Positions 1 through 64,000 of a DNA stretch of 64,000 nt are shown here, piece after piece (within the stretch, counting starts at the first letter, position 1; each line of letters opens with the position of its first letter). Source of the stretch: an uncultured Thermoplasmatales archaeon (GTDB lineage: Archaea > Thermoplasmatota > E2 > UBA202 > DSCA01). The notes beneath the pieces were generated by a model. It worked only from the letters and a program-made list of their open reading frames with translations, ran no database searches and was not told the DNA's origin. Position numbers and translations under genes: made by a program. The stretch lies in assembly GCA_964414415.1 (NCBI GenBank), contig CAYPWJ010000001.1, forward strand, positions 7,007 through 71,006. Direction: 5' to 3'.

Positions 1-2
1 CG

Positions 3-569
3 GGCCGCAGCCTGGAGGAGACCCTCGAGATGGAGATCATGCGCGTGACCGGCAAAGCCAGGGACCAGATGGGCGAGATCGCCAGCCATCATCTCGGCTT
101 GGGCAATGCTGCGGTCATCATGGCCCGTTCCGGCGCCCGAGGCTCGATGCTCAACCTGTCGCAGATGGCCGGCTGCGTCGGTCAGCAGGCCGTCCGCGGC
201 GAGCGCATCCACCGCGGATACAAGGAACGAACGCTCCCGCATTTCGAGAAAGGCGATCTGGGTGCCGATGCGAAGGGATTCGTGTCAAACAACTACAAGA
301 AAGGGCTCAACCCGACGGAGTACTTCTTCCATTCCATGGGTGGCCGCGAGGGCCTCGTCGACACCGCGGTGCGAACCTCTCGCTCCGGATACATGCAGCG
401 CCGCCTCATCAACGCGCTTGAAAACCTCAAGATGGAGAACGACGGCACCGTCCGCACGACCTACGGCGACATCGTACAGTTCCAGTACGGCGAGGACGGC
501 GTCGACCCGATGAAGAGCACAGGCGGCGACGCCGTTGACGTCTCCAGGCTCGCGGAGGAGGTGGTCTAA
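3..569 (+). CDS. rpoA1: DNA-directed RNA polymerase subunit A' (C-terminal part, truncated by window edge)
   Basis: Motifs [44 protein letters not shown]; frame open from window start. Confidence 0.97.
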
Positions 570-2396
570 ATGGCGAAGAAGGACACCATGATGGCGCTGC
601 AGCGCCGCGGCCTGAGTGAGGAGCTGTCATCGCAGCTGGCCGAGGAATACACGCTGTCGTCGCTCCGGCAGGCCGACGTCGAGGAGCTGACAGATGCAGG
701 GTTCGACGAGGACGACGCAAAAAAAGCCATCGAGGCGGTCGGCCGGAAACAACGGTCTGCACAGGCGGCTGCAGAGGAGGAAGAGGAGACAGAGCCATCT
801 GAAAAGCAGCAGGTCATCAACGAGTTCTCCGAGATCAAGGGCATCGGCCCGGCGAAGGGAGCAGCACTCTACGAGTCAGGCTTCCGGAGCATGGACGAGC
901 TCCACCTGCAGCCCATCGAGACGATCGCCGAGGTCAAGGGCATCGGCAAGAAATACGCCAGCACCATCAAGCAGCATATCATCCCGCCCAAGGAGGAAGC
1001 CATCGAGTTCTTCTCCGAGATCAAGGGCATCGGCCCGGCGAAGGCCGAAGCGCTGTGGGACGCCGGCTGCCATAACGAGCTCGACCTGAAGGTGACGCCG
1101 GAGTACGAGCTGGAAGAGGTGGTGGGCAACGCCGCGGCGAACATCAAGGAAGCCGTCGGTCACGTCAACGCCCGGGATATCCTGCGGCGGGTTGACCACA
1201 TCCCGCAGCCATCCTACGAGGAGCCAGAGGAGCGCGCCGTACTTCGGCAGCGCATCCGCGATATCGCCGATGCACGGGATGAGTTTCTGCCGCCGGCTCT
1301 CGAGGACGACGCCATCGAACAGGCTGTCAAGCGGGACATGACGGAGCATGAGCTGGAGGAACTCGTCGAGCGGGTCATCGATGAATACAACGCGTCGTTG
1401 ATGGATCCGCTGGAGGCCTGCGGCATCGTCGGCGCGCAGTCAATCGGCGAGCCCGGCACCCAGATGACGATGCGGACGTTCCACTACGCCGGCGTCGCGG
1501 AGATCAACGTCACGCTCGGGCTGCCCCGCCTCATCGAGATCGTGGATGCCCGGAAGCAGCCGTCGACCCCGATGATGACTGTCTACCTCGAAGGAGAGTA
1601 CAAGGTCACCCGGGAGATGGCTACCAAGATCGCGAACAAAATCGAGATCACCCGCCTCATCAACATTGCGGAGGTGACGACGGACCTCGGCAACATGGTG
1701 ATCATCATCGCACCGCACAAGAAACCCCTCGACCGCAAGGACATCAGCATGGAGGACATCGAACGCCGCCTCAACACCATCCGGCGCGTCGAGGTCGAGC
1801 GTACGGGCGAGACGTTCGAGGTCGCCCCGACCGAGCCGACCTACCGGGAGCTGCAGCGCATCAACGAGGACATCAAAAACCTCAAGATAAAGGGCATCAA
1901 GGGCATCAAGCGCGCGGTCATCCGGAAGGAGCAGGGCGAGTACGTCATCTATACGGAGGGGAGCAACTTCGAGAAGATCCTTACCATCGAGGGTGTCGAC
2001 AAGACGCGGACGACGACCAACGACATCTACGCCATCTATAACGTGCTGGGCATCGAGGCCGCCCGGAACGCCATCATAAAGGAGGCGCATAATACCCTGC
2101 AGGAGCAGGGATTGAACGTGGACATCCGTCACATCATGCTGGTGGCTGACACGATGACCTCGGATGGCACCGTCCGCCCCATCGGCCGGCAGGGCGTCAG
2201 CGGCGAGAAGAGCTCCGTCATCGCCCGGGCGGCCTTCGAGATCACCGTCAATCATCTGTTGCGGGCGGCCAAGCAGGGAGAAGTCGACGAGCTTCGCGGC
2301 GTCGCGGAAAACATCATCGTCGGGCAGCCCATCAAGCTGGGCACGGGCTCCGTTGAGCTGTCGGTCGACGTAGAAAATGTCAACAAAGGTGAATAA
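570..2396 (+). CDS. rpoA2: DNA-directed RNA polymerase subunit A'' with N-terminal helix-hairpin-helix repeats
   Basis: [60 protein letters not shown]; extra N-terminal ~200 aa with three KGIG motifs. Confidence 0.96.
825..1044 (+). repeat. 34-bp exact direct repeat (825-858 and 1011-1044) encoding [11 protein letters not shown]
   Basis: ttctccgagatcaagggcatcggcccggcgaagg occurs twice. Confidence 0.9.
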
Positions 2397-2399
2397 ATA

Positions 2400-2678
2400 A
2401 TGGATATGCAAAAAGAACTAAACCGGCTTCTTGCCACGGGACAGGTCTACATTGGTGCCAAGGAGGCGCTGAAGCACCCCGACGACGTGAAGCTCTTCAT
2501 CGTGGCTTCCGACTGCCCTGAAAAGCAGGCGGTGCTGGAAGCAGCTGACGAGACCCCGGTGTTCCTCTATCAGGGCAGCGGCATGCATCTCGGGACCATG
2601 TGCCGGAAGCCCTTCAGCGTTTCCGTCATCAGCGTGGTCGATGAAGGCACATCGAACATCATGGAGCTGAGCTCATAG
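2400..2678 (+). CDS. rpl30e: 50S ribosomal protein L30e
   Basis: L7Ae-family size; G.KE, IVASDCP, LGTMCRKPFSVSVI; canonical position after rpoA2. Confidence 0.9.
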   Translation: MDMQKELNRLLATGQVYIGAKEALKHPDDVKLFIVASDCPEKQAVLEAADETPVFLYQGSGMHLGTMCRKPFSVSVISVVDEGTSNIMELSS

Positions 2679-3101
2679 ATGGAAATCCGGCTGTCGAACG
2701 AGGAGATGCAGTACATCGCGCTGGCGGAGGACGTCACCAACGCCCCCGTCATCGACTGCATCGAGATGGACGACCGCGTGACGTTCATCGTCGAGCACGG
2801 CAAGCTCGGCAAGGCCATCGGGAAAAATGCGAAGAATCTGAAGCGCCTTGAAAACATGCTGAACAAGGAGATAAAGTTCGTTGAAAACGACGACGATGTC
2901 AAACGATTTGTCAGGAATCTGTTCAAGCCGTTCGATGTCGAGGAAATCGTCGTGATGGAGGGCGAGGAGGGCCCCCGGGTCAACGTCACCATTACCCCCG
3001 AGGACAAGGGAAAGGCCATCGGGACGAACGGCCGGAACATCAACATTCTCCGGGAGATCGCCAGGCGGCATCACAACGTCGAACGGCTGAAAGTCCTGTA
3101 G
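2679..3101 (+). CDS. nusA: Archaeal NusA-like KH-domain transcription factor
   Basis: Two KH motifs, GKAIGKNAKN and GKAIGTNGRN; operon position. Confidence 0.93.
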   Translation: MEIRLSNEEMQYIALAEDVTNAPVIDCIEMDDRVTFIVEHGKLGKAIGKNAKNLKRLENMLNKEIKFVENDDDVKRFVRNLFKPFDVEEIVVMEGEEGPRVNVTITPEDKGKAIGTNGRNINILREIARRHHNVERLKVL

Positions 3102-3105
3102 CTCC

Positions 3106-3555
3106 ATGCAGTTTCTGTGCGACCGGATGCTGGGCACCCTGGCGAAATGGCTGCGCATCCTTGGCCATGACGCGGCGTATGCCACCGATGGCGACGACGA
3201 TGCACTGCTGGCGCGAGCCGCCGCCGGGCAGCGTGTGCTGCTCACGCGGGATAGAGAGCTGGCTGAACGGGTGGACAGCACGGTCTTGATAGAGAGCACC
3301 GAGCTGGAGGAGCAGCTCCGGCGTGTCCTCGATGCCGCTGGTGTGGAGATATGCGAGGATGCGCTGCTGACGAGATGTATCCTGTGTAACAGAGAGGTCG
3401 TTGCAGTGGATAAGGCCGGGGTGGAGGACGAGGTCCCCGTCCATGCATACCAGACGCACGAGCAGTTCTGGCGATGTCCGTCATGCGGACGTGTCTACTG
3501 GAGGGGGACACACTGGGATAACATGCGCCGGTTCATCCGTCGCCTTAAAAAATGA
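3106..3555 (+). CDS. Mut7-C RNase domain protein (PIN-like with Zn ribbon)
   Basis: FLCDRMLGTLAKWLRILG, LLTRD, RCILCN, CPSCGRVYWRGTHW. Confidence 0.9.
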   Translation: MQFLCDRMLGTLAKWLRILGHDAAYATDGDDDALLARAAAGQRVLLTRDRELAERVDSTVLIESTELEEQLRRVLDAAGVEICEDALLTRCILCNREVVAVDKAGVEDEVPVHAYQTHEQFWRCPSCGRVYWRGTHWDNMRRFIRRLKK

Positions 3556-4104
3556 TTACCAGAGTTCTCCCCGGTAGAACGGGGTGAGCGGGCATCCCAT
3601 GCAGCGGTGCGTTTGGTAATGCGTGCATGAGGGACAGGCGCAGTGCCTGCATTCCGTGCCGTTGGGAAGCTGCAGTGGATGGGTGACCTCGTTTTGGGCT
3701 GCGGTGATGGTGTCGTAGTGGAGCAGCTGCAGCCCGTCGCGTTCCTGCAGGCGGGCGGCGAGGGAGTGGATGGTTGATTCTGTTTCGCCGACCATGAAAA
3801 GCGACAGCCGCGTCGCGTTTGCCATGTGGAGCACGTCGACGATGTAGGGGCAGTTGTAGAAGGATGCATGATGTTCCTGCCCGTTGTTCAGGGCGATTTC
3901 TAGCTTTGCGAGCGGCAGGTTGAGCTGTTTCACGTTCATGCCGACGGAGCGTGAAAGGAAGCCCCGCTCGGTGAGTTTTTTTATGCGGAGGCTGACCGCT
4001 GGCTGTGATAGGTCTGCCGCTGCGGCTATCTCGCTCTGGGAGGCGTGTGGCTCCTTCTGGAGCACCCGGATTATTTTTCTGTCTTTGTCGTCCAGTCCTG
4101 CCAT
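3556..4104 (-). CDS. Lrp/AsnC-family wHTH regulator with Cys-rich C-terminal tail
   Basis: LDDKDRKIIRVLQ...SQSEIA...LSQPAVSLRIKKL; tail CRHCACPSC...RCMGCP. Confidence 0.8.
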   Translation of the reverse strand: MAGLDDKDRKIIRVLQKEPHASQSEIAAAADLSQPAVSLRIKKLTERGFLSRSVGMNVKQLNLPLAKLEIALNNGQEHHASFYNCPYIVDVLHMANATRLSLFMVGETESTIHSLAARLQERDGLQLLHYDTITAAQNEVTHPLQLPNGTECRHCACPSCTHYQTHRCMGCPLTPFYRGELW

Positions 4105-4193
4105 GTCAGCACCGGTTCACACGTGCTAATAACCTCATACTTTATAAGCTTGTTTATACTTTATAACTTTTGTATTTGTGCTCTATCGGGGTA

Positions 4194-4550
4194 TTATGTG
4201 TCGCTTGCGGCGAACTCTTCGGTGAAGTGGTCGAGGCTCTTGTGCATCCGGCGGTGCCATCGCTCGATGCAGGCCTGGATGTGTTCCTTGACCGTTGCGG
4301 GGGGACGTGCGCGGTAGATGAAGTAGCGGCCGCCTCCGTCGACGAGCCGCCGTTCCCTGGTGCAGAATCCGCCCTCGACGAGCCGCTGGAGGGAGCGGTG
4401 GATGGTGCTCCTGTCTTTGTCCATGGCTGCGGCAATGTCGGTTGCGCGCTTTTCGTGGCGGAGGAGATGACGGTAGATGTCCAGGTCGAGTTGGGTGAGG
4501 TCGAAGAGGATGCAGAGCATGTCTCCACATTGTATGCCGTCAGCTGCCAT
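4194..4550 (-). CDS. wHTH transcriptional regulator (TrmB-like, COG3355-like)
   Basis: LFDLTQLDLDIY...DIAAAMDKDRSTIHRSLQRLVEGG...GGRYFIY. Confidence 0.8.
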   Translation of the reverse strand: MAADGIQCGDMLCILFDLTQLDLDIYRHLLRHEKRATDIAAAMDKDRSTIHRSLQRLVEGGFCTRERRLVDGGGRYFIYRARPPATVKEHIQACIERWHRRMHKSLDHFTEEFAASDT

Positions 4551-4577
4551 TGATGGTGGTATGGGGGCCGGCGTACT

Positions 4578-4610
4578 TAACGTTTGTGCAATATTTATGC
4601 AAAAACGTTA
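4578..4610. promoter_or_regulatory. Imperfect palindrome spanning divergent promoters of the regulator gene and trxA
   Basis: TAACGTTT-G-TGCA-ATATTTA-TGCA-A-AAACGTTA, with TATA-like boxes on both sides about 25 bp from each start codon. Confidence 0.55.
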
Positions 4611-4636
4611 TATATTCCCTGTCTATTGCGCCATCC

Positions 4637-5035
4637 ATGAGCGACAAAACTGAGAAGATCAAGAAAAAAAAGATGCAGCAACTCCTGGAAAAAGTAAAAA
4701 GGGGTTCCACGATGCCCGGCAAACCCATAGACGTCACCGACGATACCATCGAGAAGGTGGTGCAGGAGCACCCGCTCGTTGTCGTCGACTGCTGGGCACC
4801 CTGGTGCGGCCCCTGCAAGATGCTCTCCCCCGTCATCGAGGAGCTCGCCGGGGACATGCAGGGCGACGTCGTCTTCGCCAAGCTCAACACCGACGAGAAC
4901 CAGCAGACAGCCAAGCAGTACGGCATCATGAGCATCCCCACGCTCCTGCTCTTCAAAGACGGCGAGCTCGTCGACCAGCAGCAAGGCGCCCTCCCCGAGG
5001 ACATGCTCCGCTCATGGATTGAGCGATACGCATGA
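4637..5035 (+). CDS. trxA: Thioredoxin
   Basis: WAPWCGPC and SIPTLL; start chosen at ATG 4637, downstream of a TATA box at ~4608. Confidence 0.93.
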   Translation: MSDKTEKIKKKKMQQLLEKVKRGSTMPGKPIDVTDDTIEKVVQEHPLVVVDCWAPWCGPCKMLSPVIEELAGDMQGDVVFAKLNTDENQQTAKQYGIMSIPTLLLFKDGELVDQQQGALPEDMLRSWIERYA

Positions 5036-5472
5036 AAAAACGCGCCGCGGCGGTGGTGCTTGCGGCGATAGCCCTCACAGCCGTGACCGCCGGATGCCTG
5101 GAGGGAGACACTGAGGAAAACGATACCCCACAGGCAGTCGAATGGGTCTCCTACGATACAGCCCTCGAACAGAGCGAGGCAACAGGGAAGCCCGTCATGG
5201 TAGACTTCTACGCCGACTGGTGCGGCCCCTGCCAGCAGATGGATGAAACCACGTACCAAAACCAGGAGGTCATCCAGAAAATAACAGACTCGTTCATCGC
5301 CGTGAAGGTCAACGTCGATACACAAGGGTCTCTGGCGTCCCAGTATGGCATCCGCTCTATCCCCACCATCGTCTACCTGGGCGACGACGGCAGCGAGATA
5401 CATCGAACCCTCGGCTACCGGAGTGCCTCCCAGCTCCTCTCCGACATGAACGCCGCCCTCCAAAAAACATAG
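5032..5472 (+). CDS. Thioredoxin-fold lipoprotein (extracytoplasmic thiol-disulfide oxidoreductase)
   Basis: Signal peptide with lipobox TAGC; FYADWCGPC; SIPT. Confidence 0.85.
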   Translation: MKKRAAAVVLAAIALTAVTAGCLEGDTEENDTPQAVEWVSYDTALEQSEATGKPVMVDFYADWCGPCQQMDETTYQNQEVIQKITDSFIAVKVNVDTQGSLASQYGIRSIPTIVYLGDDGSEIHRTLGYRSASQLLSDMNAALQKT

Positions 5473-5747
5473 CAAGGCGGATACGAGGGGGAGGGAGGCG
5501 TGGAAAGACGCCAGATCCCCGTATCCACAGCCCAAAACGGCTATCAATTAAAAAACTGTCTATTTTTTCGAGCCGAAAAAAATCGAAAACTATAACAAAT
5601 ACCGCGCCGGAGCCGCAGATGCCCCAGTACCTGCGCCACCGTTTTTTTATCCGTTTGCGTGACGTCACACCGGAAGAGGGAAGCATGACAGTAACGAATA
5701 AAAACCGGCAGGTGTTTTCCGTATAGCTATGTGCAGGAGGTATACGG

Positions 5748-6266
5748 TTGATTGAACGCAGGCAGGTGTATATCGCTCTTGCTTTTTTCACTGTTTTCTC
5801 GATCGGCATCAGCACGGGAACCCTGCACATATACACGACGACGGGCGAACAGCTCATAGATATGAAATTCAATTATACGCCGGATGAGGTATACGAGACG
5901 CTTACAGGCATGGGAGAGGAAGGCCGAGATGTCTATCTATACGTGATGCTGGCCGACCTGTACTATCCCCTTGCCTACGGTGCGCTGCTCATGCTGGCCA
6001 TCGGATACGTCATACAGCGCGTGTTCTCCCCGGAAAGCATGCTGCAGAAGCTCATGTTTCTGCCGCTGATAGCAGGGAGCGCCGACGTCGGAGAGAACGT
6101 GTGCCTGGCGACGATACTCTATGCATTTCCCGCCCGCGTTGACGACGTCGCCCGGGTGGCAAACGGCTTTACGATAGTCAAGAACCTCGCGCTGCTGGCC
6201 TCCATAGTCCTCGCCATCGGCGGGCTGCTGTATCTCTGGAGGAAGCGGAAAAAGGACGCCGAATAA
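5748..6266 (+). CDS. Hypothetical membrane protein (~4 TM)
   Basis: Hydrophobic segments, D..EN motif, GGAGG RBS upstream of TTG. Confidence 0.7.
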   Translation: MIERRQVYIALAFFTVFSIGISTGTLHIYTTTGEQLIDMKFNYTPDEVYETLTGMGEEGRDVYLYVMLADLYYPLAYGALLMLAIGYVIQRVFSPESMLQKLMFLPLIAGSADVGENVCLATILYAFPARVDDVARVANGFTIVKNLALLASIVLAIGGLLYLWRKRKKDAE

Positions 6267-6355
6267 GTGCCTGTCCCGGCGGGACGACGAACGCTCAGCG
6301 CAGCCCGTGACCGGGGAGAAAAATGCTTTAAGCCCGTCGGCGTTTGTGTCATCCG

Positions 6356-7102
6356 ATGGACGAAAACCAGGTCAAAGCCATCCTGGAACGGCTGGCGGAG
6401 GGCGACATCGACGTCGAAGAGGCACTGCACGAGCTGCGCTATGCACCGTTCGCGGATATGGGCGACGTCAAGTTCGACATGCATCGCGAGATGCGCACCG
6501 GTGTCCCCGAAGCCGTCTATGCTCCCGGGAAGGCCACCGACGACATCGTCGCCCTCGTCGAGGCGGCCGACGCGGCGCCGCTGTTCATCACGCGGGCGGA
6601 CCGCGAGACCTATGAGGCTGTCGCCGAGGTCGCCGACGCCACCTATCACGAGCGGGCGCGGCTCATCGTCGTCGCGTCGACGGCGGAGCGGGACGACGCC
6701 ACGATTGCGGTGGTCAGCGCCGGCACCTCCGACGTACCCGTGGCGGAGGAGGCAGCCGTCGTGGCGGGTGCGCTCGGCCACCATGTCGAGGCGGTGTACG
6801 ATGTCGGTGCCGCCGGCATCCATCGGCTGCTCGCCCATGCTGAGGCGCTTGCCGCCGCCGACGTCATCGTCGTCGCAGCAGGCATGGACGGCGTGCTGCC
6901 CTCCGTCGCTGCGAGCCTGTTCACTGCACCGATCGTCGGGCTGCCGACCAGCGTGGGCTACGGCGCCGGCCGCGATGGATATGCGGCGATGCTGACGATG
7001 CTGAACAGTTGCTCGCCGGGCGTCGCAGTCGTCAACATCGACAACGGCTACGGCGCCGGGGTGTTCGCCCATAAAATAGTGGCGCAGCGCACCCGGGATT
7101 AA
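6356..7102 (+). CDS. larB: Nickel pincer cofactor biosynthesis protein LarB (NCAIR mutase-like)
   Basis: RTGVPEAVYAPGK, SAGTSDVPVAEEA, DVGAAGIHRL, AGMDGVLPS, PTSVGYG, VVNIDNGYGA. Confidence 0.92.
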   Translation: MDENQVKAILERLAEGDIDVEEALHELRYAPFADMGDVKFDMHREMRTGVPEAVYAPGKATDDIVALVEAADAAPLFITRADRETYEAVAEVADATYHERARLIVVASTAERDDATIAVVSAGTSDVPVAEEAAVVAGALGHHVEAVYDVGAAGIHRLLAHAEALAAADVIVVAAGMDGVLPSVAASLFTAPIVGLPTSVGYGAGRDGYAAMLTMLNSCSPGVAVVNIDNGYGAGVFAHKIVAQRTRD

Positions 7103-7176
7103 CACGTCGCTCCAGAAGGCGAAAGCAACATGTTTATATATAACGTATATATTCTTTGTGTGCCGGGATGGGAAGC

Positions 7177-10100
7177 ATGCGCCTTAAGGAAGTGCAGTTG
7201 GAAAATTTTAAATCCTTCGGGAAGAAGATTACGGTCCCGTTTCTCCCCGGCTTTACCGCGATAACGGGCCCCAACGGGTCCGGCAAGTCAAACATCTCCG
7301 ACGCGATCCTGTTTATCCTGGGGCCGCGCAGCCCGAAGACCATCCGGGCGGGCCGGCTCACCGACCTCATCTACAACGGCAAAAAAAACGTCAAGCAGTG
7401 CAAAGTTTCACTCGTCCTGGAGGACGGCGACGAGACCATCCGGCTGACCCGGAAGGTGAAGCGCTCGCCGCTGCCCGACGACCCCGACAACTACTACAGC
7501 TATTTCTACATCAACGACAACGCCTCCTCGTTGACAGAGTTCGTGCAGCTGCTGTCGTCCGCCAACATATCAGACAACTGCATCGTGCAGCAGGGCGACG
7601 TGACCGCCATCGTCGAGATGGGCGACGTGCCCCGCCGGAGGATCATCGACGACATCGCCGGCGTCTCCGAGTTCGACAAGGACATCGAGAAATCCGAGAA
7701 GGAAAAAGAAGAGGTTGAGCAGAACCTCGAGCACCTCGGCATCATCCTCAAAGAGATAAAGAGCCAGCTCCGCAAGCTCAAGCGGGAGCGCGACGACGCC
7801 CTGCAATACCGGGACATGCAGGAGGAACTCAAGCGCACGAAGGCGATGCGCTCCTACAAAAAACGGCTGGAGGTCGAAAAAGAGATCAACGAGATCGAGA
7901 AGCAGATCAAGTCGTACAAGGACGAGCGGGAGCACCTCAAGGAGCAGCGGAAGGAGCTGCAGCAACGCTACCGGGACAAGCAGCTGGAGCTCCAGGAGCT
8001 CGAGGACAAGATCGCCGACCTCGGCGGCGAAGAAATAGAGGAGCTCAAAGAGCAGATAAACGAGGCGCGTGAGGAAGCCATCAAGGCCAAGGAAAAAATC
8101 AACTACTACAGCAAAGAGATCAGCGAAGGCAAGCAGGAACGCGAGGAACTCGAGGGCACCCACGAAAAACTCGAGCAGGAGGTCAGCTCCTACAGGAAAG
8201 AAATAGAGAAGCTCGAGCAGGAGCGCGACGAGGTCGCGCAGCAAATCAAGCGGCGAAGCGACGAGCTGGAGGACATCAAGGAACGGATGAGCAGCTCCGA
8301 CGAGCGAGCGATGGACATCACCCGCAGCCTCGCAAAGATAAAGAAACGCTACGAGCAGGAGCGGCAGGCGCTGCACGAGCTGGAGCTCGAACAGGACCGG
8401 CTGGAGCAGCAGCGGGAGAGCCTCGACCTGGCCGTCTCTGAAATCGAGGAAGACAGGCAGACCTACGAGTTCGAGCTCAAGGACGTCAAATGGCAGCTCA
8501 AGGAAATCAAGAAAAACAGGAAGGAGCAGCAGCAGGAGAAAGAGCGCCTGGAGCAGGAGCTCTTCGACAAGAAAAAAGAGGAGTCGGAGATATCTGAGAC
8601 GCTGCAGGAGCTCGACCAGGAGGTCATGCACCTCCAGCGGCAGCTGGCAAAGCTCAAGGCACAGCGGGAAGCCAGCAGCTACACCCGTGCCGCCCGGGAG
8701 ATCCTCAAGGCCCGCAACGAAGGCAAAATCACGGGTATCCACGGCAGCATCTCGGAGCTCGGCTCCGTTGACGATGCATACCAGCGGGCGCTCGGCGTCG
8801 CCGCCGGCCGCCGTGCAGAGGCAATCGTGGTCGACGACGACGAGGTCGCCTCGAAGTGCATCAACTACCTCAAGAAACACGACTACGGCAGGACGACGTT
8901 CCTGCCCCTGTCCAAGATGACCGCCGGCAAGCCGCGCGGCAAGGCGCTGATGACCGTCGAGGAGGACGGCTCCCACGGCTTCGCGATCGACCTGGTGAGC
9001 TTCGACCCCGAGTACAGGCCAGCGTTCTGGTACGTCTTCCGCGACACCATCGTCATGGAGGATTTAGGGGCGGCGAGGAAGGTCATGGGCGGCGTCCGGC
9101 TGGTGACCCTCGACGGCGAAATCGTCGGGTCGAGCGGCGCCATGATCGGCGGGAGCACACCGCGCAAGGCGTCGTTCGGCAAGGGCGACCAGCGCAAGGT
9201 CGCCGAGGTCAGCAAGAAGCTGCGTGAGGTCTCCCAGCAGCAGGAGGCGATGTCCGAGCGGCTGATGGAGGTCCGCGAGGAGATATCCGACGTCCAGCAG
9301 CAGCTCCGCGACTGCAGCGTGGAGGAAGACGACCAGCTGGAGCGGCTGGACGCCCGCAAAAAAGAATTCGACGGCAAACTCAAGGTCATCACCGAGCGGC
9401 TTGAGGCAAAGCAGGAGGAACGCGACGGCCTCCAGCAGCGCATCGACGAGGTACAGCAGCAGATCGAGGAAAAAACCGAGCTGCTGGAGGAGATGGAGCA
9501 GGAGCGCGAAGAGACCGAGCAGCAGCTCAAGCAGATTAGCACCGAGGAGATCACCAAACAGATCGACGCGCTGAAGGAGACGCTCGAGGAGCTGCGGGAA
9601 CGGAAACGGTCGCTGACCTCCGACATCAAAACCCGATCCAAGGAACTCGAGGTCGCAGAGGAGCGACGCCAGGAAGTCGAAGACCGGCTGCAGGCCATCG
9701 ACAGCCGGCGCGAGGAATACCAGGCGGAGATAGAACAGCTCAGGGAGATACACGAGGAAAACCAGGACGAGATGGAGGCACTGATGGAGGTGGAGGACAA
9801 CATGCTCGGGAAGCGAAAGGGTCTCACCGAGGAACGCGACGCCCTCTACAAGGAAAGCGTCGACATCGAGAACAAGATCGACAGCATCTCCACCAAGATT
9901 GAGACCAACCTCGATCTCATCTCCCGCGCCAAGTCACGGCTGCCGACGCTGGAGGAGACGCTCGGCGAGCTGCTGATGGAGACGCAGGACTACGAGTTCA
10001 GCGAGGACGAGCTGCCGGGGCTCGACGAGCTCAAAGCCAGGATCAAGGAGCTGGAGCACGAGATGGAGGAGCTGCAGCCGGTGAACATGCGCGCCCTCAA

Positions 10101-10692
10101 GGAATACGAGCGGCAGGAGGAACGGAAGCAGACGTTCGAGGAGGACATCGACCGGCTGCGGGAGCAGCGGAAAAACCTTGTCAACCTTGTCGAGGAGATC
10201 AAGAAGAAAAAAAAGGACGCGTTCTTCGAGGTGTACGACGCCGTCAAGGAGCACTTCACCGAGATATATGCGGAGCTGACGCCGGGCGACGCGAAGCTGG
10301 AGCTGGAGAACCCCGAGCAGCCGTTCGACGGCGGGCTCATCATCCGGGCGCGCCCGAAGGGCAAACGGTCGCTCCGCCTCAACGCGCTGTCCGGCGGCGA
10401 GAAGAGCATGGCGTCGCTTGCATTCATCTTTGCCCTGCAGGCCTACGACCCGTCGCCGTTCTACGTCCTCGACGAGGTCGACATGTTCCTCGACGGCAAA
10501 AACGCGGAGCGCGTCGCCACCATGATCCAGGAGCGCTCGCAGAGCACGCAGTTCATCGCGATCTCGCTGCGCCGCATCACGCTGAACAAGGCCAACCACA
10601 TCTACGGCGTGACGATGCACGACAACGGCGTGTCGACGCTGATCGGCAACGTCGAGATGGACGAGGTCGAGCAGCTCGTGGAGGTAAAATGA
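7177..10692 (+). CDS. smc: Chromosome segregation protein SMC
   Basis: NFKSF, Walker A GPNGSGKSN, coiled coils, hinge GRTTFLPL...G..GG, LSGGEKS, LDEVD. Confidence 0.97.
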   Translation: MRLKEVQLENFKSFGKKITVPFLPGFTAITGPNGSGKSNISDAILFILGPRSPKTIRAGRLTDLIYNGKKNVKQCKVSLVLEDGDETIRLTRKVKRSPLPDDPDNYYSYFYINDNASSLTEFVQLLSSANISDNCIVQQGDVTAIVEMGDVPRRRIIDDIAGVSEFDKDIEKSEKEKEEVEQNLEHLGIILKEIKSQLRKLKRERDDALQYRDMQEELKRTKAMRSYKKRLEVEKEINEIEKQIKSYKDEREHLKEQRKELQQRYRDKQLELQELEDKIADLGGEEIEELKEQINEAREEAIKAKEKINYYSKEISEGKQEREELEGTHEKLEQEVSSYRKEIEKLEQERDEVAQQIKRRSDELEDIKERMSSSDERAMDITRSLAKIKKRYEQERQALHELELEQDRLEQQRESLDLAVSEIEEDRQTYEFELKDVKWQLKEIKKNRKEQQQEKERLEQELFDKKKEESEISETLQELDQEVMHLQRQLAKLKAQREASSYTRAAREILKARNEGKITGIHGSISELGSVDDAYQRALGVAAGRRAEAIVVDDDEVASKCINYLKKHDYGRTTFLPLSKMTAGKPRGKALMTVEEDGSHGFAIDLVSFDPEYRPAFWYVFRDTIVMEDLGAARKVMGGVRLVTLDGEIVGSSGAMIGGSTPRKASFGKGDQRKVAEVSKKLREVSQQQEAMSERLMEVREEISDVQQQLRDCSVEEDDQLERLDARKKEFDGKLKVITERLEAKQEERDGLQQRIDEVQQQIEEKTELLEEMEQEREETEQQLKQISTEEITKQIDALKETLEELRERKRSLTSDIKTRSKELEVAEERRQEVEDRLQAIDSRREEYQAEIEQLREIHEENQDEMEALMEVEDNMLGKRKGLTEERDALYKESVDIENKIDSISTKIETNLDLISRAKSRLPTLEETLGELLMETQDYEFSEDELPGLDELKARIKELEHEMEELQPVNMRALKEYERQEERKQTFEEDIDRLREQRKNLVNLVEEIKKKKKDAFFEVYDAVKEHFTEIYAELTPGDAKLELENPEQPFDGGLIIRARPKGKRSLRLNALSGGEKSMASLAFIFALQAYDPSPFYVLDEVDMFLDGKNAERVATMIQERSQSTQFIAISLRRITLNKANHIYGVTMHDNGVSTLIGNVEMDEVEQLVEVK

Positions 10693-11525
10693 CGGACAAC
10701 GTCGTCGACCATCTGCTGCTGCAGCGTGAAGACGTCGCGAAGAAAGAAAACCTGGAGAAATACGTCGAGATGGCAGACGGCAAAGCGACGATGTACGCCG
10801 GCAATCCCTTCGACCGGGCCATCGCCGCTACGTTTGAGCTGGTCATCGACGAACAGTTCGACCCCTGGGAGATCGACCTCGTCTCGTTTTCCCGGCTGTA
10901 CCTCAAAAAAGTCAACGAGACCCGGGTTATCGACCTGATGACCGCCGGCCGCATCATCCTGATGGCCTGGAAGGTGCTGAAGCTGCAGTCCGACGACATG
11001 ATCCAGCGGCTGGAGGAGCCGGAGGAAGAGGAGCCGGAGGAATGGGACGACATCCCGGACTGGTACATGGAGGACGACGGCTACACGTACACCAGGGCGG
11101 TCATCGAAAACGAGGCACCCATCGAGGAAAAAGTCCGCCGGGACGGCAAGCGCAAGGTCACCCTGGTTGAGCTCATCAACGCGTTCGAGGAAGCCCGCGA
11201 CGAGGTGGCAGAGCGGCAGCAGCGGCAGGAGCAGCGGGCCGAGGAGCGAGAGCGGCAGGCGGTGCAGGACGAGCAAGACGTCGGCGGCAACGCGCATCAG
11301 GAGGACATCGAGCGTGAGATAGACATCGTGCTCAGCCGGCTCAGCCAGCTGAACGGCCGAGCTATCGCCATCGATGAACTCTGCGACACGGACGACAAGG
11401 AGGACCTGGTGATGACGATGTCGTCGCTGCTGTTCCTGGCCCGTGAGAACCGGATACAGCTCTGGCAGGAAGATTTTCCCTACGGCACGATATACCTCAA
11501 AAATGTCCACCATGAACAAACGTAG
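10689..11525 (+). CDS. scpA: Segregation/condensation protein A (kleisin)
   Basis: DPWEIDL motif, RKVTLVELINA, C-terminal LLFLA..Q..PYG; overlaps smc stop. Confidence 0.88.
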   Translation: MTDNVVDHLLLQREDVAKKENLEKYVEMADGKATMYAGNPFDRAIAATFELVIDEQFDPWEIDLVSFSRLYLKKVNETRVIDLMTAGRIILMAWKVLKLQSDDMIQRLEEPEEEEPEEWDDIPDWYMEDDGYTYTRAVIENEAPIEEKVRRDGKRKVTLVELINAFEEARDEVAERQQRQEQRAEERERQAVQDEQDVGGNAHQEDIEREIDIVLSRLSQLNGRAIAIDELCDTDDKEDLVMTMSSLLFLARENRIQLWQEDFPYGTIYLKNVHHEQT

Positions 11526-12027
11526 CATCCGGCAGGTCGAGGCAGCTCTTTTCTCGGCGGGTCGCCCGCTGTCAACGGAGGAGCTCTCCGAGGCACTCGA
11601 CATGAGCGACAAAGCGGTGGTGCAGGCCATCGAGCAGCTGCAGCAGGAATATGCTGCGGCGGCGGAGGAGGACGCGACGGCGATGGAGGTCGCCCGGGCC
11701 GGCGACAAGTGGGTGATGCAGCTTCGCTCCAGGTACGCATCGTACGGACAGCAGCTGTCGCCGCGGGAGGTCCCCCGGAAGCTGCTGAAGACCGTCTCGT
11801 TGATCGCCTACTACCAGCCGGTGAAGCAGTCGGACGTCCGGGATATGATCGGCAGCAAGGTCTACGACCACGTGCCGGAGCTGGAGGACCTGGGCTTCAT
11901 CAGGGCGACGCCACACGGCCGAACGAAGCTGCTGGAGGCCACAGACTATTTCTATGAATACTTCGGCTTTGAGACTACCGACCGGGAGCAGATACGTGAG
12001 CAGCTACGACAGCGGATGCAGCAGTGA
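11512..12027 (+). CDS. scpB: Segregation/condensation protein B
   Basis: VEAALFSAGRPLS, TVSLIAYYQPV, HV.EL..GFI, T..FYEYFG. Confidence 0.92.
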   Translation: MNKRSIRQVEAALFSAGRPLSTEELSEALDMSDKAVVQAIEQLQQEYAAAAEEDATAMEVARAGDKWVMQLRSRYASYGQQLSPREVPRKLLKTVSLIAYYQPVKQSDVRDMIGSKVYDHVPELEDLGFIRATPHGRTKLLEATDYFYEYFGFETTDREQIREQLRQRMQQ

Positions 12028-12158
12028 TGATCTTTTACGGAATGTACGATAACCTTTATATACCGGGATGGTGTTGTAATAGCATACCACGATAATGATA
12101 GCAAAAAGTTAGCGAAATAGAAAAGAAATATATAAGAAAATATATAAGCTGGGGAGGA

Positions 12159-15100
12159 ATGAATACAATGATGGAAAAAATCGGGAGAATAAAAGGAAAA
12201 GAAGGTGTCTCGGAGATCATCGGCACTGTGCTCTTGCTCGCCATCGCCGTCATCATCTTTTCGTCTTTGATTGTCTATGTGCTCTCAATGGATACCTCGC
12301 CGTCGGCGCCCAGCGTCCACATGGTCGGCTCCATGGATGAAAGCAGCATCGCAACGATAGAGAACAGAGGAGGAAATTCTGTCCCCATCGAGGACCTCAA
12401 GGTAATGATCCGGAAGGGCGACAACCAGAGCCACATCTATAGCGGGGAGGCTCTTTCAGCTATGTTTCATGACACAAACGACAACGGCAGATGGGACGTC
12501 GGTGATTACATCACCGTAAACTGCTCAAAGATATTTTCTGGCGACGTCGCTCGCTGGCAGATATCGGTCGCCGTCATCGACCAGCCCAGCAACGCCATCA
12601 TCATGAGCGGCGTCCTCCAGCAGGGTATCATGCACACCATGCCGCCGGTCGCCCGGTTTACCTACGCCCCCTGGGACCCGAAAACCAAGGAAATTGTCAC
12701 CTTTAACGCCAGCGATTCCTACGACCCTGACGGTGGCTCTCTCCAGTCATACCAGTGGGACTTCGGTGACGGCAACACCGGCAGCGGCATGGTGGTCATG
12801 CATCAATATAATACCTCAGGGAATTACACGATTTCTCTCACCATTACCGACGATGAAGGGCAGACCGCCTCGACGTCCAGTCCGTACGGCGTCCCTGCCG
12901 AAGTCAACGTCACCACTAATCAGAAACCAGTCGCCAACTTCACGTGGACGAACAATACCGGAAAGAATGGCGTCGTGGCATTCACTGACGGCTCCTACGA
13001 CACCGATGGAGAGATTGTTTCTTGGTACTGGAATTTCGGCGATGGAAGCGTCTCCACAGCCCAGAATCCATCCCATTATTACAACCAGAGCGGCACCTAT
13101 ACCGTCACCCTGGCGGTGACCGATGACAACAACGAGACCAATACCACCAGTCTTGATGTAGTGGTTCCAAACCTTGACCCGGAGGCTTTCTTCTCTTACA
13201 GCCCAAGCAATCCTACCACGAAGCATTATGTCTTTTTCGATGGAAGCAACTCGTATGATAGAGATGGCTCCATCCAGAGCTATTCCTGGGATTTGAACGG
13301 CGATGGCGTGTTCGGCGATGCCACCGTGGCAAAACCCTCGACAACCTACGGAAGCACCGGCAACTATACCGTCGGGTTGAAAGTCACCGATGACCTCGGT
13401 GCCACCGACATAGAAACTAAGACTCTTAACGTCAGTTCTCCTATGACCAGCCGAAGCGTGCTGGTTGTAGACAACACCCCCCAGGCGACTGGAGGGAGAG
13501 CCAACTGGGACGGCACCGACAAGATTATTCAGGCGCTTAGCAACCTTGGATTTTCATACTCAACGGGCAAAGCCATTGACAGCTGGCAGTTCGTAGATGG
13601 AACCGAGGCTGGAAAGAACATCACCGCTACATTACTCGACGAATACGACATCGTCATCTGGAGCACAGGCACGTTTCCAGGGGATGGCGGTAGAGCAGCG
13701 GATGACAACAATGACAACACGTGGACCACGTCCATGACTGAGGGCTCCGATGACGAGTCAAATCATGTCTACGAGATTTACCAGCACATGAATCACAATG
13801 GAACGCTCCTTCTCTGTGGCACCTACGCCGTTCGAGACCTCCAAGACTACAGCGGGAATGAGGCAAACCAGGATGAGATATGGCTTGGAAACACCCTGGG
13901 GCTGATAGAAGACACTGGTGGCATCAACGAGGGGTATCACAGCGGCAAAACAGGATACTACGCAACCGATTATTACAACTATCCCTACGATCCTCCTGGT
14001 TCTCCAGGATGGTACTATTCTGGAGAGTTCAGCTACGGCCCCATCCAGGGAAGCGGCGTCATGACAGGGAGAACCGGCACATCCACGGATTCCGACACCT
14101 ACGGCGTCGCGAACGTCGAGATTACGTCGCCTATCGACATGTATGAGCTCAACCCGCAGGGAGGCACGCTCTTCAACTATTCGCTCAACGCCACCGGAGG
14201 AGCCGGCATCGTACTTCAAACAGACTTTGAATCCGGGGCATTTCCCCCAAGCGGCTGGAGTGAACACCGGCTAGAAACTAACAATGGCCCCGGATGGCAA
14301 AAAAACAACCGAGCCGGTGGAGGGCAAAGTGCCTATCACGACCATACTCAACAGGATGATAAAGTCTGCAACGATTGGATAGTAAGTCCACAGTTTACAG
14401 TTCCTCCCGGAGGGGTCTTGGATTTTGAGGAAAAGAATGGGTACATGAACTATTATGATTATCATGGAGTGATGATTTCAACTGGGAGTGGTGATCCAGA
14501 CGATGCAGACTTCACCGAATTACAAGAAATGGATGATGCGACGTTTTGGAATTGGGAAGACCGCAGCATCGATATTAGTTCCTATGCCGGGCAGGATGTT
14601 CATATCGCGTTCCAATATAAAGGCGGAGATGCGGCAATATGGGCAATTGATAACATTGAGGTATCTTCCTCAGCGGATTACATTCGCACTGGAGAATATG
14701 CGATTGATGCCGAGCGTGGCGCCAATCGGTCTGTGGTCACAGGTTTCAACCTGAACTCCGATGCCATCACCAACGAGAGCCGTGAAGCATATCTGCGAAA
14801 CGTCCTCAACTGGATGGCGGAAGGCGTCGGCTACGAGACAGAGGTATATGTGGACAACGACCGATCGACAGAGTGGTACGATGAAACACATCTCCATACC
14901 ATCCAGGAGGGAATAGACGCAGTGAGCTTCGGCGGCACCGTACACGTATATGACGGGGATGCCTACGACGGCGCTGTCATCGATAAGTCCATATCACTCG
15001 TCGGGGAGAACGCGCCAGTGGCACGGAGCAGCGGAGAAGCGGCATTCAAGGTGACTGCAGACTGGGTACAAATCGATGGATTTACGATATACAACAAGGC

Positions 15101-17720
15101 AGGGCAAACGCTTCAGCGGGGAGTCTCCATAGATAGCAGGTCACGGGCAACTATTCTCAACTGCACCATCCATAACACTGGAACGGGCATCTATGCCTAT
15201 CATTCCTCAAATACCACCTTCCAGTCAAACATAATCCACGACGCCGATTATGGCATTCAGATTCAGCGTTCTTCTGGCCTGACTGTTACCAACAATACTC
15301 TCTGGGGCAACTCTCACGGGCTCGCCATGCAGTACACGAGCGGATGTGAGGCGACACAGAATGACATCCATGACAACGACGAAGGTATATACCTCTACGA
15401 GGCCGACGATAGCCGCATCAGGAACAACGACATCTATTCCAATACGGACTACGGAGTCCGTCTGGAGTCAACGCCAACCAACAACTACGTAATCGGAAAC
15501 GATATCTACCAGAATGGATACGGTGTATACCTTGATCTGTCAACACACAACACAATCCAGAACAATCTTGTGACAGGAAATACCAACACTGGTATCCATC
15601 TTACTTCGTCCTCGACGCAAAATACCATCTGGAACAACACGGTTACCGATAACGGCGATGGCATATGGCTGGACAGCTCCGGCAGCAATTCTCTCCTCTC
15701 CAACACGGTAAACCACTCACAGGGAAACGGAATCTATCTCTCTTCAAGCGGCGGCAACGCTCTATACAACAATCAGGTGATGAACAGCGGCAGTGCAGGA
15801 GTCGTCTTCCACGATTCCTCTGACTCGAATATCCTTAAGTTTACAGCCCTCTACAATAACACGTATGGCCTCAAAATTGAAAGATCACGCAACAGCTATG
15901 TGGGGAACAACACACTATGGAGTAATCGCCTTGACGGCGTGTATCTCGCTCGACCTACGGATGGAGCGTACGGCAACAACACCATCTTTAACAACACCAT
16001 CTATCAAAATGTGAGGCATGGTATCCGCCTTTATTCAGCCAGTGGCAATACACTGTCGGATAACATCATCCATTCAAACCAGGAGCACGGTGTCTCTCTC
16101 CAGTCGTCATCTAATGATAACAGCATCAGGAACAATGTCCTGTATAATAATTCCGACGGCGTCTCCATAGACCGGAGCGGCTATAGTCAGGTGGTCAACA
16201 ACAACATCCATAATCACACTGGCCGAGGTATTTCAGTTCAAAACTCTGCATCAGAAAACGATCTGCTTTCTAATACTCTAGAACATAATACAGACGGCAT
16301 CGCTATCCAGTCATCTTCTCTCAACAACATAAGTCACAATCTTGTCCGTGAAAACCAGCAATATGGAATCACTGTGGCAAGTGCAAACACCAACAGCCTC
16401 TATAACAACACCGTACATGCAAACCTGCAGGACGGGATATATATATCTTCCTCAGACGACAATGTCATCAACTCCAATGTGGTCTACGACAACCATTACG
16501 GCCTCCACTTCCTCTCCTGCAGCAGCAACGCCATTAGCAGCAACCATATATATGCCAATGCAGACCACGGAGTATTTCTGGAAAACTCAGAGGCAACGAC
16601 ACCCGGCGGCAACGAGATAGCTACCAATCAAATACACGATAACGGCGGCAGCGGTCTCTATCTCCTTTCTTCGACAGGTAATTCGTTCCATAGCAATAAC
16701 CTCTACAAAAACAGTGACGGCATCCACCTTCGCTCATCTAATAATAACGTCATCTATCTAAACACGGTTCGGCAAAATGAATTCGGAGTCTACCTTCACT
16801 CCTCAGATGGTAACAAAATCGGCGGTGCTTCAGAGGGCGGAAACACCATCTACAACAATACCGGGGACGGCATCTATATTGGTCATTCCTCCGACGGCAA
16901 CACGCTTGATAATAACTCGATTTGGGAAAACGATGTGGGTGTCTTCGTCAATGATTCTGATACTGCGAACATCAAGAATAACCATATATATTGGCATAAC
17001 ACGTCGGCCGGAATTCGCGTCAAAAACGCGTGGCTTGGCTCGTCGTATCCTATCAAGAATAACATGATTCATGGCAACTTGCGGGGGGTTGAGATTATCT
17101 CGTCCAGCAGCTCTCATATAGAGACGCAGAATCTGTTGTATGACAACGAGATAGGTATCTATCTTTTGAATTCCGACACCTGCAAAGTCGGGATGAATGA
17201 TGTTACTTCGGATGTCAGCGGGATCACTATTCTCTCCTCTGATGCCTGTACCATTGACAACAATACCATTCGGGGCTCGCAGTACGGAATCGATGTTAAC
17301 GGGTCGAATGACAACCAGATACAGAAGAACCGCATCGTGAATGCTACCAGGGGTGTCTATCTACATGACGCTGCGGTGAGCAACGTGGTGCGGGAAAACA
17401 CGGTCACTATCAATGCATCCAATCAATACGTGGCATATCTCGCGGGGACGGGCACAGAAAACAACAAGGTATACAGGAATAATTTCTTGAATATATCGAG
17501 TCGGAGCGACAGCCTGGCTTATGATGACGCGGGGAATAATAGCTGGTATAGCTCTGCGACAAAGGCTGAGGGCAATTACTGGAAGAACTACGAGTATCTG
17601 GGGAGATATCAGAATGCCACCGAGAAGGATGGCTATTACTGGAGTATTCCCTATGAGATAGCACCGGAGGATGACACGTCGGTGGTGGAAGACCGACGGC
17701 CGCTTACCGATAAGGTGTAA
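12159..17720 (+). CDS. Giant type IV pilin-like surface protein: class III signal peptide, 3 PKD domains, alpha/beta domain with inserted cleaved-adhesin-like domain, long NosD/CASH beta-helix
   Basis: KGKEG/VSEIIGTVLLLAIAV; W(D/N)FGDG PKD motifs; DFE...WIVSP...HIAF...WAIDNI; many N.I.NN..GI.L repeats; GNYW. Confidence 0.8.
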   Translation: MNTMMEKIGRIKGKEGVSEIIGTVLLLAIAVIIFSSLIVYVLSMDTSPSAPSVHMVGSMDESSIATIENRGGNSVPIEDLKVMIRKGDNQSHIYSGEALSAMFHDTNDNGRWDVGDYITVNCSKIFSGDVARWQISVAVIDQPSNAIIMSGVLQQGIMHTMPPVARFTYAPWDPKTKEIVTFNASDSYDPDGGSLQSYQWDFGDGNTGSGMVVMHQYNTSGNYTISLTITDDEGQTASTSSPYGVPAEVNVTTNQKPVANFTWTNNTGKNGVVAFTDGSYDTDGEIVSWYWNFGDGSVSTAQNPSHYYNQSGTYTVTLAVTDDNNETNTTSLDVVVPNLDPEAFFSYSPSNPTTKHYVFFDGSNSYDRDGSIQSYSWDLNGDGVFGDATVAKPSTTYGSTGNYTVGLKVTDDLGATDIETKTLNVSSPMTSRSVLVVDNTPQATGGRANWDGTDKIIQALSNLGFSYSTGKAIDSWQFVDGTEAGKNITATLLDEYDIVIWSTGTFPGDGGRAADDNNDNTWTTSMTEGSDDESNHVYEIYQHMNHNGTLLLCGTYAVRDLQDYSGNEANQDEIWLGNTLGLIEDTGGINEGYHSGKTGYYATDYYNYPYDPPGSPGWYYSGEFSYGPIQGSGVMTGRTGTSTDSDTYGVANVEITSPIDMYELNPQGGTLFNYSLNATGGAGIVLQTDFESGAFPPSGWSEHRLETNNGPGWQKNNRAGGGQSAYHDHTQQDDKVCNDWIVSPQFTVPPGGVLDFEEKNGYMNYYDYHGVMISTGSGDPDDADFTELQEMDDATFWNWEDRSIDISSYAGQDVHIAFQYKGGDAAIWAIDNIEVSSSADYIRTGEYAIDAERGANRSVVTGFNLNSDAITNESREAYLRNVLNWMAEGVGYETEVYVDNDRSTEWYDETHLHTIQEGIDAVSFGGTVHVYDGDAYDGAVIDKSISLVGENAPVARSSGEAAFKVTADWVQIDGFTIYNKAGQTLQRGVSIDSRSRATILNCTIHNTGTGIYAYHSSNTTFQSNIIHDADYGIQIQRSSGLTVTNNTLWGNSHGLAMQYTSGCEATQNDIHDNDEGIYLYEADDSRIRNNDIYSNTDYGVRLESTPTNNYVIGNDIYQNGYGVYLDLSTHNTIQNNLVTGNTNTGIHLTSSSTQNTIWNNTVTDNGDGIWLDSSGSNSLLSNTVNHSQGNGIYLSSSGGNALYNNQVMNSGSAGVVFHDSSDSNILKFTALYNNTYGLKIERSRNSYVGNNTLWSNRLDGVYLARPTDGAYGNNTIFNNTIYQNVRHGIRLYSASGNTLSDNIIHSNQEHGVSLQSSSNDNSIRNNVLYNNSDGVSIDRSGYSQVVNNNIHNHTGRGISVQNSASENDLLSNTLEHNTDGIAIQSSSLNNISHNLVRENQQYGITVASANTNSLYNNTVHANLQDGIYISSSDDNVINSNVVYDNHYGLHFLSCSSNAISSNHIYANADHGVFLENSEATTPGGNEIATNQIHDNGGSGLYLLSSTGNSFHSNNLYKNSDGIHLRSSNNNVIYLNTVRQNEFGVYLHSSDGNKIGGASEGGNTIYNNTGDGIYIGHSSDGNTLDNNSIWENDVGVFVNDSDTANIKNNHIYWHNTSAGIRVKNAWLGSSYPIKNNMIHGNLRGVEIISSSSSHIETQNLLYDNEIGIYLLNSDTCKVGMNDVTSDVSGITILSSDACTIDNNTIRGSQYGIDVNGSNDNQIQKNRIVNATRGVYLHDAAVSNVVRENTVTINASNQYVAYLAGTGTENNKVYRNNFLNISSRSDSLAYDDAGNNSWYSSATKAEGNYWKNYEYLGRYQNATEKDGYYWSIPYEIAPEDDTSVVEDRRPLTDKV

Positions 17721-17721
17721 C

Positions 17722-20700
17722 ATGCTGCGAAGAGAACTTGGCTGTCTCCTGCTTTCATTAATCCTCATGCTCTCTATTTTTCCGCCGGGAGGAGTCATCC
17801 TCTCCCGTGCCAGCTTCATAGAGGTCGATGCAAGCGGCACTGAGGGTTCCTATACCCGCATCCAGAACGCCATCACAGATGCAGATACTGGAGACACCAT
17901 TTTTGTTCACGATGGCATCTATACGGAAAACGTCGTCATCGATAAACGAGTCACTGTGCAGGGCGAGAGCAAGAGCGGTACCATCATAGATGGCGGTGGA
18001 AAAGGCAACGTGGTCACTATAAACGCCGGTGGAGCTGTCCTTGCTGGAGTCTCTATAAGAAACAGCGGTGCAGGCGACAACGCAGGCGTCCGCTTTGACG
18101 GGGTATCGCAGGCGATGATTACCGACTGCCGGTTGCATGACAATCAATACGGTGTCAGACTGTTCCAAGCAGACTCCATCACCATTACAGAGAACGCCAT
18201 CGTCAATTCATCGTCTACCGGCCTATATATTGGCTCCCACTGCATCGAGGCACTTATCTTTCACAACAACTTTCTCGACAATGGAGATAACGCATTCGAC
18301 GAAGGAACTGACAACCAGTGGTACAATGCCACGCTGCAAGAGGGGAACTACTGGGATAACTACGATGGAAACGATACAGACAACGACGGAATCGGCGACT
18401 CCAATTACCCCATTCCACCGTCGGTGTCCCTGAAATATGATCCCTACCCTTTGATGCATCAATACGCTGGCATCAACATCCTCCACTTGCAGGCGGAGCC
18501 GCAGATACAGGAGCCCGGCCGGCAGGTCAACGTCTCCTGCCGCATCACGAGCTCCGCCGAGGTCAACCACAGCTACATCAACATCACGATGCCCAACGGC
18601 ACGTATCTCAACGCCAGCCTGCAGAGAGAAGGAAACACGAGCAACTACTATTACAGCAGGAGCTACGACGACAAAGGCACCTACCGTTACCGGGTGTGGG
18701 CCAACGACACCAACAACAACTCCATACGGTCGGCAGAAAAAAAATTCGTGGTAGCATACAAACCGAACGCCAGCTTCAGGTATACGCCGTCCAGTCCGAC
18801 GCGCCTCGACGCCGTGACATTCAATGGATCCAACTCGTCCGATCCGGACGGCAGCATCGTCAACTATAGCTGGAGCCTGGGTGACGGCACCACGACATTC
18901 GGTACAACGGTCAGCCACCAATATAGCAGCAACGACACCTTCACCGTGACGCTGACCGTCACCGACAACCACGGCGCCTGGGGCACCAGCAGCCGGAACG
19001 TCACCATCCGCAACATTCCGCCGACGGCTGGTTTCTCGTTTTCACCGGACGATCCAACCGTGGGAGAAACCATCTCCTTCTCTGAAAACGCCTCCGACCC
19101 AGACGGCACCATCGTTAAATATGAATGGAACTTCGGCGACGGTACGACCACCAGCGGAGGAGACATGACACATCCCTCCCACGTCTACCGTCGGAACGGT
19201 GTCTTCAACGTCACGCTGACCGTCACCGACTACGACACCGACACCGACACCGCAAGCCGTGAGATAACCGTCAGGGACGTCGAGTCACCGGTCATTGAGA
19301 ACGTCTCCGCGTTTCCGAATCCACAGGAACGGCACGGCAGAGTAAACATTTCCTGTACCATCATCGACGACGTCGCCGTCAGTGCAGCCAGCGTCGACAT
19401 AGACGGTCCCGGCGTCGACCGCAACGCGAGTATGCACCAGGTTGACGGCACTGCGACGTGGTATTACACCGCGAACTACAGCAGCGAGGGCAATTACACC
19501 TACACGGTATGGACGACCGACCCCAGCGGAAACACAAACCAGAGCCAGCCGCACACGTTCGAGATCATCATCCCTGCAGAGCCGCCGGAGATACACGAGG
19601 TACGGGAGTGGCCAACCACAAAGCAGTACGGCTTTCCGGTCAACATATCAGCCAACGTGACAGACAACGTGCGGGTGGAGACGGTGAGCGCAAACGTGAC
19701 GCTGCCGAACGGCGGCAGCGTGAACCGCAGCATGAGCCCATCCTGTATCGACGACGACTGCAACGGTATCTATTTCTATAACGAAACATATGACATGCTG
19801 GGAGACTACAACTACACCATATGGGCCACCGACATAAACGGCTACGTCAACCATTCCATCAGCCACAGCTTCTCCGTCATTGACACGATGTCCCCGGAGG
19901 TGAATAATCTGACTGTCACGCCCGCGGTGCAGCATCCCAACGAGACGGTCAACGTCTCCTGCACCGCCTCCGACAACCTCCAGGTAGCGAACGTCTCCAT
20001 CATTGTCACCCACGGCAACGACACCGTCGCATCGAAGGAAATGAACACGTCATCCTGCTACTATCTCACGCGGAACTACAGCCAGCGGGGACGCTACAAC
20101 GTCACTGTCACCGCGAGAGACACACGCGGCAACACCGCATCCTTCAGCACTCACTTCAACGTCACCTTCTTCCCGACTGCAAATTTCTCCTACAGCCCGG
20201 CTGTACCGACCAGCCAGGAGACGATAACGTTCAACGACACGAGCACCGACTCCGACGGAGACATTACGGCATGGAACTGGAGCTTCGGCGACGGGAACAC
20301 GAGCACCGTCCAGCAGCCACGCCACAGCTACAGCGCCGACGGCACCTATACCGTCACGTTGACCGTCTGGGACGACGACGGTGCCACCGCCTCCATAGCA
20401 AAGGACATCGAGATACAGAACGTTCCCCCCACCGCCAACTTCACCTACACGCCCGTGCAGCCCACCGACCTCGACGCCGTTGCGTTCAACGCGTCGGCTT
20501 CCACCGACGACGGAGACATCACAGGCTACACCTGGAGCTTCGGCGACAACGAGAGCGGTAACGGCATGACGGCGTCGCATATCTACCCGGACGACGGCAC
20601 CTATACCGTCACGCTGACCGTGACAGACGACGACGGCGCCACGGACAGCTGCAGCCGGAACGTCACCATCGACAACGTGCCACCCGTCGCAGACTTTCAA

Positions 20701-21720
20701 TACCGCGTCTACGAGAGCAATCTCTACATCGCCGTCGAGGACAACGGCTCCCGCGACCCCGACGGCGTCATCGAGGCGTGGCAGTGGAGCTTCGGCGACG
20801 GCACCACGGCAAACGGAACAAGCGCGAGGCATACCTACAGCGAGGCCGGCAGCTACCAGGTGACGCTGCAGGTCACCGACGACGACGGCGCCACAAACAC
20901 CACCTCCATACAGATACCCGTCGGCGTGTTCCTGTCAGCCAACTTCACCCACGAGACAGACCCCGCCTCGGGCGAACCCGTCGCGTTCTACGACAACTCG
21001 TCCAACGCCGCCGCCTGGCAGTGGAGCTTCGGCGACGGTGCCACAAGCAACGAGACGCATCCCTCCCACGTCTACCCGATCGGCAACTACTACAACGTCA
21101 CGCTCACCGTCACCAACGGCAGCAAAAACGCCAGCGTCAGCAAGACAGTCCCGGTCGACACATGCATCCACATCGTCAAAAACGCGGACAACGTCGTCAA
21201 CTATCTCCCGTGGCTGGGCGACGACATCACGGCCTCAGCGCTCGCCGGCGAGATCGGCAGCGACGTGATGCCGGAGGGCAGCGTCGTGAGCCGCTGGAAC
21301 ACAACGCGTGGCGCGTTCGACAGCTACGTCGTCGGCGTGTCTCCATCATCCTACGACTTTATCATTCATCCCTACGACGCCATCGTGCTCCGCGTTGCCT
21401 CATCGGGCACCTACACCGAGCAGGCATACCGGCTGGCGGACCGCCTCGTCCAGTTCTACAAGAACAGCAACAACGTCGTCAACCACATGGTGTGGAGCGA
21501 CGTCACCTCCATCCAGGCCTCGGCGCTCGCCGGCGAGATCGGCAGCGACGTGATGCCGGAGGGCAGCGTCGTGAGCCGCTGGAACACAACGCGTGGCGCG
21601 TTCGACAGCTACGTCGTCGGCGTGTCTCCATCATCCTATGACTTTACCATCCATCCGGGCGACTGCATCGTCCTCCGCGTCGCCCAGTCAGGTCAATATC
21701 AGATAGAGGTGAATCCATGA
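17722..21720 (+). CDS. Secreted NosD beta-helix, Ig-like and multiple-PKD protein with duplicated C-terminal domain
   Basis: Signal peptide; IQNAITDA..GDTIFV..G.Y.ENV.I.K; GNYWDNY.G.D.D.DGIGD; about six W.FGDG-type motifs. Confidence 0.8.
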   Translation: MLRRELGCLLLSLILMLSIFPPGGVILSRASFIEVDASGTEGSYTRIQNAITDADTGDTIFVHDGIYTENVVIDKRVTVQGESKSGTIIDGGGKGNVVTINAGGAVLAGVSIRNSGAGDNAGVRFDGVSQAMITDCRLHDNQYGVRLFQADSITITENAIVNSSSTGLYIGSHCIEALIFHNNFLDNGDNAFDEGTDNQWYNATLQEGNYWDNYDGNDTDNDGIGDSNYPIPPSVSLKYDPYPLMHQYAGINILHLQAEPQIQEPGRQVNVSCRITSSAEVNHSYINITMPNGTYLNASLQREGNTSNYYYSRSYDDKGTYRYRVWANDTNNNSIRSAEKKFVVAYKPNASFRYTPSSPTRLDAVTFNGSNSSDPDGSIVNYSWSLGDGTTTFGTTVSHQYSSNDTFTVTLTVTDNHGAWGTSSRNVTIRNIPPTAGFSFSPDDPTVGETISFSENASDPDGTIVKYEWNFGDGTTTSGGDMTHPSHVYRRNGVFNVTLTVTDYDTDTDTASREITVRDVESPVIENVSAFPNPQERHGRVNISCTIIDDVAVSAASVDIDGPGVDRNASMHQVDGTATWYYTANYSSEGNYTYTVWTTDPSGNTNQSQPHTFEIIIPAEPPEIHEVREWPTTKQYGFPVNISANVTDNVRVETVSANVTLPNGGSVNRSMSPSCIDDDCNGIYFYNETYDMLGDYNYTIWATDINGYVNHSISHSFSVIDTMSPEVNNLTVTPAVQHPNETVNVSCTASDNLQVANVSIIVTHGNDTVASKEMNTSSCYYLTRNYSQRGRYNVTVTARDTRGNTASFSTHFNVTFFPTANFSYSPAVPTSQETITFNDTSTDSDGDITAWNWSFGDGNTSTVQQPRHSYSADGTYTVTLTVWDDDGATASIAKDIEIQNVPPTANFTYTPVQPTDLDAVAFNASASTDDGDITGYTWSFGDNESGNGMTASHIYPDDGTYTVTLTVTDDDGATDSCSRNVTIDNVPPVADFQYRVYESNLYIAVEDNGSRDPDGVIEAWQWSFGDGTTANGTSARHTYSEAGSYQVTLQVTDDDGATNTTSIQIPVGVFLSANFTHETDPASGEPVAFYDNSSNAAAWQWSFGDGATSNETHPSHVYPIGNYYNVTLTVTNGSKNASVSKTVPVDTCIHIVKNADNVVNYLPWLGDDITASALAGEIGSDVMPEGSVVSRWNTTRGAFDSYVVGVSPSSYDFIIHPYDAIVLRVASSGTYTEQAYRLADRLVQFYKNSNNVVNHMVWSDVTSIQASALAGEIGSDVMPEGSVVSRWNTTRGAFDSYVVGVSPSSYDFTIHPGDCIVLRVAQSGQYQIEVNP
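21238..21638 (+). repeat. 116-bp exact intragenic duplication (21238-21353 and 21523-21638)
   Basis: Encodes ALAGEIGSDVMPEGSVVSRWNTTRGAFDSYVVGVSPSSY twice, 285 bp apart. Confidence 0.9.
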
Positions 21721-24260
21721 AAAAAATACAGAGTATAGCGATAGCGATATTGCTCACCGCCAGTGTGCTGCCGCTGCTCCACGAGGTGCAGGCGCTCGAC
21801 CAGCCGTTCCCCGTCACCGGCACCATCACGGACGCCGACGGCGACGCCATCCCGACCGGCGTGCAGGTGACGGTCACCGACGTGGACAAGTCGACCGACA
21901 TGACTGTCTACACCGAGCAAAACGACGGCAGCACCGGCTTCTACCAGGCGGATCTCTTCAACCTGAAAAACTGCGAGGACGGCGACACAATCAAGGTGTC
22001 ATGCACGCATAACGGCGAGACCAACGCCAAGTCGTTCGTCCTCGACGTCACCGACTCGTCGAAAAGCCTCAGCTTCTCGCTCGTCGGCGCACCGGCGGTC
22101 GCCACCGACCCGGCAGCCAGCGTCGGCAGCAGCAGCGCCACACTCAAGGGCAGCCTCGACGACCTCAACGACATCGACACGGGCGAATGCCAGGTCTGGT
22201 TCCAGTACGGCACATCGACATCCTACGGCTCAACAACGGGCAAGCAATGGATGGACAGCACGGGCTCGTTCTCCGAATCGATATCGGGGCTGGATCCCGA
22301 CACGAAATACTGTTACAGGGCCGTCGCAGAGAACAGCCAAAAAAAGAGCTACGGCTCCTCTCAGGATTTCACCACCAGCGCCACCGACCCCACGGTGTCA
22401 ACACGGGAGGCCGACAGCGTCAGCTACGACAGCGCCGTCCTCAACGGCTACCTCGGCAGCCCGGGAGCGAGCACCTGCGACGTGTGGTTCGTCTACGACA
22501 CCACAAACCACGGCAGCTGGCAGGACTACCAGCACAGCACCGGAAAACAGACGACGGCCTCATCCACCTCGTTCTCGGAGTCAATCGAGCAGCTGGTCCT
22601 CGATACCACCTATCACTATCGGGCCGTCGCCGAGAACAGCGCCGGGAAATACGATGCCGGCGACGACAAGACATTCACCACACACGTCGTCGCGCCGTCC
22701 GTCACGACCGACGGCGTCGACCAGCAGAACGTCACGAGCACCAGCGCCACGCTCAGCGCCACGCTGACCGATCTCGGCGGCGAACAGCACTGCGACGTCT
22801 GGTTCGAGTACGGCACCACCGCTTCTTATGGATACGCCACGGTCAATCTCTCGCTTGACGCCACCGGCTCGTTCAACGTCACCGTCACCGGGCTGCAGCC
22901 CGGCACCGCCTATCGCTTCCGCGCCGTCGCCAGGAACAGCCAGGGTACGGCCTACGGCACAGACCTGTCGTTTGTCACACCGGCCACACAGGCCGCCATC
23001 GAGACCAGTTCCGTCGACTACGCCGTCGTCCTCCGGGCCAACGTCACCGACCTCGGCGGCGACGAACACTGCACCGCCTGGTTTGAATACGGGCCCGAGA
23101 CGGGTAACCGTACCAACACGACGCCGCCGCAGACGATATACGAGCCCGGCACGGTCACCGAGGTGCTCACCGGGCTGCAGAGCAACGTCAGCTACCGCTA
23201 CCGCGCCGTCATCAACAACAGCCAGGGTGTCACCTACGGCAGCAACCTCTCCTTCCAGATGCTGTCGCTCCCCAAACCGCCGGCCGTCGAGGATGCCAGC
23301 GCAGCCGTCACCGGGGACAACGTGACCTTCCAGGCACACCTGACCGCGCTCGGCGACAGCTCCTCGTGCTACGTCTGGTTCGAGTACACCGGGGAGCAAC
23401 GGCGGTCCACCGCCCCGCAGCGAGTCAACGGGACAGGCTCGTTCAACGCCACGGTGACCGGCCTGCCGCGGGGGAGCTACAGCTACCGTGCCATCGCCGT
23501 CGGTGACACCGGCCGGATAGCCTACAGCCCGCCGGACAGCGTCGTCGTCGGCGACCAGGACAATGCGCCTCCCTCCATCACGCTTCTCTCGCCCGGCAAC
23601 GATGAAACGGTCACGCTGGACACCTCGCTCCGCGCCTCGGTGAGCGACCCCGACGGCGACCCGGCCACCGTGACCTTCCACCTCAACGGAGCGACAATAG
23701 CCGCCGGCACCGTCCACAACGGGACCACCAGCGTAGCGCCGTCCCTCGAATATGGGGCGACCTACACATGGCATGTCTCCGCGTCGGACGGCCAGAACAC
23801 GACCATCTCCGCAGAGCGGACGTTCTCTACCGCCCCATCCATCACGGTCAACTTCACCCATGCCTTCCCGTTCAAAGGCGAGACAGCCTGGTTCGACGAC
23901 GCCTCCAACGGCGCCATCGCCAGCCGCGAATGGACGTTCGACCACGGAGCGACGGCCGACGGCGCCAACGTCACCCATACCTTCGACACGGCCGGCAGCC
24001 ACACGGTGACGCTCACCGTCACCGACGAATACGGCACCAGTTTTTCCCTGGAGCGAGCGGTGACCGTCTGGCGACGCGGCGACGCCAACATGGACGGCCG
24101 CATCAACGCCCTCGACATCACAGCCGTCGAGCTGGCAATCGAGCATCTCAAGAGTGATTCATCCTACAGCTACCCGCCGCCGGCCGACGTCGACCGAAGC
24201 GGCGACCTCACCAGCCAGGACGTGACCCGTCTCATCGAGACAATTCTTGGGTTGACATGA
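21717..24260 (+). CDS. Secreted FN3-like repeat/PKD protein with C-terminal dockerin
   Basis: About five repeats of A.L...C.VWF.YG...GL...T.Y.YRAVA.NS; PKD; GDANMDGRINALD...ADVDRSGDLTSQD. Confidence 0.8.
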   Translation: MKKIQSIAIAILLTASVLPLLHEVQALDQPFPVTGTITDADGDAIPTGVQVTVTDVDKSTDMTVYTEQNDGSTGFYQADLFNLKNCEDGDTIKVSCTHNGETNAKSFVLDVTDSSKSLSFSLVGAPAVATDPAASVGSSSATLKGSLDDLNDIDTGECQVWFQYGTSTSYGSTTGKQWMDSTGSFSESISGLDPDTKYCYRAVAENSQKKSYGSSQDFTTSATDPTVSTREADSVSYDSAVLNGYLGSPGASTCDVWFVYDTTNHGSWQDYQHSTGKQTTASSTSFSESIEQLVLDTTYHYRAVAENSAGKYDAGDDKTFTTHVVAPSVTTDGVDQQNVTSTSATLSATLTDLGGEQHCDVWFEYGTTASYGYATVNLSLDATGSFNVTVTGLQPGTAYRFRAVARNSQGTAYGTDLSFVTPATQAAIETSSVDYAVVLRANVTDLGGDEHCTAWFEYGPETGNRTNTTPPQTIYEPGTVTEVLTGLQSNVSYRYRAVINNSQGVTYGSNLSFQMLSLPKPPAVEDASAAVTGDNVTFQAHLTALGDSSSCYVWFEYTGEQRRSTAPQRVNGTGSFNATVTGLPRGSYSYRAIAVGDTGRIAYSPPDSVVVGDQDNAPPSITLLSPGNDETVTLDTSLRASVSDPDGDPATVTFHLNGATIAAGTVHNGTTSVAPSLEYGATYTWHVSASDGQNTTISAERTFSTAPSITVNFTHAFPFKGETAWFDDASNGAIASREWTFDHGATADGANVTHTFDTAGSHTVTLTVTDEYGTSFSLERAVTVWRRGDANMDGRINALDITAVELAIEHLKSDSSYSYPPPADVDRSGDLTSQDVTRLIETILGLT

Positions 24261-26629
24261 AAAAACGCGGGCTGCTGCTGGCGCTCCTGCTGCTCACGCC
24301 ATGGCTTGCAGCTGCGGCACCGGCAGCGGACAACGCTACCGTGACGCTCCAGGCACCCTCGATGGTGGTCACCGGCCACAGCATCGCTGTCACCGTCAAC
24401 GTCTCCGGCCTTGAGCATTTCAACGCAGCGAACTACTCCATCGGCTACGACCCCTCGCTCCTCACGGTGGATGCGGTGCACCCCGGCCGGATAGACGGGA
24501 CCGAGATACCGGTGACCTTCAACAGCCAGGGCGGCGTCCTCCACGTCGTCAACGCGCTCAACAGTTCAACCGTGAGCGGCTCAGGACACCTCGCCCGCGT
24601 CACCTTCACCTGCATCGGCAGCGGGACAACCGACCTCTCCATCCAGGGCAACCTCAGCGCCATTGAAAACGGGGAACAGATAGAGCTTCCGGCCACCTGG
24701 GCCGACACCTCGCTGACCTCGACGTCGACCGTGCTGACCGTTGAGGCACCGCAAAGTGTCAGCGACACGTTCACCGCAGCGCTGGCCATCGCGAATGTCA
24801 GCTCCCTCGACAGCTTCAACCTCACTCTCTCCTACAACCAGCACAAGCTTGGCGTCCAGCGCTACAGCAACGGCTCCGTCAACGGCACCACGATAGCTGT
24901 ATCCGGCAGCGACCGCACGGATGACGGCGCACTCAGACTCGTCGGCGTCACTAAGGGGAGCAAGGCGAGCGGCAGCGGCGTCCTGGCACACGTCACGTTC
25001 GTCCCCAAGAACACCGGCACCGCGGTCGTCAACGTCACCGATCCAACGTTTGCGGCAGCCGGCGAAAACGGCAGCGCCATCCCTGTCTACCTCGAGGGTG
25101 CCTCGGTGGTACTGCAAAACACGACCGATCTCCCCCCAGTTGCCTCGATTGGATGGCAGCCCGGGGACCCCGTGACCGGTGACACCGTCATCTTTTCAGC
25201 GGATGGAAGCACCGACGCCGACGGCTGGATAACGAACTACACCTGGAGCATCGACGACACTTCGGCCTTCGGCAACGAAACGAGCCATCATTTCCACAGC
25301 CCCGGCACCTACCAGGTCACGCTCACCGTCACCGACAACGACGGCCTGACCGATACCACCAGCAAAACTGTGACGATTTACAACGCACCGCCCAATGCCT
25401 CGTTTTCGTTCTCTCCGGAGCAACCCGTTGTGGGCCAGGATGTGTCGTTCACCGATACCAGCAGCGACGACAGCGGCATCGTCGCCCGGCAGTGGACATT
25501 CGGCGACGGTGCCACGAGCGGCGAGACAAACCCGTCGCACACCTACAGCGATGACGGCACCTACCAGGTCACGCTCACCGTGACCGACGACGATGCCACG
25601 GACACCTATATGGACAACATCACGGTGACGGCAAACACGCCACCCGGGGCACCCTCGCAGCCCGCCGGCCCGTCATCGGGCACCACCGGCACCTCCTACA
25701 CCTTCACGACGTCGGCGAGCGACCCAGACGGCCACGCCGTGAAATACCGGTTCGACTGGGATGACGCCACGGATACCAGATGGCGCAGCACGTCATCCGC
25801 ATCACATATCTGGAGCACCGCTGGAACGTATAGCGTCCGTGTGAAGGCCAAAGATGCCTACGGAAAGGAAAGCGATTGGTCGCCGTCACTGCAGGTCACC
25901 ATCGAGAAGGTATCGCCGCCCCCACCTCCGGAGCCTCAGCCGCCATCCGCCGATTTTTCGTACAGCGCCGACGGCCGGACCGTGTCCTTCACCGACGAGA
26001 GCAGCAACCCCGACGGCTCCATCGCCACATATACATGGAGCTTCGGAGACGGTGCATCGAGCACCCAGGCCAGCCCCGTGCATACCTACGCCAGCGACGG
26101 CACCTACACCGTCACCCTGTCCGTGACCGACAGCGACGGCATGACCGACGACGTCAGCAGAGAGGTCACCGTCGAGACGCCGGAGCCACAGCGGCCCGAT
26201 CTCACAGTCACAAACATCTCAATGACGCCACCGTCGCCGCAAGATGGAGGCACCGTCCAGATCACCGTAACCGTCGCCAACGTCGGAGCCGCCGATGCAA
26301 ACCAGACCCTGCTGAACCTCTACATGGACGACGCAATAACGGGCTCCATCACGCTGCCAGCCATAGAAGCCGACGGACAGGTCGACAGGACACAGGAGGT
26401 CAACGTCACCGCCGGAAACCACGCCCTGAAGGCGATGGTCGACCCCGACGACACGGTGAAAGAGACGAACGAGAACAACAACCAAAAAACACAGTCATTT
26501 TCGGTGGCCCAAGACGGCCGAGATGACACCGGAGGAGCGTTCCCGTGGCTTATAGGAGCCGTCATCATCGCGGTGCTGGGCGGAGGAGCAGCCGTCTTTT
26601 TCATGTACAGACGGGAGATGCTGCCATGA
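24257..26629 (+). CDS. Membrane-anchored surface protein with two cohesin-like domains, PKD domains and CARDB
   Basis: VTVNVSG...NYSIGYDPSLL.V..V..G...GSGHLARVTF...G, repeated; PDLTV...VDPDD.V.E.NE.NN (CARDB); C-terminal TM followed by RR. Confidence 0.75.
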   Translation: MKKRGLLLALLLLTPWLAAAAPAADNATVTLQAPSMVVTGHSIAVTVNVSGLEHFNAANYSIGYDPSLLTVDAVHPGRIDGTEIPVTFNSQGGVLHVVNALNSSTVSGSGHLARVTFTCIGSGTTDLSIQGNLSAIENGEQIELPATWADTSLTSTSTVLTVEAPQSVSDTFTAALAIANVSSLDSFNLTLSYNQHKLGVQRYSNGSVNGTTIAVSGSDRTDDGALRLVGVTKGSKASGSGVLAHVTFVPKNTGTAVVNVTDPTFAAAGENGSAIPVYLEGASVVLQNTTDLPPVASIGWQPGDPVTGDTVIFSADGSTDADGWITNYTWSIDDTSAFGNETSHHFHSPGTYQVTLTVTDNDGLTDTTSKTVTIYNAPPNASFSFSPEQPVVGQDVSFTDTSSDDSGIVARQWTFGDGATSGETNPSHTYSDDGTYQVTLTVTDDDATDTYMDNITVTANTPPGAPSQPAGPSSGTTGTSYTFTTSASDPDGHAVKYRFDWDDATDTRWRSTSSASHIWSTAGTYSVRVKAKDAYGKESDWSPSLQVTIEKVSPPPPPEPQPPSADFSYSADGRTVSFTDESSNPDGSIATYTWSFGDGASSTQASPVHTYASDGTYTVTLSVTDSDGMTDDVSREVTVETPEPQRPDLTVTNISMTPPSPQDGGTVQITVTVANVGAADANQTLLNLYMDDAITGSITLPAIEADGQVDRTQEVNVTAGNHALKAMVDPDDTVKETNENNNQKTQSFSVAQDGRDDTGGAFPWLIGAVIIAVLGGGAAVFFMYRREMLP

Positions 26630-26709
26630 AACGAAACACGGAGCAGCGGTCATCCAGCAAAACAAATTTTTTCATAAACTTATTTAAACCAGCTACGGTT
26701 AGTCCCCCG

Positions 26710-28002
26710 ATGGGAAAGAACGAGCGCGGGCAGGTCGGCGTGGTGGTGGCCATCCTGATGGTGAGCCTGTTCGTGGCGGTTATCGTCCTGGTCCAGGTCT
26801 ACTATGTCCCCAACTGGATGCGAGATAGAGAGGCGACGCATATGGACACCGTCGCCAACCAGTTCTCGCAGATAAAAGCATCGATAGACATCGAAGCGAT
26901 GGCACAGCGGGACATGTCACTCATCAATTCCATCACGCTGGGCAGCAAGGAGCTTCCGTTTTTCGTTTCAGCGCGTGCATTTGGCTCCCTGAACGTTCTC
27001 TCGACCGCCAACAGCGACTTCGCAGTCGGCATATCGGGCAGCGGGCTTCCCGCGACCAGTATGTCCAGAGACGTTACCGCAAATCAGACCATACAGCACG
27101 TTCGCTCTCTCAGCTCGTTTGACCTCCAGCTTGACATGGCGAACATGAGCGACGGTGAGCGTTTCAACGCCACGGCCGGCGGCGCCACGCTCTCAGTCCT
27201 GGTGACAGGCACCAACGGTTACTGGCAGATCGACCTCACCGTGTCGAACGCATCCGAGCCGGCGGTCTACGACCAGTCGATAGCCTGGATCCCTCAGGGA
27301 GTCACCGCGGGTACCTATTCAGTCAATCTGCTCAGCGACGACTACAAGTTCTCCACTCACGTCCTCCCCTATATCTCCTCGCCGTATAACATGTCGTTCA
27401 CATTCGATCCCTCCACGGCGGCTGGAACCTTCGCCGTCAGCGGCAGCCGGTACGCCGGCGACATGACTGGGATCATGCAGCCAGACTCCATGGGCACCAT
27501 CGAGTACACCTCTGAAAACGCCTACTTCGTCGACCAGACCTACGTCTACGAGGGCGGTGCCGTGGTGCTGAGCCAGTCAGCGGGGCAGGCCGTGATATCC
27601 GCCCCCGGGATAACCGCCAGCAACGTCACCGGCCCGAACGGTGCCAGACACGTCTACGACCTGACAGTGGTGGACGTGGCGGGAGCCGCCGGCAAAAACA
27701 GTGTAAGCGGATACGGCACATATTCAATCAAAACAAACTATTCCTCCACGCGAGCGGATGCCGCCATCGCCAGCAACCTCACCGTGACCATCAATACAAA
27801 CTACCCTGCGGCCTGGGCACGATACATGGAGGGCATGCTCAACCGGTCCGGGATAACCAACTTCGAGGTCGAAGGCAACCAGAGCGAGAGCCGCGTGACC
27901 GTCACCCTCCACGGGCCGCAGACGAACGGCAGCTATGACATCAAGCTCACCGTGAGAAAAATAAACATCAGGGCGCAGGTCGGCCCCGGGTGGATCAGTT
28001 AA
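26710..28002 (+). CDS. Type IV pilin-like protein (class III signal peptide)
   Basis: [16 protein letters not shown]...YYVPNW...E..HM..V..QF; Y.YEGGAV...Q; TATA-like tatttaaa at 26681 supports this start. Confidence 0.72.
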
Positions 28003-30035
28003 TACTCGTTTTCGCTGCTGGGAGCGCTCTGCGTCTGCCCCTGCTGCTTTTGCTTGCGGGGCACCTTGCTGGTCGCCCGTTCTGACTCCAGGTCGACCTT
28101 GCTGACCGCTGACGGCTGCAGCTTCTCGAGCTTCTGCATCAGCTGGTCTTTTTTATCGCCGACCAGGACGTTTTCCAGCACGTCCTTCAGCGTCTCCACC
28201 GGCACGATCTCTATCTGGTCCTTGTACTGGTCCTCGATGAGCACGTCCTGCATGTTCGCCTTGGGGATGAGCACTTTTTTCAGACCGACCTTGGCAGCCG
28301 CCTCGATCTTTGCGGTCACGCCGCCGACGGGCAGCACGGCGCCGTGGACGCTCAGCGACCCGGTCATGCCGACCTCCTGCGACAGCGGTACGTTCTCCAT
28401 CGCCGAAATCACGGCTGTCGCAACCGAGATAGAGGCGGAGTCACCCTCGACACCTTCATAGGTGCCGACGAACTGGATGTGGATGTCCCGTTTCGAGATG
28501 TCCTTCCCCATGTATTTCTTGAGGATAGCAGAGACGTTCTGCACTGCCTCGCTGGCTATCTCGCCCAGGCGACCCGTTGCGATGATCTTACCCTCGGACT
28601 TCGACCCCGCCGGGGTCACCTCGGCGACGATCGGCAAAATCAGGCCTGCAAACTCGCTCATCGACGGGTCGGCGGACATCACCGCGAGGCCGTTCACCGT
28701 GCCGATCTCCGCACCGGCAGTCCTAAACGACTGATAGGTCTTCTTTTTGTCGAGGTAGCGCTCCGCCACCTGTTGCTCCAGCGACGAGGAGAGCTCCTTG
28801 GCTCTGACCACGTGGTCGGCGGTGACAGCGTCGACTTCCTCGCGGACGGCGAGGTCGCCTGCAGCCCGGATCAGTCCGCCGAGCTCCCGCAGGCGCAGCG
28901 ACAGCTTTCCCTTACGGCCAGCGCGACGCTGCGCCTCCCGGATGATCTCGGTGATGGCCGGCCGCTCAAAATGCGGAATCTGGCCGTCCTTGGCGACTTC
29001 CTGCGCCACGAACCTGATGAGCTTCGTCCTGTTCTCGTCGTTGTCCTCCATGTCGCTCTTGATGTATATCTCGTAGCCGTAGCCACGGATGCGGCTTCGC
29101 AATGCCGGGTGCATCCCTTCGACAGCGTCGAGGTTACCCGCGCAGACAAGAATAAAGTCACAGGGAACTGACTCGGTTTTCACCATGGCGCCGCTGCTCC
29201 GCTCCGACTGCCCGGTAATCTGGAATTTTTCCTCCTGGATCGCCGTCAAGAGATGCTGCTGCGACGGCAGGCTCAGCGTGTTGATCTCGTCGATGTACAG
29301 GACGCCGCGATGGGACTTGTGGATGGCGCCTGCCTCGACGCGCAGATGCGGCGGCGTCTCCAGCCCGCCGGCCTGGAACGGGTCATGGCGGACGTCGCCG
29401 AGCAGCGCGCCGCTGTGCGCCGCCGTCGCGTCGACGAACGGCGGAGAATCCTCATCTTCGTGCGACACCAGCAGCTTGGGCACGTCTTTGTCCTCCTGGT
29501 TCTGCATCATGCCGCCGCGTGCCCCGATCAGCCATATCATGGCTGCGGCGATGACACCGAACAGTGCGATGGTTATATTTCCGAGATAGAGCGCAGCCAT
29601 CAGAGAGCCCCCCACGATAAGCGCGAGGATGATGGCCATCATCTGCGACTGCTGCTGCTTGCGCTTCCGCGCCTCGGCTTTCATCGAGTCGACGATGTCT
29701 TTCCCCTTGCCGGCGGGGACGATGCGGACGCGCGGGGTGTTGGGGTCATCCTGGTTGGGATAGGTGAGGATGTCCTCGAGCTCCTCGGTGGGCAGGAACT
29801 CGGTCATCGCACGGGCGATCATGGATTTCCCGGTGCCCGGGTCGCCGATGAGCATGACATGGCGCTTCTGCCGGGCGGCCTGCCGGACAACGTCGACGGC
29901 GTGGTCCTGCCCGATGACCTGTTCCATTAGCGTGTCCGGTATCTCGATGTCCTCCGAGGATTCGACGTCCTGCTCCTGCATCCAGTCGTCTATCGGCGGA
30001 AGCTCCTCTACCCGTTCCTCTTCTTCAACTGCCAC
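27999..30035 (-). CDS. lonB: Archaeal ATP-dependent protease LonB
   Basis: [10 protein letters not shown] insertion, [20 protein letters not shown] and GGVTAK Ser-Lys dyad. Confidence 0.96.
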
Positions 30036-30109
30036 GTCTCCGACAAAACCATTGCTTTATATAATCTTTTTGCAGCGCTATGTGGCGGCCACATGATTAA
30101 ATATCGCCG

Positions 30110-30880
30110 GTGGCTACGATGCTGATGGCCACCGGCAGCCACCGTTTCTGGGAGATCGACGCAACGCGCGGCGTTGCCATCCTGATGATGGTCACGTTCC
30201 ATGTGGTCTACGACCTGCATCACTTCGGCGGCGGCGCCATCGCGGTCTCGGTGGGCTTCTGGCGTCACTTTGCCCAGGCGACGGCGACGCTGTTCCTCCT
30301 GCTCGTCGGCGTCTCGCTGACGCTGAGCTACAGCCGCGCCAGCCGTTGCCTCACCGGCGTGGAGCTGCCCGTGAAATATCTGAAGCGCGGCGTCCGCATC
30401 TTTCTCTACGGCGTGGCGATAACGGTGGTGACGTGGCTGTTTCTGCCCGACGGTATCATCCTGTTTGGCGTCCTGCACTGCATCGGCGTGTCCATCATCC
30501 TGGCGTATCCAGCGCTGCGGCATCGATGGCTGGCGTTGCTCCTCGGCCTGGCATCCATCGCCGCTGGTGCCGCTGTCTCCAGTGTGCAGGCCGGGACGAA
30601 TCTCTTTTTATGGCTCGGCGTTCACACCGGCAGCCTGTACATGTTCGACTATTTCCCGCTGCTGCCGTGGCTGGGTGTCGTCCTCCTCGGCGTCTTCCTC
30701 GGCAACACGCTGTACCCGGATGGCGAGCGCCGCTGGGGGGCCCCTGACCTGTCTGGATGGCCGATGACCGGGCTGCTCTCCCTGATGGGACGGCATTCGC
30801 TGGTCATCTATCTGGTCCACCAGCCCGTGTTGATAGCGATCTTGGCTGCAGCCGGCGCTATCGAGATAGGGTTTGTATAA
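30110..30880 (+). CDS. DUF1624 / HGSNAT-like membrane protein
   Basis: EIDATRGVAILMM..FH..YD, FGVLHCIG, DYFPLLPW, GRHSL.IYL.HQP. Confidence 0.85.
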   Translation: MATMLMATGSHRFWEIDATRGVAILMMVTFHVVYDLHHFGGGAIAVSVGFWRHFAQATATLFLLLVGVSLTLSYSRASRCLTGVELPVKYLKRGVRIFLYGVAITVVTWLFLPDGIILFGVLHCIGVSIILAYPALRHRWLALLLGLASIAAGAAVSSVQAGTNLFLWLGVHTGSLYMFDYFPLLPWLGVVLLGVFLGNTLYPDGERRWGAPDLSGWPMTGLLSLMGRHSLVIYLVHQPVLIAILAAAGAIEIGFV

Positions 30881-30925
30881 CAAGAGATAAAAAAGAATAT
30901 GGAAAGGGAGAAGGAGGGAAAAGGG

Positions 30926-31825
30926 TTATTCTTCGTTGGGAAGCGAGCCGTACATCCGCTTCCACTTTTGGTCCGCCCATCGCTGCAGCTCGTCGAGCAT
31001 GTCCTCCGTGAAATGCCGGAATCGGCCCTGGTCGCCGATATAGTCCTTCACCGGTATCTTCTTCTTGGGCTCGTGGATGTCCGTTATCTCTCCATGCTCG
31101 GCTTCGTACAGCGTCCACATGCCGCTCTGCACCGCCTTGCGGCCTATCTCGACCGTCTGCGAGGGGTCAAGCCGCCAGCCGGTCGGGCAGGGCGTAAAGA
31201 TGTGCAGGTAGCGGAATCCCTCCATGTCCCGTGCTTTTTCCACCTTGCGGAGGAAGTCCTTCTGGTACGAGATGCTCGCCGTGGCCATATATGGAATGTC
31301 GTGGGCGCGCATGATCTCCGGCATGTTTTTCTTGTGGTGCGTCTTCCCCGGGATCTTTTTGCCGGCGGGCGTCGTCGTCGTCGCCGCACCATACGGCGTC
31401 GAGCCGGAGCGCTGGATGCCCGTGTTCATGTATGCCTCGTTGTCGTAGCAGACGTAGATGACGTCCTCGTTTCGCTCCGCGGCACCGGACAGCGCCTGGA
31501 TGCCGATGTCGTAGGTGCCGCCGTCGCCAGCGACACCCAGCACCGTGGTGTGGTCGTTGCCCTTCTTGCGCAGCGCCCGGGACACGCCGGAGATGCAGGC
31601 CCCGGTGTTCTCGAACGCCTCGTGCAGGTAGGGTATCTTCCAGGCTATCTTGGGATAGGTGCCGCCAAAGACCAGCAGACAGTTCGCCGGCGCGTAGATG
31701 ATGGTGTCCTCGCCGAGGACCTTCATCATGTTCCGGACGACGATGGGGGCGCCGCAGCCGGGGCAGGCGGTATGTCCCTCGGTGAAGAGGTTTTCCTCGG
31801 GGAGGTCCTTGATGCCCAGGCTCAT
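30926..31825 (-). CDS. porB: 2-oxoacid:ferredoxin oxidoreductase beta subunit
   Basis: GHTACPGCG, GDGGTYDIG...YDNEAYMNTG.QRS, PCPTGW. Confidence 0.92.
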   Translation of the reverse strand: MSLGIKDLPEENLFTEGHTACPGCGAPIVVRNMMKVLGEDTIIYAPANCLLVFGGTYPKIAWKIPYLHEAFENTGACISGVSRALRKKGNDHTTVLGVAGDGGTYDIGIQALSGAAERNEDVIYVCYDNEAYMNTGIQRSGSTPYGAATTTTPAGKKIPGKTHHKKNMPEIMRAHDIPYMATASISYQKDFLRKVEKARDMEGFRYLHIFTPCPTGWRLDPSQTVEIGRKAVQSGMWTLYEAEHGEITDIHEPKKKIPVKDYIGDQGRFRHFTEDMLDELQRWADQKWKRMYGSLPNEE

Positions 31826-33021
31826 GCTTCCACCCCCCGTGTACCGATCCAGACGACCTCCTTCTCGGGCTGGCCCTCCTTCGCGGCTTTGAGCGTCTTC
31901 TCGAACATCGTCCGCACGTCGTCCTTGACGACGTCTCTGCCGCCGAGACCGGCGAGATAGTTCACGATGGGGACGTCGTAGCCGTACAGCGTATGCCTCG
32001 CCTCGATAAACGCGGGGCCGCCGCTGCCGAAGGATATCGAGCGGTCGTAGACACCGATGGCGTCGACCTCGTCGGCGATCTCCTTGATCTCCTCGGCCGG
32101 GAACGGACGGAAGAACCGGAGCTTGACGAGACCGACTTTTTTGCCTTCCTGACGCATCTCGTCGACCACGTCGCGGGCCGTGCCCGTCACGGTGCCCATG
32201 GTGATGAGCACCACGTCGGCGTCGTCGCAGCGATAACGCTCAACGAGGCCATGGTAGTCCCGTCCGAACTCCTTCGCGAACTCATCGTTGACATCCCGGA
32301 TGACCTGCCTGGCGTTCTGCATGCTCTGCTCGTTCTGCCACCGTATCTCCTGGATGTATTCAGGCGGCGCGAACGAGCCGATGGTCATCGGGTCCTCAGG
32401 GTCGAGTACGGCATCCTGCTCGTAGGGCGTCAGGAAATCCGCGACCTCATCCGTCGAGGGAGCAGAGACCGGCTCCACCGTATGCGACAGGATGAACGCG
32501 TCCAGCGAGGGCATCACCGGGAGCAGCACGTCGCTATGCTCGGCGATCTTGTACGACTGGATGACCATGTCGAGCACCTCCTGGTTGTTCTCACAGTAGA
32601 CCTGCAGCCAGCCGGTGTCGCGCTGCGGCATCGTGTCGTTGTACTCACACCAGATGCCGATGGGCGAAGCAACCGTCCGGTTGACGACAGGCATCACGAT
32701 GGGCATGTGCAGCGCTGCCGCGACGAACAGCATCTCGTGCATCAACGCGAGACCCTGCGACGCCGTCGCGGTGAACGTCCGGGCGCCGGATGCCTCCGCG
32801 GCGATGCAGGCAGACATCGCGGAATGCTCCGACTCCACCTTGACGAACTCCGTCTCCGTCAGCCCGTCGTTGACGAACTCGGAGAAATCCTCGACGATAA
32901 ACGTCTGCGGCGTAATCGGGTAGGCAGCCACGACGTCCACGTCGCAGATAAGCGCTCCATATGCGGCGCTGTAGTCCCCGGTCACGACCATGTTCTCTTT
33001 TCTCTCTATCTGCTGTACCAT
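31822..33021 (-). CDS. porA: 2-oxoacid:ferredoxin oxidoreductase alpha subunit
   Basis: AYPITPQT, VESEHSA, TATASQGLALMHE, RFFRPFP, GLGGRD. Confidence 0.92.
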   Translation of the reverse strand: MVQQIERKENMVVTGDYSAAYGALICDVDVVAAYPITPQTFIVEDFSEFVNDGLTETEFVKVESEHSAMSACIAAEASGARTFTATASQGLALMHEMLFVAAALHMPIVMPVVNRTVASPIGIWCEYNDTMPQRDTGWLQVYCENNQEVLDMVIQSYKIAEHSDVLLPVMPSLDAFILSHTVEPVSAPSTDEVADFLTPYEQDAVLDPEDPMTIGSFAPPEYIQEIRWQNEQSMQNARQVIRDVNDEFAKEFGRDYHGLVERYRCDDADVVLITMGTVTGTARDVVDEMRQEGKKVGLVKLRFFRPFPAEEIKEIADEVDAIGVYDRSISFGSGGPAFIEARHTLYGYDVPIVNYLAGLGGRDVVKDDVRTMFEKTLKAAKEGQPEKEVVWIGTRGVEA

Positions 33022-33024
33022 TTT

Positions 33025-33924
33025 TTACACCTCCTTGACCTCTCGGCTCATCTCTATGGCATCCACGGGGCATTCCTCCGCGCAGATGCCGCATCCTTTG
33101 CAGTAGTCGAAGTCGATGACTGCCGTACCGTCCTTCATGGAGATACATCCCTCAGGGCAGTAAAACCAGCACTGCCGGCAGCCAATGCAGCTACCCTCGT
33201 CGATGCTGGGGATAAACGTCCGCCAGTCACCGGTCTTGTTCTTGACGAACGATCCAGGGCCAACCAGGCCGGCCTCTGTCTCCATTGTCCCGATGGAGCC
33301 GCTGAGCGGCAGCTCCTGCGCAGTCGGCATCCATTCCTCCTGCGCCACGAATTCCTTGCTGCCCTGGCAGACGCCGACCTGCAGCGCCTCGTAGGCCTGG
33401 CGGGCTGCCTCGGCGTTCTTCCGGCCGATTTTTTCACCCAGCTTCGAGCCGAACTTCTCCATGATCGCTTCCTCGACGCTGTCGATGGAGACCTCGCCGG
33501 TGGCCTTGGCAAGCGCGCCGAGCATCGACGTGTTGGTGATGGCCCGCCCGAGGGTGTCCAGCGCAATCGACGTCGCGTCGACCGTCGCGCAGTTGACCTC
33601 CCGGGACAGCTCCACCTCGCCGGGCGCCTTGTCGCTGTTGATGACCACCATGCCGTCGTCCTTCAGACCCTTGAGGACGTCGACGGTCTCCAGCAGCGAT
33701 TCGTCGAGCACGACCACATAGTCGGGCTCATAGATCTGCGTCTTTATCCGTATCTGGTCCGAGTCCACACGGGTGAAGGCCATAACCGGCGCGCCTCGCC
33801 GCTCCGCACCGAAAAACGGGAAGGACACTGCGTAGTTGCCCTCCCGCACGGCGGCGATCGCGTAGGTCTGAGCGGCCATCTGGCCACCCTGGCCTCCTCT
33901 GCCGTGAAAACGTATTTCATACAT
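33025..33924 (-). CDS. porC: 2-oxoacid:ferredoxin oxidoreductase gamma-delta fusion
   Basis: [21 protein letters not shown]; C-terminal [17 protein letters not shown] and [12 protein letters not shown]. Confidence 0.9.
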
Positions 33925-34155
33925 GATTATCAAGCCGGTAATAGCGCCAATCAATATTAATGTTGTGGCCATCAACGGGACAGCCACCGCCATATCGCTG
34001 CTGACTGCCGACGCCTGCTCCACAGACACTACGATGCCTCGCTTTTTTGTAAAAAAATACGGATAATAGATAACAATTTATCGCCACCGCTGCCATCCGG
34101 GCCGCGGTGGCTCGCCCTGTACATCTCGAAAATGCTTTAACGCCACCGCGTTTAC

Positions 34156-34821
34156 ATGTCCATGGACGTGGTTGTCTCCCTTGGCGGCTCGCTCATTACG
34201 ACCGACGACGTATCCTCGCTGCAGCAGCTCGGCGACCTGCTGGCCAGAGCTGCCGGCGACCTCGAGCTCTCCGTCGTCACCGGCGGCGGCGCCACGGCAC
34301 GGCGCTACATCACGGCGGGGCGAGCCCTCGGCGCCCCAGAGGCAACGCTCGACGACCTCGGCATCGCGGCGACGCGGCTCAACGCCATACTCATCGCAGC
34401 CGCCATGGACATAAGGAGCGACATCCCGTGCTCCGTCGAAGCGGCAGCCGCCATGTCCCCGCCGGTAGTCATGGGCGGCACGGAACCCGGTCATTCAACC
34501 GACGCCGTCGGCGCCCGGCTGGCCCGCCAGGTCGATGCAGCCCGCTTCATCGTCGCCACCAACGTCGACGGCGTCTACAGCGAGGATCCAAAGCGCAATC
34601 CAGATGCAGCGCGCTACGACTCCGTCTCCATCGCCGAGCTGCGGCGCATGACGCCGGATGGATGGAGCGAGGCGGGCACCAGCGCGCCCATCGACGGCGT
34701 CGCCTGCCGCGTCATCGAGGAGGCATCGATCGATACAGCGGTTGTCAACGGCACCAATCTGTCGGCGTTGGAAAACGCTATATATGGCCGCTCGTTTTAT
34801 GGCACACGGATAGAGGTGTAG
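34156..34821 (+). CDS. pyrH: Uridylate kinase
   Basis: SLGGS, VTGGG..AR.YI, MGGTEPGHSTD, TNVDGVY..DPK. Confidence 0.92.
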   Translation: MSMDVVVSLGGSLITTDDVSSLQQLGDLLARAAGDLELSVVTGGGATARRYITAGRALGAPEATLDDLGIAATRLNAILIAAAMDIRSDIPCSVEAAAAMSPPVVMGGTEPGHSTDAVGARLARQVDAARFIVATNVDGVYSEDPKRNPDAARYDSVSIAELRRMTPDGWSEAGTSAPIDGVACRVIEEASIDTAVVNGTNLSALENAIYGRSFYGTRIEV

Positions 34822-34822
34822 C

Positions 34823-35014
34823 ATGGAACGGATACCGCAGCACGACCACTGCCAGATGTGCGGCAAAGCAATCCCCACCGGAGAGGTCGTCTGCTCCGAC
34901 GAATGCCGCGAGGAATACGAGTCCTACATGAAAAAACGAAAGATCTACATGTACGCGATGTACGGGGCGCTCGCCATCCTTGTGGTGCTGTTCATCCTGT
35001 TCCTGATGGGCTGA
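34823..35014 (+). CDS. DUF2116-like Zn-ribbon membrane protein
   Basis: H.HCQMCGKAIP...CSDEC followed by a C-terminal TM; typical pyrH neighbour. Confidence 0.8.
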   Translation: MERIPQHDHCQMCGKAIPTGEVVCSDECREEYESYMKKRKIYMYAMYGALAILVVLFILFLMG

Positions 35015-36020
35015 TACGGACCTCGATCCAGCCGTCACCTGTCTCTTTTTCCCACTCGATGTCCATAAATTGCTTGAGGAGCCAGAGCTCCGTCTTTGCG
35101 TGCCCGGTCAGCTCACGGCAGCGGAAACGCGTTTCCCCGTCGGCTAGCGCCATGTAGGGGATGAGCTGGTCGACCGCGTGGACGTCGAGGTCCGCTCCGG
35201 CGTCGATCTCCTGGAGCAGCTGCTCTGCCGCCCGTCGGCCGACGGCCTCGGCCGGTGTTCCCTTCTCGCCGAGCACGTCGGCACCCAGCCGCCGCGGCTC
35301 GGTCGTCCAGAGCACGATGCCGACGCCCGGCGATGCAGCCTCGCATTCATCGATGTCGATATCCGCGTCCATGCCCCGCTCGATAAACGGCTTGCGCGCG
35401 GCTTTGCGGATGCGGCGGGCGATGTGTCCCGGCAATCCCGCGATGTTGACGCTGCCCTGGATGCGCCAGCCGTCGCCGCCGGGGAACGACAGCGCCCGGA
35501 GCTGCTTCGCCGGCGTTACCTGGAGCGCCGCTGCGCCGCCGCCCTTCGGGTAGTAGCCACGCCGCTGCAGCCTCGCTGATGCTTCGACATCCATCCGGCG
35601 GAGCAACGGCAGGAACACCTCGGCAAGGTAGTCCCACGGCGGCGACCATCGGACGTCGGTGCCGCCCTTGAGCGTGACCGATGCAGCCTCGCTGGCGTGA
35701 AGCGCCGGGGGCAGACAGGCCTGCATCGCAAGGGTGACGCTCCCCGCGGTGCCGATGTCAACCCGGTGGCTGCCGCCTGCCAGCTCGCCGGGCCGGAAGG
35801 TTATCTCCGTCGCGTGCTCTTCCATGCCGTCGACGGTGCCGCGGCAGAGTCGTCGCACAGCCTCTATGGCTGCAAGGTGCTGCGGCCGCAGCCCCGGGTT
35901 CGAGCGACCGGCTCTGATGTTGGAGACGTGGACCGGGGTGCCGGTCACGGCGGACAGGGCCACCGTCATGCGGAGCACCTGGCCGCCGCCCTCGCCGTGG
36001 GAGCCGTCTATGTCAATCAT
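34992..36020 (-). CDS. rtcA: RNA 3'-terminal phosphate cyclase
   Basis: DGSHGEGGGQVLR, PGLRPQHL, GGTDV, RRGYYPKGGG, DQL, TGH..T. Confidence 0.95.
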   Translation of the reverse strand: MIDIDGSHGEGGGQVLRMTVALSAVTGTPVHVSNIRAGRSNPGLRPQHLAAIEAVRRLCRGTVDGMEEHATEITFRPGELAGGSHRVDIGTAGSVTLAMQACLPPALHASEAASVTLKGGTDVRWSPPWDYLAEVFLPLLRRMDVEASARLQRRGYYPKGGGAAALQVTPAKQLRALSFPGGDGWRIQGSVNIAGLPGHIARRIRKAARKPFIERGMDADIDIDECEAASPGVGIVLWTTEPRRLGADVLGEKGTPAEAVGRRAAEQLLQEIDAGADLDVHAVDQLIPYMALADGETRFRCRELTGHAKTELWLLKQFMDIEWEKETGDGWIEVRISPSGTG

Positions 36021-36489
36021 GGCTGACCCGGTCGAGCAGCATCTGCAGCCCCAGTTTGCAGGTCGCTTCCTTGTTTTCCCGCCGTGTGCCGTCGAACACG
36101 TGCCGTGTCACTGTTACGCCGTCGCGGTCGGCCAGGCCGATATAGACGAGGCCGACGGGCTTCTCCGGGGTGCCGCCGCCCGGCCCGGCGATTCCCGTCG
36201 TTGCGATGCCGATGTCCACGCCGGTGGCAGCGCGGATACCCTGGGCCATCTCCCGGGCCGTCTGCTCCGACACGGCGCCATGTCGCTCCAGCGTCTCCGC
36301 AGCTACGGTGAGAAAGCGTTGCTTCAGGGCGTTGCTGTAGGAGATGACGCCGCCCTCGTAATAGCTGGAGCTGCCCGGAACGCTCGTCAGGGTGTCACCG
36401 ATGAGCCCGCCGGTGCACGACTCCGCGGTGGCCACCTGCAGGTCTTTTTCGGTTAACGTCTCGGCCACCCGCTGCATGAGCTCTTCCAT
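36013..36489 (-). CDS. CinA C-terminal domain / NMN deamidase (PncC-like)
   Basis: TAESCTGG, PGSS, HGAVSE..A..MA, TGIAGPGGG..KPVG. Confidence 0.9.
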   Translation of the reverse strand: MEELMQRVAETLTEKDLQVATAESCTGGLIGDTLTSVPGSSSYYEGGVISYSNALKQRFLTVAAETLERHGAVSEQTAREMAQGIRAATGVDIGIATTGIAGPGGGTPEKPVGLVYIGLADRDGVTVTRHVFDGTRRENKEATCKLGLQMLLDRVSHD

Positions 36490-36571
36490 GAGTGATAAAG
36501 GCCGCTGGCGTTTAAAAGATTGCCATGCGATAAAAATAAATACCCGGCGGCAAATATCACAGCGAGACACG

Positions 36572-36796
36572 ATGAAAGAAAAAGTCGAGGAAGTCATCGA
36601 GGATATCCGCCCCGCACTGCAGGCTGACGGCGGCGACGTCGAACTCGTCGAGGTCGACGAGGAGGAGGGCGTGGTCAAGGTCCGCCTGACAGGGGCATGC
36701 CGGGGCTGCCCGATGTCGCAGATGACGCTGCAGATGGGCATCGAAAAGGAACTCAAGAAACAGGTGCCGGACGTCAGCAAGGTTGTCGCCGTCTAG
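36572..36796 (+). CDS. NifU C-terminal (Nfu) Fe-S carrier
   Basis: IRPALQADGGDVEL...GACRGCP.S.MTL. Confidence 0.9.
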   Translation: MKEKVEEVIEDIRPALQADGGDVELVEVDEEEGVVKVRLTGACRGCPMSQMTLQMGIEKELKKQVPDVSKVVAV

Positions 36797-38100
36797 TATT
36801 TTACCACGATCTGGATGTCCATCACGTTGGTCCCCGTGGGACCGGTCACGACGGCATCCCCCAGGCTTTTAAAAAACGGGTAGGAGTCATTGTCACGGAG
36901 CGCCGCCTCCGGGTCCAGACCGCGCTGCCGGGCACGCCGCATCGTGTCGCCGTCGGCGATGGCACCGGCGGCGGGGCTGCATCCGTCGACGCCGTCGGTG
37001 CCGCATGAAAGAACCACGATGTCTTCTCCCTCGATCTCCTGCAGTGCCCCGAGGACGAGTTCCTGGTTTCTCCCGCCCCTGCCGTCGCCGGTGACCGTCA
37101 CCGTCGTCTCGCCACCGAAGATGGCAACGCCGCGGTCGCGCGGCAGCAGCTTCGCGTACCGGCCGATGTCCCGGCCGACCTCCCGTGCTTCTCCGGACAG
37201 GGTCGTGCTGGCGACGGCGGCATGGTAGCCTTTCGCTGCGGCTGCCTCGCGGGCGTGGTGGCAGGCCCGCTCGTTGTTGGCCACGAGGACATGTTCAACC
37301 CGGTCGAGCCGGACGGGGGTCTCCTCCACGTCGCCGCTGCATCCCGCCTGGATGTGCCGTCTGACCTCGCCGTCCGTCCAGCGGTCATATCCGGTGAGCA
37401 CCTTCCGTGCATCGTCATACGTGGTGGGGTCGGGAGCCGTGGGGCCGCTCGCGATGAACGCGAGCGGGTCGCCGATGACGTCGGAGACGACGAGCGACAG
37501 GATGCGGCCGCTGCACCGCGCTGCAAGCCGGCCGCCCTTCACCGTGGAGAGATGCTTGCGGACGGTGTTGAGCTCCTGGATGGTGCACCCTGCATGCATG
37601 AGCTCCCTGGTTGCGGTCTGCATCGCCTCCAGCGACACGGCCGGCTGACAGAGCAGGGCGGAGCCGCCGCCGGATATGAGCACGAGCATCAGATCGCGTT
37701 CCCCGGCGCGGTCGACGACGTCGAGCAGCTCCCGCGTAGCATCGACGTTGCGCTGGCTGGGCAGCGGATGGTCGCCCTCCTTTACCCGTATGCAGTCGAG
37801 CTCGCTCTGCGCTGTCGATATCACGAGACCGTCCATGACGGGCAGAACCGCTTCGACGGCGCGGGCCATCGCTATGCTGGCTTTGCCGAAGCCGGCGACG
37901 TAGACATCGTCCACCCTGTTCAGGTCGACGGTGACGTCGCCCGCTGACAGCACGCCGCCGGTGAGCGACAGCGCCTTCCGGGTCGCCTCCTGAGCGTCGA
38001 CGCTTGCGAGAGCTGCCTCGAGCATGTCCAGTGCGTCGCTTCGAGCCGAGCGAGCCGGCTCCGGTGCGTCGAGCACTGCCTCGCGGTTGATGACCTGCAT
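36793..38100 (-). CDS. Glycerate 2-kinase (MOFRL family)
   Basis: GFGKAS, HPLP, ISGGGSAL, VKGG.LA, SDVIGD...IASGP, GGETTV, GGRNQE, TDGVDG, TGTNVMD. Confidence 0.92.
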   Translation of the reverse strand: MQVINREAVLDAPEPARSARSDALDMLEAALASVDAQEATRKALSLTGGVLSAGDVTVDLNRVDDVYVAGFGKASIAMARAVEAVLPVMDGLVISTAQSELDCIRVKEGDHPLPSQRNVDATRELLDVVDRAGERDLMLVLISGGGSALLCQPAVSLEAMQTATRELMHAGCTIQELNTVRKHLSTVKGGRLAARCSGRILSLVVSDVIGDPLAFIASGPTAPDPTTYDDARKVLTGYDRWTDGEVRRHIQAGCSGDVEETPVRLDRVEHVLVANNERACHHAREAAAAKGYHAAVASTTLSGEAREVGRDIGRYAKLLPRDRGVAIFGGETTVTVTGDGRGGRNQELVLGALQEIEGEDIVVLSCGTDGVDGCSPAAGAIADGDTMRRARQRGLDPEAALRDNDSYPFFKSLGDAVVTGPTGTNVMDIQIVVKY

Positions 38101-38160
38101 GGTATCACATAGCACAAATCGGTATTTAAACGATGTCGGACGTCCGGGGGAGAGGGGGTC

Positions 38161-39048
38161 TCAGGGAGCCCGCATGTCGACGGTTGTTATGGTGTAGGTG
38201 ATTTCGACGTCCTTGTCGTCCTGGAAGCCACTGTTCCCGTCGTCGCTGCCGTCTGACGTGCCGGTCTGGGTGCGGCCGACGTCGCCGGTGCCCAGATGGT
38301 ATTCCACGACCAATCCGTAGCCCTGGTCGTCCCTGCCGCTGTCTCTGCCGTCAACGTCGAGTAGTTCCTCCCGTCCGGTCGGGTCTTCGTCGTAGACCTC
38401 AAGGCGGATAACGTGAGAGCGGTCGTCCGATACATTGGTGGTCATGCTCCAGTTGACCGTGTAGGGTTTATCGATCTGCAGTTCCTGTGCCTCTGCTGGC
38501 AGGTGATCCGTAACGATGACACCGTCCACATATATTTTACAAAAAATCTGTGCCGTTGACTGCTGGAACGGCCAAAATCCATCGACCACGTCTTTCACCC
38601 GTATGCGGTCGATACTCACCCGGATGCCTGCATCTTTCAGCGGTATGAGGTCAATCCCGTCGTTGACGCCGTCGCCGTCGGTGTCAGCGTTCTGCGGATC
38701 CGTCCCCAGCTGATATTCCTCGTAGTTATATAGCCCGTCGCCGTCGGGATCTGCATCGCGGTCGCCCGGGTCATTCGGGTCAAGTCCGTTGGCTTCCTCC
38801 CAGTCGTCAGGCATGCCGTCGCCGTCGCTGTCCGGGCCGCCGTTGCCGCCGGATTCACGCTCGTAAAGGATGGGGGCAACGATGATGGCAGCGAGGACGA
38901 GCAGCGCCACAACGAAAATAGAGATAAGAACCTTGGCAGAGGCCATCCTCTCCTTTATTGACGGTCCATCAAGCGGGGCGCCGCAGGCCTTGCATCGCTC
39001 GGCATCATCAGGATTTTCCTCCCCGCAGATATTACAGATAGTGGCCAT
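38161..39048 (-). CDS. Zn-ribbon, single TM, Asp-rich (DxDGDG) repeats and C2-like extracellular domain
   Basis: CNICG..N...A..CKACG; TM; [11 protein letters not shown]...GLDP, DPDGDGL.N.EEY..GTDP...DTDGDG. Confidence 0.75.
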
Positions 39049-39094
39049 TTCCTCACTTCCTACAATAAGCATGGCCTTAAAAATGTATCCGTGG

Positions 39095-39508
39095 CTATGG
39101 CTTCGCCAGGATATCTGCAACGATGGCCCTGAAGTCCGACGGCAGTGTCGTCCGCTCGATGACCTCCTCGGCGCCGGCCTTCTCGAGCTCTTTGGCCCAC
39201 CGGGTGGCGAACCATGCTGTGTAGCCGTAGATGCGTGCCTCGGGATCGATGTCCAGGATGCGGCGCGTGGCCTCAACGCCGTCGATCTCTCCGTCGCTCC
39301 ACTGTGTCAGGTTGAGATCCATGATGACGAGATCGGGCGTCAATCCCTTGTCCATGAGGGTACGGTACCTGTCGACGCCGTCCTCGCCGGTGAGTGCCCC
39401 GTGCACCCTGATGGGCATGTCGAGCAGCGACAGGTTTCGCCTGATGAGATCCTGCATGGTCTCTTCGTCGTCTATAACCAGCACGATATATGGTGTATCC
39501 ATCATCAT
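39095..39508 (-). CDS. Stand-alone response regulator receiver
   Basis: [25 protein letters not shown]. Confidence 0.82.
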
Positions 39509-39559
39509 CCCTACATCGGATGTCCCTTTAAATAGTTATATCCTTCTGCAGCCATGTTT

Positions 39560-39620
39560 CAGCATAAAAAGAGAGAAAAAACCCTTCCGGGTGACGCAGG
39601 GGGAAAGAGAAGAAACGGAC
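39560..39620 (-). terminator. Probable U-rich terminator after rpl12
   Basis: Minus strand reads ccct...aggg followed by ttttttctctcttttt. Confidence 0.45.
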
Positions 39621-39938
39621 TCAGCCGAACAGTGCGCCAAGTCCTTCTTCGACTTCTTCTTCACTGACTTCTTCTTCCTCTTCTTCCGTTTCTGCCGCCT
39701 CTTCTTCCTCGGCGCCGCCTTCCTCGGCTGGTGCCGCGGCCGGTGCAGCTGCAGCCGGTGCCGCAGCGGCGCTCTCGATGACCTCTTCGATGTCGACGCC
39801 GTCGAGCGAAGCAGTCAACGCCTTGACGCGCGCGTCTTCGATGTCGACGCCCGCTGCTTCCAGGACCTTGCTCAGGTTTTCTTCGTTGACCTCTTTTCCG
39901 GCAGAATGGAGAAGCATTGCTCCATATACATATTCCAT
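39621..39938 (-). CDS. rpl12: 50S ribosomal stalk protein P1 (L12p)
   Basis: [11 protein letters not shown], Ala/Glu hinge, GLGALFG terminus. Confidence 0.96.
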
Positions 39939-39959
39939 TTTTATATCACCTTTTTTTCC

Positions 39960-40799
39960 TCATTCGGGTTCCGTTTTTAACTCTTTTGCCAGTGTTGCCG
40001 CCTGTGTCTGTGCACGGCCGATGAACTGTGGGATGATGTCCTTCGTATAGGTCTCCGTTTCCAGTGCCACGGCAACCGCGTTGCGATACGCCCTGTGCAA
40101 GAGCTGCGGGAGCACCTCCGCGGCTGGATAAGCGATACCGCGTGTCAGGGCAAGCGCGCTCCCGGCTGCTCTCTTGAAATTGTCGATGACTTCTTGCTCG
40201 TCGATGCTCAGTATGTCTGGCGTAAACACGGAGCCGTCCTCGAAGACGGCGCGTGCGTCGAGACCGACCTCCATCGGGTGGATTTCGAGCTTGGCAAGCA
40301 TCTTCGCCACGTGGGGCTCGATGCTCTCGCCTTCCTCCACCACCGTGACTGTCTTCTCGATGACGATGGCACCCTCGCGGATAGCTGCCGGGATGCCGAT
40401 CTGTTGCAGGTCGCTTACAATGGGGCCCGGCTTGAATGGCGTTTTTCCCTTCTCCACCACGATGTCGCAGGGGGCCGTTTCTCCTCCCTTGGCCGGGGCG
40501 TCCATCTTGGCTGCCTCCAGCCGCCTGTAGAGCTTGAAGGGATTCATGTCGGTGGCGATGATGGCGCTCTGTCCCGCTACGTAGTCGGTCAGCGCCGCTT
40601 CGCCGTTTTTGTCTGCAAGAGCGATTTTGATAAGGGTGTTCTTCGAGACTCTGACGACGGCATCGCCGCGAAGCTCCCGGCGCATCTCGTGCATCTGCGA
40701 CGCGGGGATCCCGTGGATGTTCACGATGCCGATCACGGGGTAGCTGTCGATGATGTCTTTGAGTTCGTCGACCTCTTCAATCTTCCATTGTGCCGGCAT
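39960..40799 (-). CDS. rpl10: 50S ribosomal protein uL10 (P0)
   Basis: QWK...V.KNTL, MNPFKL, APAK.G..AP, TPFKPGP. Confidence 0.94.
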   Translation of the reverse strand: MPAQWKIEEVDELKDIIDSYPVIGIVNIHGIPASQMHEMRRELRGDAVVRVSKNTLIKIALADKNGEAALTDYVAGQSAIIATDMNPFKLYRRLEAAKMDAPAKGGETAPCDIVVEKGKTPFKPGPIVSDLQQIGIPAAIREGAIVIEKTVTVVEEGESIEPHVAKMLAKLEIHPMEVGLDARAVFEDGSVFTPDILSIDEQEVIDNFKRAAGSALALTRGIAYPAAEVLPQLLHRAYRNAVAVALETETYTKDIIPQFIGRAQTQAATLAKELKTEPE

Positions 40800-41443
40800 C
40801 AGACCACCTCGACGGGTTTCCCCATGGTTGTCTTCACGTAGATGGCGTCGATGTTGTTGCGTCCGCGCTCCAGTTTTTCCTCAAGGATCTTGAGGATGGC
40901 GCTGACGTTGTCGGCGATGTCTTCCGGGTCCATTGTCTCCATGCCGACCTGGCAGTGGAACGTGGTGGCGCTCTTGGATCGCACGCGAGCGGTGTGCCGA
41001 AGCCGCTCGACCTTCTCGGCGATGTCGGCGGTCGGTGGTACCGGACTCGGCATCTTGCCGCGGGGCCCCAGGAATCGACCGAGGTGTTTACCGATGGTTG
41101 GCATGAGCGGAGCTGCGGCGAGGAAGAAGTCGTAGTCCTCCGCTATTTTTTTTGCCTCCGCCGCGTCGTCGGCGAGTTCTTCTATCTCGTCGGGGTTGAA
41201 GACGGCGTCGGCGACCTCTTTCGCCTTGAGGGCCATTTCACCGCTGCCGAACACGCCCACCTTTGCGTCTTCGCCTCGTCCCGCCGGCAGGTGGATTTCT
41301 TCGTCAATCCGGTTGGACGGCTCGTTCATGTCGATGTCTTTGAGATTGATAGCGAGGTCGACAGTCTGGGTGAAGTTCCGGTCCGTGTTGTGGTCTTCAT
41401 CCAGTGCTTTTTGTACTGCGGTAACGATTTCTGTAGCTGCCAT
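40799..41443 (-). CDS. rpl1: 50S ribosomal protein uL1
   Basis: RNFTQTVDLAINL, LGRFLGPRGKMP, VKTTMG; start may instead be 41461. Confidence 0.95.
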   Translation of the reverse strand: MAATEIVTAVQKALDEDHNTDRNFTQTVDLAINLKDIDMNEPSNRIDEEIHLPAGRGEDAKVGVFGSGEMALKAKEVADAVFNPDEIEELADDAAEAKKIAEDYDFFLAAAPLMPTIGKHLGRFLGPRGKMPSPVPPTADIAEKVERLRHTARVRSKSATTFHCQVGMETMDPEDIADNVSAILKILEEKLERGRNNIDAIYVKTTMGKPVEVV

Positions 41444-41719
41444 AGCAATCGCGACAGACATCGGAATGGCGATGTGTTATATAAAAGTTGTTTTTGCGAG
41501 ATAGGGGGGGAGCAGCGACCCTCATCATGGCCCGTTATCCGGATGTGAGGTGCCGACTGTGCAGCTCTGTGTGGTCCATGCTGCTGTCTGTGTTCTCAGA
41601 CAACAGCAGAGAATAGGGGAGCGACGTAGTTAAATTTTTCTTTAACTCGGTTCAAATCAGGTTGAGAAAAACGTTATTTAACGACGGCTCAATCAGGCTT
41701 GACGTGTCACGAGGTAACC

Positions 41720-43129
41720 ATGTCACTTGCAACGCCAAAATACACTGACCCCGCTTTTCTCGAAGAGGTGAACAGGCGGCTGGCCGGCTATATGCCGGAG
41801 GGCGGCCCTGCACATCCAGGCGAAGTGGCGCTCTACGAACCGGCGAGCATGTACGGCACATCAAGGGAGACGGCGGAGCAATACCGCCTCGACGCCATAC
41901 GGCATGCATTCCGGCATCACTATGAAAACAACAAATTTTACCACGATTACTGCCGCGAGCACGATGTAGCGCCGGACGACGTTACGGACTTCGATGATTT
42001 CCACAAGATACCGCTGCTCTCCCACCGGTTTTTCAAAGATTACCCGGACGGCAAAGAATTTGCCATGTGGGTTGCAAACATCATGACCGGAGAGATTCCC
42101 CGGGTGACCATCGACTCGGCGGAGCCGAGCTACGACGACGTCATCGAAAGCTTCGGCCGCTCCGGCGTCACCATCGCCTACTCAAGCGGCACCACCGGCC
42201 GGTTCACCTTCATCCCACGCGACCGGCAGACGTATTACGATGCAGAATACGCCATCGCCAGATGCTGCCTGGAAATGCTGAGCGACTGGTGGGAATATGA
42301 CTCCGACGCCTACCTGCTGTTTCCACACCCCCACAAGACCAACCTCTGGGTCGGCAAGGTCACTGCGGCGCTGCCCGATGCAGTCGTCAAAAACGTCGAG
42401 GTGGCCATCGACCGCGAGATCACCACCGACCTCATCCGGGTATCGATGGGCAGACCCGAGGGCATCAAGGAAAAACTGATGAGCGGCATCGCGCGGCTCA
42501 CATCGAAGCGGCGCAACCGGAAGATGGTTGACGACATCATCAGCTGGCTTGAACGCCTCGAGCCCACTGACAGGCACATCGGCTTTTTCGGTGCCCCTTT
42601 CATCCTCAACCTGGTCATGGACAAGCTGGCTGAGGAGGGCAGGCACTTCGACTTCGGCGAGCGCGGCGCCGTGATGACCGGCGGCGGATGGAAAGTCCAC
42701 GAGGACCAGCGGCTGCCCGTCGAAGACTTCAGGCAACGAGTCGAAACATATCTGGGTATCCCCGACCGGCAGTGCCTCGACCTCTACGCGATGGTGGAAT
42801 GCAACGGGTTCATGGCCCAGTGCCCCGAGGGCCATTATCTGCACATCCCGCACAATTATCTCCACCCCATGGTGCTCGACGAGAACAACCAGCCGCTCGG
42901 CTACGGTGAGTACGGCAAATTCGCGTTCTTGGACGGCCTCGCGATGAGCTACCCTGGCTTCATCTTCACCGGCGACCGGGTAAAGCTCCATGAGAGCTGC
43001 CCGGGCTGCGACCGCGAGGGACCGGTCCTCGAGCCCGAGGTGAGCAGAATGGCCGGCGAGGAGATACGCGGGTGCGCGGAGGAGATGCGGAAGATGCTGA
43101 TGAGCGACCTCGACGAGGTGAGCCAGTGA
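41720..43129 (+). CDS. LuxE/PaaK-like acyl-protein synthetase (ANL superfamily)
   Basis: FYHDYC...IPLL...FFK, YSSGTTG, TGGGWK, D.Y.M.E, SYPG.I.TGD, GCA. Confidence 0.82.
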   Translation: MSLATPKYTDPAFLEEVNRRLAGYMPEGGPAHPGEVALYEPASMYGTSRETAEQYRLDAIRHAFRHHYENNKFYHDYCREHDVAPDDVTDFDDFHKIPLLSHRFFKDYPDGKEFAMWVANIMTGEIPRVTIDSAEPSYDDVIESFGRSGVTIAYSSGTTGRFTFIPRDRQTYYDAEYAIARCCLEMLSDWWEYDSDAYLLFPHPHKTNLWVGKVTAALPDAVVKNVEVAIDREITTDLIRVSMGRPEGIKEKLMSGIARLTSKRRNRKMVDDIISWLERLEPTDRHIGFFGAPFILNLVMDKLAEEGRHFDFGERGAVMTGGGWKVHEDQRLPVEDFRQRVETYLGIPDRQCLDLYAMVECNGFMAQCPEGHYLHIPHNYLHPMVLDENNQPLGYGEYGKFAFLDGLAMSYPGFIFTGDRVKLHESCPGCDREGPVLEPEVSRMAGEEIRGCAEEMRKMLMSDLDEVSQ

Positions 43130-44109
43130 TCCAGAAGCTCCGTGAAATCAGGGAAAAAAACTACATCATGCCCTGGCAGATGTTCAAAAACGTCGCCCGG
43201 ACGATCCCAGCGCTCCTCAAAGGCGTCATACTGCATCCCGTGGCCGTCGTCAGGGCCAACCGCCTGGCTAAAAAAGTCAGCAAGGAGCCAGCGCAGATTG
43301 ACCCGCCGTACTCGATCCCCGAGTACCACGACGACATGCCGTATTATAACGAAAACAGCCGATATCTCCGCCCGACGCATTTCTGCGACAGCCACGCCCC
43401 GGACATCATCGCCATGGCAAACGAGCTCGGCGCCCATGAGCTGCCCAACCGGGAATATGCGGAGGCAGCCTTCGACTTCGTCAAGAACAACATCAAGCTG
43501 GCGTTTGTGCCGCTCGACGGCGCCGTTGAGACGCTCAGGCGAGGCAGCGGGACCTGTCTGCATCAGCTGTCGCTTTTTGCAGCGCTCTGTCGGGCCGGCG
43601 GCGTGTCAGCGCGCTACCGGCTCTACAGCCTGGCGCTCGTCGAATCCATGTACGACAACCTGGTGGGGGCCAGCCGTGTGCTGCAGCACTGGTACGATGC
43701 CTTCGGCTCGTTCATGCTCCACGGTACGGCGGAGGCGCTCATCGACGGTGAATGGGTGACCGCCGACCCGACGTTCACCCCGGCGTACGAGGTTGCAATG
43801 GGCGTGCCGCTGGCCACGTTCGGTGACGACCCCACCGGCAGGTGGAACTACCCCGTCGAGGATACGATGATGGTGCTGGAAGGGCTGCCCTACGGAATCG
43901 GTGCCGGCTGGAATTTCCTGGTCAAGCGGGCGCTCCCCGGCGAGGTCATGAAGATAAACATGAGCGTGGAAAAAGCCAGACAGCGTGGCCGGGAGCAGCT
44001 TGATGAAATAGGGCTGGAGAGCTATGACAGCTCGACACGTGCGGGCTACCGGGCGCAGATGCCCAACGTCACGCTGGAGCGCTCGCCGCAGCTGGTGTTC
44101 GAGGACTAA
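43126..44109 (+). CDS. Transglutaminase-like (Cys-His-Asp) protein
   Basis: YLRPT..CD, GTCLHQ..LF.ALCRAGG..AR, HG.AE..IDG.W...DPT; GTG start overlaps upstream stop. Confidence 0.82.
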   Translation: MIQKLREIREKNYIMPWQMFKNVARTIPALLKGVILHPVAVVRANRLAKKVSKEPAQIDPPYSIPEYHDDMPYYNENSRYLRPTHFCDSHAPDIIAMANELGAHELPNREYAEAAFDFVKNNIKLAFVPLDGAVETLRRGSGTCLHQLSLFAALCRAGGVSARYRLYSLALVESMYDNLVGASRVLQHWYDAFGSFMLHGTAEALIDGEWVTADPTFTPAYEVAMGVPLATFGDDPTGRWNYPVEDTMMVLEGLPYGIGAGWNFLVKRALPGEVMKINMSVEKARQRGREQLDEIGLESYDSSTRAGYRAQMPNVTLERSPQLVFED

Positions 44110-44387
44110 CACTCTGTCGGTCCCTGGCAAATGACGGCGCTCTAATGCTGGTTTTTCGCTCGGCATTCCGGGCATTTTTCTTTGCCGGTGGGCTCCTGCT
44201 CGTTGACGTTCCATCCCGGGTCGTCGACGCCCGCGGGAACAGAGGAGCAGGTGGTACGCCAGTGAGCGATGCCGCCTTCCATCTTCCAGTAATATGGCAC
44301 AGTGTTATCGGCACGCGATATGTAACGATTTACCGCGCTGCGGAGGGCGGCGCATAATCTTTAAATGCATCCAGCGTTCCCATATAT

Positions 44388-45620
44388 ATGAACAAAGCGC
44401 TCGTCGCCGCATTTATCGCCATCTGTCTCGTGGCGCCGTCATACGCCGTTTTTGGCTCCGCCGCCGCGCAGTCATCGGGTATCGACACCGACGACGTCAT
44501 GGATGACGTCAGCCGCAATATGGTGCAGGGCTACGTGCAGTCGCTGCAGGACATCGGCCCCCGCGTTACCGAGACGCCTGCATGCCAGGAGGCGGCCGAC
44601 TACATCGCCGACACGTTTTCTTCCTACGGCCTGTCGGTACATGAGCAAAGCTGGGAGTACAACGACTACGAAGGCGTCAACGTCGAGGCGACGCTGCCCG
44701 GTGTCAACCAGTCGAGCGACCGCGTGTACGTCATCTGCGCTCATTACGACACCGTCCAGGGGTCACCCGGCGCCGACGACGACGGTTCAGGCGTGGCAGC
44801 GGTGCTCGCTGCAGCCAAGACGTTCAGCTCCTACCAGTTCCATCACACCGTCCGCTTCGTCACGTTTTCCGGCGAGGAACAGGGACTGCTCGGCAGTCAC
44901 GAATATGCACGGAAAGCCAACGAGAGCCAGGAAAACATCATGGGCGTCCTCAACGCCGACATGATCGGCTACACCGAGACGGAGACAGGGCGGCGGCACA
45001 TCGAGATACAGGAGGTGCCATCCTCCACGTGGATGACCAACCTGTCCATCAACCTCACTGAGCGATATCCCTCGCTCAACCTCACCGTGGCCCGGGAGCG
45101 GAGTCATCCCTACAGCGACCATCATTCCTTCATCAGCTACGGGTTCAACGCCACGTTTTTCTTCGAGTACGATTTCAACGACTACTATCACTCGCCTGAC
45201 GACACCATCGACAAGATGGACCTTGATTATGCAACGAGGGTCACCCGACTGATGGTGGGCACCCTGACAGAGCTCGCTGTGCTGGCTGAGGGCGACTGGG
45301 AGCCACCAGCCCTTTCATTCAAGCGACCTCGACGGGGCACGCTCTACCTGCAGGACAGCGAGGCAACGTCGCTGCCGCTCGGCATGACCGTCGTCGTAGG
45401 CGACCTCACCGTGGAGGCCAGCGCCTCCGACAACCTGAGCGCAGTCGACCGCGTCGAGTTCTCCATGGACGGGAGGCTGCTGGCGACGGACAGCGAGGCG
45501 CCCTACACCTTTCTGTGGGATGAGCGGGCGCTGCTGTTCCACCGGTTGCAGGCGACCGCGTACGACGCGGCCGGTAACACCCGCCAGCGAACGGTGCAGG
45601 TACTCGCCTTCAACCTGTAG
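44388..45620 (+). CDS. Secreted M28-family peptidase with C-terminal Ig-like domain
   Basis: CAHYDT, GADDDGSG, GEEQGLLGS, NADMIG, SDH, YH...D. Confidence 0.9.
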   Translation: MNKALVAAFIAICLVAPSYAVFGSAAAQSSGIDTDDVMDDVSRNMVQGYVQSLQDIGPRVTETPACQEAADYIADTFSSYGLSVHEQSWEYNDYEGVNVEATLPGVNQSSDRVYVICAHYDTVQGSPGADDDGSGVAAVLAAAKTFSSYQFHHTVRFVTFSGEEQGLLGSHEYARKANESQENIMGVLNADMIGYTETETGRRHIEIQEVPSSTWMTNLSINLTERYPSLNLTVARERSHPYSDHHSFISYGFNATFFFEYDFNDYYHSPDDTIDKMDLDYATRVTRLMVGTLTELAVLAEGDWEPPALSFKRPRRGTLYLQDSEATSLPLGMTVVVGDLTVEASASDNLSAVDRVEFSMDGRLLATDSEAPYTFLWDERALLFHRLQATAYDAAGNTRQRTVQVLAFNL

Positions 45621-45662
45621 CCCCGGCAAAAACATTTTAACGGCCGGCGCTTTATCCCTCCA

Positions 45663-48600
45663 ATGAGCGCCGACAGCGACCAGGAACAACAATATGACCC
45701 GCCGACCGTCGAGCAGGACGTCATCGAATTCTGGAAGACCAACGACATCTTCGAGAAATCATTGCAGCAGCGCTGCGACTGTGAGCCCTTTGTCTTCCTC
45801 GAGGGGCCGCCGACCGCCAACGGACTGCCGCATCCCGGCCACGTCTTGACCCGTGCCGTCAAGGACGTCGTGCTGCGCTACAAGACAATGCAGGGTTACT
45901 ACGTGGCGCGCAAGGCCGGCTGGGATACCCACGGCCTGCCCGTCGAGATCGAGGTCGAAAAATCACTCGGGCTGGAGGAAAAACAAGAGATAGAGGACTA
46001 CGGCATCGAGCGCTTCAACAAACAGTGCCGGGAGAGCGTCTTCCGGTACGAGGAGGCATGGAAGGACATGACGGAGCGCGTGGGCTTCTGGCTGGACATG
46101 GAGCATCCCTACGTCACCCTGGAAAACGACTACATAGAGTCGGTCTGGTGGTCGCTCAAGCAGGCCTGGGAGAAAGGGCTGCTTACCCGCGGTCATCGGG
46201 TGACGCCGTACTGCCCGCGCTGCGGGACGACGCTGTCGTCGCACGAGGTCGCGCAGGGCTATAAAGAGGTGACGGACCCGTCGATATACATCAAGTTCAA
46301 GGTCAAGGAGAGCGATGCCTATCTGCTGGCGTGGACGACGACGCCGTGGACGCTGATATCCAACGTGGCGCTGGCCGTTCATCCCGACGAGCTCTACGTC
46401 AAGATCGAGCACCAGGGCGACGAGCTCATCCTGGCGGAGGAGCGCGCCGTCGAGCTGTTCGAGGACGACGAGTACCAAATGCTGGATGCATGGAAAGGCG
46501 AGGAACTCGTCGGCATGCAGTATGAGCCGCTGTACCGCTACGCTGAGCCGGACGAGCAGCCATGGCGGGTCATCCCGGCTGACTTCGTCACCATGGACGA
46601 CGGCACCGGCGTCGTGCACATCGCCCCTGCATTCGGCGAGGAGGACTACGAGGCCGGCAAAGAACACGGCCTGCCCGTTGTGCAGCTCGTGCAGGACGAC
46701 GGCACGTTTCCACCTGCGGTAGAGAAATGGGCCGGGCAGTTCGTCAAGGATGCCGACCCGGGCATCATCGCCGACTTGGAGGAGCGCGGGCTGCTGCTCG
46801 CCTCGCACGACATCACCCATCAGTACCCGTTCTGCTGGCGCTGCAACACACCGTTGCTCTACTACGCCATCGAGTCCTGGTTCATCGAGATGTCGCGGCT
46901 CCGCCAGGAGCTCATGGACAACAATGAACACATCGACTGGTACCCCGGCCATCTCAAAGACGGGCGCTTCGGCGGCTTCATCGAGGAAGCCCGCGATTGG
47001 TCGCTGTCCCGGAAGCGGTATTGGGGTACCCCGCTGCCCATCTGGACGTGCCGGAGCTGCGGCAACGAGCTCTGCGTCGGTAGCGTCGAGGAGCTCCGCG
47101 AGCTCGCCGGCGAGATGCCGGAGGACTACAACCTGCACCGTCCCTTTGTCGACGAGCTCGAGCTGCAGTGCCCTGCATGTGGCGGCACGATGGAGCGGGA
47201 GCCCGACGTCATCGACGCCTGGTATGACTCAGGCTCGGCGTTCTTCGCCCAGTGGCACTATCCCTTTGAAAACCGCGACGCCTTCGAGAAAAACTTTCCG
47301 GCGGACTTCATCTGTGAGGCCATCGACCAGACACGCGGGTGGTTCTACTCGCTGCTCGCTATCTCCACGCTGACATTCGACAGCCACTCCTACGAGCAGG
47401 TTGTCTCCCTCGGCCTCATCCTTGACAGGGAGGGCCAGAAGATGTCCAAGAAGGACCGGAACTACGTCAGCCCCGGCGATATCTTCGAGCGAGAGGGCGC
47501 AGATGCGATGCGCTGGTATCTCATCTCCGCGTCGGCGCCGTGGTCGCCGAAGCGCTTCTACGAAGAGGTCGTCCGGGAGGCACTCGGCAAGTTCCTGCTC
47601 ACCCTGTGGAACGTCTACTCGTTCTACGAAACATATGCCTCGCTTGACTCCTTCACCTACCACGAGCACGACATCCCGCCGGCGGAGCGGAGCATCCTCG
47701 ACCGATGGGTGCTGTCCCGCCTCAACACCGTAACCGGGGAGGCACAGCAGTACATCGAGCGATTCGAGCTGCACAAGGCCGCCCGTCTCATCGAGGACTT
47801 CGTCGTCGACGACGTCAGCAACTGGTACATACGGAACAGCCGGAAGCGCTTCTGGCTTGAGGAGGACAGCTCCGACAAGCTCGCAGGCTACGCGACCATC
47901 TACGAGCTGCTGGAGACACTGTCCCGACTGGTGGCGCCGTTCGTGCCGTTCATCTCGGAGCGCATCTACCGCAGCCTCAAGCAGCACTTTGCCCGCAGCG
48001 TGGAGCCGGAAAGCGTCCACCTGTGCGACTATCCCTCAGTCAACACAGACCTGGCCGACGATACGCTGGAAGCGCAGATGGAGCAGGCCCGCGAGATAAC
48101 CGAGACGGCGCGGTCGCTCCGCGCAAAGCACGACGTCAAGCTCCGGTATCCCCTCTCAGCAGCGGTCATCGTCGGCGACGACCTCACCCGGATGACAGAG
48201 CTGCTCAAAAACGAGATAAACGTCAAAGACATCGCGTTCGAGGACAGCCTCGAGCCATACCTGGAGCGGGTGGCGAAGCCAGCCTTCTCCGTGCTCGGCC
48301 CCAAGCTCAAGGGAAACGTCGACGAGGTAGCAGCCATCATCGAAGACAGCGCACCGGACACGCTGCCCGGCACCGACGTCGCTATCGACGGCGACAGCTA
48401 CACCATCCAGGAGGAGGACTACACCGTCGAGGAACGAGAGCGAGACGGTTACGCCATCGACAGCGCCGGCGACCTCCACGTCGTGCTGTCCCTCGAACAG
48501 ACCGACGAGCTGCTTGTGGAGGGCTTCGCCCGAGAGCTGGTGCGACGCATCCAGGAGATGCGCAAGGAACTCGACCTCGACATGGAGGAACGCATCGCCA

Positions 48601-48761
48601 CCGCCATCGACATAGACGGCAGCCGGATAGAGGGCTGGACCGACTACATCAAGACCGAGACCCGCTCCGACCAGCTCGTGCTCGGCAGCACGGACGGCGA
48701 CCTCGTCAGAGAATGGACCATCGATGGAGAGCCGATCTCCATCGGCATCGGGAGGCGATAA
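45663..48761 (+). CDS. ileS: Isoleucine--tRNA ligase
   Basis: EGPPTANG.PHPGH, GWDTHGLPVE, WTTTPWTL, GTGVVHIAP, SRKRYWGTP, DQTRGWFY, KMSK. Confidence 0.97.
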   Translation: MSADSDQEQQYDPPTVEQDVIEFWKTNDIFEKSLQQRCDCEPFVFLEGPPTANGLPHPGHVLTRAVKDVVLRYKTMQGYYVARKAGWDTHGLPVEIEVEKSLGLEEKQEIEDYGIERFNKQCRESVFRYEEAWKDMTERVGFWLDMEHPYVTLENDYIESVWWSLKQAWEKGLLTRGHRVTPYCPRCGTTLSSHEVAQGYKEVTDPSIYIKFKVKESDAYLLAWTTTPWTLISNVALAVHPDELYVKIEHQGDELILAEERAVELFEDDEYQMLDAWKGEELVGMQYEPLYRYAEPDEQPWRVIPADFVTMDDGTGVVHIAPAFGEEDYEAGKEHGLPVVQLVQDDGTFPPAVEKWAGQFVKDADPGIIADLEERGLLLASHDITHQYPFCWRCNTPLLYYAIESWFIEMSRLRQELMDNNEHIDWYPGHLKDGRFGGFIEEARDWSLSRKRYWGTPLPIWTCRSCGNELCVGSVEELRELAGEMPEDYNLHRPFVDELELQCPACGGTMEREPDVIDAWYDSGSAFFAQWHYPFENRDAFEKNFPADFICEAIDQTRGWFYSLLAISTLTFDSHSYEQVVSLGLILDREGQKMSKKDRNYVSPGDIFEREGADAMRWYLISASAPWSPKRFYEEVVREALGKFLLTLWNVYSFYETYASLDSFTYHEHDIPPAERSILDRWVLSRLNTVTGEAQQYIERFELHKAARLIEDFVVDDVSNWYIRNSRKRFWLEEDSSDKLAGYATIYELLETLSRLVAPFVPFISERIYRSLKQHFARSVEPESVHLCDYPSVNTDLADDTLEAQMEQAREITETARSLRAKHDVKLRYPLSAAVIVGDDLTRMTELLKNEINVKDIAFEDSLEPYLERVAKPAFSVLGPKLKGNVDEVAAIIEDSAPDTLPGTDVAIDGDSYTIQEEDYTVEERERDGYAIDSAGDLHVVLSLEQTDELLVEGFARELVRRIQEMRKELDLDMEERIATAIDIDGSRIEGWTDYIKTETRSDQLVLGSTDGDLVREWTIDGEPISIGIGRR

Positions 48762-48763
48762 CG

Positions 48764-49837
48764 ATGGGGAACTGCCACTTCTGCGGCAAGCCGACGCAGA
48801 GCCACACGCTGGGCGACTACGACATCTGCCACACCTGCTGGACCCAACGCGGCGACGACGTCGCAGCGCTTGAACAGGAGCTCAAGGCCCAGGTGGAACA
48901 GCCGCTCCGCGAGCTTGAACAAAACGAAAAAGAGGGTATCAAGCTCATCCGCATGATACAGCAGTACGCGATGCGCATCGAAGACCAGCTCAAGCAAGCA
49001 GCCCGCGAGTACGACGGCGAGGTCACTGAGCAGACACTTCCCGTCTTCCTGAACTGGTTCACCTTCGAGCGGGAACTCGACGACGGCTCAACGCCGGCGC
49101 AGCGCTTCGCCGCCTACTACGACACGCCCGGCTGGATTGCCGACGCAATCGAGCGCCTGCAGCAGCCCGTCCGCGGCTTTTTCGAGGTCACCGATCAGCT
49201 TGGCGAGGATCGCTACACCCTTCGGCATCTCATGGATGACACGACCTACGAGCTCTACGGCAACCTCGATCTGGACGAGGGCGATGTGGTCGGCAACAAA
49301 ATCTATCCGTGGCTCGACGTGTATCTTTCAGGTGGCGCACTGGCCATGTACGGCGAGGACGAGGCGGCCAAGATAAAACAGATGGCTGAGCAGTTCGGCG
49401 ACCTGCAGCGGCAGAGCCAGGAGATGCAGCGGCGCATCCACGAGGACTTCCTTGCCTACTTCGGGCGATGGGACCCCCTGTTCCTCTCGGAGGCAGAGGC
49501 GAGGGACATCCTCTCCGAGTTCATGGAATGGCGCGACGCTGACGCAGCGCCGCCGGAGCAGGACTGGAACGAAGGCGAGACGGCGCTGGTCTCCCACCCG
49601 GAGCACGGTATGACGGTCATCCCCGGCTATGGCTCCTTCAGGGACATGCTCGACAGCGGCGAGATAGATGCAACGGTCGCCAGGAAGGCACTTGAGCAGA
49701 TGCCGTCATGGGTACTCCAAGAGTTGATGGACGACGAGCAGTTGGCAGAGGTCGCAAGCGAGGCCTCCGACCGCAACCTCGACCCCGGCGACGTCGACGC
49801 GTTCATGGCAAGCGTGAGGGATGACTGGAGCCAGTGA
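48764..49837 (+). CDS. Hypothetical protein with N-terminal Zn finger
   Basis: CHFC...CHTC; host-like codon usage; starts 2 bp after ileS stop. Confidence 0.7.
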   Translation: MGNCHFCGKPTQSHTLGDYDICHTCWTQRGDDVAALEQELKAQVEQPLRELEQNEKEGIKLIRMIQQYAMRIEDQLKQAAREYDGEVTEQTLPVFLNWFTFERELDDGSTPAQRFAAYYDTPGWIADAIERLQQPVRGFFEVTDQLGEDRYTLRHLMDDTTYELYGNLDLDEGDVVGNKIYPWLDVYLSGGALAMYGEDEAAKIKQMAEQFGDLQRQSQEMQRRIHEDFLAYFGRWDPLFLSEAEARDILSEFMEWRDADAAPPEQDWNEGETALVSHPEHGMTVIPGYGSFRDMLDSGEIDATVARKALEQMPSWVLQELMDDEQLAEVASEASDRNLDPGDVDAFMASVRDDWSQ

Positions 49838-49872
49838 GGTCACATTTTTAAATATCTGGCCGTTATGCCCGT

Positions 49873-50214
49873 ATGATAGTCGAACACCAGCATGACGTCA
49901 CGGCGGAGCAGGTGGAGATGGAGGGCGCTGAGAACGTCACCATCCAGTGGCTTATCGACGACAAGCGTGGTGCTCCCACTTTTGCGATGCGCAGGTTCGT
50001 CGTCGGCCCCGACGGCCACACGCCGCTGCATGAGCATCCATGGGAACACGAGATATACGTGCTTGCGGGCGAGGGAGCACTCGTCGAGGAAGACGGCAAC
50101 GAGCATCCACTTGATCCGCATCGCTTCGGCTACGTGTCCCCCGGCGAGACCCACCAGTTCAAAAACACGGGGAACGACGACTTCGTGTTCCTCTGCATGA
50201 TACCTCTCCAATGA
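49873..50214 (+). CDS. Cupin-domain protein
   Basis: FAMRRF...G.TPLHEHPWEHEIYVL.G.G...H.F.N. Confidence 0.88.
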   Translation: MIVEHQHDVTAEQVEMEGAENVTIQWLIDDKRGAPTFAMRRFVVGPDGHTPLHEHPWEHEIYVLAGEGALVEEDGNEHPLDPHRFGYVSPGETHQFKNTGNDDFVFLCMIPLQ

Positions 50215-50699
50215 CATTTGAAACCTTCACCATCTCCCGGGAAGAGGTCAGCAACCCGCTGCTGCCCGAGATCGTCAGAGCAGGCAAACAGCTGTCCGAA
50301 AATGGATGCACCGCCGGTGTCATCAGCGCTCGATACGGCAACCGCGTCGTGCTGTCCACTGGGCCGCTTGCAGACCTCGAGCCGGCAGCCTTCGTCGAGC
50401 TGGCGGACTATGATCCAGCGCGCAACGTCGTGATGGTCATCGGCACCAACGCGCCGCCGCAGTCGACGCCGCTGCACTGGCTGCTGTACCGCCGCAGCGA
50501 GACCAATGCAGCCATACAGCTCCACCGGACGTTTGATGACATAGAGACGGCCGACTGCGACCCGGCAGGCGGCATAGATGAGCTTATGGAGGTGCTCCGC
50601 CTGCTCAGAGACAGCGCCTGTGTCAACCTCGACGGCGACGACTGCGTTGCCGTCGGCGGCAGTGTCGCCGCAGCGCTGGAGGAGATACCATGCGTGTAG
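50211..50699 (+). CDS. Divergent class II aldolase/adducin-like protein
   Basis: G.ISAR, LH..LY.R....AAIQLH; catalytic motifs degenerate. Confidence 0.55.
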   Translation: MTFETFTISREEVSNPLLPEIVRAGKQLSENGCTAGVISARYGNRVVLSTGPLADLEPAAFVELADYDPARNVVMVIGTNAPPQSTPLHWLLYRRSETNAAIQLHRTFDDIETADCDPAGGIDELMEVLRLLRDSACVNLDGDDCVAVGGSVAAALEEIPCV

Positions 50700-51610
50700 A
50701 GGGAGAAGACATGCGCTCGCTGTGGTGGGATAATGGAACGCTTGTATTCATCGACCAGCGCCAGCTGCCGTTTCAGCTCAGGTTTTTTGAGGCAACCGAT
50801 GTTGACGAGGTCGCCGAGGCGATCAAAAAGATGGTGGTCCGGGGTGCCCCGGCCATTGGATGTGCTGCATGCTACGGCATGGTGCTCGGCGACGGCGGCA
50901 CAGGCGCGGCGCGGAAGCTCCGGAGGACGAGGCCGACCGCCCATGACCTGTTCTACGCGATCGATTATATGCTCGAGCATGACGGCGAGCTTGAGGCGGC
51001 GCATGCCTACGTGGAGGACGTCATCGAGCGGTGCCACCGCATCGGCGAACACGGCGCCGCGTTGATAGAGAAGGGCAGCCGCATCCTGACGCACTGCAAC
51101 GCCGGGGCGCTGGCGACGGTCGACTGGGGTACAGCGCTGGCGCCGATGCGCGTTGCCAGGGACTGCGACATCTTTGTCTGGGTGGACGAGACCCGGCCGC
51201 GCTGTCAGGGGCTGCTGACCGCCTGGGAGCTCGAGCAGGAGGACATCGAGCACGCCTACATTGCTGATAACGCTGCCGGGCATTACATGCAGCACGGCGA
51301 GATAGACATGGTCATCGTGGGCGCCGATTGCGTCGCGGCAAATTACGACGTGGCGAACAAGATCGGGACCTACGAGAAGGCGGTGCTGGCGCACGAGAAC
51401 GACGTGCCGTTCTACGTCGCGGCACCCCGCAGCACCTTCGACGAGGACATCGATAGTGGCGCCGACATCGAGATAGAGGAACGCGACCCCGTCGAGCTAT
51501 CCAAGATGCATGACTACACGCCGCGGCAGATATGCAATCCTGCCTTCGACGTCACGCCGGCCCGCTACGTTACGGCCTTCATCACCGAGGACGGCGTCGT
51601 CCGGCCGTGA
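50690..51610 (+). CDS. mtnA: S-methyl-5-thioribose-1-phosphate isomerase
   Basis: DQR.LP, MVVRGAPAIG, TRPTA, THCNAGALAT, DETRP..QG, ANKIGTY, NPAFDVTP. Confidence 0.92.
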   Translation: MRVEGEDMRSLWWDNGTLVFIDQRQLPFQLRFFEATDVDEVAEAIKKMVVRGAPAIGCAACYGMVLGDGGTGAARKLRRTRPTAHDLFYAIDYMLEHDGELEAAHAYVEDVIERCHRIGEHGAALIEKGSRILTHCNAGALATVDWGTALAPMRVARDCDIFVWVDETRPRCQGLLTAWELEQEDIEHAYIADNAAGHYMQHGEIDMVIVGADCVAANYDVANKIGTYEKAVLAHENDVPFYVAAPRSTFDEDIDSGADIEIEERDPVELSKMHDYTPRQICNPAFDVTPARYVTAFITEDGVVRP

Positions 51611-51613
51611 CTG

Positions 51614-51628
51614 TTAAAAGTTATATAG
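51614..51628 (+). promoter_or_regulatory. BRE/TATA promoter of the tRNA pair
   Basis: ttaaaagttatatag about 26-40 bp upstream of tRNA-Gln. Confidence 0.55.
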
Positions 51629-51653
51629 GGAAATGGTATTGCCAGAGTGAAAT

Positions 51654-51726
51654 AGCCCTGTGGTGTAGCGGCCAATCATATCGGGCTTTGGACCCGGTGA
51701 CGGCAGTTCGAATCTGCCCAGGGCTA
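51654..51726 (+). tRNA. tRNA-Gln(TTG)
   Basis: Acceptor AGCCCTG/CAGGGCT; anticodon arm TCGGG-CT TTG GA-CCCGG; T loop GTTCGAATC. Confidence 0.95.
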
Positions 51727-51733
51727 TGCGGAT

Positions 51734-51861
51734 GCTCCCGTGGTGTAGTCCGGCCAATCATCTCGGCCTTTCGAGAGCCCCGGAACCCCTTTAGAAAAGG
51801 TGTTTCATTCCCAAAGGCTCAAAGAAAGCCGATCACCCGGGTTCAAATCCCGGCGGGAGCA
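51734..51861 (+). tRNA. tRNA-Glu(TTC) with 53-nt intron at 37/38 (51774-51826)
   Basis: Acceptor GCTCCCG/CGGGAGC; BHB with CTTT/AAAG helix, CGA and AAA bulges, GAGCC/GGCTC outer helix; GTTCAAATC. Confidence 0.93.
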
Positions 51862-52004
51862 TTCCCTCCTTTTTCAGCCGTCAGGGTGGAAGCATGGACT
51901 GAATACTATCTGCCGCATGAACTAAATATCTATCTACATATCAGGGTCATGTTCCTGCTGCGTGCCGCAGTCTTCATCGCCCTGCAGGAGGGGGGACGTC
52001 GGCC

Positions 52005-52232
52005 ATGATTACCGTCAAATGCAGCACCTGCGGCCGGGATCTCTTCCGCTACCAGAAGCTGGGGAAGGGCAGGCTGCATCACTGCTGGAAGAAGCGTATC
52101 AGCCAGGATGACAGCATCCACGACGGCGATCGCTACCGGTGTCCCTGCGGCGCCGTCATCGGCCGCGATGCAGGAAGAAAAATCAACCTGGAGCGCGGCA
52201 ACATAACGACGTCAGGGACGGCGCTGCGGTAA
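52005..52232 (+). CDS. Small Cys/His-rich Zn-binding protein
   Basis: CSTC...Y.K.G.G.L..CW..RI...CPCG. Confidence 0.65.
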   Translation: MITVKCSTCGRDLFRYQKLGKGRLHHCWKKRISQDDSIHDGDRYRCPCGAVIGRDAGRKINLERGNITTSGTALR

Positions 52233-52337
52233 CCTCGTATTGCTTGTATACCATTGGCAAAGCCATTGAAGGAAGGGAGACATGGAAATCACTCAGGCTG
52301 GATAACGATTTTATAGCAGGATGGCGATGCTCGCTCT

Positions 52338-53894
52338 ATGAAAACAGTGTATCTGTGCATCCTGGCGGCCGCGGTCATCGGGATGGCGCCGCTGGGCGGC
52401 GTGTCGCTGCATGAAAGCACGTCATCTCCGGCGGCGGATGCATCCACGGCGGGTGACGGCGACCTCGACCCGCTGAGCGATGTCGAGGTAACCGTCGACA
52501 TCGAGAAGATACGCTCGCTGGTGGCGGACGACGTGCAGCCGGAGACCATCGACAGGATAGACCCGCTGAGCAAGCCTGACTTCTATGTCAAGGTGTACAT
52601 CAACGGGGAGGCGTTCACGAGCCCGGTCTGGCGGAACCAGCGATATGTGTATGACGGCTGGACGGTAACGGCGGATGTGCCCGACGACGTGGAGTACGTC
52701 GACGTGGTCATTGAGCTCTGGGATAAAAATGCCGGCCCTGACAGGCTGTGTGACCTGAGCATAAACGATGCAGGGTATCCCTCCAGCTACACCGCCAACC
52801 TGACGTACAGCATAAAGACGGGTCACTGGTGCGGAGACGACTATGTCCCCTACGAGGAGTACTGGTGCGGTCCCGACCGAAGCGGCTACGGCCGGCTGAA
52901 CGGCTGCGACGACAACAGCCAGTATGAACACGACCGGGACTGCGAGCTCTGGTTCGACATCCGGCAGAGCGACCCCGACGGCGACGGCATCCCCTACTGG
53001 ACCGAGGTCAACCGGTATGGCACCGACCCACAGGTGGATAACACCGGCGAGGACCCCGACGGCGACGGCATCCCCATCGAATGGGAACACCGGTGGGGCC
53101 ACGCCCTGGTGGTGAACTGGTGGCAGGACACCATCTACCCTGTCTGGCTCTACGACCCCTTTGTGCCGGAAAACCACAGCGAGCTGGACCCCGACGGCGA
53201 CGGGCTGACCAACCTCGAGGAGTACCGGACATCGCAGTGGGGCTCCGACCCATACCGAGATGACCTGTTTATCGAGCTCGACCAGATGAAGGCCGGTAAC
53301 GACGGACAGCCGGCCAGCACGCTCCCTGAAGGAGCGAAAGAACGGCTGCAGACCGCCTACGACAAGCACAACGTCGTCTACCATCTCGACGACGGGTGCA
53401 TGGGCGGCGGAGAGATGATTCCGTTCGAGGAGGAAACCGGCGTGGAGGAGCTCCGGGAGGAGTACTATCATGATTACTTCCTGCATGGCGACAAGGATAA
53501 CTGGCGGCAGGGCGTCTTCCACTACGGCTTGGTGATATGGGACGGCGGCCACAACGGCTACGGGATACGGCGGGACATGTGGCAGATATCCGCCAAATAT
53601 GTCGAACAAAAACGCCGGCAGCTTTTCTTCATCGACGAGGACATCATCTACGCCAGCGTGTTCATGCACGAGACAGGACATTCCCTCAATATCAGGAATC
53701 CCGGCGTAGACAATTTCGATGCGATCTATCCCTGGCAGTCCGAATACTGGAAATACCGGCCGTATGAGAGCTGCATGAACTACGGGCATACCTACACCCT
53801 CGTCGACTACTCCGACGGCTCAAACGGGATGAACGACTTCGACGACTGGGATACCCTGGACCTCACCTACTTCACCGTGGGCGGCCACTGGTAG
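52338..53894 (+). CDS. Secreted protein: C2-like domain, DxDGDG repeats, HExxH metallopeptidase domain
   Basis: Signal peptide; DPDGDG three times; FMHETGHSLN and SCMNY Met-turn. Confidence 0.75.
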   Translation: MKTVYLCILAAAVIGMAPLGGVSLHESTSSPAADASTAGDGDLDPLSDVEVTVDIEKIRSLVADDVQPETIDRIDPLSKPDFYVKVYINGEAFTSPVWRNQRYVYDGWTVTADVPDDVEYVDVVIELWDKNAGPDRLCDLSINDAGYPSSYTANLTYSIKTGHWCGDDYVPYEEYWCGPDRSGYGRLNGCDDNSQYEHDRDCELWFDIRQSDPDGDGIPYWTEVNRYGTDPQVDNTGEDPDGDGIPIEWEHRWGHALVVNWWQDTIYPVWLYDPFVPENHSELDPDGDGLTNLEEYRTSQWGSDPYRDDLFIELDQMKAGNDGQPASTLPEGAKERLQTAYDKHNVVYHLDDGCMGGGEMIPFEEETGVEELREEYYHDYFLHGDKDNWRQGVFHYGLVIWDGGHNGYGIRRDMWQISAKYVEQKRRQLFFIDEDIIYASVFMHETGHSLNIRNPGVDNFDAIYPWQSEYWKYRPYESCMNYGHTYTLVDYSDGSNGMNDFDDWDTLDLTYFTVGGHW

Positions 53895-54041
53895 CATACA
53901 CAGCCCGGCCACTATCCATCACAGTGGCAATGGCGTTATAGTGCCCGGAGGACAGATTAGCCTATAGTCCGTACTTGAATACCCAGGACATGGAGCTGTC
54001 TCGCCGGCCACTATATTTAAATCACCGCTCGCGTTAGGCAG

Positions 54042-55466
54042 ATGATGAACAGGCGGCCATCGCATGTTGATTCCTTTCTTTTCGACCGCGTCGATGGAGC
54101 ATCGCTGCTCTGTCTCGTCGACGGCGAGCACTACCCGCCGGTGACCCGGTGGACGCTCGACGAGCTGGAGCAGGCTGGCGGCAGCATCGCCGGGCTGGTC
54201 TTCATTGGCGGCACCGAAAAAGTGGACAACGCTGTCGAGGAGCTGCAGAGCGAGGAGCAGCGCTACACCATATACATGGGCGGCGAGGACTTCGACGCAA
54301 CGCTGGAGACAGTGGACAGAGCACTGCAGGAGCAGCAGCCGGACCTCGTCGTTGACCTCTCCGACGAGCCGATCGTCGGCTACGACGAGCGCTTCCGTAT
54401 CGCTACCAGGGTGCTCATGCACGACGCGTGCTACGCGGGCGCCGATTTCTGGTTTTCGCCGCCACAGCGCTGTCGGGTGCTGTCGATGCCGAGCCTGGCC
54501 GTCATCGGCACCGGGAAGCGGGTGGGCAAGACGGCGGTCAGCGTGACGATTGCCCGACTGCTCGACGCCGGGGGCTACGACCCGGTCGTGGTGGCGATGG
54601 GCCGCGGCGGTCCCCCGGAGCCGGAGGTCATCCGTCCCGGTGAGCTGGATGTCACCCTTGATTTTTTGCTCGACGTCGCGGAGGGCGGCGGCCATGCCGC
54701 CTCTGACTACTGGGAGGACGCCATCCTGGCTGACGTGCCAACGGTGGGCTGCCGGCGGTGCGGCGGCGGGATGGCGGGCAGCCCGGTGCTGTCGAACGTA
54801 CTCGAGGGCGCCGCGATTGCCGGCGAGATGCCGCAGCGCTTCGCCATCATGGAGGGATCCGGTCCGACGCTGCCGCCGGTGGCGACCGACGCCTCGGTCG
54901 TCGTCGCGGGGGCGATGCAGCCCCTTCGCTATATCACCGGCTTTTTGGGTGAATATCGTCTCCGCCGCGGCGACCTGGCCGTGGTGACCATGTGTGAGGA
55001 GCCGATGGCGTCGGAGGCAAAGGTGCAGGAGGTGTACGACGGCATCCGGGAGATACGCCCCGACATAGAAGTGGCGTTGACGGTCTTCCGGCCTGAGCCT
55101 CATCGCGACATTGAGGGCCGGCGGGTGTTCCTGGCGACGACCGCTCCCCCCATCATGGAGGGCGCGCTGGCCGGCTACCTGGAGGAGACCTACGGCTGCC
55201 AGGTGGTAGCCGTGTCCACCAGTCTGTCCGACAGGGTGCAGCTCCGTCGGGATCTGGCCGAACTGGACGAGGCAGATGTGCTGCTCACCGAGATAAAAGC
55301 CGCTTCGATTGACGTTGCAGCGGCGATGGCACGTGCCAGCGAGTGCGACGTGGTCTTCATGCATAATCGGCCGATTGTCGTGGGGGGAACCGTCGACGCG
55401 CTGGACGAGGCGGCGCTCGACGTCTGCAGCAGGATTTGCAGTGAGCATGGAGGAGTGAAAGCATGA
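54042..55466 (+). CDS. cpgS: Cyclic 2,3-diphosphoglycerate synthetase
   Basis: LVDGEHYPPV, GGTEK, DLSDEP, GTGKRVGKTA, MGRGGP, HAASDYWEDA, RRCGGG, EGSG, EIKAA..D. Confidence 0.92.
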   Translation: MMNRRPSHVDSFLFDRVDGASLLCLVDGEHYPPVTRWTLDELEQAGGSIAGLVFIGGTEKVDNAVEELQSEEQRYTIYMGGEDFDATLETVDRALQEQQPDLVVDLSDEPIVGYDERFRIATRVLMHDACYAGADFWFSPPQRCRVLSMPSLAVIGTGKRVGKTAVSVTIARLLDAGGYDPVVVAMGRGGPPEPEVIRPGELDVTLDFLLDVAEGGGHAASDYWEDAILADVPTVGCRRCGGGMAGSPVLSNVLEGAAIAGEMPQRFAIMEGSGPTLPPVATDASVVVAGAMQPLRYITGFLGEYRLRRGDLAVVTMCEEPMASEAKVQEVYDGIREIRPDIEVALTVFRPEPHRDIEGRRVFLATTAPPIMEGALAGYLEETYGCQVVAVSTSLSDRVQLRRDLAELDEADVLLTEIKAASIDVAAAMARASECDVVFMHNRPIVVGGTVDALDEAALDVCSRICSEHGGVKA

Positions 55467-56341
55467 TGCAGGTACGTAAGGGAACGAAGCGGTATCCGTT
55501 TTCGAAGGGCATCCTGGCGAAGTCTATCGCCCGGACGGGGATAGGACTGGACGAGGTCTACGAGATTGTGCAGGACATCCAGGAGGACCTGCAGCGGCAG
55601 GGACTCGAGGAGGTGAAGACGTCGGAGATAAAACGAATGGTGTGCGAGCAGCTGCTCAGTCGGGAGTATCGGACGGAGGAGCGCCATTACAGGGTGACCC
55701 GGCAGATACAGTATCTGGAGAAACCCATCGTGGTGATGATCGGCGGCGGCACCGGCGTCGGTAAGTCGACCATCGCGGCGGAGCTCGCGCATCGCCTCGG
55801 CATCACGCGCTTCATCGGCTCTGACGGCATCAGGGAGATCATGCGGTACATGGTACCCCGGGATTTCATGCCGGTGCTGCATGAGTCGAGCTTCATGGCC
55901 GGTGAATGGCTGCATAACCCGTTTGTCGAGGAGAACATCGTCTACACGTTTACGCAGCAGGTCAACATGGTCAGCGAGGGCGTCCTCGCGTTCATCCGGC
56001 GGGGCATCAAGGAGGGGCTCCACACAATGCTCAACGGCATCCACCTGGTGCCCGGCTACATCGAGTTCGACAAGGAGCGAGACGACATGTTTTGTTTCCA
56101 CTATGTGCTGCATCTTTCGGACGTCGAGCATCACATCCAGCACATCTACTCGCGCTCGGAGGGCAGCCGACGGGACCCCGACCGCTATGTCGACCGGATA
56201 AGCAACATCAGGGAGATACAGCAGTTCATCACCGAGATGGCCAGGCAGCATGACGTCCCGGTCGTCGAGAACCATGATTTCGACGAGACGCTGAACACCA
56301 TCATGGATGACATCATCACGACGCTGGAGGGGCACCTATGA
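55463..56341 (+). CDS. pgk2: 2-phosphoglycerate kinase
   Basis: ATP-cone PFSKGILA; P-loop GGTGVGKST; D..RE.MR, LH.SS, G.HLVPG; overlaps cpgS stop. Confidence 0.88.
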   Translation: MMQVRKGTKRYPFSKGILAKSIARTGIGLDEVYEIVQDIQEDLQRQGLEEVKTSEIKRMVCEQLLSREYRTEERHYRVTRQIQYLEKPIVVMIGGGTGVGKSTIAAELAHRLGITRFIGSDGIREIMRYMVPRDFMPVLHESSFMAGEWLHNPFVEENIVYTFTQQVNMVSEGVLAFIRRGIKEGLHTMLNGIHLVPGYIEFDKERDDMFCFHYVLHLSDVEHHIQHIYSRSEGSRRDPDRYVDRISNIREIQQFITEMARQHDVPVVENHDFDETLNTIMDDIITTLEGHL

Positions 56342-56772
56342 GCATGGACGCCGCGTATCCCGGCTTCTCCGAGCTCGGGAAGCCCATCCGCGAGGTGGTC
56401 ACCAAGCGGCTCATCGGCGTCACCGTCGGCAGCACGCTGCAGGAGGGCGTCGCCAAGATGGTTGAGTTCACCATCAGCTCGCTCGTGGTAACCGATGACG
56501 GGGAGCCGGTCGGTCTCATCACCGACGGGGACGTCAAGCGAGCTGTCGCCGAGGGTCTCCCGCCGGATACCCCTGTGGAGCAGGTGATGACCAGCCGGCT
56601 GATTACCGTCGACATCAGCACATCCATCCGGGAGGTGCTTGAGTCCATGTCCCGGCAGAAGATAAAGCACATGCTGGTCTCCGAGCGAGGCGACATCATC
56701 GGTGTCATCACGCTCAGGGATCTCGAGGACATGCACAGGCAGCGGCTGGAGACCTACATCTCACGTGAATAA
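56338..56772 (+). CDS. CBS-domain pair protein
   Basis: SSLVV...GLITDGD, VM T, HMLV...GVITLRD. Confidence 0.9.
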   Translation: MSMDAAYPGFSELGKPIREVVTKRLIGVTVGSTLQEGVAKMVEFTISSLVVTDDGEPVGLITDGDVKRAVAEGLPPDTPVEQVMTSRLITVDISTSIREVLESMSRQKIKHMLVSERGDIIGVITLRDLEDMHRQRLETYISRE

Positions 56773-56773
56773 G

Positions 56774-58270
56774 ATGCGTATATTCCATCTCTCGGACACC
56801 CATGTCGGCGACGCCTCCAGCTTCAACAAGGGGACGCTCTACCGCCTGCTTGAAGCGGTCGAGGAGTCCGACTGTGACGTGGTCATCCACACCGGCGACG
56901 TGACCCAGGGCGGCCGCAAGCGGGAATACCAGCGGGCCAGACAGATGCTGCCAAAGATAGACGCGCCCATGGTGATCCTGCCCGGCAACCACGACGCCCG
57001 GTCGGGTGGCCTGCATCTGTTCAAAGAATATATCGGCGAGACCAGCGGCGTCCGGGAGATCGGCGATGCCGTCATCATCTACGTCAACAGCGCGTTCGCC
57101 GACAGCGACCAGGGCCGCGTCGGGATGGTCAAATACGACATGATGCGCTCGGCGCTCAACGAGCACAGCGACGCGCCCGTCAAGGTCATCGCGCTGCATC
57201 ATCACGTGGTCCCCATCCCGCGGGCGGGCCGGGAGCGCAACGTGCTGTACAACGCCGGGGATATCCTCGACCTCATCCTGAGCAGCGACGTCGACCTGGT
57301 GCTGTCGGGCCACCGCCATTACCCCAACATCTACCGTATCGAGAACACAGTGTTCATCAACGCCGGTGCTGCCTCGGCGACGAAGACTCGCTACGGCGAC
57401 GTGAACTCCTATAACGTTATCGACATCGATGCGGAGCGGCAGCATGTGAGCACGAGACGGGTGGATGGCTCCCGGCAGCGGCAGTCGTTTCCCCGCCGTC
57501 GCCGTCATGTCTTTTCTGATTTCGGCCGCCGTGTGTTCCGGGTGGTGCATGTCTCCAACAGCTGTATATCGGACGGCCGGGCGTTTCTCCTGCAGCATTT
57601 CCGCAACGCGGTGGATGGCATCGCGGGTCTGCAGCCCGACCTGATGGTGCACTGCGGCGGCATCGTCCGGGAGGGCATCGCGCAGGACTACGAGGTCGCC
57701 ACAAGGGAGCTCTCAGCGCTCAACGTCCCCGTTGTCTACACGCCGGCCGGCCGGGACATCAACTACCTGGGCTATCATCTCTTCGCTGCTCACTTCGGCC
57801 AGTTCGACCAGGCGTATTCCGACGACGACATCCTGTTCCAGGGGATCTCGTCGGCACAGTATGACTCCCACGACGGCATCGTGGGGCCGACGGAGCGGCA
57901 GACGCTGCTCGGGCAGCTGGCCGATGCACCGCAGCAGATAAAGGCAGTGTTCCTGCATCACAACGTGCTGCCGATTCCACACAGCCGGGAGAAAGGCCTG
58001 CTCGAGGACAGCGGCGATCTGCTGCGTGAGCTCGTCGATGCGGGCATCGATCTCATTCTGACGGGGACGTCGTCTCATCCCTTCGCCGCCAGGATAAACA
58101 ACACCGTGGTCGTCAACGCCAACTCGCTGAGCAGCGTCTATCAGCGCAGCCTGTTCGGCAACTCGTTCAACCTCATCGACATCTACGAGGGTGCCATCGC
58201 GGTCTTCGAGATAAACAGCCTGTGGGGCCGCCGTCGGCTGCTCGGCATCTGGGCGCGGAACAACCGGTAG
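56774..58270 (+). CDS. Tandem metallophosphoesterase (first domain intact, second degenerate)
   Basis: Domain 1 DTH/GD/GNHD/HH/GHRH; domain 2 NSC/GG/AGRD/HH/GTSSH. Confidence 0.85.
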   Translation: MRIFHLSDTHVGDASSFNKGTLYRLLEAVEESDCDVVIHTGDVTQGGRKREYQRARQMLPKIDAPMVILPGNHDARSGGLHLFKEYIGETSGVREIGDAVIIYVNSAFADSDQGRVGMVKYDMMRSALNEHSDAPVKVIALHHHVVPIPRAGRERNVLYNAGDILDLILSSDVDLVLSGHRHYPNIYRIENTVFINAGAASATKTRYGDVNSYNVIDIDAERQHVSTRRVDGSRQRQSFPRRRRHVFSDFGRRVFRVVHVSNSCISDGRAFLLQHFRNAVDGIAGLQPDLMVHCGGIVREGIAQDYEVATRELSALNVPVVYTPAGRDINYLGYHLFAAHFGQFDQAYSDDDILFQGISSAQYDSHDGIVGPTERQTLLGQLADAPQQIKAVFLHHNVLPIPHSREKGLLEDSGDLLRELVDAGIDLILTGTSSHPFAARINNTVVVNANSLSSVYQRSLFGNSFNLIDIYEGAIAVFEINSLWGRRRLLGIWARNNR

Positions 58271-58948
58271 CTACGCCTTGGTGAGACGCTGCCGCTCCCA
58301 CCAGTACACCAGGAAATAGAAGCCGAGCATCGAGATGTTGTACAGGAAGTCCTCCACCGGTATCGTGGTCATCCTGATACCCCAGATGGCCCAGCCGCCG
58401 TAGGTCACGACAGGCGCCGCGGTCAGCAGGTAGTTGAATATCAGGAAGCCGACGAAGCTGAACAGGAGATAGAGCCAGAAATGCATGGAGGCCAGCACGT
58501 CCCGGAAAAATAGGGGAGCAACGACGAAAAACGCGGCTGTCACGACGAGGACGGTGGCGGTATATGACTGCTCATGGTACAGCGCTGCCAGTGCCAGCGC
58601 TGCGACGGCGACGGCTGCATAGAGCACGTGGGGCACCGGCAGCTCCCAATCCGGCAGAAACGCATGTAGCGCCTCGTAGATGAACAGGCAGCTGTAGGGC
58701 ACCACCACGAAGAACAGTATCTCCGCCAGTGGCAGCCCGAGGACCTCGATGCCCGAGGTATACGCATGGGCGAACGCCCAGTCGCCCCGGGCCGTCGCAA
58801 CGACGTCCCAGACAACGTAGGCGGTGCCGACCAGGGCGATGGACAGCCCGACGGCGGGCCATTTACGGTAGTAGCGGATGCGCCGCTCGAACGAAAACAG
58901 GAGCGGGACGGTCAGGATGATCGCGTCGAGCCATAGGTATTGTATCAT
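58271..58948 (-). CDS. crtY: Lycopene beta-cyclase (fused CrtYc/Yd type)
   Basis: Two repeats containing LPLAEILFF and IPVEDFLY; hydrophobic; in operon with crtB and crtI. Confidence 0.85.
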   Translation of the reverse strand: MIQYLWLDAIILTVPLLFSFERRIRYYRKWPAVGLSIALVGTAYVVWDVVATARGDWAFAHAYTSGIEVLGLPLAEILFFVVVPYSCLFIYEALHAFLPDWELPVPHVLYAAVAVAALALAALYHEQSYTATVLVVTAAFFVVAPLFFRDVLASMHFWLYLLFSFVGFLIFNYLLTAAPVVTYGGWAIWGIRMTTIPVEDFLYNISMLGFYFLVYWWERQRLTKA

Positions 58949-58949
58949 G

Positions 58950-59813
58950 CTATCCCGGCTGGCAGGAGGCGGTCTTCAAGGGCTTTGCCAGGACGTTGCG
59001 CAGCACGGTGACGACGATGTAGGGCACCACCGGCTTTACTTTCGTGCGGTACACGATGAAGGGGTCCTGCTCTATCTTGCGTGCAGTCCACTTGTACATC
59101 TCCGAGGCGGTCTTGACGGGGATGAGATACCGCTTCCCGATGAAGCGGAATCCCGCCTCCGCTGACGCCTGCCAGTTGCAGTAGCGCTCTACCTGCTCAC
59201 GGATGAAGGCGGTGAGGCCCTCGGGGTTGCCGCGTGCCTCCTGCTCTTCAAGTGTGCTGAGCCCGTGCCGCTGGAGCATCCGGAGCGGGAAATAGACGCG
59301 GCCAAACCGCAGGTCTTCGTCGATGTCCCGGATGAAGTTGATGTACTGCATCGCCCGCCCGAGCATCCGGGCTGCCGGCAGCGCCTCGTCGGGCAGCCGC
59401 ATGATGCGGGCCATCATCAGCCCGATGACCTCCGCGGAGCCGTGGATGTAATCGAGGAGGTCGTCCAGCGTCTCGTAGCGCTCCGTGTCCAGGTCCATCT
59501 CCATCGATTGGAGGAAAGCCTCCACCCACGCCGGGTCGAAGCCACGCTGTCTCAGCAACGCGGCGAAGCTGTCGACGATGACGTCGCCCGTTGTCTCTCC
59601 CTGAAGCGCCGCCTGGTAGCGCTCCCGGAATGCGTGGAACGCGTCGGGCTGCTGCGGGACGCTGTCGACATAGTTGTCGGCGGTACGGACGAAGGCATAC
59701 AGCCGGAAGACCTCCTCCCGGAGCTGGCGGGGGAAAAACAGGCTGCTGTAGAAGTAGGTGCGGCTACCTGCCTTGAACGTCTCAAAGATGCGTTTATGGA
59801 CCATGGTCATCAC
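58950..59813 (-). CDS. crtB: Phytoene synthase
   Basis: GSRTYF.SS, LYAFVR.AD..VD, M.MDL, GSAEVIG, Q..NFIRDI.ED...GRVYFP. Confidence 0.93.
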   Translation of the reverse strand: MMTMVHKRIFETFKAGSRTYFYSSLFFPRQLREEVFRLYAFVRTADNYVDSVPQQPDAFHAFRERYQAALQGETTGDVIVDSFAALLRQRGFDPAWVEAFLQSMEMDLDTERYETLDDLLDYIHGSAEVIGLMMARIMRLPDEALPAARMLGRAMQYINFIRDIDEDLRFGRVYFPLRMLQRHGLSTLEEQEARGNPEGLTAFIREQVERYCNWQASAEAGFRFIGKRYLIPVKTASEMYKWTARKIEQDPFIVYRTKVKPVVPYIVVTVLRNVLAKPLKTASCQPG

Positions 59814-61275
59814 GTATCAGTCGATGGGCAATCTGCGCCGATATCAGCGTCACCGGCACGCCGACGCCGGGATGGGTGTAATGCCCGGCATAGTAGAGAT
59901 TGTCCACTTTTTTGCTCCGGTGCCGCGGCCGCAGGATGGCGGTCTGCCGCAGCGTATGGGCGAGGCCGAGCGAGGTGCCCTTGTAGGCGTTGAAATAGGA
60001 GGCAAAGTCGTTATGGGCGAAGATGCGCTTCGTGACGACGTGCTCCCTGACGTTGACGCCGATGAGCCCCTCGAAATGACTCATGATTTTGTCGTAGTAC
60101 CGCCGGCGTATCTCCTCCGTGTCCTCAAGCCCCGGCGCGACGAGCACCAGGATGGTGAGGTTTTCGCCACCCTCCGGCGCCATCGACGGGTCGGTGTGGC
60201 TCTGGCAGCTCACGTAGTAGCTCGGGTCGTCCGGCCACCGCGGTCGGGAGCCGAAGACCTGCTCAAAGTAGCTGTCCCAGTCGGGGTTGAGATAGAGGTT
60301 GTGGTGCACCAGCGCGTCGAGCTTCGTGTCCAGTCCCAGGAAGATGAGGTAGGATGCCGGCGCCAGCGTGCGGCGCTCCCAATAGCGGCGCCCGTAGGTG
60401 CGGTAGCGCTCCGGCAGCATGTGCATCTCGCCGTGCCAGTAGTCGGCGGTGTTGACCACGAGGTCGGCGTCGACGGCTCCCTGGCTGGTGGATACGCCGG
60501 TGGCGACGCCGCCGTTCACTTGGATGCGCTTGACGTCGGTGTCGAACTGGAATGAGGCGCCCTGTTCCTGCGCCAGTTTATATACGGCCTGCATGACGCT
60601 GCCGTAGCCACCCATCGGGTACCAGATGCCGAGGTTGAGGTCGCAGTGTGTCAACAGCGAATACATGGCGGGGCTTATGTGCGGGGCGCCGCCGACGAAG
60701 GCAATGCTGTACTCGATGAGCTTCCGGGCTTTGACGCTTGAAAAATAGCGCTTGGTAAAGCGGTCGAGGCTCTGGAAGATGTGGAGCTTGAGGCCCTCCA
60801 CGATGAGCTGCGGGTCCAGGACGTCACGCCAGGACTCGTACTCGCGGTAGATGAAGTCGTCGATGGCGACCTCATATTGATATTTTGACTGCTCAAGGAA
60901 CTCTTGGAGCTTGGCGGCCCCGTTCGGCTCAAGCTCGTTGAAGAGGGCCATGTTCTGGTCGAGGTCGGCATGGACGTCGACGACGTTGCCGTCGCCGAAG
61001 AAGACGCGGTAGGAGGGGTCGAGCCTGACCGTCTCATAGTAGTCGCCCGGTGTCTTGTTGAACTCGGCGAAGAAGCGCTCGAAAGCCTCGAGCATCATGT
61101 ACCAGGAGGGACCCATGTCGAACGTGTAGCCTTTTTCCTCGTATACCATCGCGCGGCCGCCCGGCCGATTGTTTTTCTCGATGACGGTGACGTCGTAGCC
61201 GTCTCTGCCGAGCAGCGCCGCGGCGGCCATGCCGGCGAACCCGGCGCCGACGACCGCCGCGCTATCTGAGGACAT
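59794..61275 (-). CDS. crtI: Phytoene desaturase
   Basis: GAGFAG FAD motif, EKN..PGGR, FDMGPSWY, YP.GG, GLAHTL.QT, HPG.GVP. Confidence 0.92.
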   Translation of the reverse strand: MSSDSAAVVGAGFAGMAAAALLGRDGYDVTVIEKNNRPGGRAMVYEEKGYTFDMGPSWYMMLEAFERFFAEFNKTPGDYYETVRLDPSYRVFFGDGNVVDVHADLDQNMALFNELEPNGAAKLQEFLEQSKYQYEVAIDDFIYREYESWRDVLDPQLIVEGLKLHIFQSLDRFTKRYFSSVKARKLIEYSIAFVGGAPHISPAMYSLLTHCDLNLGIWYPMGGYGSVMQAVYKLAQEQGASFQFDTDVKRIQVNGGVATGVSTSQGAVDADLVVNTADYWHGEMHMLPERYRTYGRRYWERRTLAPASYLIFLGLDTKLDALVHHNLYLNPDWDSYFEQVFGSRPRWPDDPSYYVSCQSHTDPSMAPEGGENLTILVLVAPGLEDTEEIRRRYYDKIMSHFEGLIGVNVREHVVTKRIFAHNDFASYFNAYKGTSLGLAHTLRQTAILRPRHRSKKVDNLYYAGHYTHPGVGVPVTLISAQIAHRLIRDDHGP

Positions 61276-61378
61276 TGAACAATGAAATAACTGCCTGTTT
61301 ATGAAGCTATCGAAGCCGTCAAAACGAGAAAACTACTTCTAACAGCAGGCGCTATCGTAGTGCCCATACGAGGACGAC

Positions 61379-61846
61379 ATGATATCCATTGCGGCCATCG
61401 TTTTCTATTTTTTTTATCGTCGTCGGTGTCTTCATAGCCATGGAGGGCGTCGCCTGGCTGCTCCACCGGTACGTGATGCACGGCTTCGGCTGGTACGTCC
61501 ACGAGGACCATCACCGCTACACCACGGGCCGCTTCGAAAAAAAAAAAACGACCTCTTCGACCTCACGTTCAGCGTGCTCTCCTTTCTCCTCATCATGACT
61601 GGGTTTTTCAACGAGATATGGGTGATGCTGGCCGCCGGCATCGGCATCATGCTCTACGGCATCGGCTACTTCATTGTCCACGACGTCTTTTTCCACCGGC
61701 GCATCAAGATAAAATATCGACCGAAGAGCGCCTACCTGAAACGTGTACTCCACGCACACGCGGTACACCACCAGCAGAGCACCGCCCACGACGGCGTCTC
61801 CTTCGGCTTTCTCTACGCCGGCGGGCAATACGCCGTGAAGGACTAA
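61379..61846 (+). pseudogene. crtZ: Beta-carotene hydroxylase interrupted by two compensating homopolymer frameshifts
   Basis: [21 protein letters not shown] lies in a shifted frame between T8 (61408-61415) and A12 (61537-61548); NDLF, HDVFFHRR, HAVHH and SFGFL lie in the start frame. Confidence 0.8.
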
Positions 61847-62069
61847 AGCGCTTCTCTTTCTCGGTGGTGCCCATCAGTCAGCTGGTCATTAACTGGTCAT
61901 TAACAAGAGATATACCCCCGGGTGGGCGATTATCAGGCTTTTCTTGGCCGCCACTGTAACGCCAGCATTAGTTTCTTACCAGCTTTTTGGTGTTTCCGCG
62001 GTTTGCCGTCGCTGAAATGGTTCCCACCCATTGTGACAGGGATACCTTTAAGTATCAGGCTGGAAATAG

Positions 62070-63203
62070 GTGGCGATGAGCCGGACAGCATGTGTCGCTT
62101 TATTGCTCATGGCCGTATTCTGCCTGGGTGCCACCGCCCCGGGTGTCATCGACCATGATCCCTCTTCATCCAGCCTGGCTGACGCTCCGGCGAGCGCAGG
62201 CAGTGATGCATCGCAGGAGATACACATCGCGCTCTACGACTGCGGGTGGAACAACCGCTACTTCGACGGCATCTTCAACTACAGCTGGACGCAGGGCAAC
62301 GACTCCTATCGATTCGACGTGACCGTGGTTGATGCAGACGACGTGCGCGGTGACGGCGACGTTTCCTTCAACGCCAAGCGCTTCGACGTGTTGCTCATCG
62401 GGGCCAGCGCCTCCGCCTATCTGGTTGACGGCGTCGACGATGCTTGGCGGAGCGCCGTGCGTTCTTTTGTCGCACAGGGCGGCGGTTATCTTGGCATCTG
62501 CGGCGGCGCCAACGCGGCCAGCATGGGGTTCGAGGAGCCGCAGAGCCTGTTTCAGCGCCGCGTCAACCAGGGTGTGCTCCGCATCGCCGACGTCTGGATC
62601 AACGACGACGTGGTCGGTGAATGGCAGTACCTGCTCAAGTTTGGATTCGATGCCTTCTCCAGGGACTACGAGAACGGCAGCTTTCCCTACTATGTCAGCG
62701 TCGACACCAGGGTTGCTGATGCCCATCCTGTCTTCGCCGGCTACGACGGCGATACCCGCTACATCACCTACGCCGGCGGCCCCGGTATGTATCCCGCCGG
62801 TCAGGGCGACGACATGCACGGCCGGGTGTCGACCCTGCTGCGTTACAACGAGGAGCCGATGGAGACCAAGCCGCTGCATTACTGGCGTCCGTCGCTGGAT
62901 GGCTGGACGATATGGAGGAATGTCACCACTGACATCAAGGGAACCGCTGCCGCCGTCGCGACGACCTACGGCGCGGGGAACGTGGCGCTCTATGGGCCGC
63001 ATCCCGAGCATCGCGTCGTGGTCAACGGCACCGTCCGGGAGTACCTCGGCCATGGCATCCCGAACGTTGCCGGTCCGGTGGAGCGGTACGTGTTCAACTA
63101 TTTCGGTGAGATGCTGGGCGAGGAATACAACTGGTGGATCGTGCGGCGGAGCGCTGCCTGGGCTGCCGGGCTGCCAGCGCCGGAGCTGCCGCCCGTTGGA
63201 TGA
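62070..63203 (+). CDS. Secreted class I glutamine-amidotransferase-like (BPL_N-like) protein
   Basis: Signal peptide; FV..GGGYLGICGGA nucleophile elbow; G.G.V.L.GPHPE. Confidence 0.7.
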   Translation: MAMSRTACVALLLMAVFCLGATAPGVIDHDPSSSSLADAPASAGSDASQEIHIALYDCGWNNRYFDGIFNYSWTQGNDSYRFDVTVVDADDVRGDGDVSFNAKRFDVLLIGASASAYLVDGVDDAWRSAVRSFVAQGGGYLGICGGANAASMGFEEPQSLFQRRVNQGVLRIADVWINDDVVGEWQYLLKFGFDAFSRDYENGSFPYYVSVDTRVADAHPVFAGYDGDTRYITYAGGPGMYPAGQGDDMHGRVSTLLRYNEEPMETKPLHYWRPSLDGWTIWRNVTTDIKGTAAAVATTYGAGNVALYGPHPEHRVVVNGTVREYLGHGIPNVAGPVERYVFNYFGEMLGEEYNWWIVRRSAAWAAGLPAPELPPVG

Positions 63204-63209
63204 ATATCA

Positions 63210-63977
63210 TCAGGGCTGCAGGGTGCCGAAGAATATCTGCCAGGCCAGCGCCGACTTGGCAACGAGGCTGAGCACGATGTACATCCGCTCGCCGTAGAGG
63301 TAGTCCTTCCACTTGCCGACCTGCTTGTACTGCAGCGCCATGTTGACCGCAAAGAGGTTGAAGAAGACAGCTATTGAAACGTATATACCGATGACGAAGT
63401 CGGGTATCTGCCCGCCGGACTGCACGCTGGCACCGACAAGGGATATGGCGATGACAATCCAGGGGACGATGCCGGCGATGCAGCCGATGATGTAGCTCGT
63501 CCAATTGGTCCGCTCCGTCGTCTGGTTGTGCAGCTCCATCATGAGACCGCAGAGGTTCATGACGGCCGTTAGCGTGAACAGGGCGATCAGGGTTCCCAGG
63601 TCAAGTATGTTGGTCAGCATGGCGATGATGACGATCATGAGCGACGCGCTTATCGAGTACTCGTACCACCGTGCGGGATTGATGTGCTTTTTGAGCTTGC
63701 GTTTGTACCAGTTGTAGCCGATGGTGGCCAGCGTGAAATGCGCGATGGCCGATATGAGGAGGAACAGCGCCACCAGCGGCGCCAGCTGGATTGACCCGAG
63801 CGTGGCGTTCTGGGCGACGAGTCCCTGCCCCTCGATAAATTGTGGGTACGAGTAGGTGACGTTCCAGGTGTTGTCGTTGCTCAGCCAGAACATCAATCCG
63901 GACTGTATAAGGTGCAGGACGCCCATGACGGCGTTGAACCGCCGGAGCTTCAAAAACGTGGATTCATTTGCTTCCAT
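63210..63977 (-). CDS. heR: Heliorhodopsin
   Basis: RRFN..MG.LH..Q, AH, NPARWYEYSISAS.M, GE..YIVLSLVAKS.LAW (retinal-binding Lys); 7 TM. Confidence 0.95.
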   Translation of the reverse strand: MEANESTFLKLRRFNAVMGVLHLIQSGLMFWLSNDNTWNVTYSYPQFIEGQGLVAQNATLGSIQLAPLVALFLLISAIAHFTLATIGYNWYKRKLKKHINPARWYEYSISASLMIVIIAMLTNILDLGTLIALFTLTAVMNLCGLMMELHNQTTERTNWTSYIIGCIAGIVPWIVIAISLVGASVQSGGQIPDFVIGIYVSIAVFFNLFAVNMALQYKQVGKWKDYLYGERMYIVLSLVAKSALAWQIFFGTLQP

Positions 63978-64000
63978 GCAATCCCCTCTTCCTTAATAAA

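Follow-up and report, generated by a model that had tools for sequence, protein, structure and literature searches.

The cohesin-dockerin architecture is classically degradative, as in the bacterial cellulosome of Clostridia, which combines type I dockerins carrying two calcium loops with a surface-anchored protein that bears more than one distal cohesin. Pilins offer a different docking principle. Bacterial minor-pilin/PilY1 tip complexes and modular pilins fuse a pilin N-terminus to bulky adhesive modules, and in minor-pilin/PilY1 systems the genes of accessory pilins accompany those of large non-pilin adhesins, the major pilin being encoded at a distance; we know of no cohesin-dockerin pair in such systems. 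In archaea, the accessible text of PMC9012536 proposes external protein attachment or cell-cell adhesion for the cohesin/dockerin proteins of Archaeoglobus fulgidus and ANME, and the available part of PMC13452462 proposes an adhesion role for NosD-like proteins found beside dockerin domains. Class III signals occur on the large non-filament proteins of the Sulfolobales bindosome, for which the type IV filament (T4F) machinery is encoded elsewhere, and long beta-helical proteins with such signals are reported as well, according to the accessible sections of PMC13705601; the words 'cohesin' and 'dockerin' have 0 occurrences in the main text of that paper. The CdiP machinery of Thermoplasmatales combines a pair of ATPases with a platform that is split, with pilins sometimes encoded far off (available sections of PMC12448462).

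Here we describe a locus from an uncultured Thermoplasmatales archaeon at which the pilin and cohesin-dockerin principles meet in one operon. A literature search found no description of this operon, and the accessible parts of two Thermoprofundales genome papers (PMC9585477, PMC6461988) contain neither 'cohesin' nor 'dockerin'. We conclude that the locus represents a real, conserved, non-cellulosomal surface assembly, and that it most likely builds a sticky surface structure, not a cellulose-degrading machine.

Layout of the five-gene block

The window, i.e. the whole 64,000-nucleotide stretch of DNA that was analysed, contains at 12159-28002 five co-oriented genes, g1-g5. In its ORF list these abut or overlap (12159-17720, 17671/17722-21720, 21717-24260, 24257-26629 and 26545-28002), all present as a sequence-only reading of the same DNA had described them. 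The features of the block are as follows.

12028..12158, plus strand: AT-rich intergenic region of 131 bp, 5' of g1, putative operon promoter
12055-12062, plus strand: TATA-like motif TTTATATA in the region 5' of g1
12127-12149, plus strand: TATA-like repeats of the ATATATAA type in the region 5' of g1
12159..17720, plus strand: g1, modular pilin-like protein, 1853 aa (Pfam, class III signal)
17722..21720, plus strand: g2, secreted protein, ~1330 aa (Sec-type signal, Pfam)
21178-21717, plus strand: twin C-terminal domains of g2, an unnamed family here called KN
21717..24260, plus strand: g3, secreted protein, 847 aa (signal peptide, Pfam)
24078-24248, plus strand: dockerin of g3 (Pfam Dockerin_1)
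24257..26629, plus strand: g4, anchoring scaffoldin, 790 aa (signal peptide, Pfam)
24338-24688 and 24728-25066, plus strand: the two cohesins of g4 (Pfam Cohesin)
about 26540-26605, plus strand: C-terminal transmembrane helix of g4 (read from the translation)
26710..28002, plus strand: g5, pilin-like DUF7289 protein, 430 aa (Pfam, class III signal, model)
27999..30035, minus strand: LonB protease gene, convergent with g5, stop codons overlapping

At all four junctions start and stop codons abut or overlap. The g1/g2 junction reads TAAcATG (17718-17724), placing ATG 17722 one base past the g1 stop, and this ATG rather than 17671 is most likely the start of g2. The ATGA overlaps already read at 21717 (g2/g3) and 24257 (g3/g4) were verified, and a third ATGA at 26626, on the g4 stop, is an alternative start of g5, of which the portion kept in relatives begins at ATG 26710. 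These codon contacts are translational coupling and count in favour of one operon, whose predicted promoter is the 131-bp region 12028..12158; GGGGAGG can be read immediately 5' of the g1 start. The neighbours of the block in this genome are SMC-ScpAB and LonB. N-x-S/T sequons number 1.9-4.5 per 100 aa in g1-g5 versus 0-0.44 in SMC, ScpA, ScpB and LonB, a density that looks like the signature of extracellular glycoproteins. Domains were called by comparing Pfam scores with curated cut-offs. An S-layer protein family was considered and ruled out, nothing having matched in the Pfam or NCBIfam scans.

The pilin-like proteins g1 and g5 and the pilus machinery

The class III signal read earlier on the 1853-aa g1 is borne out by Pfam, with Pilin_N at 52.0 bits (cut-off 25.2; window positions 12201-12416). 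Cleavage is predicted between KEG and VSEIIGTVLLLAIAVIIF, at the prepilin-peptidase site KEG/VSEIIGTVLLL (the slash marks the cleavage), which is followed by a hydrophobic helix, and the motif [KRN]x[GA]/VSE..GT..LL is kept across 15 aligned sequences. The modules of g1 are, in order, a ~150-aa pilin domain, three PKD domains (Pfam), an unassigned stretch of ~250 aa, a choice-of-anchor-J domain and, over ~900 aa, a right-handed beta-helix (NosD 362 bits, Beta_helix 341 bits). Its GC content is deviant (0.50 versus 0.596 genome-wide), and it is 50% identical over 1632 aa to an orthologue from another family versus 43% over 1913 aa to that of a same-genus genome; both features suggest that g1 has been exchanged independently as a cassette.

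The second pilin-like protein also stands: g5 matches DUF7289 (PF23960) with 32.4 bits against a gathering score of 27, the same domain is annotated in 72 of 74 listed g5 homologues, and the cleavage motif KG/QVG is invariant or almost so among 12 orthologues. In its model (pLDDT 83.7) a helix at residues 5-65 precedes beta domains, so that g5 as modelled has the full pilin build of a long N-terminal helix (~60 residues; extramembrane part almost invariant) and a beta-rich head. Foldseek found no PDB match to the model at E <= 0.001, a profile of the 12 orthologues gave 0 hits to PDB sequences at E <= 1, NCBIfam gave no meaningful match and 'DUF7289' occurred in 0 papers of our literature search. 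With VIA-align, residues 116-247 resemble a ConA/galectin-like jelly roll at Z 5.5-7.8, within the noise range of the tool, and the likeness of the head to Streptococcus sanguinis PilC (7oa7; Z 6.7, rmsd 3.3, 116 aligned) is also at noise level. As in the bacterial tip complexes and modular pilins, a pilin N-terminus is fused to bulky modules; unlike PilB/PilC of S. sanguinis, the proteins here belong to the archaeal Pilin_N and DUF7289 families, and the g1 passenger comprises ~1700 residues.

In Thermoplasmatota further removed from this order, PilB/PilC genes (T2SSE/T2SSF) are followed directly by homologues of g5 and of the g1 pilin domain. PilB and/or PilC stands beside a g5-like gene at nine such loci (L059, L060, L063, L066, L067, L070, L073, L075 and L081), at eight of which the gene of a Pilin_N protein lies in between; the PilB/PilC-linked arrangement was confirmed with Pfam at three of the nine. 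The Pilin_N proteins adjoining PilB/PilC measure 146-1190 aa and share the N-terminal domain of g1. Judged by this homology, g1 and g5 evidently descend from PilBC-linked pilin genes. Because their homologues adjoin PilB-PilC, we take g1 and g5 to be components of a type IV filament, in which they would be incorporated, which strengthens the pilus link of the sequence-only reading. A pilin of 1853 aa is too big for a regular filament subunit, and the place of g1 in any filament is therefore conjecture. The distant loci resemble CdiP/Aap pili: each set of machinery genes includes two for ATPases, and the platform gene, of ~296 aa, matches the C-terminal part only of the 576-aa PilC. CdiP pilins differ in being small, CdiPB having 135 aa (accessible text of PMC12448462).

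The search for a pilus ATPase, platform and prepilin peptidase elsewhere in the genome, proposed along with the earlier reading, was successful. Contig C2 carries T2SSE+PilB3_C, T2SSF and two KaiC-like genes, contig C6 a second T2SSE, and contigs C6 and C3 one each of two A24 prepilin peptidases (Peptidase_A24). No PilB/PilC or prepilin peptidase gene lies in the window, and none adjoins the block in the examined genomes of the order. Of 40 relatives, 33 encode a small Pilin_N pilin that stands alone, among them all four of the same genus; in this assembly, which is 92.9% complete, no small major pilin was found, g1 being its sole Pilin_N match. The FlaFind rule is [KRDE][GA][ALIFQMVED][ILMVTAS], and regular expressions of this kind, crude enough for the strict form to miss g1, returned g1, g5 and a few doubtful ORFs (e.g. 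C4:81083-81643).

Could g1 and g5 use their class III N-termini merely as cleavable membrane anchors or export signals, as proposed for bindosome-type proteins? The five proteins, joined by the cohesin and dockerin proteins encoded elsewhere in the genome, would then form a disordered, filament-free glycoprotein coat replacing an S-layer. Much fits such a coat: the block is unlinked to PilB/PilC at the examined loci of the order, no small pilin was found in this assembly, g1 is far oversized for a filament subunit and sequons are dense in g1-g5. Three more cohesin proteins (membrane-anchored or secreted) and three more dockerin proteins are encoded elsewhere in the genome, all built of Ig/PKD/DUF11 modules. 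Cultured Thermoplasmatales have no S-layer and possess a ~20-nm unordered protein layer (available sections of PMC12448462), and class III signals on non-pilin proteins, long beta-helical ones included, are widespread in archaea (accessible sections of PMC13705601). Against it stand the full pilin build of g5 with its long, largely invariant helix region, the PilB/PilC operon partnership of g5 and g1 pilin-domain homologues in distant relatives, and the retention of PilB/PilC in this genome and of small pilins in most relatives. Unlike the bindosome proteins, g1 and g5 match no solute-binding family, and the block has no ABC transporter neighbour. On balance we consider the filament-free coat unlikely, although it is a serious competitor.

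The secreted protein g2 and the dockerin-cohesin pair

The NosD/PKD protein proposed as the second gene is confirmed in g2, which has a short NosD-like beta-helix (NosD 52 bits), Ig-like domains, seven PKD domains (PKD_4) and two C-terminal domains of ~90 aa. In a fold search with the model of this C-terminal part all matches were to the PKD domain (residues 1-70), and an ESM Atlas search with the g2 tail returned nothing but PKD clusters.

g3 opens with a beta domain, continues with five FN3-like repeats that share the conserved motif C..VWFEYG, and then has an Ig-like domain, a PKD domain and a C-terminal type I dockerin, in agreement with the FN3/PKD protein with terminal dockerin read before; Pfam reports Dockerin_1 (PF00404) at 31.6 bits (cut-off 22.9), fn3 at 31.7 bits and PKD. 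The dockerin has two 12-residue calcium-loop motifs, DANMDGRINALD and DVDRSGDLTSQD, its residues D789, D793, N797, D800, D824 and D835 are invariant among 12 orthologues, and it matches solved cellulosomal dockerins (4fl4_A, E 2.8e-4; 1ohz_B, E 1.4e-3). g4 is indeed a TM-anchored protein with two cohesins, Cohesin (PF00963) reaching 57.3 bits (cut-off 24.1) in two stretches that score 48.1 and 31.2 bits in the genome-wide scan; four PKD domains and CARDB (71 bits) complete its Pfam matches. Absence of these two HMM matches had been named as grounds for giving up the earlier reading, and both lie above curated cut-offs. A single-sequence phmmer search of the g4 cohesins against the PDB gave 0 hits at E <= 0.01. 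The protein ends in a hydrophobic helix and a short basic RRE tail, and a C-terminal hydrophobic helix with basic tail is shared by all 10 aligned orthologues. As no SLH or sortase signal matched in g4 in the Pfam and NCBIfam scans, its means of anchoring, a C-terminal membrane helix, differs from the SLH or sortase anchors of the cellulosome. An archaeosortase PGF-CTERM anchor on g4 is also out, with no NCBIfam match and no PGF motif.

The g3 dockerin has a pattern unlike the other three dockerins of the genome, and the g4 cohesins are 17-24% identical to its other four cohesins, which share 21-41% mutually; the sequences suggest that g3 and g4 are a dedicated dockerin-cohesin pair. When residues 27-292 of g4, which hold the cohesins, and the dockerin residues 778-847 of g3 were submitted to complex prediction, the score was 0.14 (mark 0.32), which counts neither way. 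The type I dockerin with two calcium loops and the surface-anchored protein with more than one distal cohesin are features shared with the bacterial cellulosome, and the archaeal dockerin gene directly adjoins the cohesin gene. Unlike the cellulosome, the block has just two cohesins, its dockerin cargo is an FN3/Ig/PKD chain, its cohesin and dockerin genes sit between pilin-like genes, and it is without glycoside hydrolase or carbohydrate-binding module. A cellulosome proper can thus be ruled out for want of enzymes.

A looser version of the degradative idea, in which g1 and g2 act through their beta-helices as lyases or hydrolases of polysaccharides and the cohesin-dockerin pair holds them at the surface to digest extracellular polymers, is in our view very improbable. 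It could draw on the classical use of this architecture, on the large right-handed beta-helices with their high NosD and Beta_helix scores, on weak sub-threshold matches to AlgG (38 bits, cut-off 700) and a family of rhamnogalacturonases/epimerases (24.7 bits, cut-off 27), and on the secreted peptidases of the genome, such as a C25 family protein. It is opposed by the domain content: no glycoside hydrolase family matched any of g1-g5 in the Pfam and NCBIfam scans, as the sequence-only reading had also noted, and neither g1-g5 nor any of the genome's four dockerin proteins has a GH, PL or CBM match above the family's cut-off. Moreover, g1 and g2 are without dockerin, the block's only dockerin protein is the FN3/Ig/PKD protein g3, and the conservation of g3, with 63% mean column identity over 12 orthologues, is unusually high for an enzyme carrier that faces a substrate.

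Conservation across relatives and a proposed assembly

Both main families of the order have the block g1-g2-g3-g4-g5 with convergent LonB behind it, and full-length g3 is confined to these two families when 150 further genomes sampled from the class are included. The arrangement is not a product of chance, because gene order is shared with relatives at 35-75% protein identity. g2 lies 5' of g3 at all 10 fetched loci with at least 400 nt upstream of g3, and g1 lies 5' of g2 at all seven with sequence upstream of g2. A g3-type dockerin is found no more than 500 nt upstream of a same-strand cohesin in at least 25 of 41 genomes, a lower bound since 21 cohesin matches lie outside those listed, and at least 12 of the 41 have g4 and, after it, g5 on the same contig. 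The block stays whole beside LonB, its conserved right-hand neighbour, which served as a synteny marker without functional part, and SMC-ScpAB switches sides between the two families. By their record titles, the relatives are uncultured Thermoplasmatota of vents, subsurface fluids and sediments.

Variants exist. One genus of the order has an 'adaptor' with cohesin-like, PKD and dockerin modules at the position of g4. In relative G016, g5 alone precedes LonB and g3-g4 lie on a separate contig; in G009, g2 is fused to a tail of CARDB and a membrane helix, and the locus lacks g3 and g4; G015, a 97% complete genome, has g5 and no cohesin or dockerin match. The coupling of pilin and cohesin-dockerin genes is frequent, not obligatory. 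Conserved co-occurrence, which the earlier reading needed, holds as a common order in two families, not as a universal rule, and the physical combination of a filament with cohesin-dockerin docking is a prediction.

These separated or missing modules, together with the suggested cassette exchange of g1, with its GC of 0.50 and closer other-family orthologue, would suit large surface-protein genes that merely cluster and are hard to separate, with no joint function and no complex. We regard this as highly improbable given the start/stop contact at all four junctions, the preservation of one order in two families between which proteins have diverged to 35-50% identity and GC has moved from 0.6 to 0.3, the complementary modules of g3 and g4, and the occurrence of g4 and g5 in a single open frame in genome G024.

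We therefore lean, with modest assurance, towards one operon that yields a glycosylated, non-enzymatic surface assembly from two docking principles, pilin and cohesin-dockerin. An A24 prepilin peptidase would remove the class III signals of g1 and g5, whose hydrophobic N-terminal helices would be handled by the PilB/PilC encoded elsewhere; g1 and g5 would most likely be minor or tip pilins of a pilus, with its small major pilin encoded separately, or form a short stalk. The ~1700-residue passenger of g1 (PKD, choice-of-anchor-J, beta-helix) may be the exposed adhesive part. g4 would be held in the membrane by its C-terminal helix, with its two cohesins at the distal end of a PKD/CARDB stalk, and g3 is predicted to dock on these through its calcium-dependent dockerin, its FN3-like chain extending outward. 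g2 would be secreted, and its pair of C-terminal domains probably retains it at the surface. The role of the whole would be adhesive or scaffolding. In being archaeal and not linked to cellulose, the system resembles the cohesin-dockerin proteins of A. fulgidus and ANME. The accessible text of those reports describes variable repertoires with substrate-binding proteins common as cargo, as opposed to one fixed, single-copy dockerin-cohesin pair, order-wide, inside a pilin-flanked operon.

A bolder form of the two-principle assembly, an undescribed hybrid organelle of a widespread sediment and vent lineage in which a type IV filament primed or tipped by g5 and the giant beta-helix pilin g1 is mechanically tied through g2 and the g3-g4 bridge into a glycoprotein coat, strikes us as improbable. 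If true, a membrane-anchored glycoprotein coat would stand in for the S-layer, cohesin-dockerin docking would form part of the structure of an archaeal pilus apparatus, and the g2 twin domain would represent a new module for surface retention, present also in secreted C11 and C25 peptidases.

As a single-copy, order-wide operon for five heavily glycosylatable surface proteins, the block is a strong candidate to encode a core structure of the envelope or for attachment in these archaea. It gives archaeal cohesin-dockerin pairs a defined context, in which a single dockerin faces two cohesins on one membrane anchor, and widens the idea of the 'functionalised' type IV filament from solute-binding proteins to large adhesin-like passengers.

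Layout and domain content of the gene block

Five co-oriented genes at 12159-28002, with ATGA overlaps at 21717 and 24257, had been proposed by a sequence-only reading, and the ORF listing and translation bear this out. The genes (g1 to g5), their neighbours and two further parts of the window are as follows.

7156-12027: SMC, ScpA and ScpB genes, upstream of g1
12159-17720, plus: g1, 1853 aa; Pilin_N (52 bits, cut-off 25.2), three PKD domains, ~250 residues matching no family, choice-of-anchor-J (67 bits) and, last, a right-handed beta-helix of ~900 residues (NosD 362 bits; 14 parallel beta-helix repeats)
17722-21720, plus: g2; Sec-type signal, short NosD-like helix, Ig-like domains, seven PKD domains and two copies of an unnamed C-terminal domain
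21178-21717: the twin C-terminal domain of g2, two copies of ~90 residues without a Pfam family
21717-24260, plus: g3, 847 aa; signal peptide, N-terminal beta domain, five FN3-like repeats, Ig-like domain, PKD, Dockerin_1 (31.6 bits, cut-off 22.9)
24257-26629, plus: g4, 790 aa; signal peptide, two cohesins (57.3 bits, cut-off 24.1), four PKD-type domains, CARDB (71 bits) and, at the C-terminus, a hydrophobic helix with a basic tail
26710-28002, plus: g5; DUF7289 (32.4 bits, cut-off 27)
27999-30035, minus: LonB gene, downstream of g5 and convergent
38161-39276, minus: 371-aa protein with a zinc ribbon and a bacterial TSP3 (thrombospondin type 3) repeat
58271-61275 and 63210-63977, minus: heliorhodopsin and carotenoid genes

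The g1 stop (TAA, 17718-17720) is separated by one base from the g2 ATG at 17722, the two ATGA overlaps join g2 to g3 (21717) and g3 to g4 (24257), and an additional ATGA lies on the g4 stop at 26626; the ATG at 26710 is the start of the g5 portion kept in relatives. The spacer 5' of g1 (131 bp) is AT-rich and has TATA-like motifs. From the tight spacing, together with the conservation across relatives, we infer that g1 to g5 form one operon. The window also encodes archaeal markers, namely a split RNA polymerase A'' subunit, L10P, L1 and LonB. At its far end, a gene for heliorhodopsin (Pfam 328.9 bits) is close to those for lycopene cyclase, phytoene synthase and an oxidoreductase of phytoene-desaturase type, which together are likely a retinal-pigment cluster.

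The cohesins of g4 and the dockerin of g3, both predicted earlier, are matched by their HMMs above cut-off. The two cohesins lie within about residues 27-160 and 160-292 of g4, the dockerin within about 778-847 of g3. The g3 dockerin has two canonical 12-residue loops, with key residues invariant across 12 orthologues, and solved cellulosomal dockerins align with it (E 2.8e-4). Family scans of all five proteins gave no glycoside hydrolase, lyase or carbohydrate-binding family above cut-off, in keeping with the earlier remark that the block holds no glycoside hydrolase domain. N-x-S/T sequons number 1.9-4.5 per 100 residues in g1 to g5 vs 0-0.44 in four cytoplasmic neighbours, a density that fits secreted glycoproteins.

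Conservation and variants of the block among relatives

The block is a real, conserved feature. Together with the archaeon's own genome, 40 relatives were sampled (41 genomes in total), all of them uncultured Thermoplasmatota, Thermoplasmata or Thermoplasmatales MAGs; some of these isolates are probably classified with the DHVEG-1/MBG-D lineage. g5 and cohesin are each present in 37 of the 41 genomes and dockerin in 36, and a g3-type dockerin lies at most 500 nt upstream of a same-strand cohesin in at least 25 of 41, a lower bound among the matches listed, since 21 cohesin matches fall outside them and many contigs end there. As regards synteny across Thermoplasmatota, BLASTP of the ORFs from retrieved loci against the proteins of the window shows that the order g1-g2-g3-g4-g5 recurs in both main families of the order. 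The full order, followed by LonB, is found in G002 (same genus, ScpB upstream) and in three genomes of the other family (G013, G019 and G024); G010 has it with g1 cut at a contig end, G012 has g2 to g5, and partial blocks are found wherever contigs are short. g2 precedes g3 in 10/10 loci with enough upstream sequence, and g1 precedes g2 in 7/7 such loci. The block is kept in the other family despite a lower GC (about 0.32, against about 0.6), and although SMC-ScpAB there sits on the opposite side of LonB. Full-length g3 orthologues are found in 9/12 and 21/25 genomes of the two families. In a sample of 150 genomes from the class, the remaining families gave at most partial matches, to the FN3 repeats. 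A literature search of main papers found no published description of the g1-g5 operon.

Several relatives depart from this layout. In G024, g4 and g5 share a single 1291-aa open frame (L020, contig G024:C2, 2823-6698, minus strand), in which the membrane helix and tail of g4 run into the MNRKG/QVG signal of g5 (the slash marks the predicted cleavage site). Cleavage at KG/Q would still separate the two products, and the frame may also stem from a sequencing or assembly error. In one genus (G029 and G036; loci L053 and L028) the g4 slot holds a ~407-aa cohesin-like, PKD and dockerin protein, with the dockerin last, which looks like an adaptor standing in for the membrane-anchored g4. g3 and g4 are absent from the locus in G009 (L029, G009:C5), where the 2030-aa g2 has CARDB and a membrane helix at its end in place of the twin C-terminal domain; this replacement suggests that the twin domain normally serves surface retention. 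Modelling predicts the domain, at high confidence (pLDDT 90.1 for the whole model), to be a small alpha/beta unit; its consensus is KNxxNVVNYxPW...GSVxSxWNxxxGxFDSYVVGxSPxxYDF...LRV. Within the archaeon's own genome it occurs in g2 only, and its homologues are nearly all g2 orthologues; three weak matches (E 3e-11 to 6e-4) lie in other large secreted proteins, two of which have C11 or C25 peptidase domains. Coupling of pilin to cohesin and dockerin is not obligatory, because in G016 g5 stands alone before LonB with g3-g4 on a separate contig, and G015 (97% complete) has g5 with no cohesin or dockerin match. Finally, g1 has a GC of 0.50 (0.48 in the beta-helix part) vs 0.596 genome-wide, and is closer to its orthologue in G019, of the low-GC family (50% identity over 1632 aa), than to that in same-genus G002 (43% over 1913 aa), which suggests that its passenger cassette has been exchanged between lineages.

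Cohesins and dockerins across the genome

Besides g3, the archaeon's own genome encodes three dockerin proteins, of 853 aa (PKD/Ig), 3558 aa (a giant) and 1540 aa (DUF11). Its cohesin proteins also number four: g4, one of 901 aa that has two cohesins and a membrane helix at the C-terminus, one of 368 aa, and one of 907 aa that has a zinc-finger tail. No enzyme domain scores above cut-off in any of these eight, and a cellulosome was rejected on that ground. Two further loci are laid out as follows.

Contig C12 (L001:1574-18848): second cohesin-dockerin locus, with the 853-aa dockerin, 3558-aa dockerin giant, 901-aa two-cohesin and 368-aa cohesin genes in that order
Contig C4 (L003:2928-5651), minus: 907-aa protein with one cohesin, four PKD domains, CARDB and a C-terminal RING/zinc-finger-like tail

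On C12 the two-cohesin gene lies directly 3' of the giant dockerin gene, and such giant-dockerin-then-cohesin pairs are found in at least five relatives (e.g. G019:C35, G030:C3, G035:C8, G023:C21 and G026:C79). The dockerin of g3 has a sequence pattern unlike the other three, and the g4 cohesins are 17-24% identical to the genome's other four cohesins, which share 21-41% among themselves. These differences suggest two specificity groups, with g3 and g4 as a dedicated pair. The tail of the C4 protein matches Prok-RING_1 at 24.9 bits, under the cut-off of 29.1; the protein may combine a cohesin at the surface with a zinc finger on the cytoplasmic side.

Pilin-like proteins and the link to type IV filaments

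The class III (pilin) signal ascribed to g1 is present, its N-terminus reading KEG/VSEIIGTVLLLAIAVIIF with Pilin_N above cut-off; the first ~160 residues align with 14 homologues, with the common motif [KRN]x[GA]/VSE..GT..LL. Across 12 g5 orthologues the QVG..VAIL core shows little or no variation, as do many positions of the helix after it. The AlphaFold2 model of g5 derived from their alignment (pLDDT 83.7, pTM 0.71) has a single helix at residues 5-65 followed by beta-rich domains, predicting the build of a pilin and agreeing with the earlier view of g5 as a second pilin-like protein. Its head has no convincing solved relative: Foldseek of the model against solved structures gave no match at E <= 0.001, the sequence profile had 0 matches in the PDB, and VIA-align gave a ConA/galectin-like sandwich for residues 116-247 at Z <= 7.8, one match being the lectin module of a Streptococcus sanguinis minor pilin (Z 6.7, within noise). 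All 74 retrieved sequence relatives of g5 are 'hypothetical' or 'DUF7289' proteins from Thermoplasmatota.

The g5 homologue of more distant Thermoplasmatota is a shorter protein, of about 280-310 aa (460 aa in L075). At eight of these loci (L059, L060, L063, L066, L067, L070, L073 and L081) it lies directly 3' of PilB and/or PilC and of a Pilin_N protein, 146 to about 1190 aa long, whose N-terminal ~150 residues match g1; in L075 it is immediately 5' of PilB-PilC, and another five loci have two KaiC-like genes 3' of it. Pfam confirms T2SSE, T2SSF, Pilin_N and DUF7289 in three of these distant loci. The pilus ATPase and prepilin peptidase, to be sought elsewhere in the archaeon's genome according to the sequence-only reading, were found there: contig C2 encodes a KaiC-like protein, a KaiC-like/GTPase protein, T2SSF and a T2SSE with a PilB3_C end, C6 has a second T2SSE ATPase adjoining an A24 peptidase, and C3 another A24 peptidase. 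The C6 region (L004) is laid out as follows.

L004:2433-4958, minus: C25 (gingipain-family) peptidase with propeptide, about 2.7 kb from the A24 prepilin peptidase
L004:7641-8486, minus: A24 peptidase
L004:9791-14001, plus: 751-aa T2SSE ATPase and a 733-aa protein that no Pfam family matches and that may be a divergent platform protein

Of the 40 relatives, 33 encode a standalone small Pilin_N pilin of the classical type (140-190 aa), among them 4/4 same-genus genomes. No small standalone one was found in the archaeon's own assembly (92.9% complete), where g1 is the sole match; it may be unassembled or lost.

Published accounts offer partial parallels. Non-cellulosomal cohesin/dockerin modules are described as established in archaea, with a role termed unclear or adhesive (PMC9012536), and NosD-like proteins adjoining dockerins have been proposed as adhesion factors (PMC13452462). 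Archaeal type IV pilus loci are reported to include, in many cases, large predicted adhesins and membrane-anchored proteins, in a paper whose main text has no occurrence of 'cohesin' (PMC4858521), and a recent survey, whose main text has neither 'cohesin' nor 'dockerin', describes non-pilin proteins, some of them long and beta-helical, that carry class III signals (PMC13705601). Cultured Thermoplasmatales are described as having no S-layer and a ~20-nm protein layer of unidentified composition, and their CdiP pilus as having two ATPases, a split platform and pilin genes far from the machinery (PMC12448462).

The proposed modular adhesion or scaffolding system combining a type IV filament with cohesin-dockerin docking holds in part: the pilin-like genes and the cohesin-dockerin pair are co-conserved, with a pilus organelle as one possible reading. 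g1 and g5 would have descended from the pilin pair of a PilBC operon, with g2, g3 and g4 placed between the two pilin genes in the archaeon's order, and their most likely role would be that of accessory pilins to a major pilin encoded elsewhere. Judged by its predicted domains, the block would specify a surface assembly of non-enzymatic nature, in which type IV pilin-like proteins are combined with a cohesin-dockerin pair that is probably dedicated.

Follow-up and report, generated by a model that had tools for sequence, protein, structure and literature searches.

Four adjacent genes on the plus strand (54042-58270) of the window, by which is meant the whole 64,000-nucleotide stretch of DNA analysed from an uncultured Thermoplasmatales archaeon, are translationally coupled members of one operon, and on balance this operon is probably a module for both the synthesis and the turnover of 2,3-diphosphoglycerate (2,3-DPG) and its cyclic form (cDPG), its metallophosphoesterase (MPE) being a CBS-gated phosphohydrolase of that pool. 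In the mechanism proposed, 2-phosphoglycerate kinase (2PGK) would convert 2-phosphoglycerate to 2,3-DPG, cDPG synthetase (CPGS) would close the ring to yield cDPG, and the tandem MPE, bound to a CBS-pair protein, would act in the direction of breakdown, turning the pool into phosphoglycerate and phosphate. The dimetal active site would be that of the N-half of MPE, its degenerate C-half and the inter-domain linker would hold the CBS subunit, and a small ligand at that subunit, most likely an adenylate, with ionic strength as a possible signal instead, would gate the phosphoesterase. The 2,3-DPG/cDPG so handled would serve as an anionic solute and phosphate store.

To our knowledge cDPG has been measured only in Methanothermus, Methanopyrus and Methanothermobacter. 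The abstract of PMC10690619 has it as exclusive to hyperthermophilic methanogens, and neither in the accessible text of that paper nor in that of PMC12136491/bioRxiv 2025.02.21.639460 was any mention found of a CBS protein or an MPE beside cDPG genes.

The operon and its host

The first of the four genes, cpgS (54042..55466, 474 amino acids), overlaps 2pgk (55463..56341, 292 amino acids) by the 4 nucleotides of an ATGA at 55463-55466, and 2pgk in turn overlaps the gene for the CBS-pair protein (56338..56772, 144 amino acids) by another such ATGA at 56338-56341. The stop codon of the CBS gene, TAA at 56770-56772, is followed by a single base (g) and then by the ATG of MPE (56774..58270, 498 amino acids). 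These overlaps and the 1-bp gap are read directly, and the tight operon that an earlier note had described is as it said. The MPE frame is open from 56702; a GTG there was considered as the start and ruled out in favour of ATG 56774, because homologues of 496-505 amino acids align from residue 1. At its far end the operon closes with the TAG of MPE (58268..58270), which abuts the stop of a convergent lycopene-cyclase-like gene (58271-58948, minus strand). At its near end, inside the 147-nucleotide gap 3′ of the preceding open reading frame (end 53894), a TATA-box-like TATATTTAAA (54012..54021, plus strand) is seen some 21-30 nucleotides 5′ of the cpgS start codon, a candidate archaeal promoter for what would be a leaderless or short-leader transcript.

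Is the host a methanogen? No mcrA (PF02249) was found in its genome, 92.9% complete, in a search which the control methanogens do match, and since mcrA is lacking the host is, as far as tested, non-methanogenic, as had been supposed from the window. In genome G000 ApgM is present and dPGM absent, so that 2,3-DPG is unneeded there as mutase cofactor or bypass, a point counted for the turnover reading.

The synthetic enzymes

Judged by sequence, cpgS is a clear, full-length orthologue of the cDPG synthetase of Methanothermus fervidus. It matches PDB 8ork with an E of 3.2e-129 (query 21-463 on chain 6-450), with further matches to 8oru (E 3e-129) and 9sxb (E 7e-101), and its P-loop stretch, igtgkr(v/i)gktav, differs from that of the M. 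fervidus enzyme by one conservative V/I exchange. cDPG synthetase is also the name given to its homologues, which have the PF27272 domain, and the predicted product is an ATP-dependent 2,3-DPG cyclase. The second gene matches NCBIfam PRK04220 over 287 of its 292 residues (E 1.1e-88); as the 297.6 bits are under the curated equivalog cut-off of 343, it is named 2PGK-like. With an ATP-cone (PF03477, E 1.3e-8) at residues 8-82 and matches to P-loop families from residue 85, it has both the ATP-cone plus P-loop kinase architecture and the linkage to cpgS.

A tandem phosphoesterase and its predicted CBS partner

MPE has the sequence of a tandem duplication in which the N-half retains all motifs and the C-half is degenerate, yet conserved. 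Pfam Metallophos (E 9.3e-24) covers the N-half only (residues 1-240; 56774..57493, plus strand), and there all five motifs of the dimetal phosphoesterases (DxH, GD, GNH[DE], H, GHxH) are present as D8-x-H10, G41-D42, G71-N-H-D74, H142-H-H and G179-H-x-H182, conserved in at least 95% of 124 sequences and invariant or at least 90% conserved in alignment A1. The N-half is thus presumed to hold the catalytic site; its invariant basic residues in A1 (R76, R115, R155, K204 and R206) would suit a polyanionic substrate. Closest to it in fold are GpdQ (2dxl, E 4e-14) and Rv0805, the best PDB sequence match being 2zo9 (E 3e-10), at 18-21% identity to the GpdQ/Rv0805/CpdA class. In the C-half (residues 253-494; 57530..58255, plus strand), recognised from alignments and the AF2 model as a second domain of phosphoesterase fold, the metal-ligand motifs are missing except HH, and NSC, HCGG, AGRD and TGTSSH are found. 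It is predicted to be a conserved pseudo-enzyme domain and docking surface for the CBS protein. The AF2 model of the whole (pLDDT 89.3, pTM 0.91) is all globular, with two sandwich domains, and the PDB fold search gave no solved chain spanning both halves (TMq ~0.4). No hydrophobic or membrane segment is evident in MPE, the highest 19-residue Kyte-Doolittle mean being 1.11; it looks soluble, with peripheral membrane association possible.

Nucleotides are bound by CBS pairs and ATP-cones. The CBS protein matches PF00571 (E 2.4e-22) in two stretches, its two CBS motifs standing in tandem, with weak matches to NCBIfam PRK14869 models. In alignment A2, of 17 sequences, its C-terminal tail LETYISRE is conserved and G59, T62, D65 and G122, which may form a ribose-binding motif, are invariant. 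Adenylates are what it might sense. Modelled together with MPE it gave an ipSAE of 0.72 (runs 0.71, 0.72 and 0.77), the best of 3 controls giving 0.00; of 157 solved complexes 116 attain this mark, as against 2 of 215 mismatched pairs, counts that hold only roughly here because the alignments were purpose-built. Partner pLDDT is at least 81 and the contacts agree to at least 85%, and the predicted interface includes MPE residues 242-249 and 476-492. The complex model supports binding, and makes it plausible that the CBS protein, in the earlier note an adenylate sensor, regulates the phosphoesterase.

Linkage across phyla

MPE was located in 37 genome loci, 30 of them with enough upstream DNA to be informative and 27 with room for cpgS. 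The CBS gene is directly upstream in 29 of the 30, the 30th having a run of N there; 2pgk is present in 28 of the 30 and cpgS in 24 of the 27. CBS-MPE is thus the most constant element, with 2pgk next and cpgS last. These informative loci span about eight phyla, the groups by record title being Thermoplasmatota, Aminicenantes/Acidobacteriota, ‘Eubacteriales’, Balneolaceae, Brocadiia, Bradymonadales, Bipolaricaulota and Thermococci, and because it recurs across phyla the four-gene arrangement is far beyond chance. Among 401 genomes of the host phylum, cpgS is found in 5 and full-length MPE in 6, both occurring together in 5; the 3.8-kb contig of the sixth (G367) is cut inside 2pgk, and single-domain paralogues some 250 amino acids long account for the other 77 MPE matches. 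The 133 genomes of the Thermococci class have cpgS in 96, MPE in 108 and 2pgk in 107, with MPE and 2pgk together in 105 and MPE and cpgS in 95, i.e., in 95 of the 96 that carry cpgS, and in the lone exception cpgS is at a contig edge.

Single-domain relatives extend the association. In 10 of 80 metagenome loci a single-domain MPE, sharing 34-39% identity with the N-half, stands immediately ahead of cpgS-2pgk on bacterial contigs that also carry rho, hom and thrB. A quick tree places these 10 together in a subclade of 13, whose remaining 3 members are on contigs too short to show their neighbours; in these relatives of actinobacterial type the cpgS-2pgk pair is adjoined with no CBS protein. One genome assembled as a single contig (G531) lacks both cpgS and 2pgk, and its MPE frame is broken between the halves, as would be left by decay of MPE alongside the absent pathway; this is counted for the link. 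Neither cpgS nor 2pgk nor CBS is nearby in any of 19 more remote double-domain relatives (at 29-30% identity, and of Asgard type to judge by their names), and the wider family therefore has other roles. The names Methanothermus, Methanopyrus and Methanothermobacter are absent among the 120 + 120 homologues listed, which is uninformative about these genomes. The link of MPE to the cDPG pathway is strongly supported, in keeping with the co-occurrence of phosphoesterase and cpgS that had been expected.

What does the phosphoesterase hydrolyse?

At least four lineages have triads of 2pgk, CBS and MPE but no cpgS that could be detected. They were seen in 5 Balneolaceae genomes, searched for cpgS at E cut-offs of 1e-10 or 1e-5 and including one whose contig measures 2.19 Mb or more, in 1 Thermoplasmata genome, and in two Thermococci-class clades that comprise 11 of the 13 genomes of that class with MPE and no cpgS. 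These triads are partly from metagenome-assembled genomes, and a non-homologous cyclase may replace cpgS in them. The MPEs of Balneolaceae have every catalytic motif intact and are nested in the tree among cpgS-linked ones. The triads make 2PGK, the enzyme that yields 2,3-DPG, the common partner of CBS-MPE, and a hydrolase strictly specific for cDPG fails to explain the distribution. That distribution is fitted better by 2,3-DPG, alone or with cDPG, than by cDPG alone; the substrate common to all lineages would be 2,3-DPG, and in genomes that also have cpgS, this one among them, the enzyme might in addition open the cDPG pyrophosphate ring. The earlier proposal that the phosphoesterase is the cDPG-degrading enzyme is thus supported in part: its tie to the cDPG genes holds, by position and by phylogeny, but the constant partner is 2pgk and not cpgS.

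Several points weigh against a synthesis-plus-turnover module, among them the distant double-domain relatives away from these genes, the diesterase character of the nearest characterised enzymes and the share of metagenome-assembled genomes in the triads with no cpgS. In addition, co-transcribed kinase and phosphatase would be a futile cycle unless regulated, and regulation is assumed; and MPE looks soluble, in contrast to one described cDPG hydrolase. A more sweeping version can be offered only tentatively: that 2PGK, CBS and tandem MPE are an autonomous ligand-gated system for building and releasing 2,3-bisphosphoglycerate, the pool becoming cDPG where CPGS is present, which was spread by gene transfer. 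It would cover halophilic and thermophilic archaea and bacteria, namely Thermoplasmatota, Thermococci, Balneolaceae, Aminicenantes, Planctomycetota, Bipolaricaulota and, in the single-domain form, Actinomycetota-like organisms. Were it right, anionic solutes or phosphate stores based on phosphoglycerate would be widespread beyond methanogens, and the MPE family would supply the long-missing gene for their hydrolysis.

Could MPE instead be a specific cDPG hydrolase, converting the cyclic pyrophosphate to 2,3-DPG with the CBS protein as its adenylate sensor? We think this unlikely, though it has much in its favour: cpgS belongs to the operon in this genome and in 24 of the 27 loci with room for it, MPE accompanies it in 95 of 96 Thermococci genomes, and all 10 single-domain relatives with room are directly before it. 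The nearest characterised relatives (GpdQ, Rv0805, CpdA and SpdA) are phosphodiesterases, not monoesterases, and by chemical reasoning each phosphorus of cDPG is diester-like, so that on chemistry alone the cDPG ring, or a nucleotide, is favoured over 2,3-DPG. cDPG hydrolase activities of Methanothermobacter are described by Sastry 1992 and van Alebeek 1994 (via the review PMC1224877), and the literature search found no gene assigned to them, as the earlier note had also held. Nevertheless, the triads with no cpgS, with their motif-complete Balneolaceae MPEs nested among the rest, argue against such specificity, and, according to PMC1224877, the better described of these hydrolases, reported by van Alebeek 1994, is a membrane-bound enzyme that K+ and phosphate inhibit, whereas MPE has no membrane segment.

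It is rather improbable that MPE is a phosphodiesterase acting on cyclic nucleotides or dinucleotides and forms with the CBS protein a signalling pair that steers solute synthesis indirectly, rather than being an enzyme of the pathway. Of the NCBIfam models for which a substrate is defined, it matches CpdA (PRK11148, E 4.5e-18) and SpdA (E 1.6e-14) best, Rv0805 and Icc are among the PDB sequence and fold matches, many homologues are labelled CpdA by their sources, and the nucleotide binding known of CBS pairs and ATP-cones would be apt. However, the CpdA and SpdA matches are far below their cut-offs (65.7 bits against 225 and 54.2 against 400), the gene order is fixed across phyla with tight translational coupling to a metabolic kinase, and the actinobacterial-type relatives are tied to cpgS-2pgk with no CBS protein at all.

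In clusters for other solutes a dedicated phosphatase is often last, and MPE is co-transcribed with synthetic genes; might it then be a biosynthetic or proofreading phosphatase, making another end product out of a phosphorylated intermediate or clearing a toxic by-product of 2PGK or CPGS? This we consider very improbable: the cluster has no other conserved transferase or synthase, a dedicated CBS subunit better suits a gated catabolic step, and the known cDPG pathway, according to PMC1224877, can do with no phosphatase step. An anti-phage pair merely beside the cDPG genes is disfavoured to the point of being scarcely credible, since although NCBIfam lists DS9_1 ‘anti-phage phosphoesterase’ for MPE (E 3.4e-23) and DS11 for the CBS protein (E 2e-5), the scores are far below cut-off (82.2 bits against 420; 23.9 against 260), PADLOC gives only partial, motif-level matches at the MPE N-terminus (E 1.7e-11, residues 1-75) and none to the CBS protein, and the order with 2pgk is fixed across phyla, MPE being in 108 of 133 Thermococci genomes, unlike a defence island.

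Comparison with known systems

The operon shares with the methanogen cDPG pathway (M. fervidus, 8ork) the clear orthology of cpgS and the ATP-cone plus kinase architecture of 2pgk; it differs in that its host has no mcrA and that the genes are in one operon with CBS and MPE. With the Methanothermobacter hydrolases there is an overlap in proposed reaction, cDPG to 2,3-DPG with carbon and phosphate returned, but not in membrane location, to judge from the low hydropathy of MPE. The GpdQ/Rv0805/CpdA class has its fold and all five motifs in common with the N-half, whereas MPE has two fused domains, the second degenerate, and a separate CBS partner. In CBS-regulated family II inorganic pyrophosphatases, which are of DHH fold, the CBS module is inserted into the catalytic chain itself. 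Their joining of such a module to a metal-dependent hydrolase of P-O-P or phosphate offers a working analogy for nucleotide gating, though MPE is calcineurin-like, not DHH, and the CBS protein here would be a separate 144-residue subunit. Storage operons of the ppk-ppx type bring together the enzymes that make and hydrolyse a phosphate store, and to these the cDPG operon may be likened in logic alone, with no homology.

Layout of the operon and its surroundings

Four open reading frames stand head to tail on the forward strand: cpgS, encoding the synthetase of cyclic 2,3-diphosphoglycerate, cDPG (54042–55466), 2pgk for a 2-phosphoglycerate kinase-like protein, 2PGK (55463–56341), the gene for a 144-aa CBS-pair protein, CBS (56338–56772), and that for a 498-aa tandem metallophosphoesterase, MPE (56774–58270). 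The tight operon described in the earlier note is borne out by both ATGA overlaps, of cpgS with 2pgk and of 2pgk with the CBS gene, and by the single base that separates the CBS gene from the next. The real start of MPE is the ATG at 56774, since homologues of 496–505 aa align with it from residue 1.

Upstream of cpgS is a gap of 147 nt in which TATATTTAAA at 54012–54021 is, by placement, a candidate archaeal TATA box. A scan with sigma-70 and terminator models, outside which archaeal promoters fall, gave no promoter-like site and one terminator-like site, in cpgS, i.e., chance level. The 518-aa ORF that ends 147 nt upstream of cpgS (52338–53894, +) and another of 604 aa (48023–49837, +) drew nothing from Pfam at E 1e-4; the latter overlaps an isoleucyl-tRNA synthetase-like gene and, the DNA being GC-rich, may be spurious. 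At the other end no base lies between the stop codon of MPE and that of a convergent carotenoid gene. The carotenoid cluster directly downstream (lycopene cyclase-like, phytoene synthase, phytoene desaturase and a fatty-acid-hydroxylase-like ORF) is followed by a heliorhodopsin gene (PF18761, E 2.2e-98), the coordinates of the whole being 58271–61275 (-), 61379–61846 (+) and 63210–63977 (-), and together they make up a light-related set in a small Thermoplasmatota genome. The datasets listed as containing the stretch are metagenomes from sediment, with no RNA set among them.

The synthesis genes and their host

The cpgS product is a clear orthologue of the Methanothermus fervidus cDPG synthetase (PDB 8ork, E 3.2e-129), with which it shares the P-loop stretch. 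In that of 2pgk a P-loop kinase comes after an ATP-cone; the NCBIfam 2-phosphoglycerate-kinase model gives E 1.1e-88 for it, though the score of 297.6 bits is below the curated 343. The genome (1.62 Mb in 45 contigs, 92.9% complete) gave no match to mcrA where control methanogens did, so that its lineage can still be called non-methanogenic, and the closest relatives are titled Thermoplasmatota.

Is the synthetase a matter for methanogens? Passages of PMC10690619 have cDPG as exclusive to hyperthermophilic methanogens; in parts of other papers, cpgS is noted in Nitrosocaldaceae (PMC7819960) and two cDPG-synthesis genes of Pyrococcus yayanosii are reported as up-regulated at stress pressures (PMC4890121), and TK1039 of T. 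kodakarensis is listed as cpgS (PMC5663688). At E <= 1e-20 there are at least 8000 cpgS homologues, every scored candidate, with named sources that include Methanohalarchaeum thermophilum (P0158), Halalkalicoccus salilacus (P0199), Mcinerneyibacterium aminivorans (P0184) and Promethearchaeota (P0242); by homology, then, the synthetase family extends far beyond the 'methanogens only' of the literature.

Linkage around the double-domain phosphoesterase

A scan for double-domain MPE, at one genome per species, yielded 37 loci, which were then searched with the four window proteins; 7 are uninformative as MPE is at a contig edge. CBS is directly upstream of MPE in 29 of the remaining 30, and its absence from the thirtieth, L002, is only apparent, the record having an N-run at that spot. 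All but two of the 30 (28) have the kinase gene, the exceptions being L027, whose contig ends, and L031, where it is some 25 kb off. With regard to cpgS, the earlier note had staked its reading on linkage to MPE in other genomes, and that linkage is found: of the 27 loci long enough to include cpgS, 24 contain it (L018, L021 and L023 do not) and, as detailed below, nearly all Thermococci with cpgS also have MPE. In the Bipolaricaulota loci CBS–MPE are kept together, with cpgS–2pgk divergent from them.

Across 133 genomes of the class Thermococci, cpgS is in 96, MPE in 108 and 2pgk in 107. MPE and 2pgk occur together in 105; the 3 with MPE and no 2pgk comprise two seemingly incomplete genomes and one with a broken MPE, and the 2 with the converse are both fragmentary. 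MPE accompanies cpgS in 95, the single genome with cpgS and no MPE having that gene at a contig edge, and 13 have MPE without cpgS. Placement of cpgS relative to MPE varies in this class, with examples both close and distant (10–60 kb, or on other contigs). Fetched regions show 2pgk–CBS–MPE without cpgS (G408, G409, G411), 2pgk and MPE with a CBS gene in opposite orientation (G430, G433, G434, G435), CBS–MPE alone with cpgS far off (G443, G445) and a convergent arrangement (G459). The one-contig genome G531 has neither cpgS nor 2pgk, and the reading frame of its MPE is interrupted between the halves. In the Thermococci genomes G445–G452 cpgS is 10–60 kb from CBS–MPE, and in six of them (G445–G447, G450–G452) its match has one internal stop (TGA; TAA in one), which may reflect aligner read-through of a natural stop or decaying copies.

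Within the window's own phylum, cpgS is in 5 of 401 sampled genomes and full-length MPE in 6, the contig of the extra genome being cut inside 2pgk. The other 77 MPE matches there are single-domain paralogues. Such a form, of about 250 aa and 33–39% identical to the N-half, is also in the window's own genome (G000:C3:36246-36980) and is widespread in the phylum (77 genomes of the sample) in the absence of cpgS. It is probably the housekeeping relative in a family that supplied the pathway-linked forms by recruitment. Among Balneolaceae, 4 genomes of a sample of 151 have MPE, as does one further genome, G402; Rhodohalobacter sp. 8-1 is the source named for homologue P0043. In all five 2pgk is about 460 nt from MPE, the size of a CBS gene, and none has a cpgS match at E cut-offs of 1e-10 or 1e-5. 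By the locus and phyletic counts, constancy is highest for CBS–MPE and falls through 2pgk to cpgS.

A second architecture

Scanning metagenome contigs with a profile of distant MPE family members gave 80 loci. Ten (L107, L109, L112, L116, L118, L119, L123, L124, L127, L128) have a single-domain MPE, 34–39% identical to the N-half, directly before cpgS–2pgk on the same strand and without a CBS gene; in L119 the MPE ORF overlaps cpgS by 4 nt. These contigs are bacterial, GC-rich (0.54–0.72) and Actinomycetota-like; hom and thrB lie upstream, transaldolase and rho downstream. A protein atlas has clusters of similar appearance, about 270 aa long and drawn mainly from Actinomycetota. The main-text passages of the papers cited here do not mention cDPG-synthesis genes in bacteria of this type. 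A quick maximum-likelihood search, with SH-aLRT support only, put all ten in one subclade of 13 (SH-aLRT 85) whose other three members are on contigs of 1.3–2.6 kb. The remaining single-domain loci number 47; in 24 of them the downstream sequence runs to 1.6 kb or more and has no cpgS.

Nineteen distant tandem MPEs (29–30% identity) in the metagenome loci have no cpgS, 2pgk or CBS nearby. The large tandem clade (L051, L053–L058, L060–L071) has 1905 matches to the same profile at E <= 1e-20; among the matches listed, most of the sources named are Asgard archaea, Bathyarchaeota or Spirochaetales, with more of the C-half motifs kept.

Anatomy of the phosphoesterase and its predicted CBS partner

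MPE is calcineurin-like, with its Pfam match limited to the first half. In an alignment of 124 family members the N-half has all five dimetal motifs (D8xH10, G41D42, G71NHD74, H142HH, G179HxH182). The C-half has NSC, HCGG, AGRD and TGTSSH at the matching positions, strongly conserved in their own way. In the more distant tandem relatives the C-half retains DxH, GD and GHxH, never GNHD, so that tandem duplication came first and the second site decayed later in the clade of the window's protein. The AlphaFold2 model has two sandwich domains (pLDDT 89.3, pTM 0.91), and none of the top Foldseek matches (GpdQ, 2dxl, at E 4e-14; Rv0805; purple acid phosphatases) covers more than one half.

Does the CBS protein bind it? 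A two-chain model from the alignments of MPE and of CBS (17 sequences) has an ipSAE of 0.72 (runs 0.71, 0.72 and 0.77), whereas none of three controls rose above 0.00. Of 157 solved complexes 116 attain this mark, as do 2 of 215 mismatched pairs, a calibration that is only rough here as the alignments were our own. The partner has a pLDDT of 81 or higher, and contacts agree between runs at 85% or more. The predicted interface on MPE comprises the inter-domain linker (242–249), the last C-half strands (476–492) and two N-half loops, with residues 16–29 and 44–57 on the CBS side, and the model supports binding. In the CBS alignment a C-terminal LETYISRE tail is conserved and G59, T62, D65 and G122, which we take to be a putative adenosyl-binding site, are invariant.

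Substrate and role

MPE is functionally tied to the 2pgk/cpgS pathway, because two architectures of it, from archaea and bacteria and with gene orders that are unrelated, accompany the same two genes, and because it decays without them. On what does it act? The proposal of the earlier note, a cDPG hydrolase, fits the clusters that contain cpgS, but leaves the 2pgk–CBS–MPE triads lacking it unexplained. A hydrolase on the product of 2PGK, 2,3-diphosphoglycerate (2,3-DPG), explains both, and MPE would hydrolyse that compound, with opening of the cDPG ring as an activity that it may have in addition; the linkage hierarchy points to 2,3-DPG, not cDPG, as the common currency. Chemistry pulls the other way: the nearest characterised relatives are diesterases, for which cDPG or a nucleotide would be the better fit. 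Proposals that make 2,3-DPG the servant of a mutase, with 2PGK and MPE as a phosphoglycerate mutase (PGM) bypass or as suppliers of dPGM cofactor, are weakened here since ApgM is present (PF10143, E 6.6e-47) and a His_Phos_1 (dPGM) match was not found in this 92.9% complete genome. A bifunctional enzyme, one half opening the ring and the other dephosphorylating, is rejected for this clade as the C-half is without metal ligands, and a defence system is dismissed, such labels for MPE and CBS being far under threshold.

Synthesis genes and CBS–MPE keep company in many lineages, bacterial ones among them, that are non-methanogenic and often saline, and this speaks for a wider role, be it as counter-ion or as a store of phosphate or carbon. 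CBS–MPE is a conserved two-protein unit and a concrete candidate for cDPG breakdown. A specific hydrolase with its regulator is also of practical relevance, given the interest, in passages of PMC12136491, in producing cDPG as an extremolyte.

Comparison with the known hydrolase activity

No gene assigned to cDPG breakdown was found in the literature. Main-text passages on cDPG do not mention the phosphoesterase or CBS gene, though supplements may list neighbouring genes, the M. fervidus genome paper offers no gene context, and among the passages found none links 2-phosphoglycerate kinase with a metallophosphoesterase, the one pairing it with CBS seeming unrelated. For cDPG hydrolase, the 2005 review PMC1224877 cites, in the part available, solely biochemical work (Sastry 1992; van Alebeek 1994). 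As relayed in that part, the van Alebeek enzyme is inhibited by K+ and phosphate and is membrane-bound, whereas MPE is without a hydrophobic segment (its top 19-residue hydropathy mean is 1.11) and in this respect differs from it.

Follow-up and report, generated by a model that had tools for sequence, protein, structure and literature searches.

To our knowledge, heliorhodopsins are widespread, and their natural role is firmly established for just a few partner enzymes. In Thermoplasmatota, linkage of heliorhodopsin (HeR), carotenoid (crt) and photolyase genes has already been published, and a photoprotective reading of such HeR-crt-repair clusters is likewise in print (PMC8612252, PMC9585477). 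According to the latter (Mol Biol Evol 2022), Thermoprofundales Subgroup E carries HeR with crtZ, crtB, a crtI/D-type desaturase and photolyase in one cluster, and the authors interpret HeR as sensing light in the service of photoprotection (PMC9585477). Flanking genes for lycopene cyclase, phytoene desaturase, phytoene synthase and DNA photolyase are described for the Znf-HeR neighborhoods of Thermoplasmatales (mSphere 2021; PMC8612252), and the locus analyzed here resembles both. It also shares a co-directional row of HeR and class II CPD photolyase with Trichococcus flocculiformis, where TfHeR and the class 2 CPD photolyase encoded in the same operon bind each other (Kd 21.7 μM; TfHeR residues E97, R162 and K227), which raises repair activity (PMC9769723). 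A carotenoid antenna for HeRs has been proposed in a 2025 preprint, which defines a fenestration rule for the carotenoid-binding site: aromatic residues at 162 and 206, small ones at 166 and 210, and Gly at 169 (bioRxiv 10.1101/2025.11.27.691015). Such a fenestration, opening laterally beside the retinal ring and framed by opposing aromatics, is common to HeR and to xanthorhodopsin, Gloeobacter rhodopsin, Kin4B8 and HeimdallR (same preprint). With HeR and carotenoid genes side by side, it is tempting to suppose that the cell itself makes a chromophore or an antenna for HeR.

The carotenoid genes and the photolyase-UbiA-HeR row

The window (the whole stretch of DNA analyzed, 64,000 nucleotides) contains, on its minus strand, crtY (58271..58948) for a fused c/d heterodimer-type lycopene cyclase of 225 aa (PF18916, 77 bits, E=1.7e-21, in two stretches; TIGR03462, 77.6 bits versus a cut-off of 39.4), crtB (58950..59813) for a phytoene synthase of 287 aa (PF00494, 200.6 bits) and crtI (59794..61275), which overlaps the start of crtB by 20 bp, for a phytoene desaturase of 493 aa (TIGR02734, 444.7 bits). 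The latter also matches NF058655 (“CrtID,” bifunctional phytoene desaturase/3,4-desaturase), barely above the cut-off (644 versus 640 bits). Divergently oriented is crtZ (61389..61846, plus strand), the gene for a β-carotene 3-hydroxylase, the two parts of which tile intact homologs of 153 aa. The next gene (62070..63203, plus strand) is convergent with HeR and encodes a BPL_N-like, class I glutamine-amidotransferase-like protein of 377 aa (PF09825, 35 bits) with a signal-peptide-like N-terminus. Its atlas neighbors are hypothetical BPL_N proteins of Thermoplasmatota (score 0.95), it has no relative in the PDB, and copies 79–81% identical occupy the equivalent place in three related loci (L004–L006). 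HeR itself (63210..63977, minus strand) encodes 255 aa (PF18761, 328.9 bits, cut-off 26.7; NF038020, 352.6 bits, cut-off 100). Coordinates and profile matches agree with the gene order given by the sequence-only reading (crtI-crtB-crtY, a divergent crtZ, one intervening gene, HeR), but its treatment of crtZ as one intact gene fails at a run of 12 adenines (A12; 61537..61548, plus strand), which is read directly from the sequence and breaks the frame.

That the window ends 23 bp upstream of HeR was confirmed from the start codon at 63977; these 23 bp (63978..64000, minus strand) are the first of a 71-bp spacer, and the 204,934-bp contig runs on past the window end. Inspection of this flank (locus L003, contig C1:70000-88000) identified three further genes on the same strand as HeR (minus): a UbiA prenyltransferase gene (L003 1056-1979; PF01040, 80.1 bits; 307-aa product, P0001), a class II CPD photolyase gene (L003 2030-3373; PF00875, 122.3 bits; TIGR00591, 638.4 bits versus a cut-off of 550) and a DUF523/DUF1722 gene (L003 3366-4340; PF04463, 111.9 bits; PF08349, 49.1 bits). 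HeR is the last gene of this co-directional row, DUF523/DUF1722, photolyase, UbiA, HeR, in which HeR and the class II CPD photolyase are arranged as in the TfHeR-TfPHR pair. The spacing is tight: at its start, the photolyase gene overlaps the stop of DUF523/DUF1722, at its end the start of UbiA as annotated, and HeR follows 71 bp past UbiA. The same order recurs in L004, L005 and L006, and UbiA and HeR together with at least the photolyase in L090–L092 (L090 and L006 belong to one genome, as judged from their identical UbiA), which brings the species with a conserved row to five, in two genera (g1 and g3). A role of the UbiA protein as lycopene elongase (LyeJ/CrtEb) was considered and rejected: there was no tblastn match (E ≤ 1e-3) to two haloarchaeal clusters, its placement in the UbiA tree was remote (LyeJ on branches of 5–10 substitutions per site), and CruF was missing (no PF04240 match in the genome).

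The closest solved relative of HeR is TaHeR (6IS6; 326 bits over residues 3–255). Counter-ion E106 in helix 3 and Schiff-base K241 in the last helix match TaHeR and are invariant across 45 HeRs (alignment A1). Around the fenestration, Y162, C166, G169, F206, N207 and A210 correspond to TaHeR Y164, C168, G171, F203, N204 and A207; read from the alignments, every position of the preprint's rule is satisfied (Y162, F206, C166, A210, G169), and this complete set may be compatible with a carotenoid ligand. An N-terminal Zn-ribbon extension is missing, the Pfam match beginning at residue 11 of 255 with only five further open codons upstream. The UbiA-HeR spacer contains an A/T-rich promoter-like box, AAATTTAGAAA..GTTAAATAAAA, 20–45 nt before the HeR ATG and mostly just beyond the window end, which is common to the four genomes compared (this one and those with L004, L005 and L006). 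Because this conserved box is its own, HeR may be transcribed separately from the photolyase gene.

The crtZ frameshift

The N-terminal part of crtZ starts with TTG at 61389, and the C-terminal part continues in the -1 frame to a stop at 61846; A10, A13 or a -1 shift would recover the frame. All four His motifs are present, HRYVMH and HEDHH in the N-part, HDVFFH and HAHAVHH in the C-part, and align to intact homologs, the closest of which are 82–85% identical and are named β-carotene 3-hydroxylase by one source. The 155-aa ORF of the region reaches 23.7 bits on PF04116, below the cut-off of 31, and in the protein collection the gene caller retained only an ORF of 90 aa (P0276). All 25 informative relatives carry crtZ as a single ORF (153–183 aa), as opposed to the interrupted ∼153-aa frame here; at the site of the run, 21 of them have A7 and four have A5, encoding E-K-N-D. 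A12 is the longest A/T homopolymer of the 1.617-Mb genome. At the assembly level, the frameshift is genuine: A12 is present in two sets of Logan contigs (runs X1 and X2) with the same run length and 0 gaps, X1 and X2 being possibly the source of the assembly and therefore not independent of it.

In the correct frame, GC3 is host-like before the run as well as after it (0.816 and 0.82), and crtZ agrees with 59 of the 63 columns conserved at ≥95%, two of the four mismatches being lysines encoded by the run itself. As host-like GC3 and conserved columns are retained, crtZ would appear to be either recently broken or still expressed through slippage. An ancestral A7 would have been expanded to A12 by slippage, and because of this lengthening hydroxylation to zeaxanthin would be off in the assembled genome; as assembled, the cluster is predicted to end at a non-hydroxylated carotene.

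Carotenoid genes, heliorhodopsin and a proposed role in sunlight protection

Linkage of HeR and crt genes exceeds chance. In a survey of 80 HeR loci, crt genes were found within the fetched flanks of seven, all from Thermoplasmatota. Four of the five species in the genus encode phytoene synthase, and in three genomes (G000, G001, G004) its gene shares a contig with HeR at a distance of a few kb; the crtB copies in L005 and L006 are 80% identical. That four of five species keep the crt cluster beside or near HeR is a counterpoint to wholly unrelated modules. The fifth species (G003, 98% complete) lacks phytoene synthase: in its locus (L004), a GNAT-like fragment replaces crtI, crtB and the first half of crtY, while HeR (full length, 87% identical), UbiA, photolyase and DUF523 are kept. 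Since this genome retains HeR, UbiA and photolyase without phytoene synthase, the carotenoid genes appear to be dispensable for HeR in this genus. Among the 39 genomes of the order, lycopene cyclase occurs in five, all of genus g1, and HeR in eight, three further HeR genomes being without cyclase. Only the genome under study has crtZ, which was not found in any of the four congeners; family f4, which is rich in crtZ, is part of a different order within the class.

The explanation we prefer, with a probability of roughly 0.55, is a sunlight-protection island in which a HeR-photolyase row stands beside a separate photoprotective carotenoid module that is not a dedicated supplier of chromophore or antenna. 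The first module would comprise the DUF523/DUF1722 gene, class II CPD photolyase, a MenA-like UbiA prenyltransferase and HeR, the latter acting as visible-light sensor or helper of the row; by analogy with Trichococcus TfHeR-TfPHR, HeR would most likely bind and stimulate the class II photolyase. In the second module, crtI-crtB-crtY would convert the cell's own GGPP (two polyprenyl synthase genes lie elsewhere in the genome) into a cyclic C40 carotene, probably β-carotene, serving as membrane photoprotectant. Because HeR persists in relatives without crtZ, cyclase or phytoene synthase, the cluster would not be a dedicated supplier to HeR. A photoprotective output regulated by HeR had been among the functions initially suggested; its photoprotective part fits best, with HeR co-directional behind the photolyase row, whereas regulation by HeR would be conjecture, no regulator or transducer gene being found in the island.

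Alternatively, a carotenoid could dock in the HeR fenestration and pass light on to retinal, zeaxanthin if crtZ were read in frame and β-carotene otherwise. The xanthophyll antenna already envisaged from the window gains from the complete set of fenestration residues, from the crt genes adjoining HeR at the seven loci and from a crtZ otherwise well conserved, the A12 run of which might be read by transcriptional slippage, as known for A9 runs in bacteria (PMC1088944). However, crtZ is out of frame and missing from the four congeners, HeR is intact in the congener without phytoene synthase, and a cyclase is missing from three further HeR genomes of the order. Known rhodopsin antennas, as far as described in the sources cited, are hydroxylated or keto carotenoids (PMC12137139; bioRxiv 10.1101/2025.11.27.691015); here, a source encoded by the genome's own genes was not found, crtZ being frameshifted and a ketolase absent among the ORFs scanned in and around the island. 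In addition, the preprint's HeR case consists of docking, with exogenous xanthophylls proposed, and HeRs carry Asn where antenna-binding type 1 rhodopsins carry Gly (bioRxiv 10.1101/2025.11.27.691015). An antenna supply is, in our view, unlikely.

Light-sensing HeR could also switch on transcription of the crt and repair genes via an unknown partner, as proposed for Thermoprofundales Subgroup E (PMC9585477). Separate control would be possible, since conserved A/T boxes are found individually for HeR, for crtI and for the BPL_N gene. On the other hand, relatives do not conserve a putative motif that occurs upstream of both HeR and crt, the ORFs scanned around HeR include no gene for a transcription factor, histidine kinase or transducer, and the Zn-ribbon extension that suggested signaling in other Thermoplasmatales (PMC8612252) is missing from this HeR. 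We consider signal transduction rather improbable.

Chromophore supply would mean that the cluster's β-carotene is cleaved to retinal, either by an unrecognized enzyme or by non-enzymatic oxidation. HeR should indeed need retinal, because Schiff-base lysine and counter-ion are present; crtI-crtB-crtY plus a GGPP synthase would constitute a complete route to a β-ring carotene, and crtB is kept in most species of the genus. What speaks against it is the lack of a cleavage enzyme. The absence of blh/brp, initially noted for the window, holds for the whole genome, where neither blh/brp nor an RPE65-type oxygenase was found (no match to PF15461, TIGR03753 or PF03055), absence from a genome 92.9% complete not being proof. 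It extends to the order, PF15461 being above the cut-off in 0 of 39 genomes; the control genomes for PF15461 and TIGR03753 were likewise without matches over the cut-off, which makes the sensitivity for archaeal Brp uncertain. PF03055 matched in none of five relatives, a Pfam scan of the ORFs in three more HeR-crt loci revealed no cleavage oxygenase, and the UbiA gene adjoining HeR encodes a prenyltransferase rather than an oxygenase. With HeR also retained where crtB or cyclase is missing, the proposed supply of chromophore precursor is left without positive support and is quite doubtful. As no carotene-cleaving enzyme was found, the retinal of HeR is probably taken up from outside.

Least probable of all, and hardly to be expected, is that A12 is a working switch instead of a sign of decay, with DNA slippage (to A13 or A10) or RNA-polymerase slippage enabling hydroxylation in part of the population or transcripts and zeaxanthin filling the HeR fenestration, which would make this the first HeR whose antenna or ligand supply is both genome-encoded and switchable, and crtZ A12 a homopolymer contingency locus in an archaeon.

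Comparison with known systems

Islands of this type and the two main hypotheses have been published before, and no new field is opened. The comparative record in this lineage, with crtZ defective or missing, carotenoid synthesis lost from one congener and cleavage enzymes not found, speaks against dedicated pigment supply, while HeR stays with the photolyase row. The sunlight-protection reading shifts attention from pigment supply to the pairing of HeR with photolyase, and with UbiA, in archaea.

Compared with the Subgroup E clusters (PMC9585477), crtZ is frameshifted here and limited to this one genome among the 39 of its order, there is no CruF in the genome, and CruA, CrtU and UvdE were not seen among the ORFs scanned. 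The Znf-HeR type (PMC8612252), to which three fetched loci belong (L010, L017, L025), has HeRs of 309–311 aa with the profile match starting at residues 68–70, in contrast to 255 aa without Zn-ribbon here; gene order differs as well, and the UvdE, PNPOx, SOUL and DUF2834 genes do not adjoin HeR in this locus. The haloarchaeal crtD-lyeJ-cruF bacterioruberin cluster is likewise an archaeal carotenoid system with a UbiA-family enzyme among its pigment genes, and its desaturase is 42% identical to the CrtI described here, but tblastn did not match the UbiA gene to LyeJ of two haloarchaea, and CruF is lacking. The antenna-carrying type 1 rhodopsins belong to a different rhodopsin family with opposite membrane topology, and for them binding and energy transfer have been demonstrated, as opposed to docking for HeRs (bioRxiv 10.1101/2025.11.27.691015). 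TfHeR-TfPHR is bacterial and was characterized by ITC and repair assays (PMC9769723), whereas the putative pair described here is archaeal and has UbiA between photolyase and HeR. Closest at the protein level is TaHeR of Thermoplasmatales archaeon SG8-52-1 (PDB 6IS6, 7U55, 7CLJ): the two proteins agree in counter-ion Glu, Schiff-base Lys and every fenestration residue, and the loop before the “IPDFV” segment is five residues longer in the HeR of this island.

Organisation of the island within and beyond the window

The order crtI-crtB-crtY, a divergent crtZ, one intervening gene and then a heliorhodopsin (HeR) gene, as called by the sequence-only reading, was upheld by the ORF list and the family scans. 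On the reverse strand, crtI (59794-61275), crtB (58950-59813) and crtY, encoding a fused c/d-type lycopene cyclase (58271-58948), overlap or abut and thus form one unit. The crtZ-like gene (61389-61846) diverges from crtI on the forward strand and is followed on the same strand by a gene for a BPL_N-like protein of 377 aa with a signal-peptide-like start (62070-63203). Convergent with the latter is the HeR gene (63210-63977, reverse strand), the window ending 23 bp upstream of its start, as had been claimed. The predicted protein (255 aa) scored 328.9 bits against PF18761 and 352.6 bits against NF038020, and its nearest solved relative is the archaeal TaHeR (PDB 6IS6; 326 bits over residues 3-255). 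For crtI, the NCBIfam model name "CrtID" would point to 3,4-desaturated products; a full-text literature search on this name found nothing relevant.

The window covers positions 7007-71006 of a contig (C1) of 204,934 bp, which thus runs on past the window end, and three further genes on the strand of HeR lie upstream of it (coordinates are those of L003, the stretch of the same contig from position 70000 to 88000). A MenA-like UbiA prenyltransferase (1056-1979; 307 aa) ends 71 bp before HeR and is preceded by a class II CPD photolyase (2030-3373; TIGR00591, 638 bits) and a DUF523/DUF1722 protein (3366-4340), the stop of which overlaps the photolyase start. Further upstream, an MptA-type GTP cyclohydrolase is encoded, with tRNA-Lys(CTT) (4547-4620) between it and the DUF523/DUF1722 gene. 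An ORF of 227 aa in the same interval ("unk227") is probably spurious, being an Arg/Pro/Gly-rich frame that overlaps the tRNA. The order DUF523/1722-photolyase-UbiA-HeR is repeated in L004 (from G003, a congener), L005, and L006, with proteins 70-87% identical; in three more loci (L090-L092), UbiA and HeR are accompanied by the photolyase at a minimum. Taken together, the row is represented in five species of two genera, L090 and L006 belonging to one genome as judged by their identical UbiA. HeR has an A/T-rich box of its own (AAATTTAGAAA..GTTAAATAAAA), located 20-45 nt upstream of its start codon and conserved in each of the four genomes that were compared, so that calling this row an "operon" may go too far. 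A promoter or operator motif common to the regions upstream of HeR and of crt (AACYGCCT..TTTATKAAG) was dropped because the likeness on the HeR side is not conserved in L004-L006; used as a regular expression, it matched the genome once, at the crt site.

Several observations were made in passing. The product of the BPL_N-like gene is a putative glutamine-amidotransferase-fold protein. Its gene, preceded by a conserved A/T box of its own, is also convergent to HeR in the loci of three congeners (L004-L006; 79-81% identity). The top match of the photolyase search, library entry P0126, is a protein of 4593 aa with 16 photolyase-like stretches; it may be mis-predicted or may represent a giant protein of repeated photolyase units. 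At 54042-56341 of the window, translational coupling links a 2-phosphoglycerate-kinase-like gene (NF003259, 297.6 bits, short of the 343 set as cut-off) to a gene for 474 aa that matched no family in the scans and presumably resembles the cyclic 2,3-diphosphoglycerate synthetase known from thermophilic methanogens. Long poly-C/poly-G runs (up to C27) at or near the ends of contigs C10, C27, C16, C32, and C42 look like sequencing artefacts, not biology.

Pigment supply and the interrupted crtZ

The absence of a blh/brp oxygenase from the window was borne out genome-wide: inspection of the flank and of the host's own genome (92.9% complete) yielded no match to PF15461 (Blh/Brp), TIGR03753, or PF03055 (RPE65). 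Across the 39 genomes of the order, PF15461 was never matched above its cut-off, and the control genomes had no such match either, so that the reach of this model for archaeal Brp is uncertain; the same applies to TIGR03753, which found nothing above cut-off in the named control genomes. Matches to PF15461 of at most 19 bits occurred in nine genomes of another family, and PF03055 matched none of five relatives. The genome also lacks a type 1 rhodopsin; a match to PF01036 on contig C4, at 14.8 bits, is below the cut-off.

The UbiA prenyltransferase was considered as a lycopene elongase and rejected in this role for want of a LyeJ match, because of its remote placement in the tree, and because CruF is missing. 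In tblastn searches against crtD-lyeJ-cruF clusters from two haloarchaea, it did not match LyeJ, no CruF was found in the genome, and LyeJ forms extremely long branches in a UbiA tree of 45 rows. Its homologues carry no annotation more specific than prenyltransferase or DHNA octaprenyltransferase; among them are Methanoculleus proteins 45-48% identical. The seven copies with HeR and photolyase context form one group in the same tree (SH-aLRT 81). Of the eight members of a separate MenA-like clade (support 100), five are encoded next to or close to crt genes (L017, L110-L112, and L115; in L115, the order is crtB-UbiA-crtY). Thus, the wider UbiA family has a carotenoid-linked branch, and the UbiA of the island sits on a different one. 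The crt-linked copies come from another Thermoplasmatota family, where they are embedded in crt operons, and are candidates for a carotenoid-modifying prenyltransferase unrelated to LyeJ.

The divergent orientation of crtZ relative to crtI stood up to scrutiny, but crtZ is not intact: a run of 12 A splits the reading frame. Read directly, the sequence around 61537-61548 is TTC-G-A12-C-GAC. The N-terminal ∼50 residues, containing HRYVMH and HEDHH, are encoded in one frame from a TTG at 61389, and the C-terminal 99 residues, containing HDVFFH and HAHAVHH, in the -1 frame up to the stop at 61846. Aligned separately, both pieces tile intact homologues of 153 aa end to end. The site was compared in the loci of 26 relatives, one of which is N-masked there, while two pairs of rows look like the same records. 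All 25 readable relatives have crtZ as a single ORF (153-183 aa) and encode E-K-N-D at this position, with A7 in 21 and A5 in four of them, which argues that an ancestral A7 gained five bases; the closest database CrtZ proteins (85% and 82% identical) likewise have GR(L/F)EKND. A10 or A13 would keep the frame. Nowhere else does the genome of 1.617 Mb contain an A/T homopolymer as long as this A12. Logan contigs of sequencing runs X1 and X2, both perhaps the assembly's own source, cross it with equal length and no gaps and are the only ones to span it; those of X3 leave 61327-61681 bare and those of X4 61327-61899. Among the sequencing runs listed for the locus, none was of RNA.

Apart from the run, crtZ is in good condition, and the frame break is therefore either recent or bypassed. 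GC3 in the correct frames flanking the run is 0.816 and 0.82, compared with 0.79-0.87 in neighbouring genes. Among 63 columns at least 95% conserved in 110 intact homologues, 59 are matched; of the four that differ, two are the lysines encoded by the run, one is an R for K common to the closest relatives, and the fourth is a unique Gly-to-Asp exchange four residues past the run. Intact homologues themselves have 0-4 mismatches at these columns. A classical programmed -1 ribosomal frameshift is unlikely because the RNA past the run forms no stabilising structure: the 92 nt downstream fold less stably than their shuffles (z = +1.66), 191 of 200 of which were at least as stable. Transcriptional or replicational slippage on the A12 is plausible by analogy, as runs of nine A are reported to be slippage-prone already in many bacteria (PMC1088944). 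About 40 nt past the crtZ stop, at 61883-61905, an 11-nt unit with GGTCATTAAC is present twice as a perfect tandem direct repeat; its 10-mer is absent from the rest of the genome. The repeat might serve as a binding site or, like the A-run, might have arisen by slippage.

Distribution of the island and loss of its carotenoid genes

Linkage of HeR and crt genes extends beyond this genome. When the best 80 HeR loci from species-representative genomes were searched by tblastn with the proteins of the window, crt genes were found within the fetched flanks of seven (L004 in part, L005, L006, L010, L017, L018, and L025), all from Thermoplasmatota; about one third of the 80 loci are shorter than 8 kb, and misses there mean little. 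Within the same set, a class II-like photolyase was present in six loci (plus three weak class I-like matches), UbiA in six, crtZ in two, and DUF523/DUF1722 in 10, Chloroflexota and Thermoleophilia among them.

Of the 39 genomes of the order, eight encode HeR (all five of the genus, as well as G006, G012, and G016), lycopene cyclase is confined to the five of the host genus, and crtZ to the present genome. Phytoene synthase occurs in four of the five species of the genus and was not found in G003, its most complete genome (98%). There, crtI and crtB as well as the first half of crtY have given way to a short stretch (L004, ∼12090-12540) in which a GNAT-acetyltransferase-like motif is recognisable, the scar of a clean deletion within the island; HeR, UbiA, photolyase, and DUF523 are retained. 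At the place expected for crtZ, L005 has only 190 bp and L006 an unrelated ORF. Elsewhere in the phylum, crtZ occurs in 25 of 54 genomes of f4, a Thermoplasmatota family of another order, and in 32 of the 401 sampled overall. The uniqueness of crtZ within its order suggested a recent lateral origin; as its GC3 is the same as in the genes around it and intact homologues 82-85% identical exist, one of them listed with a longest contig of 51,493 bp, as is a UbiA 76% identical to that of the island, long residence with repeated loss fits better. The gene contents compared suggest a stable HeR-photolyase-UbiA core and progressive trimming of the carotenoid module, with crtZ lost first and then, in one species, everything.

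Role of the heliorhodopsin and relation to published islands

To our knowledge, HeRs studied so far work by binding enzymes or transporters encoded adjacent to them. The best-matching precedent is TfHeR from Trichococcus, which is reported to bind, with a Kd of 21.7 µM, the class 2 CPD photolyase encoded in the same operon and to enhance repair (PMC9769723); photolyase is also listed among ten recurrent groups of HeR neighbours (PMC11109279). Given these precedents, and building on the gene identities, synteny, and losses established here, we consider it most likely, with a probability of roughly 0.55, that HeR senses light for its photolyase row or assists this row, probably by binding the photolyase, that the predicted carotenoids act as a parallel photoprotectant, and that retinal is taken up from outside.

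Alternatively, the carotenoid of the cluster might dock in the HeR fenestration and pass light on to the retinal. The residues Y162, C166, G169, F206, N207, and A210 are exactly the fenestration set of TaHeR and satisfy the sequence rule of a 2025 preprint (bioRxiv 10.1101/2025.11.27.691015); the preprint, however, relies on docking and favours exogenous xanthophylls. Moreover, the cluster as assembled permits no hydroxylation, and congeners manage without crtZ, one of them without any carotenoid synthesis, which speaks against such an antenna.

Zn-ribbon HeRs of Thermoplasmatales flanked by carotenoid and photolyase genes were reported in 2021 (PMC8612252). For Thermoprofundales Subgroup E, a linkage of HeR to carotenoid and photolyase genes, CrtZ being mentioned explicitly, followed in 2022, together with the proposal that HeR is a sensor for photoprotection (PMC9585477). 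L010, L017, and L025 are of this published type, with HeRs of 309-311 aa accompanied by UvdE, PNPOx, SOUL, DUF2834, and other genes. Next to their HeR, these three loci also encode a conserved protein of 212-226 aa with a signal-peptide-like start (L025, 9823-10503; L010, 8452-9090; L017, 7576-8220; 53-84% mutual identity), which matches no Pfam family and is unrelated to the BPL_N-like neighbour. The main value added by the present locus lies in the negative evidence on pigment supply and in a possibly switchable crtZ. In contrast to the published islands, the present one has a plain HeR, a UbiA gene placed between photolyase and HeR, a BPL_N-like gene, a broken crtZ, and a host that belongs to another order.
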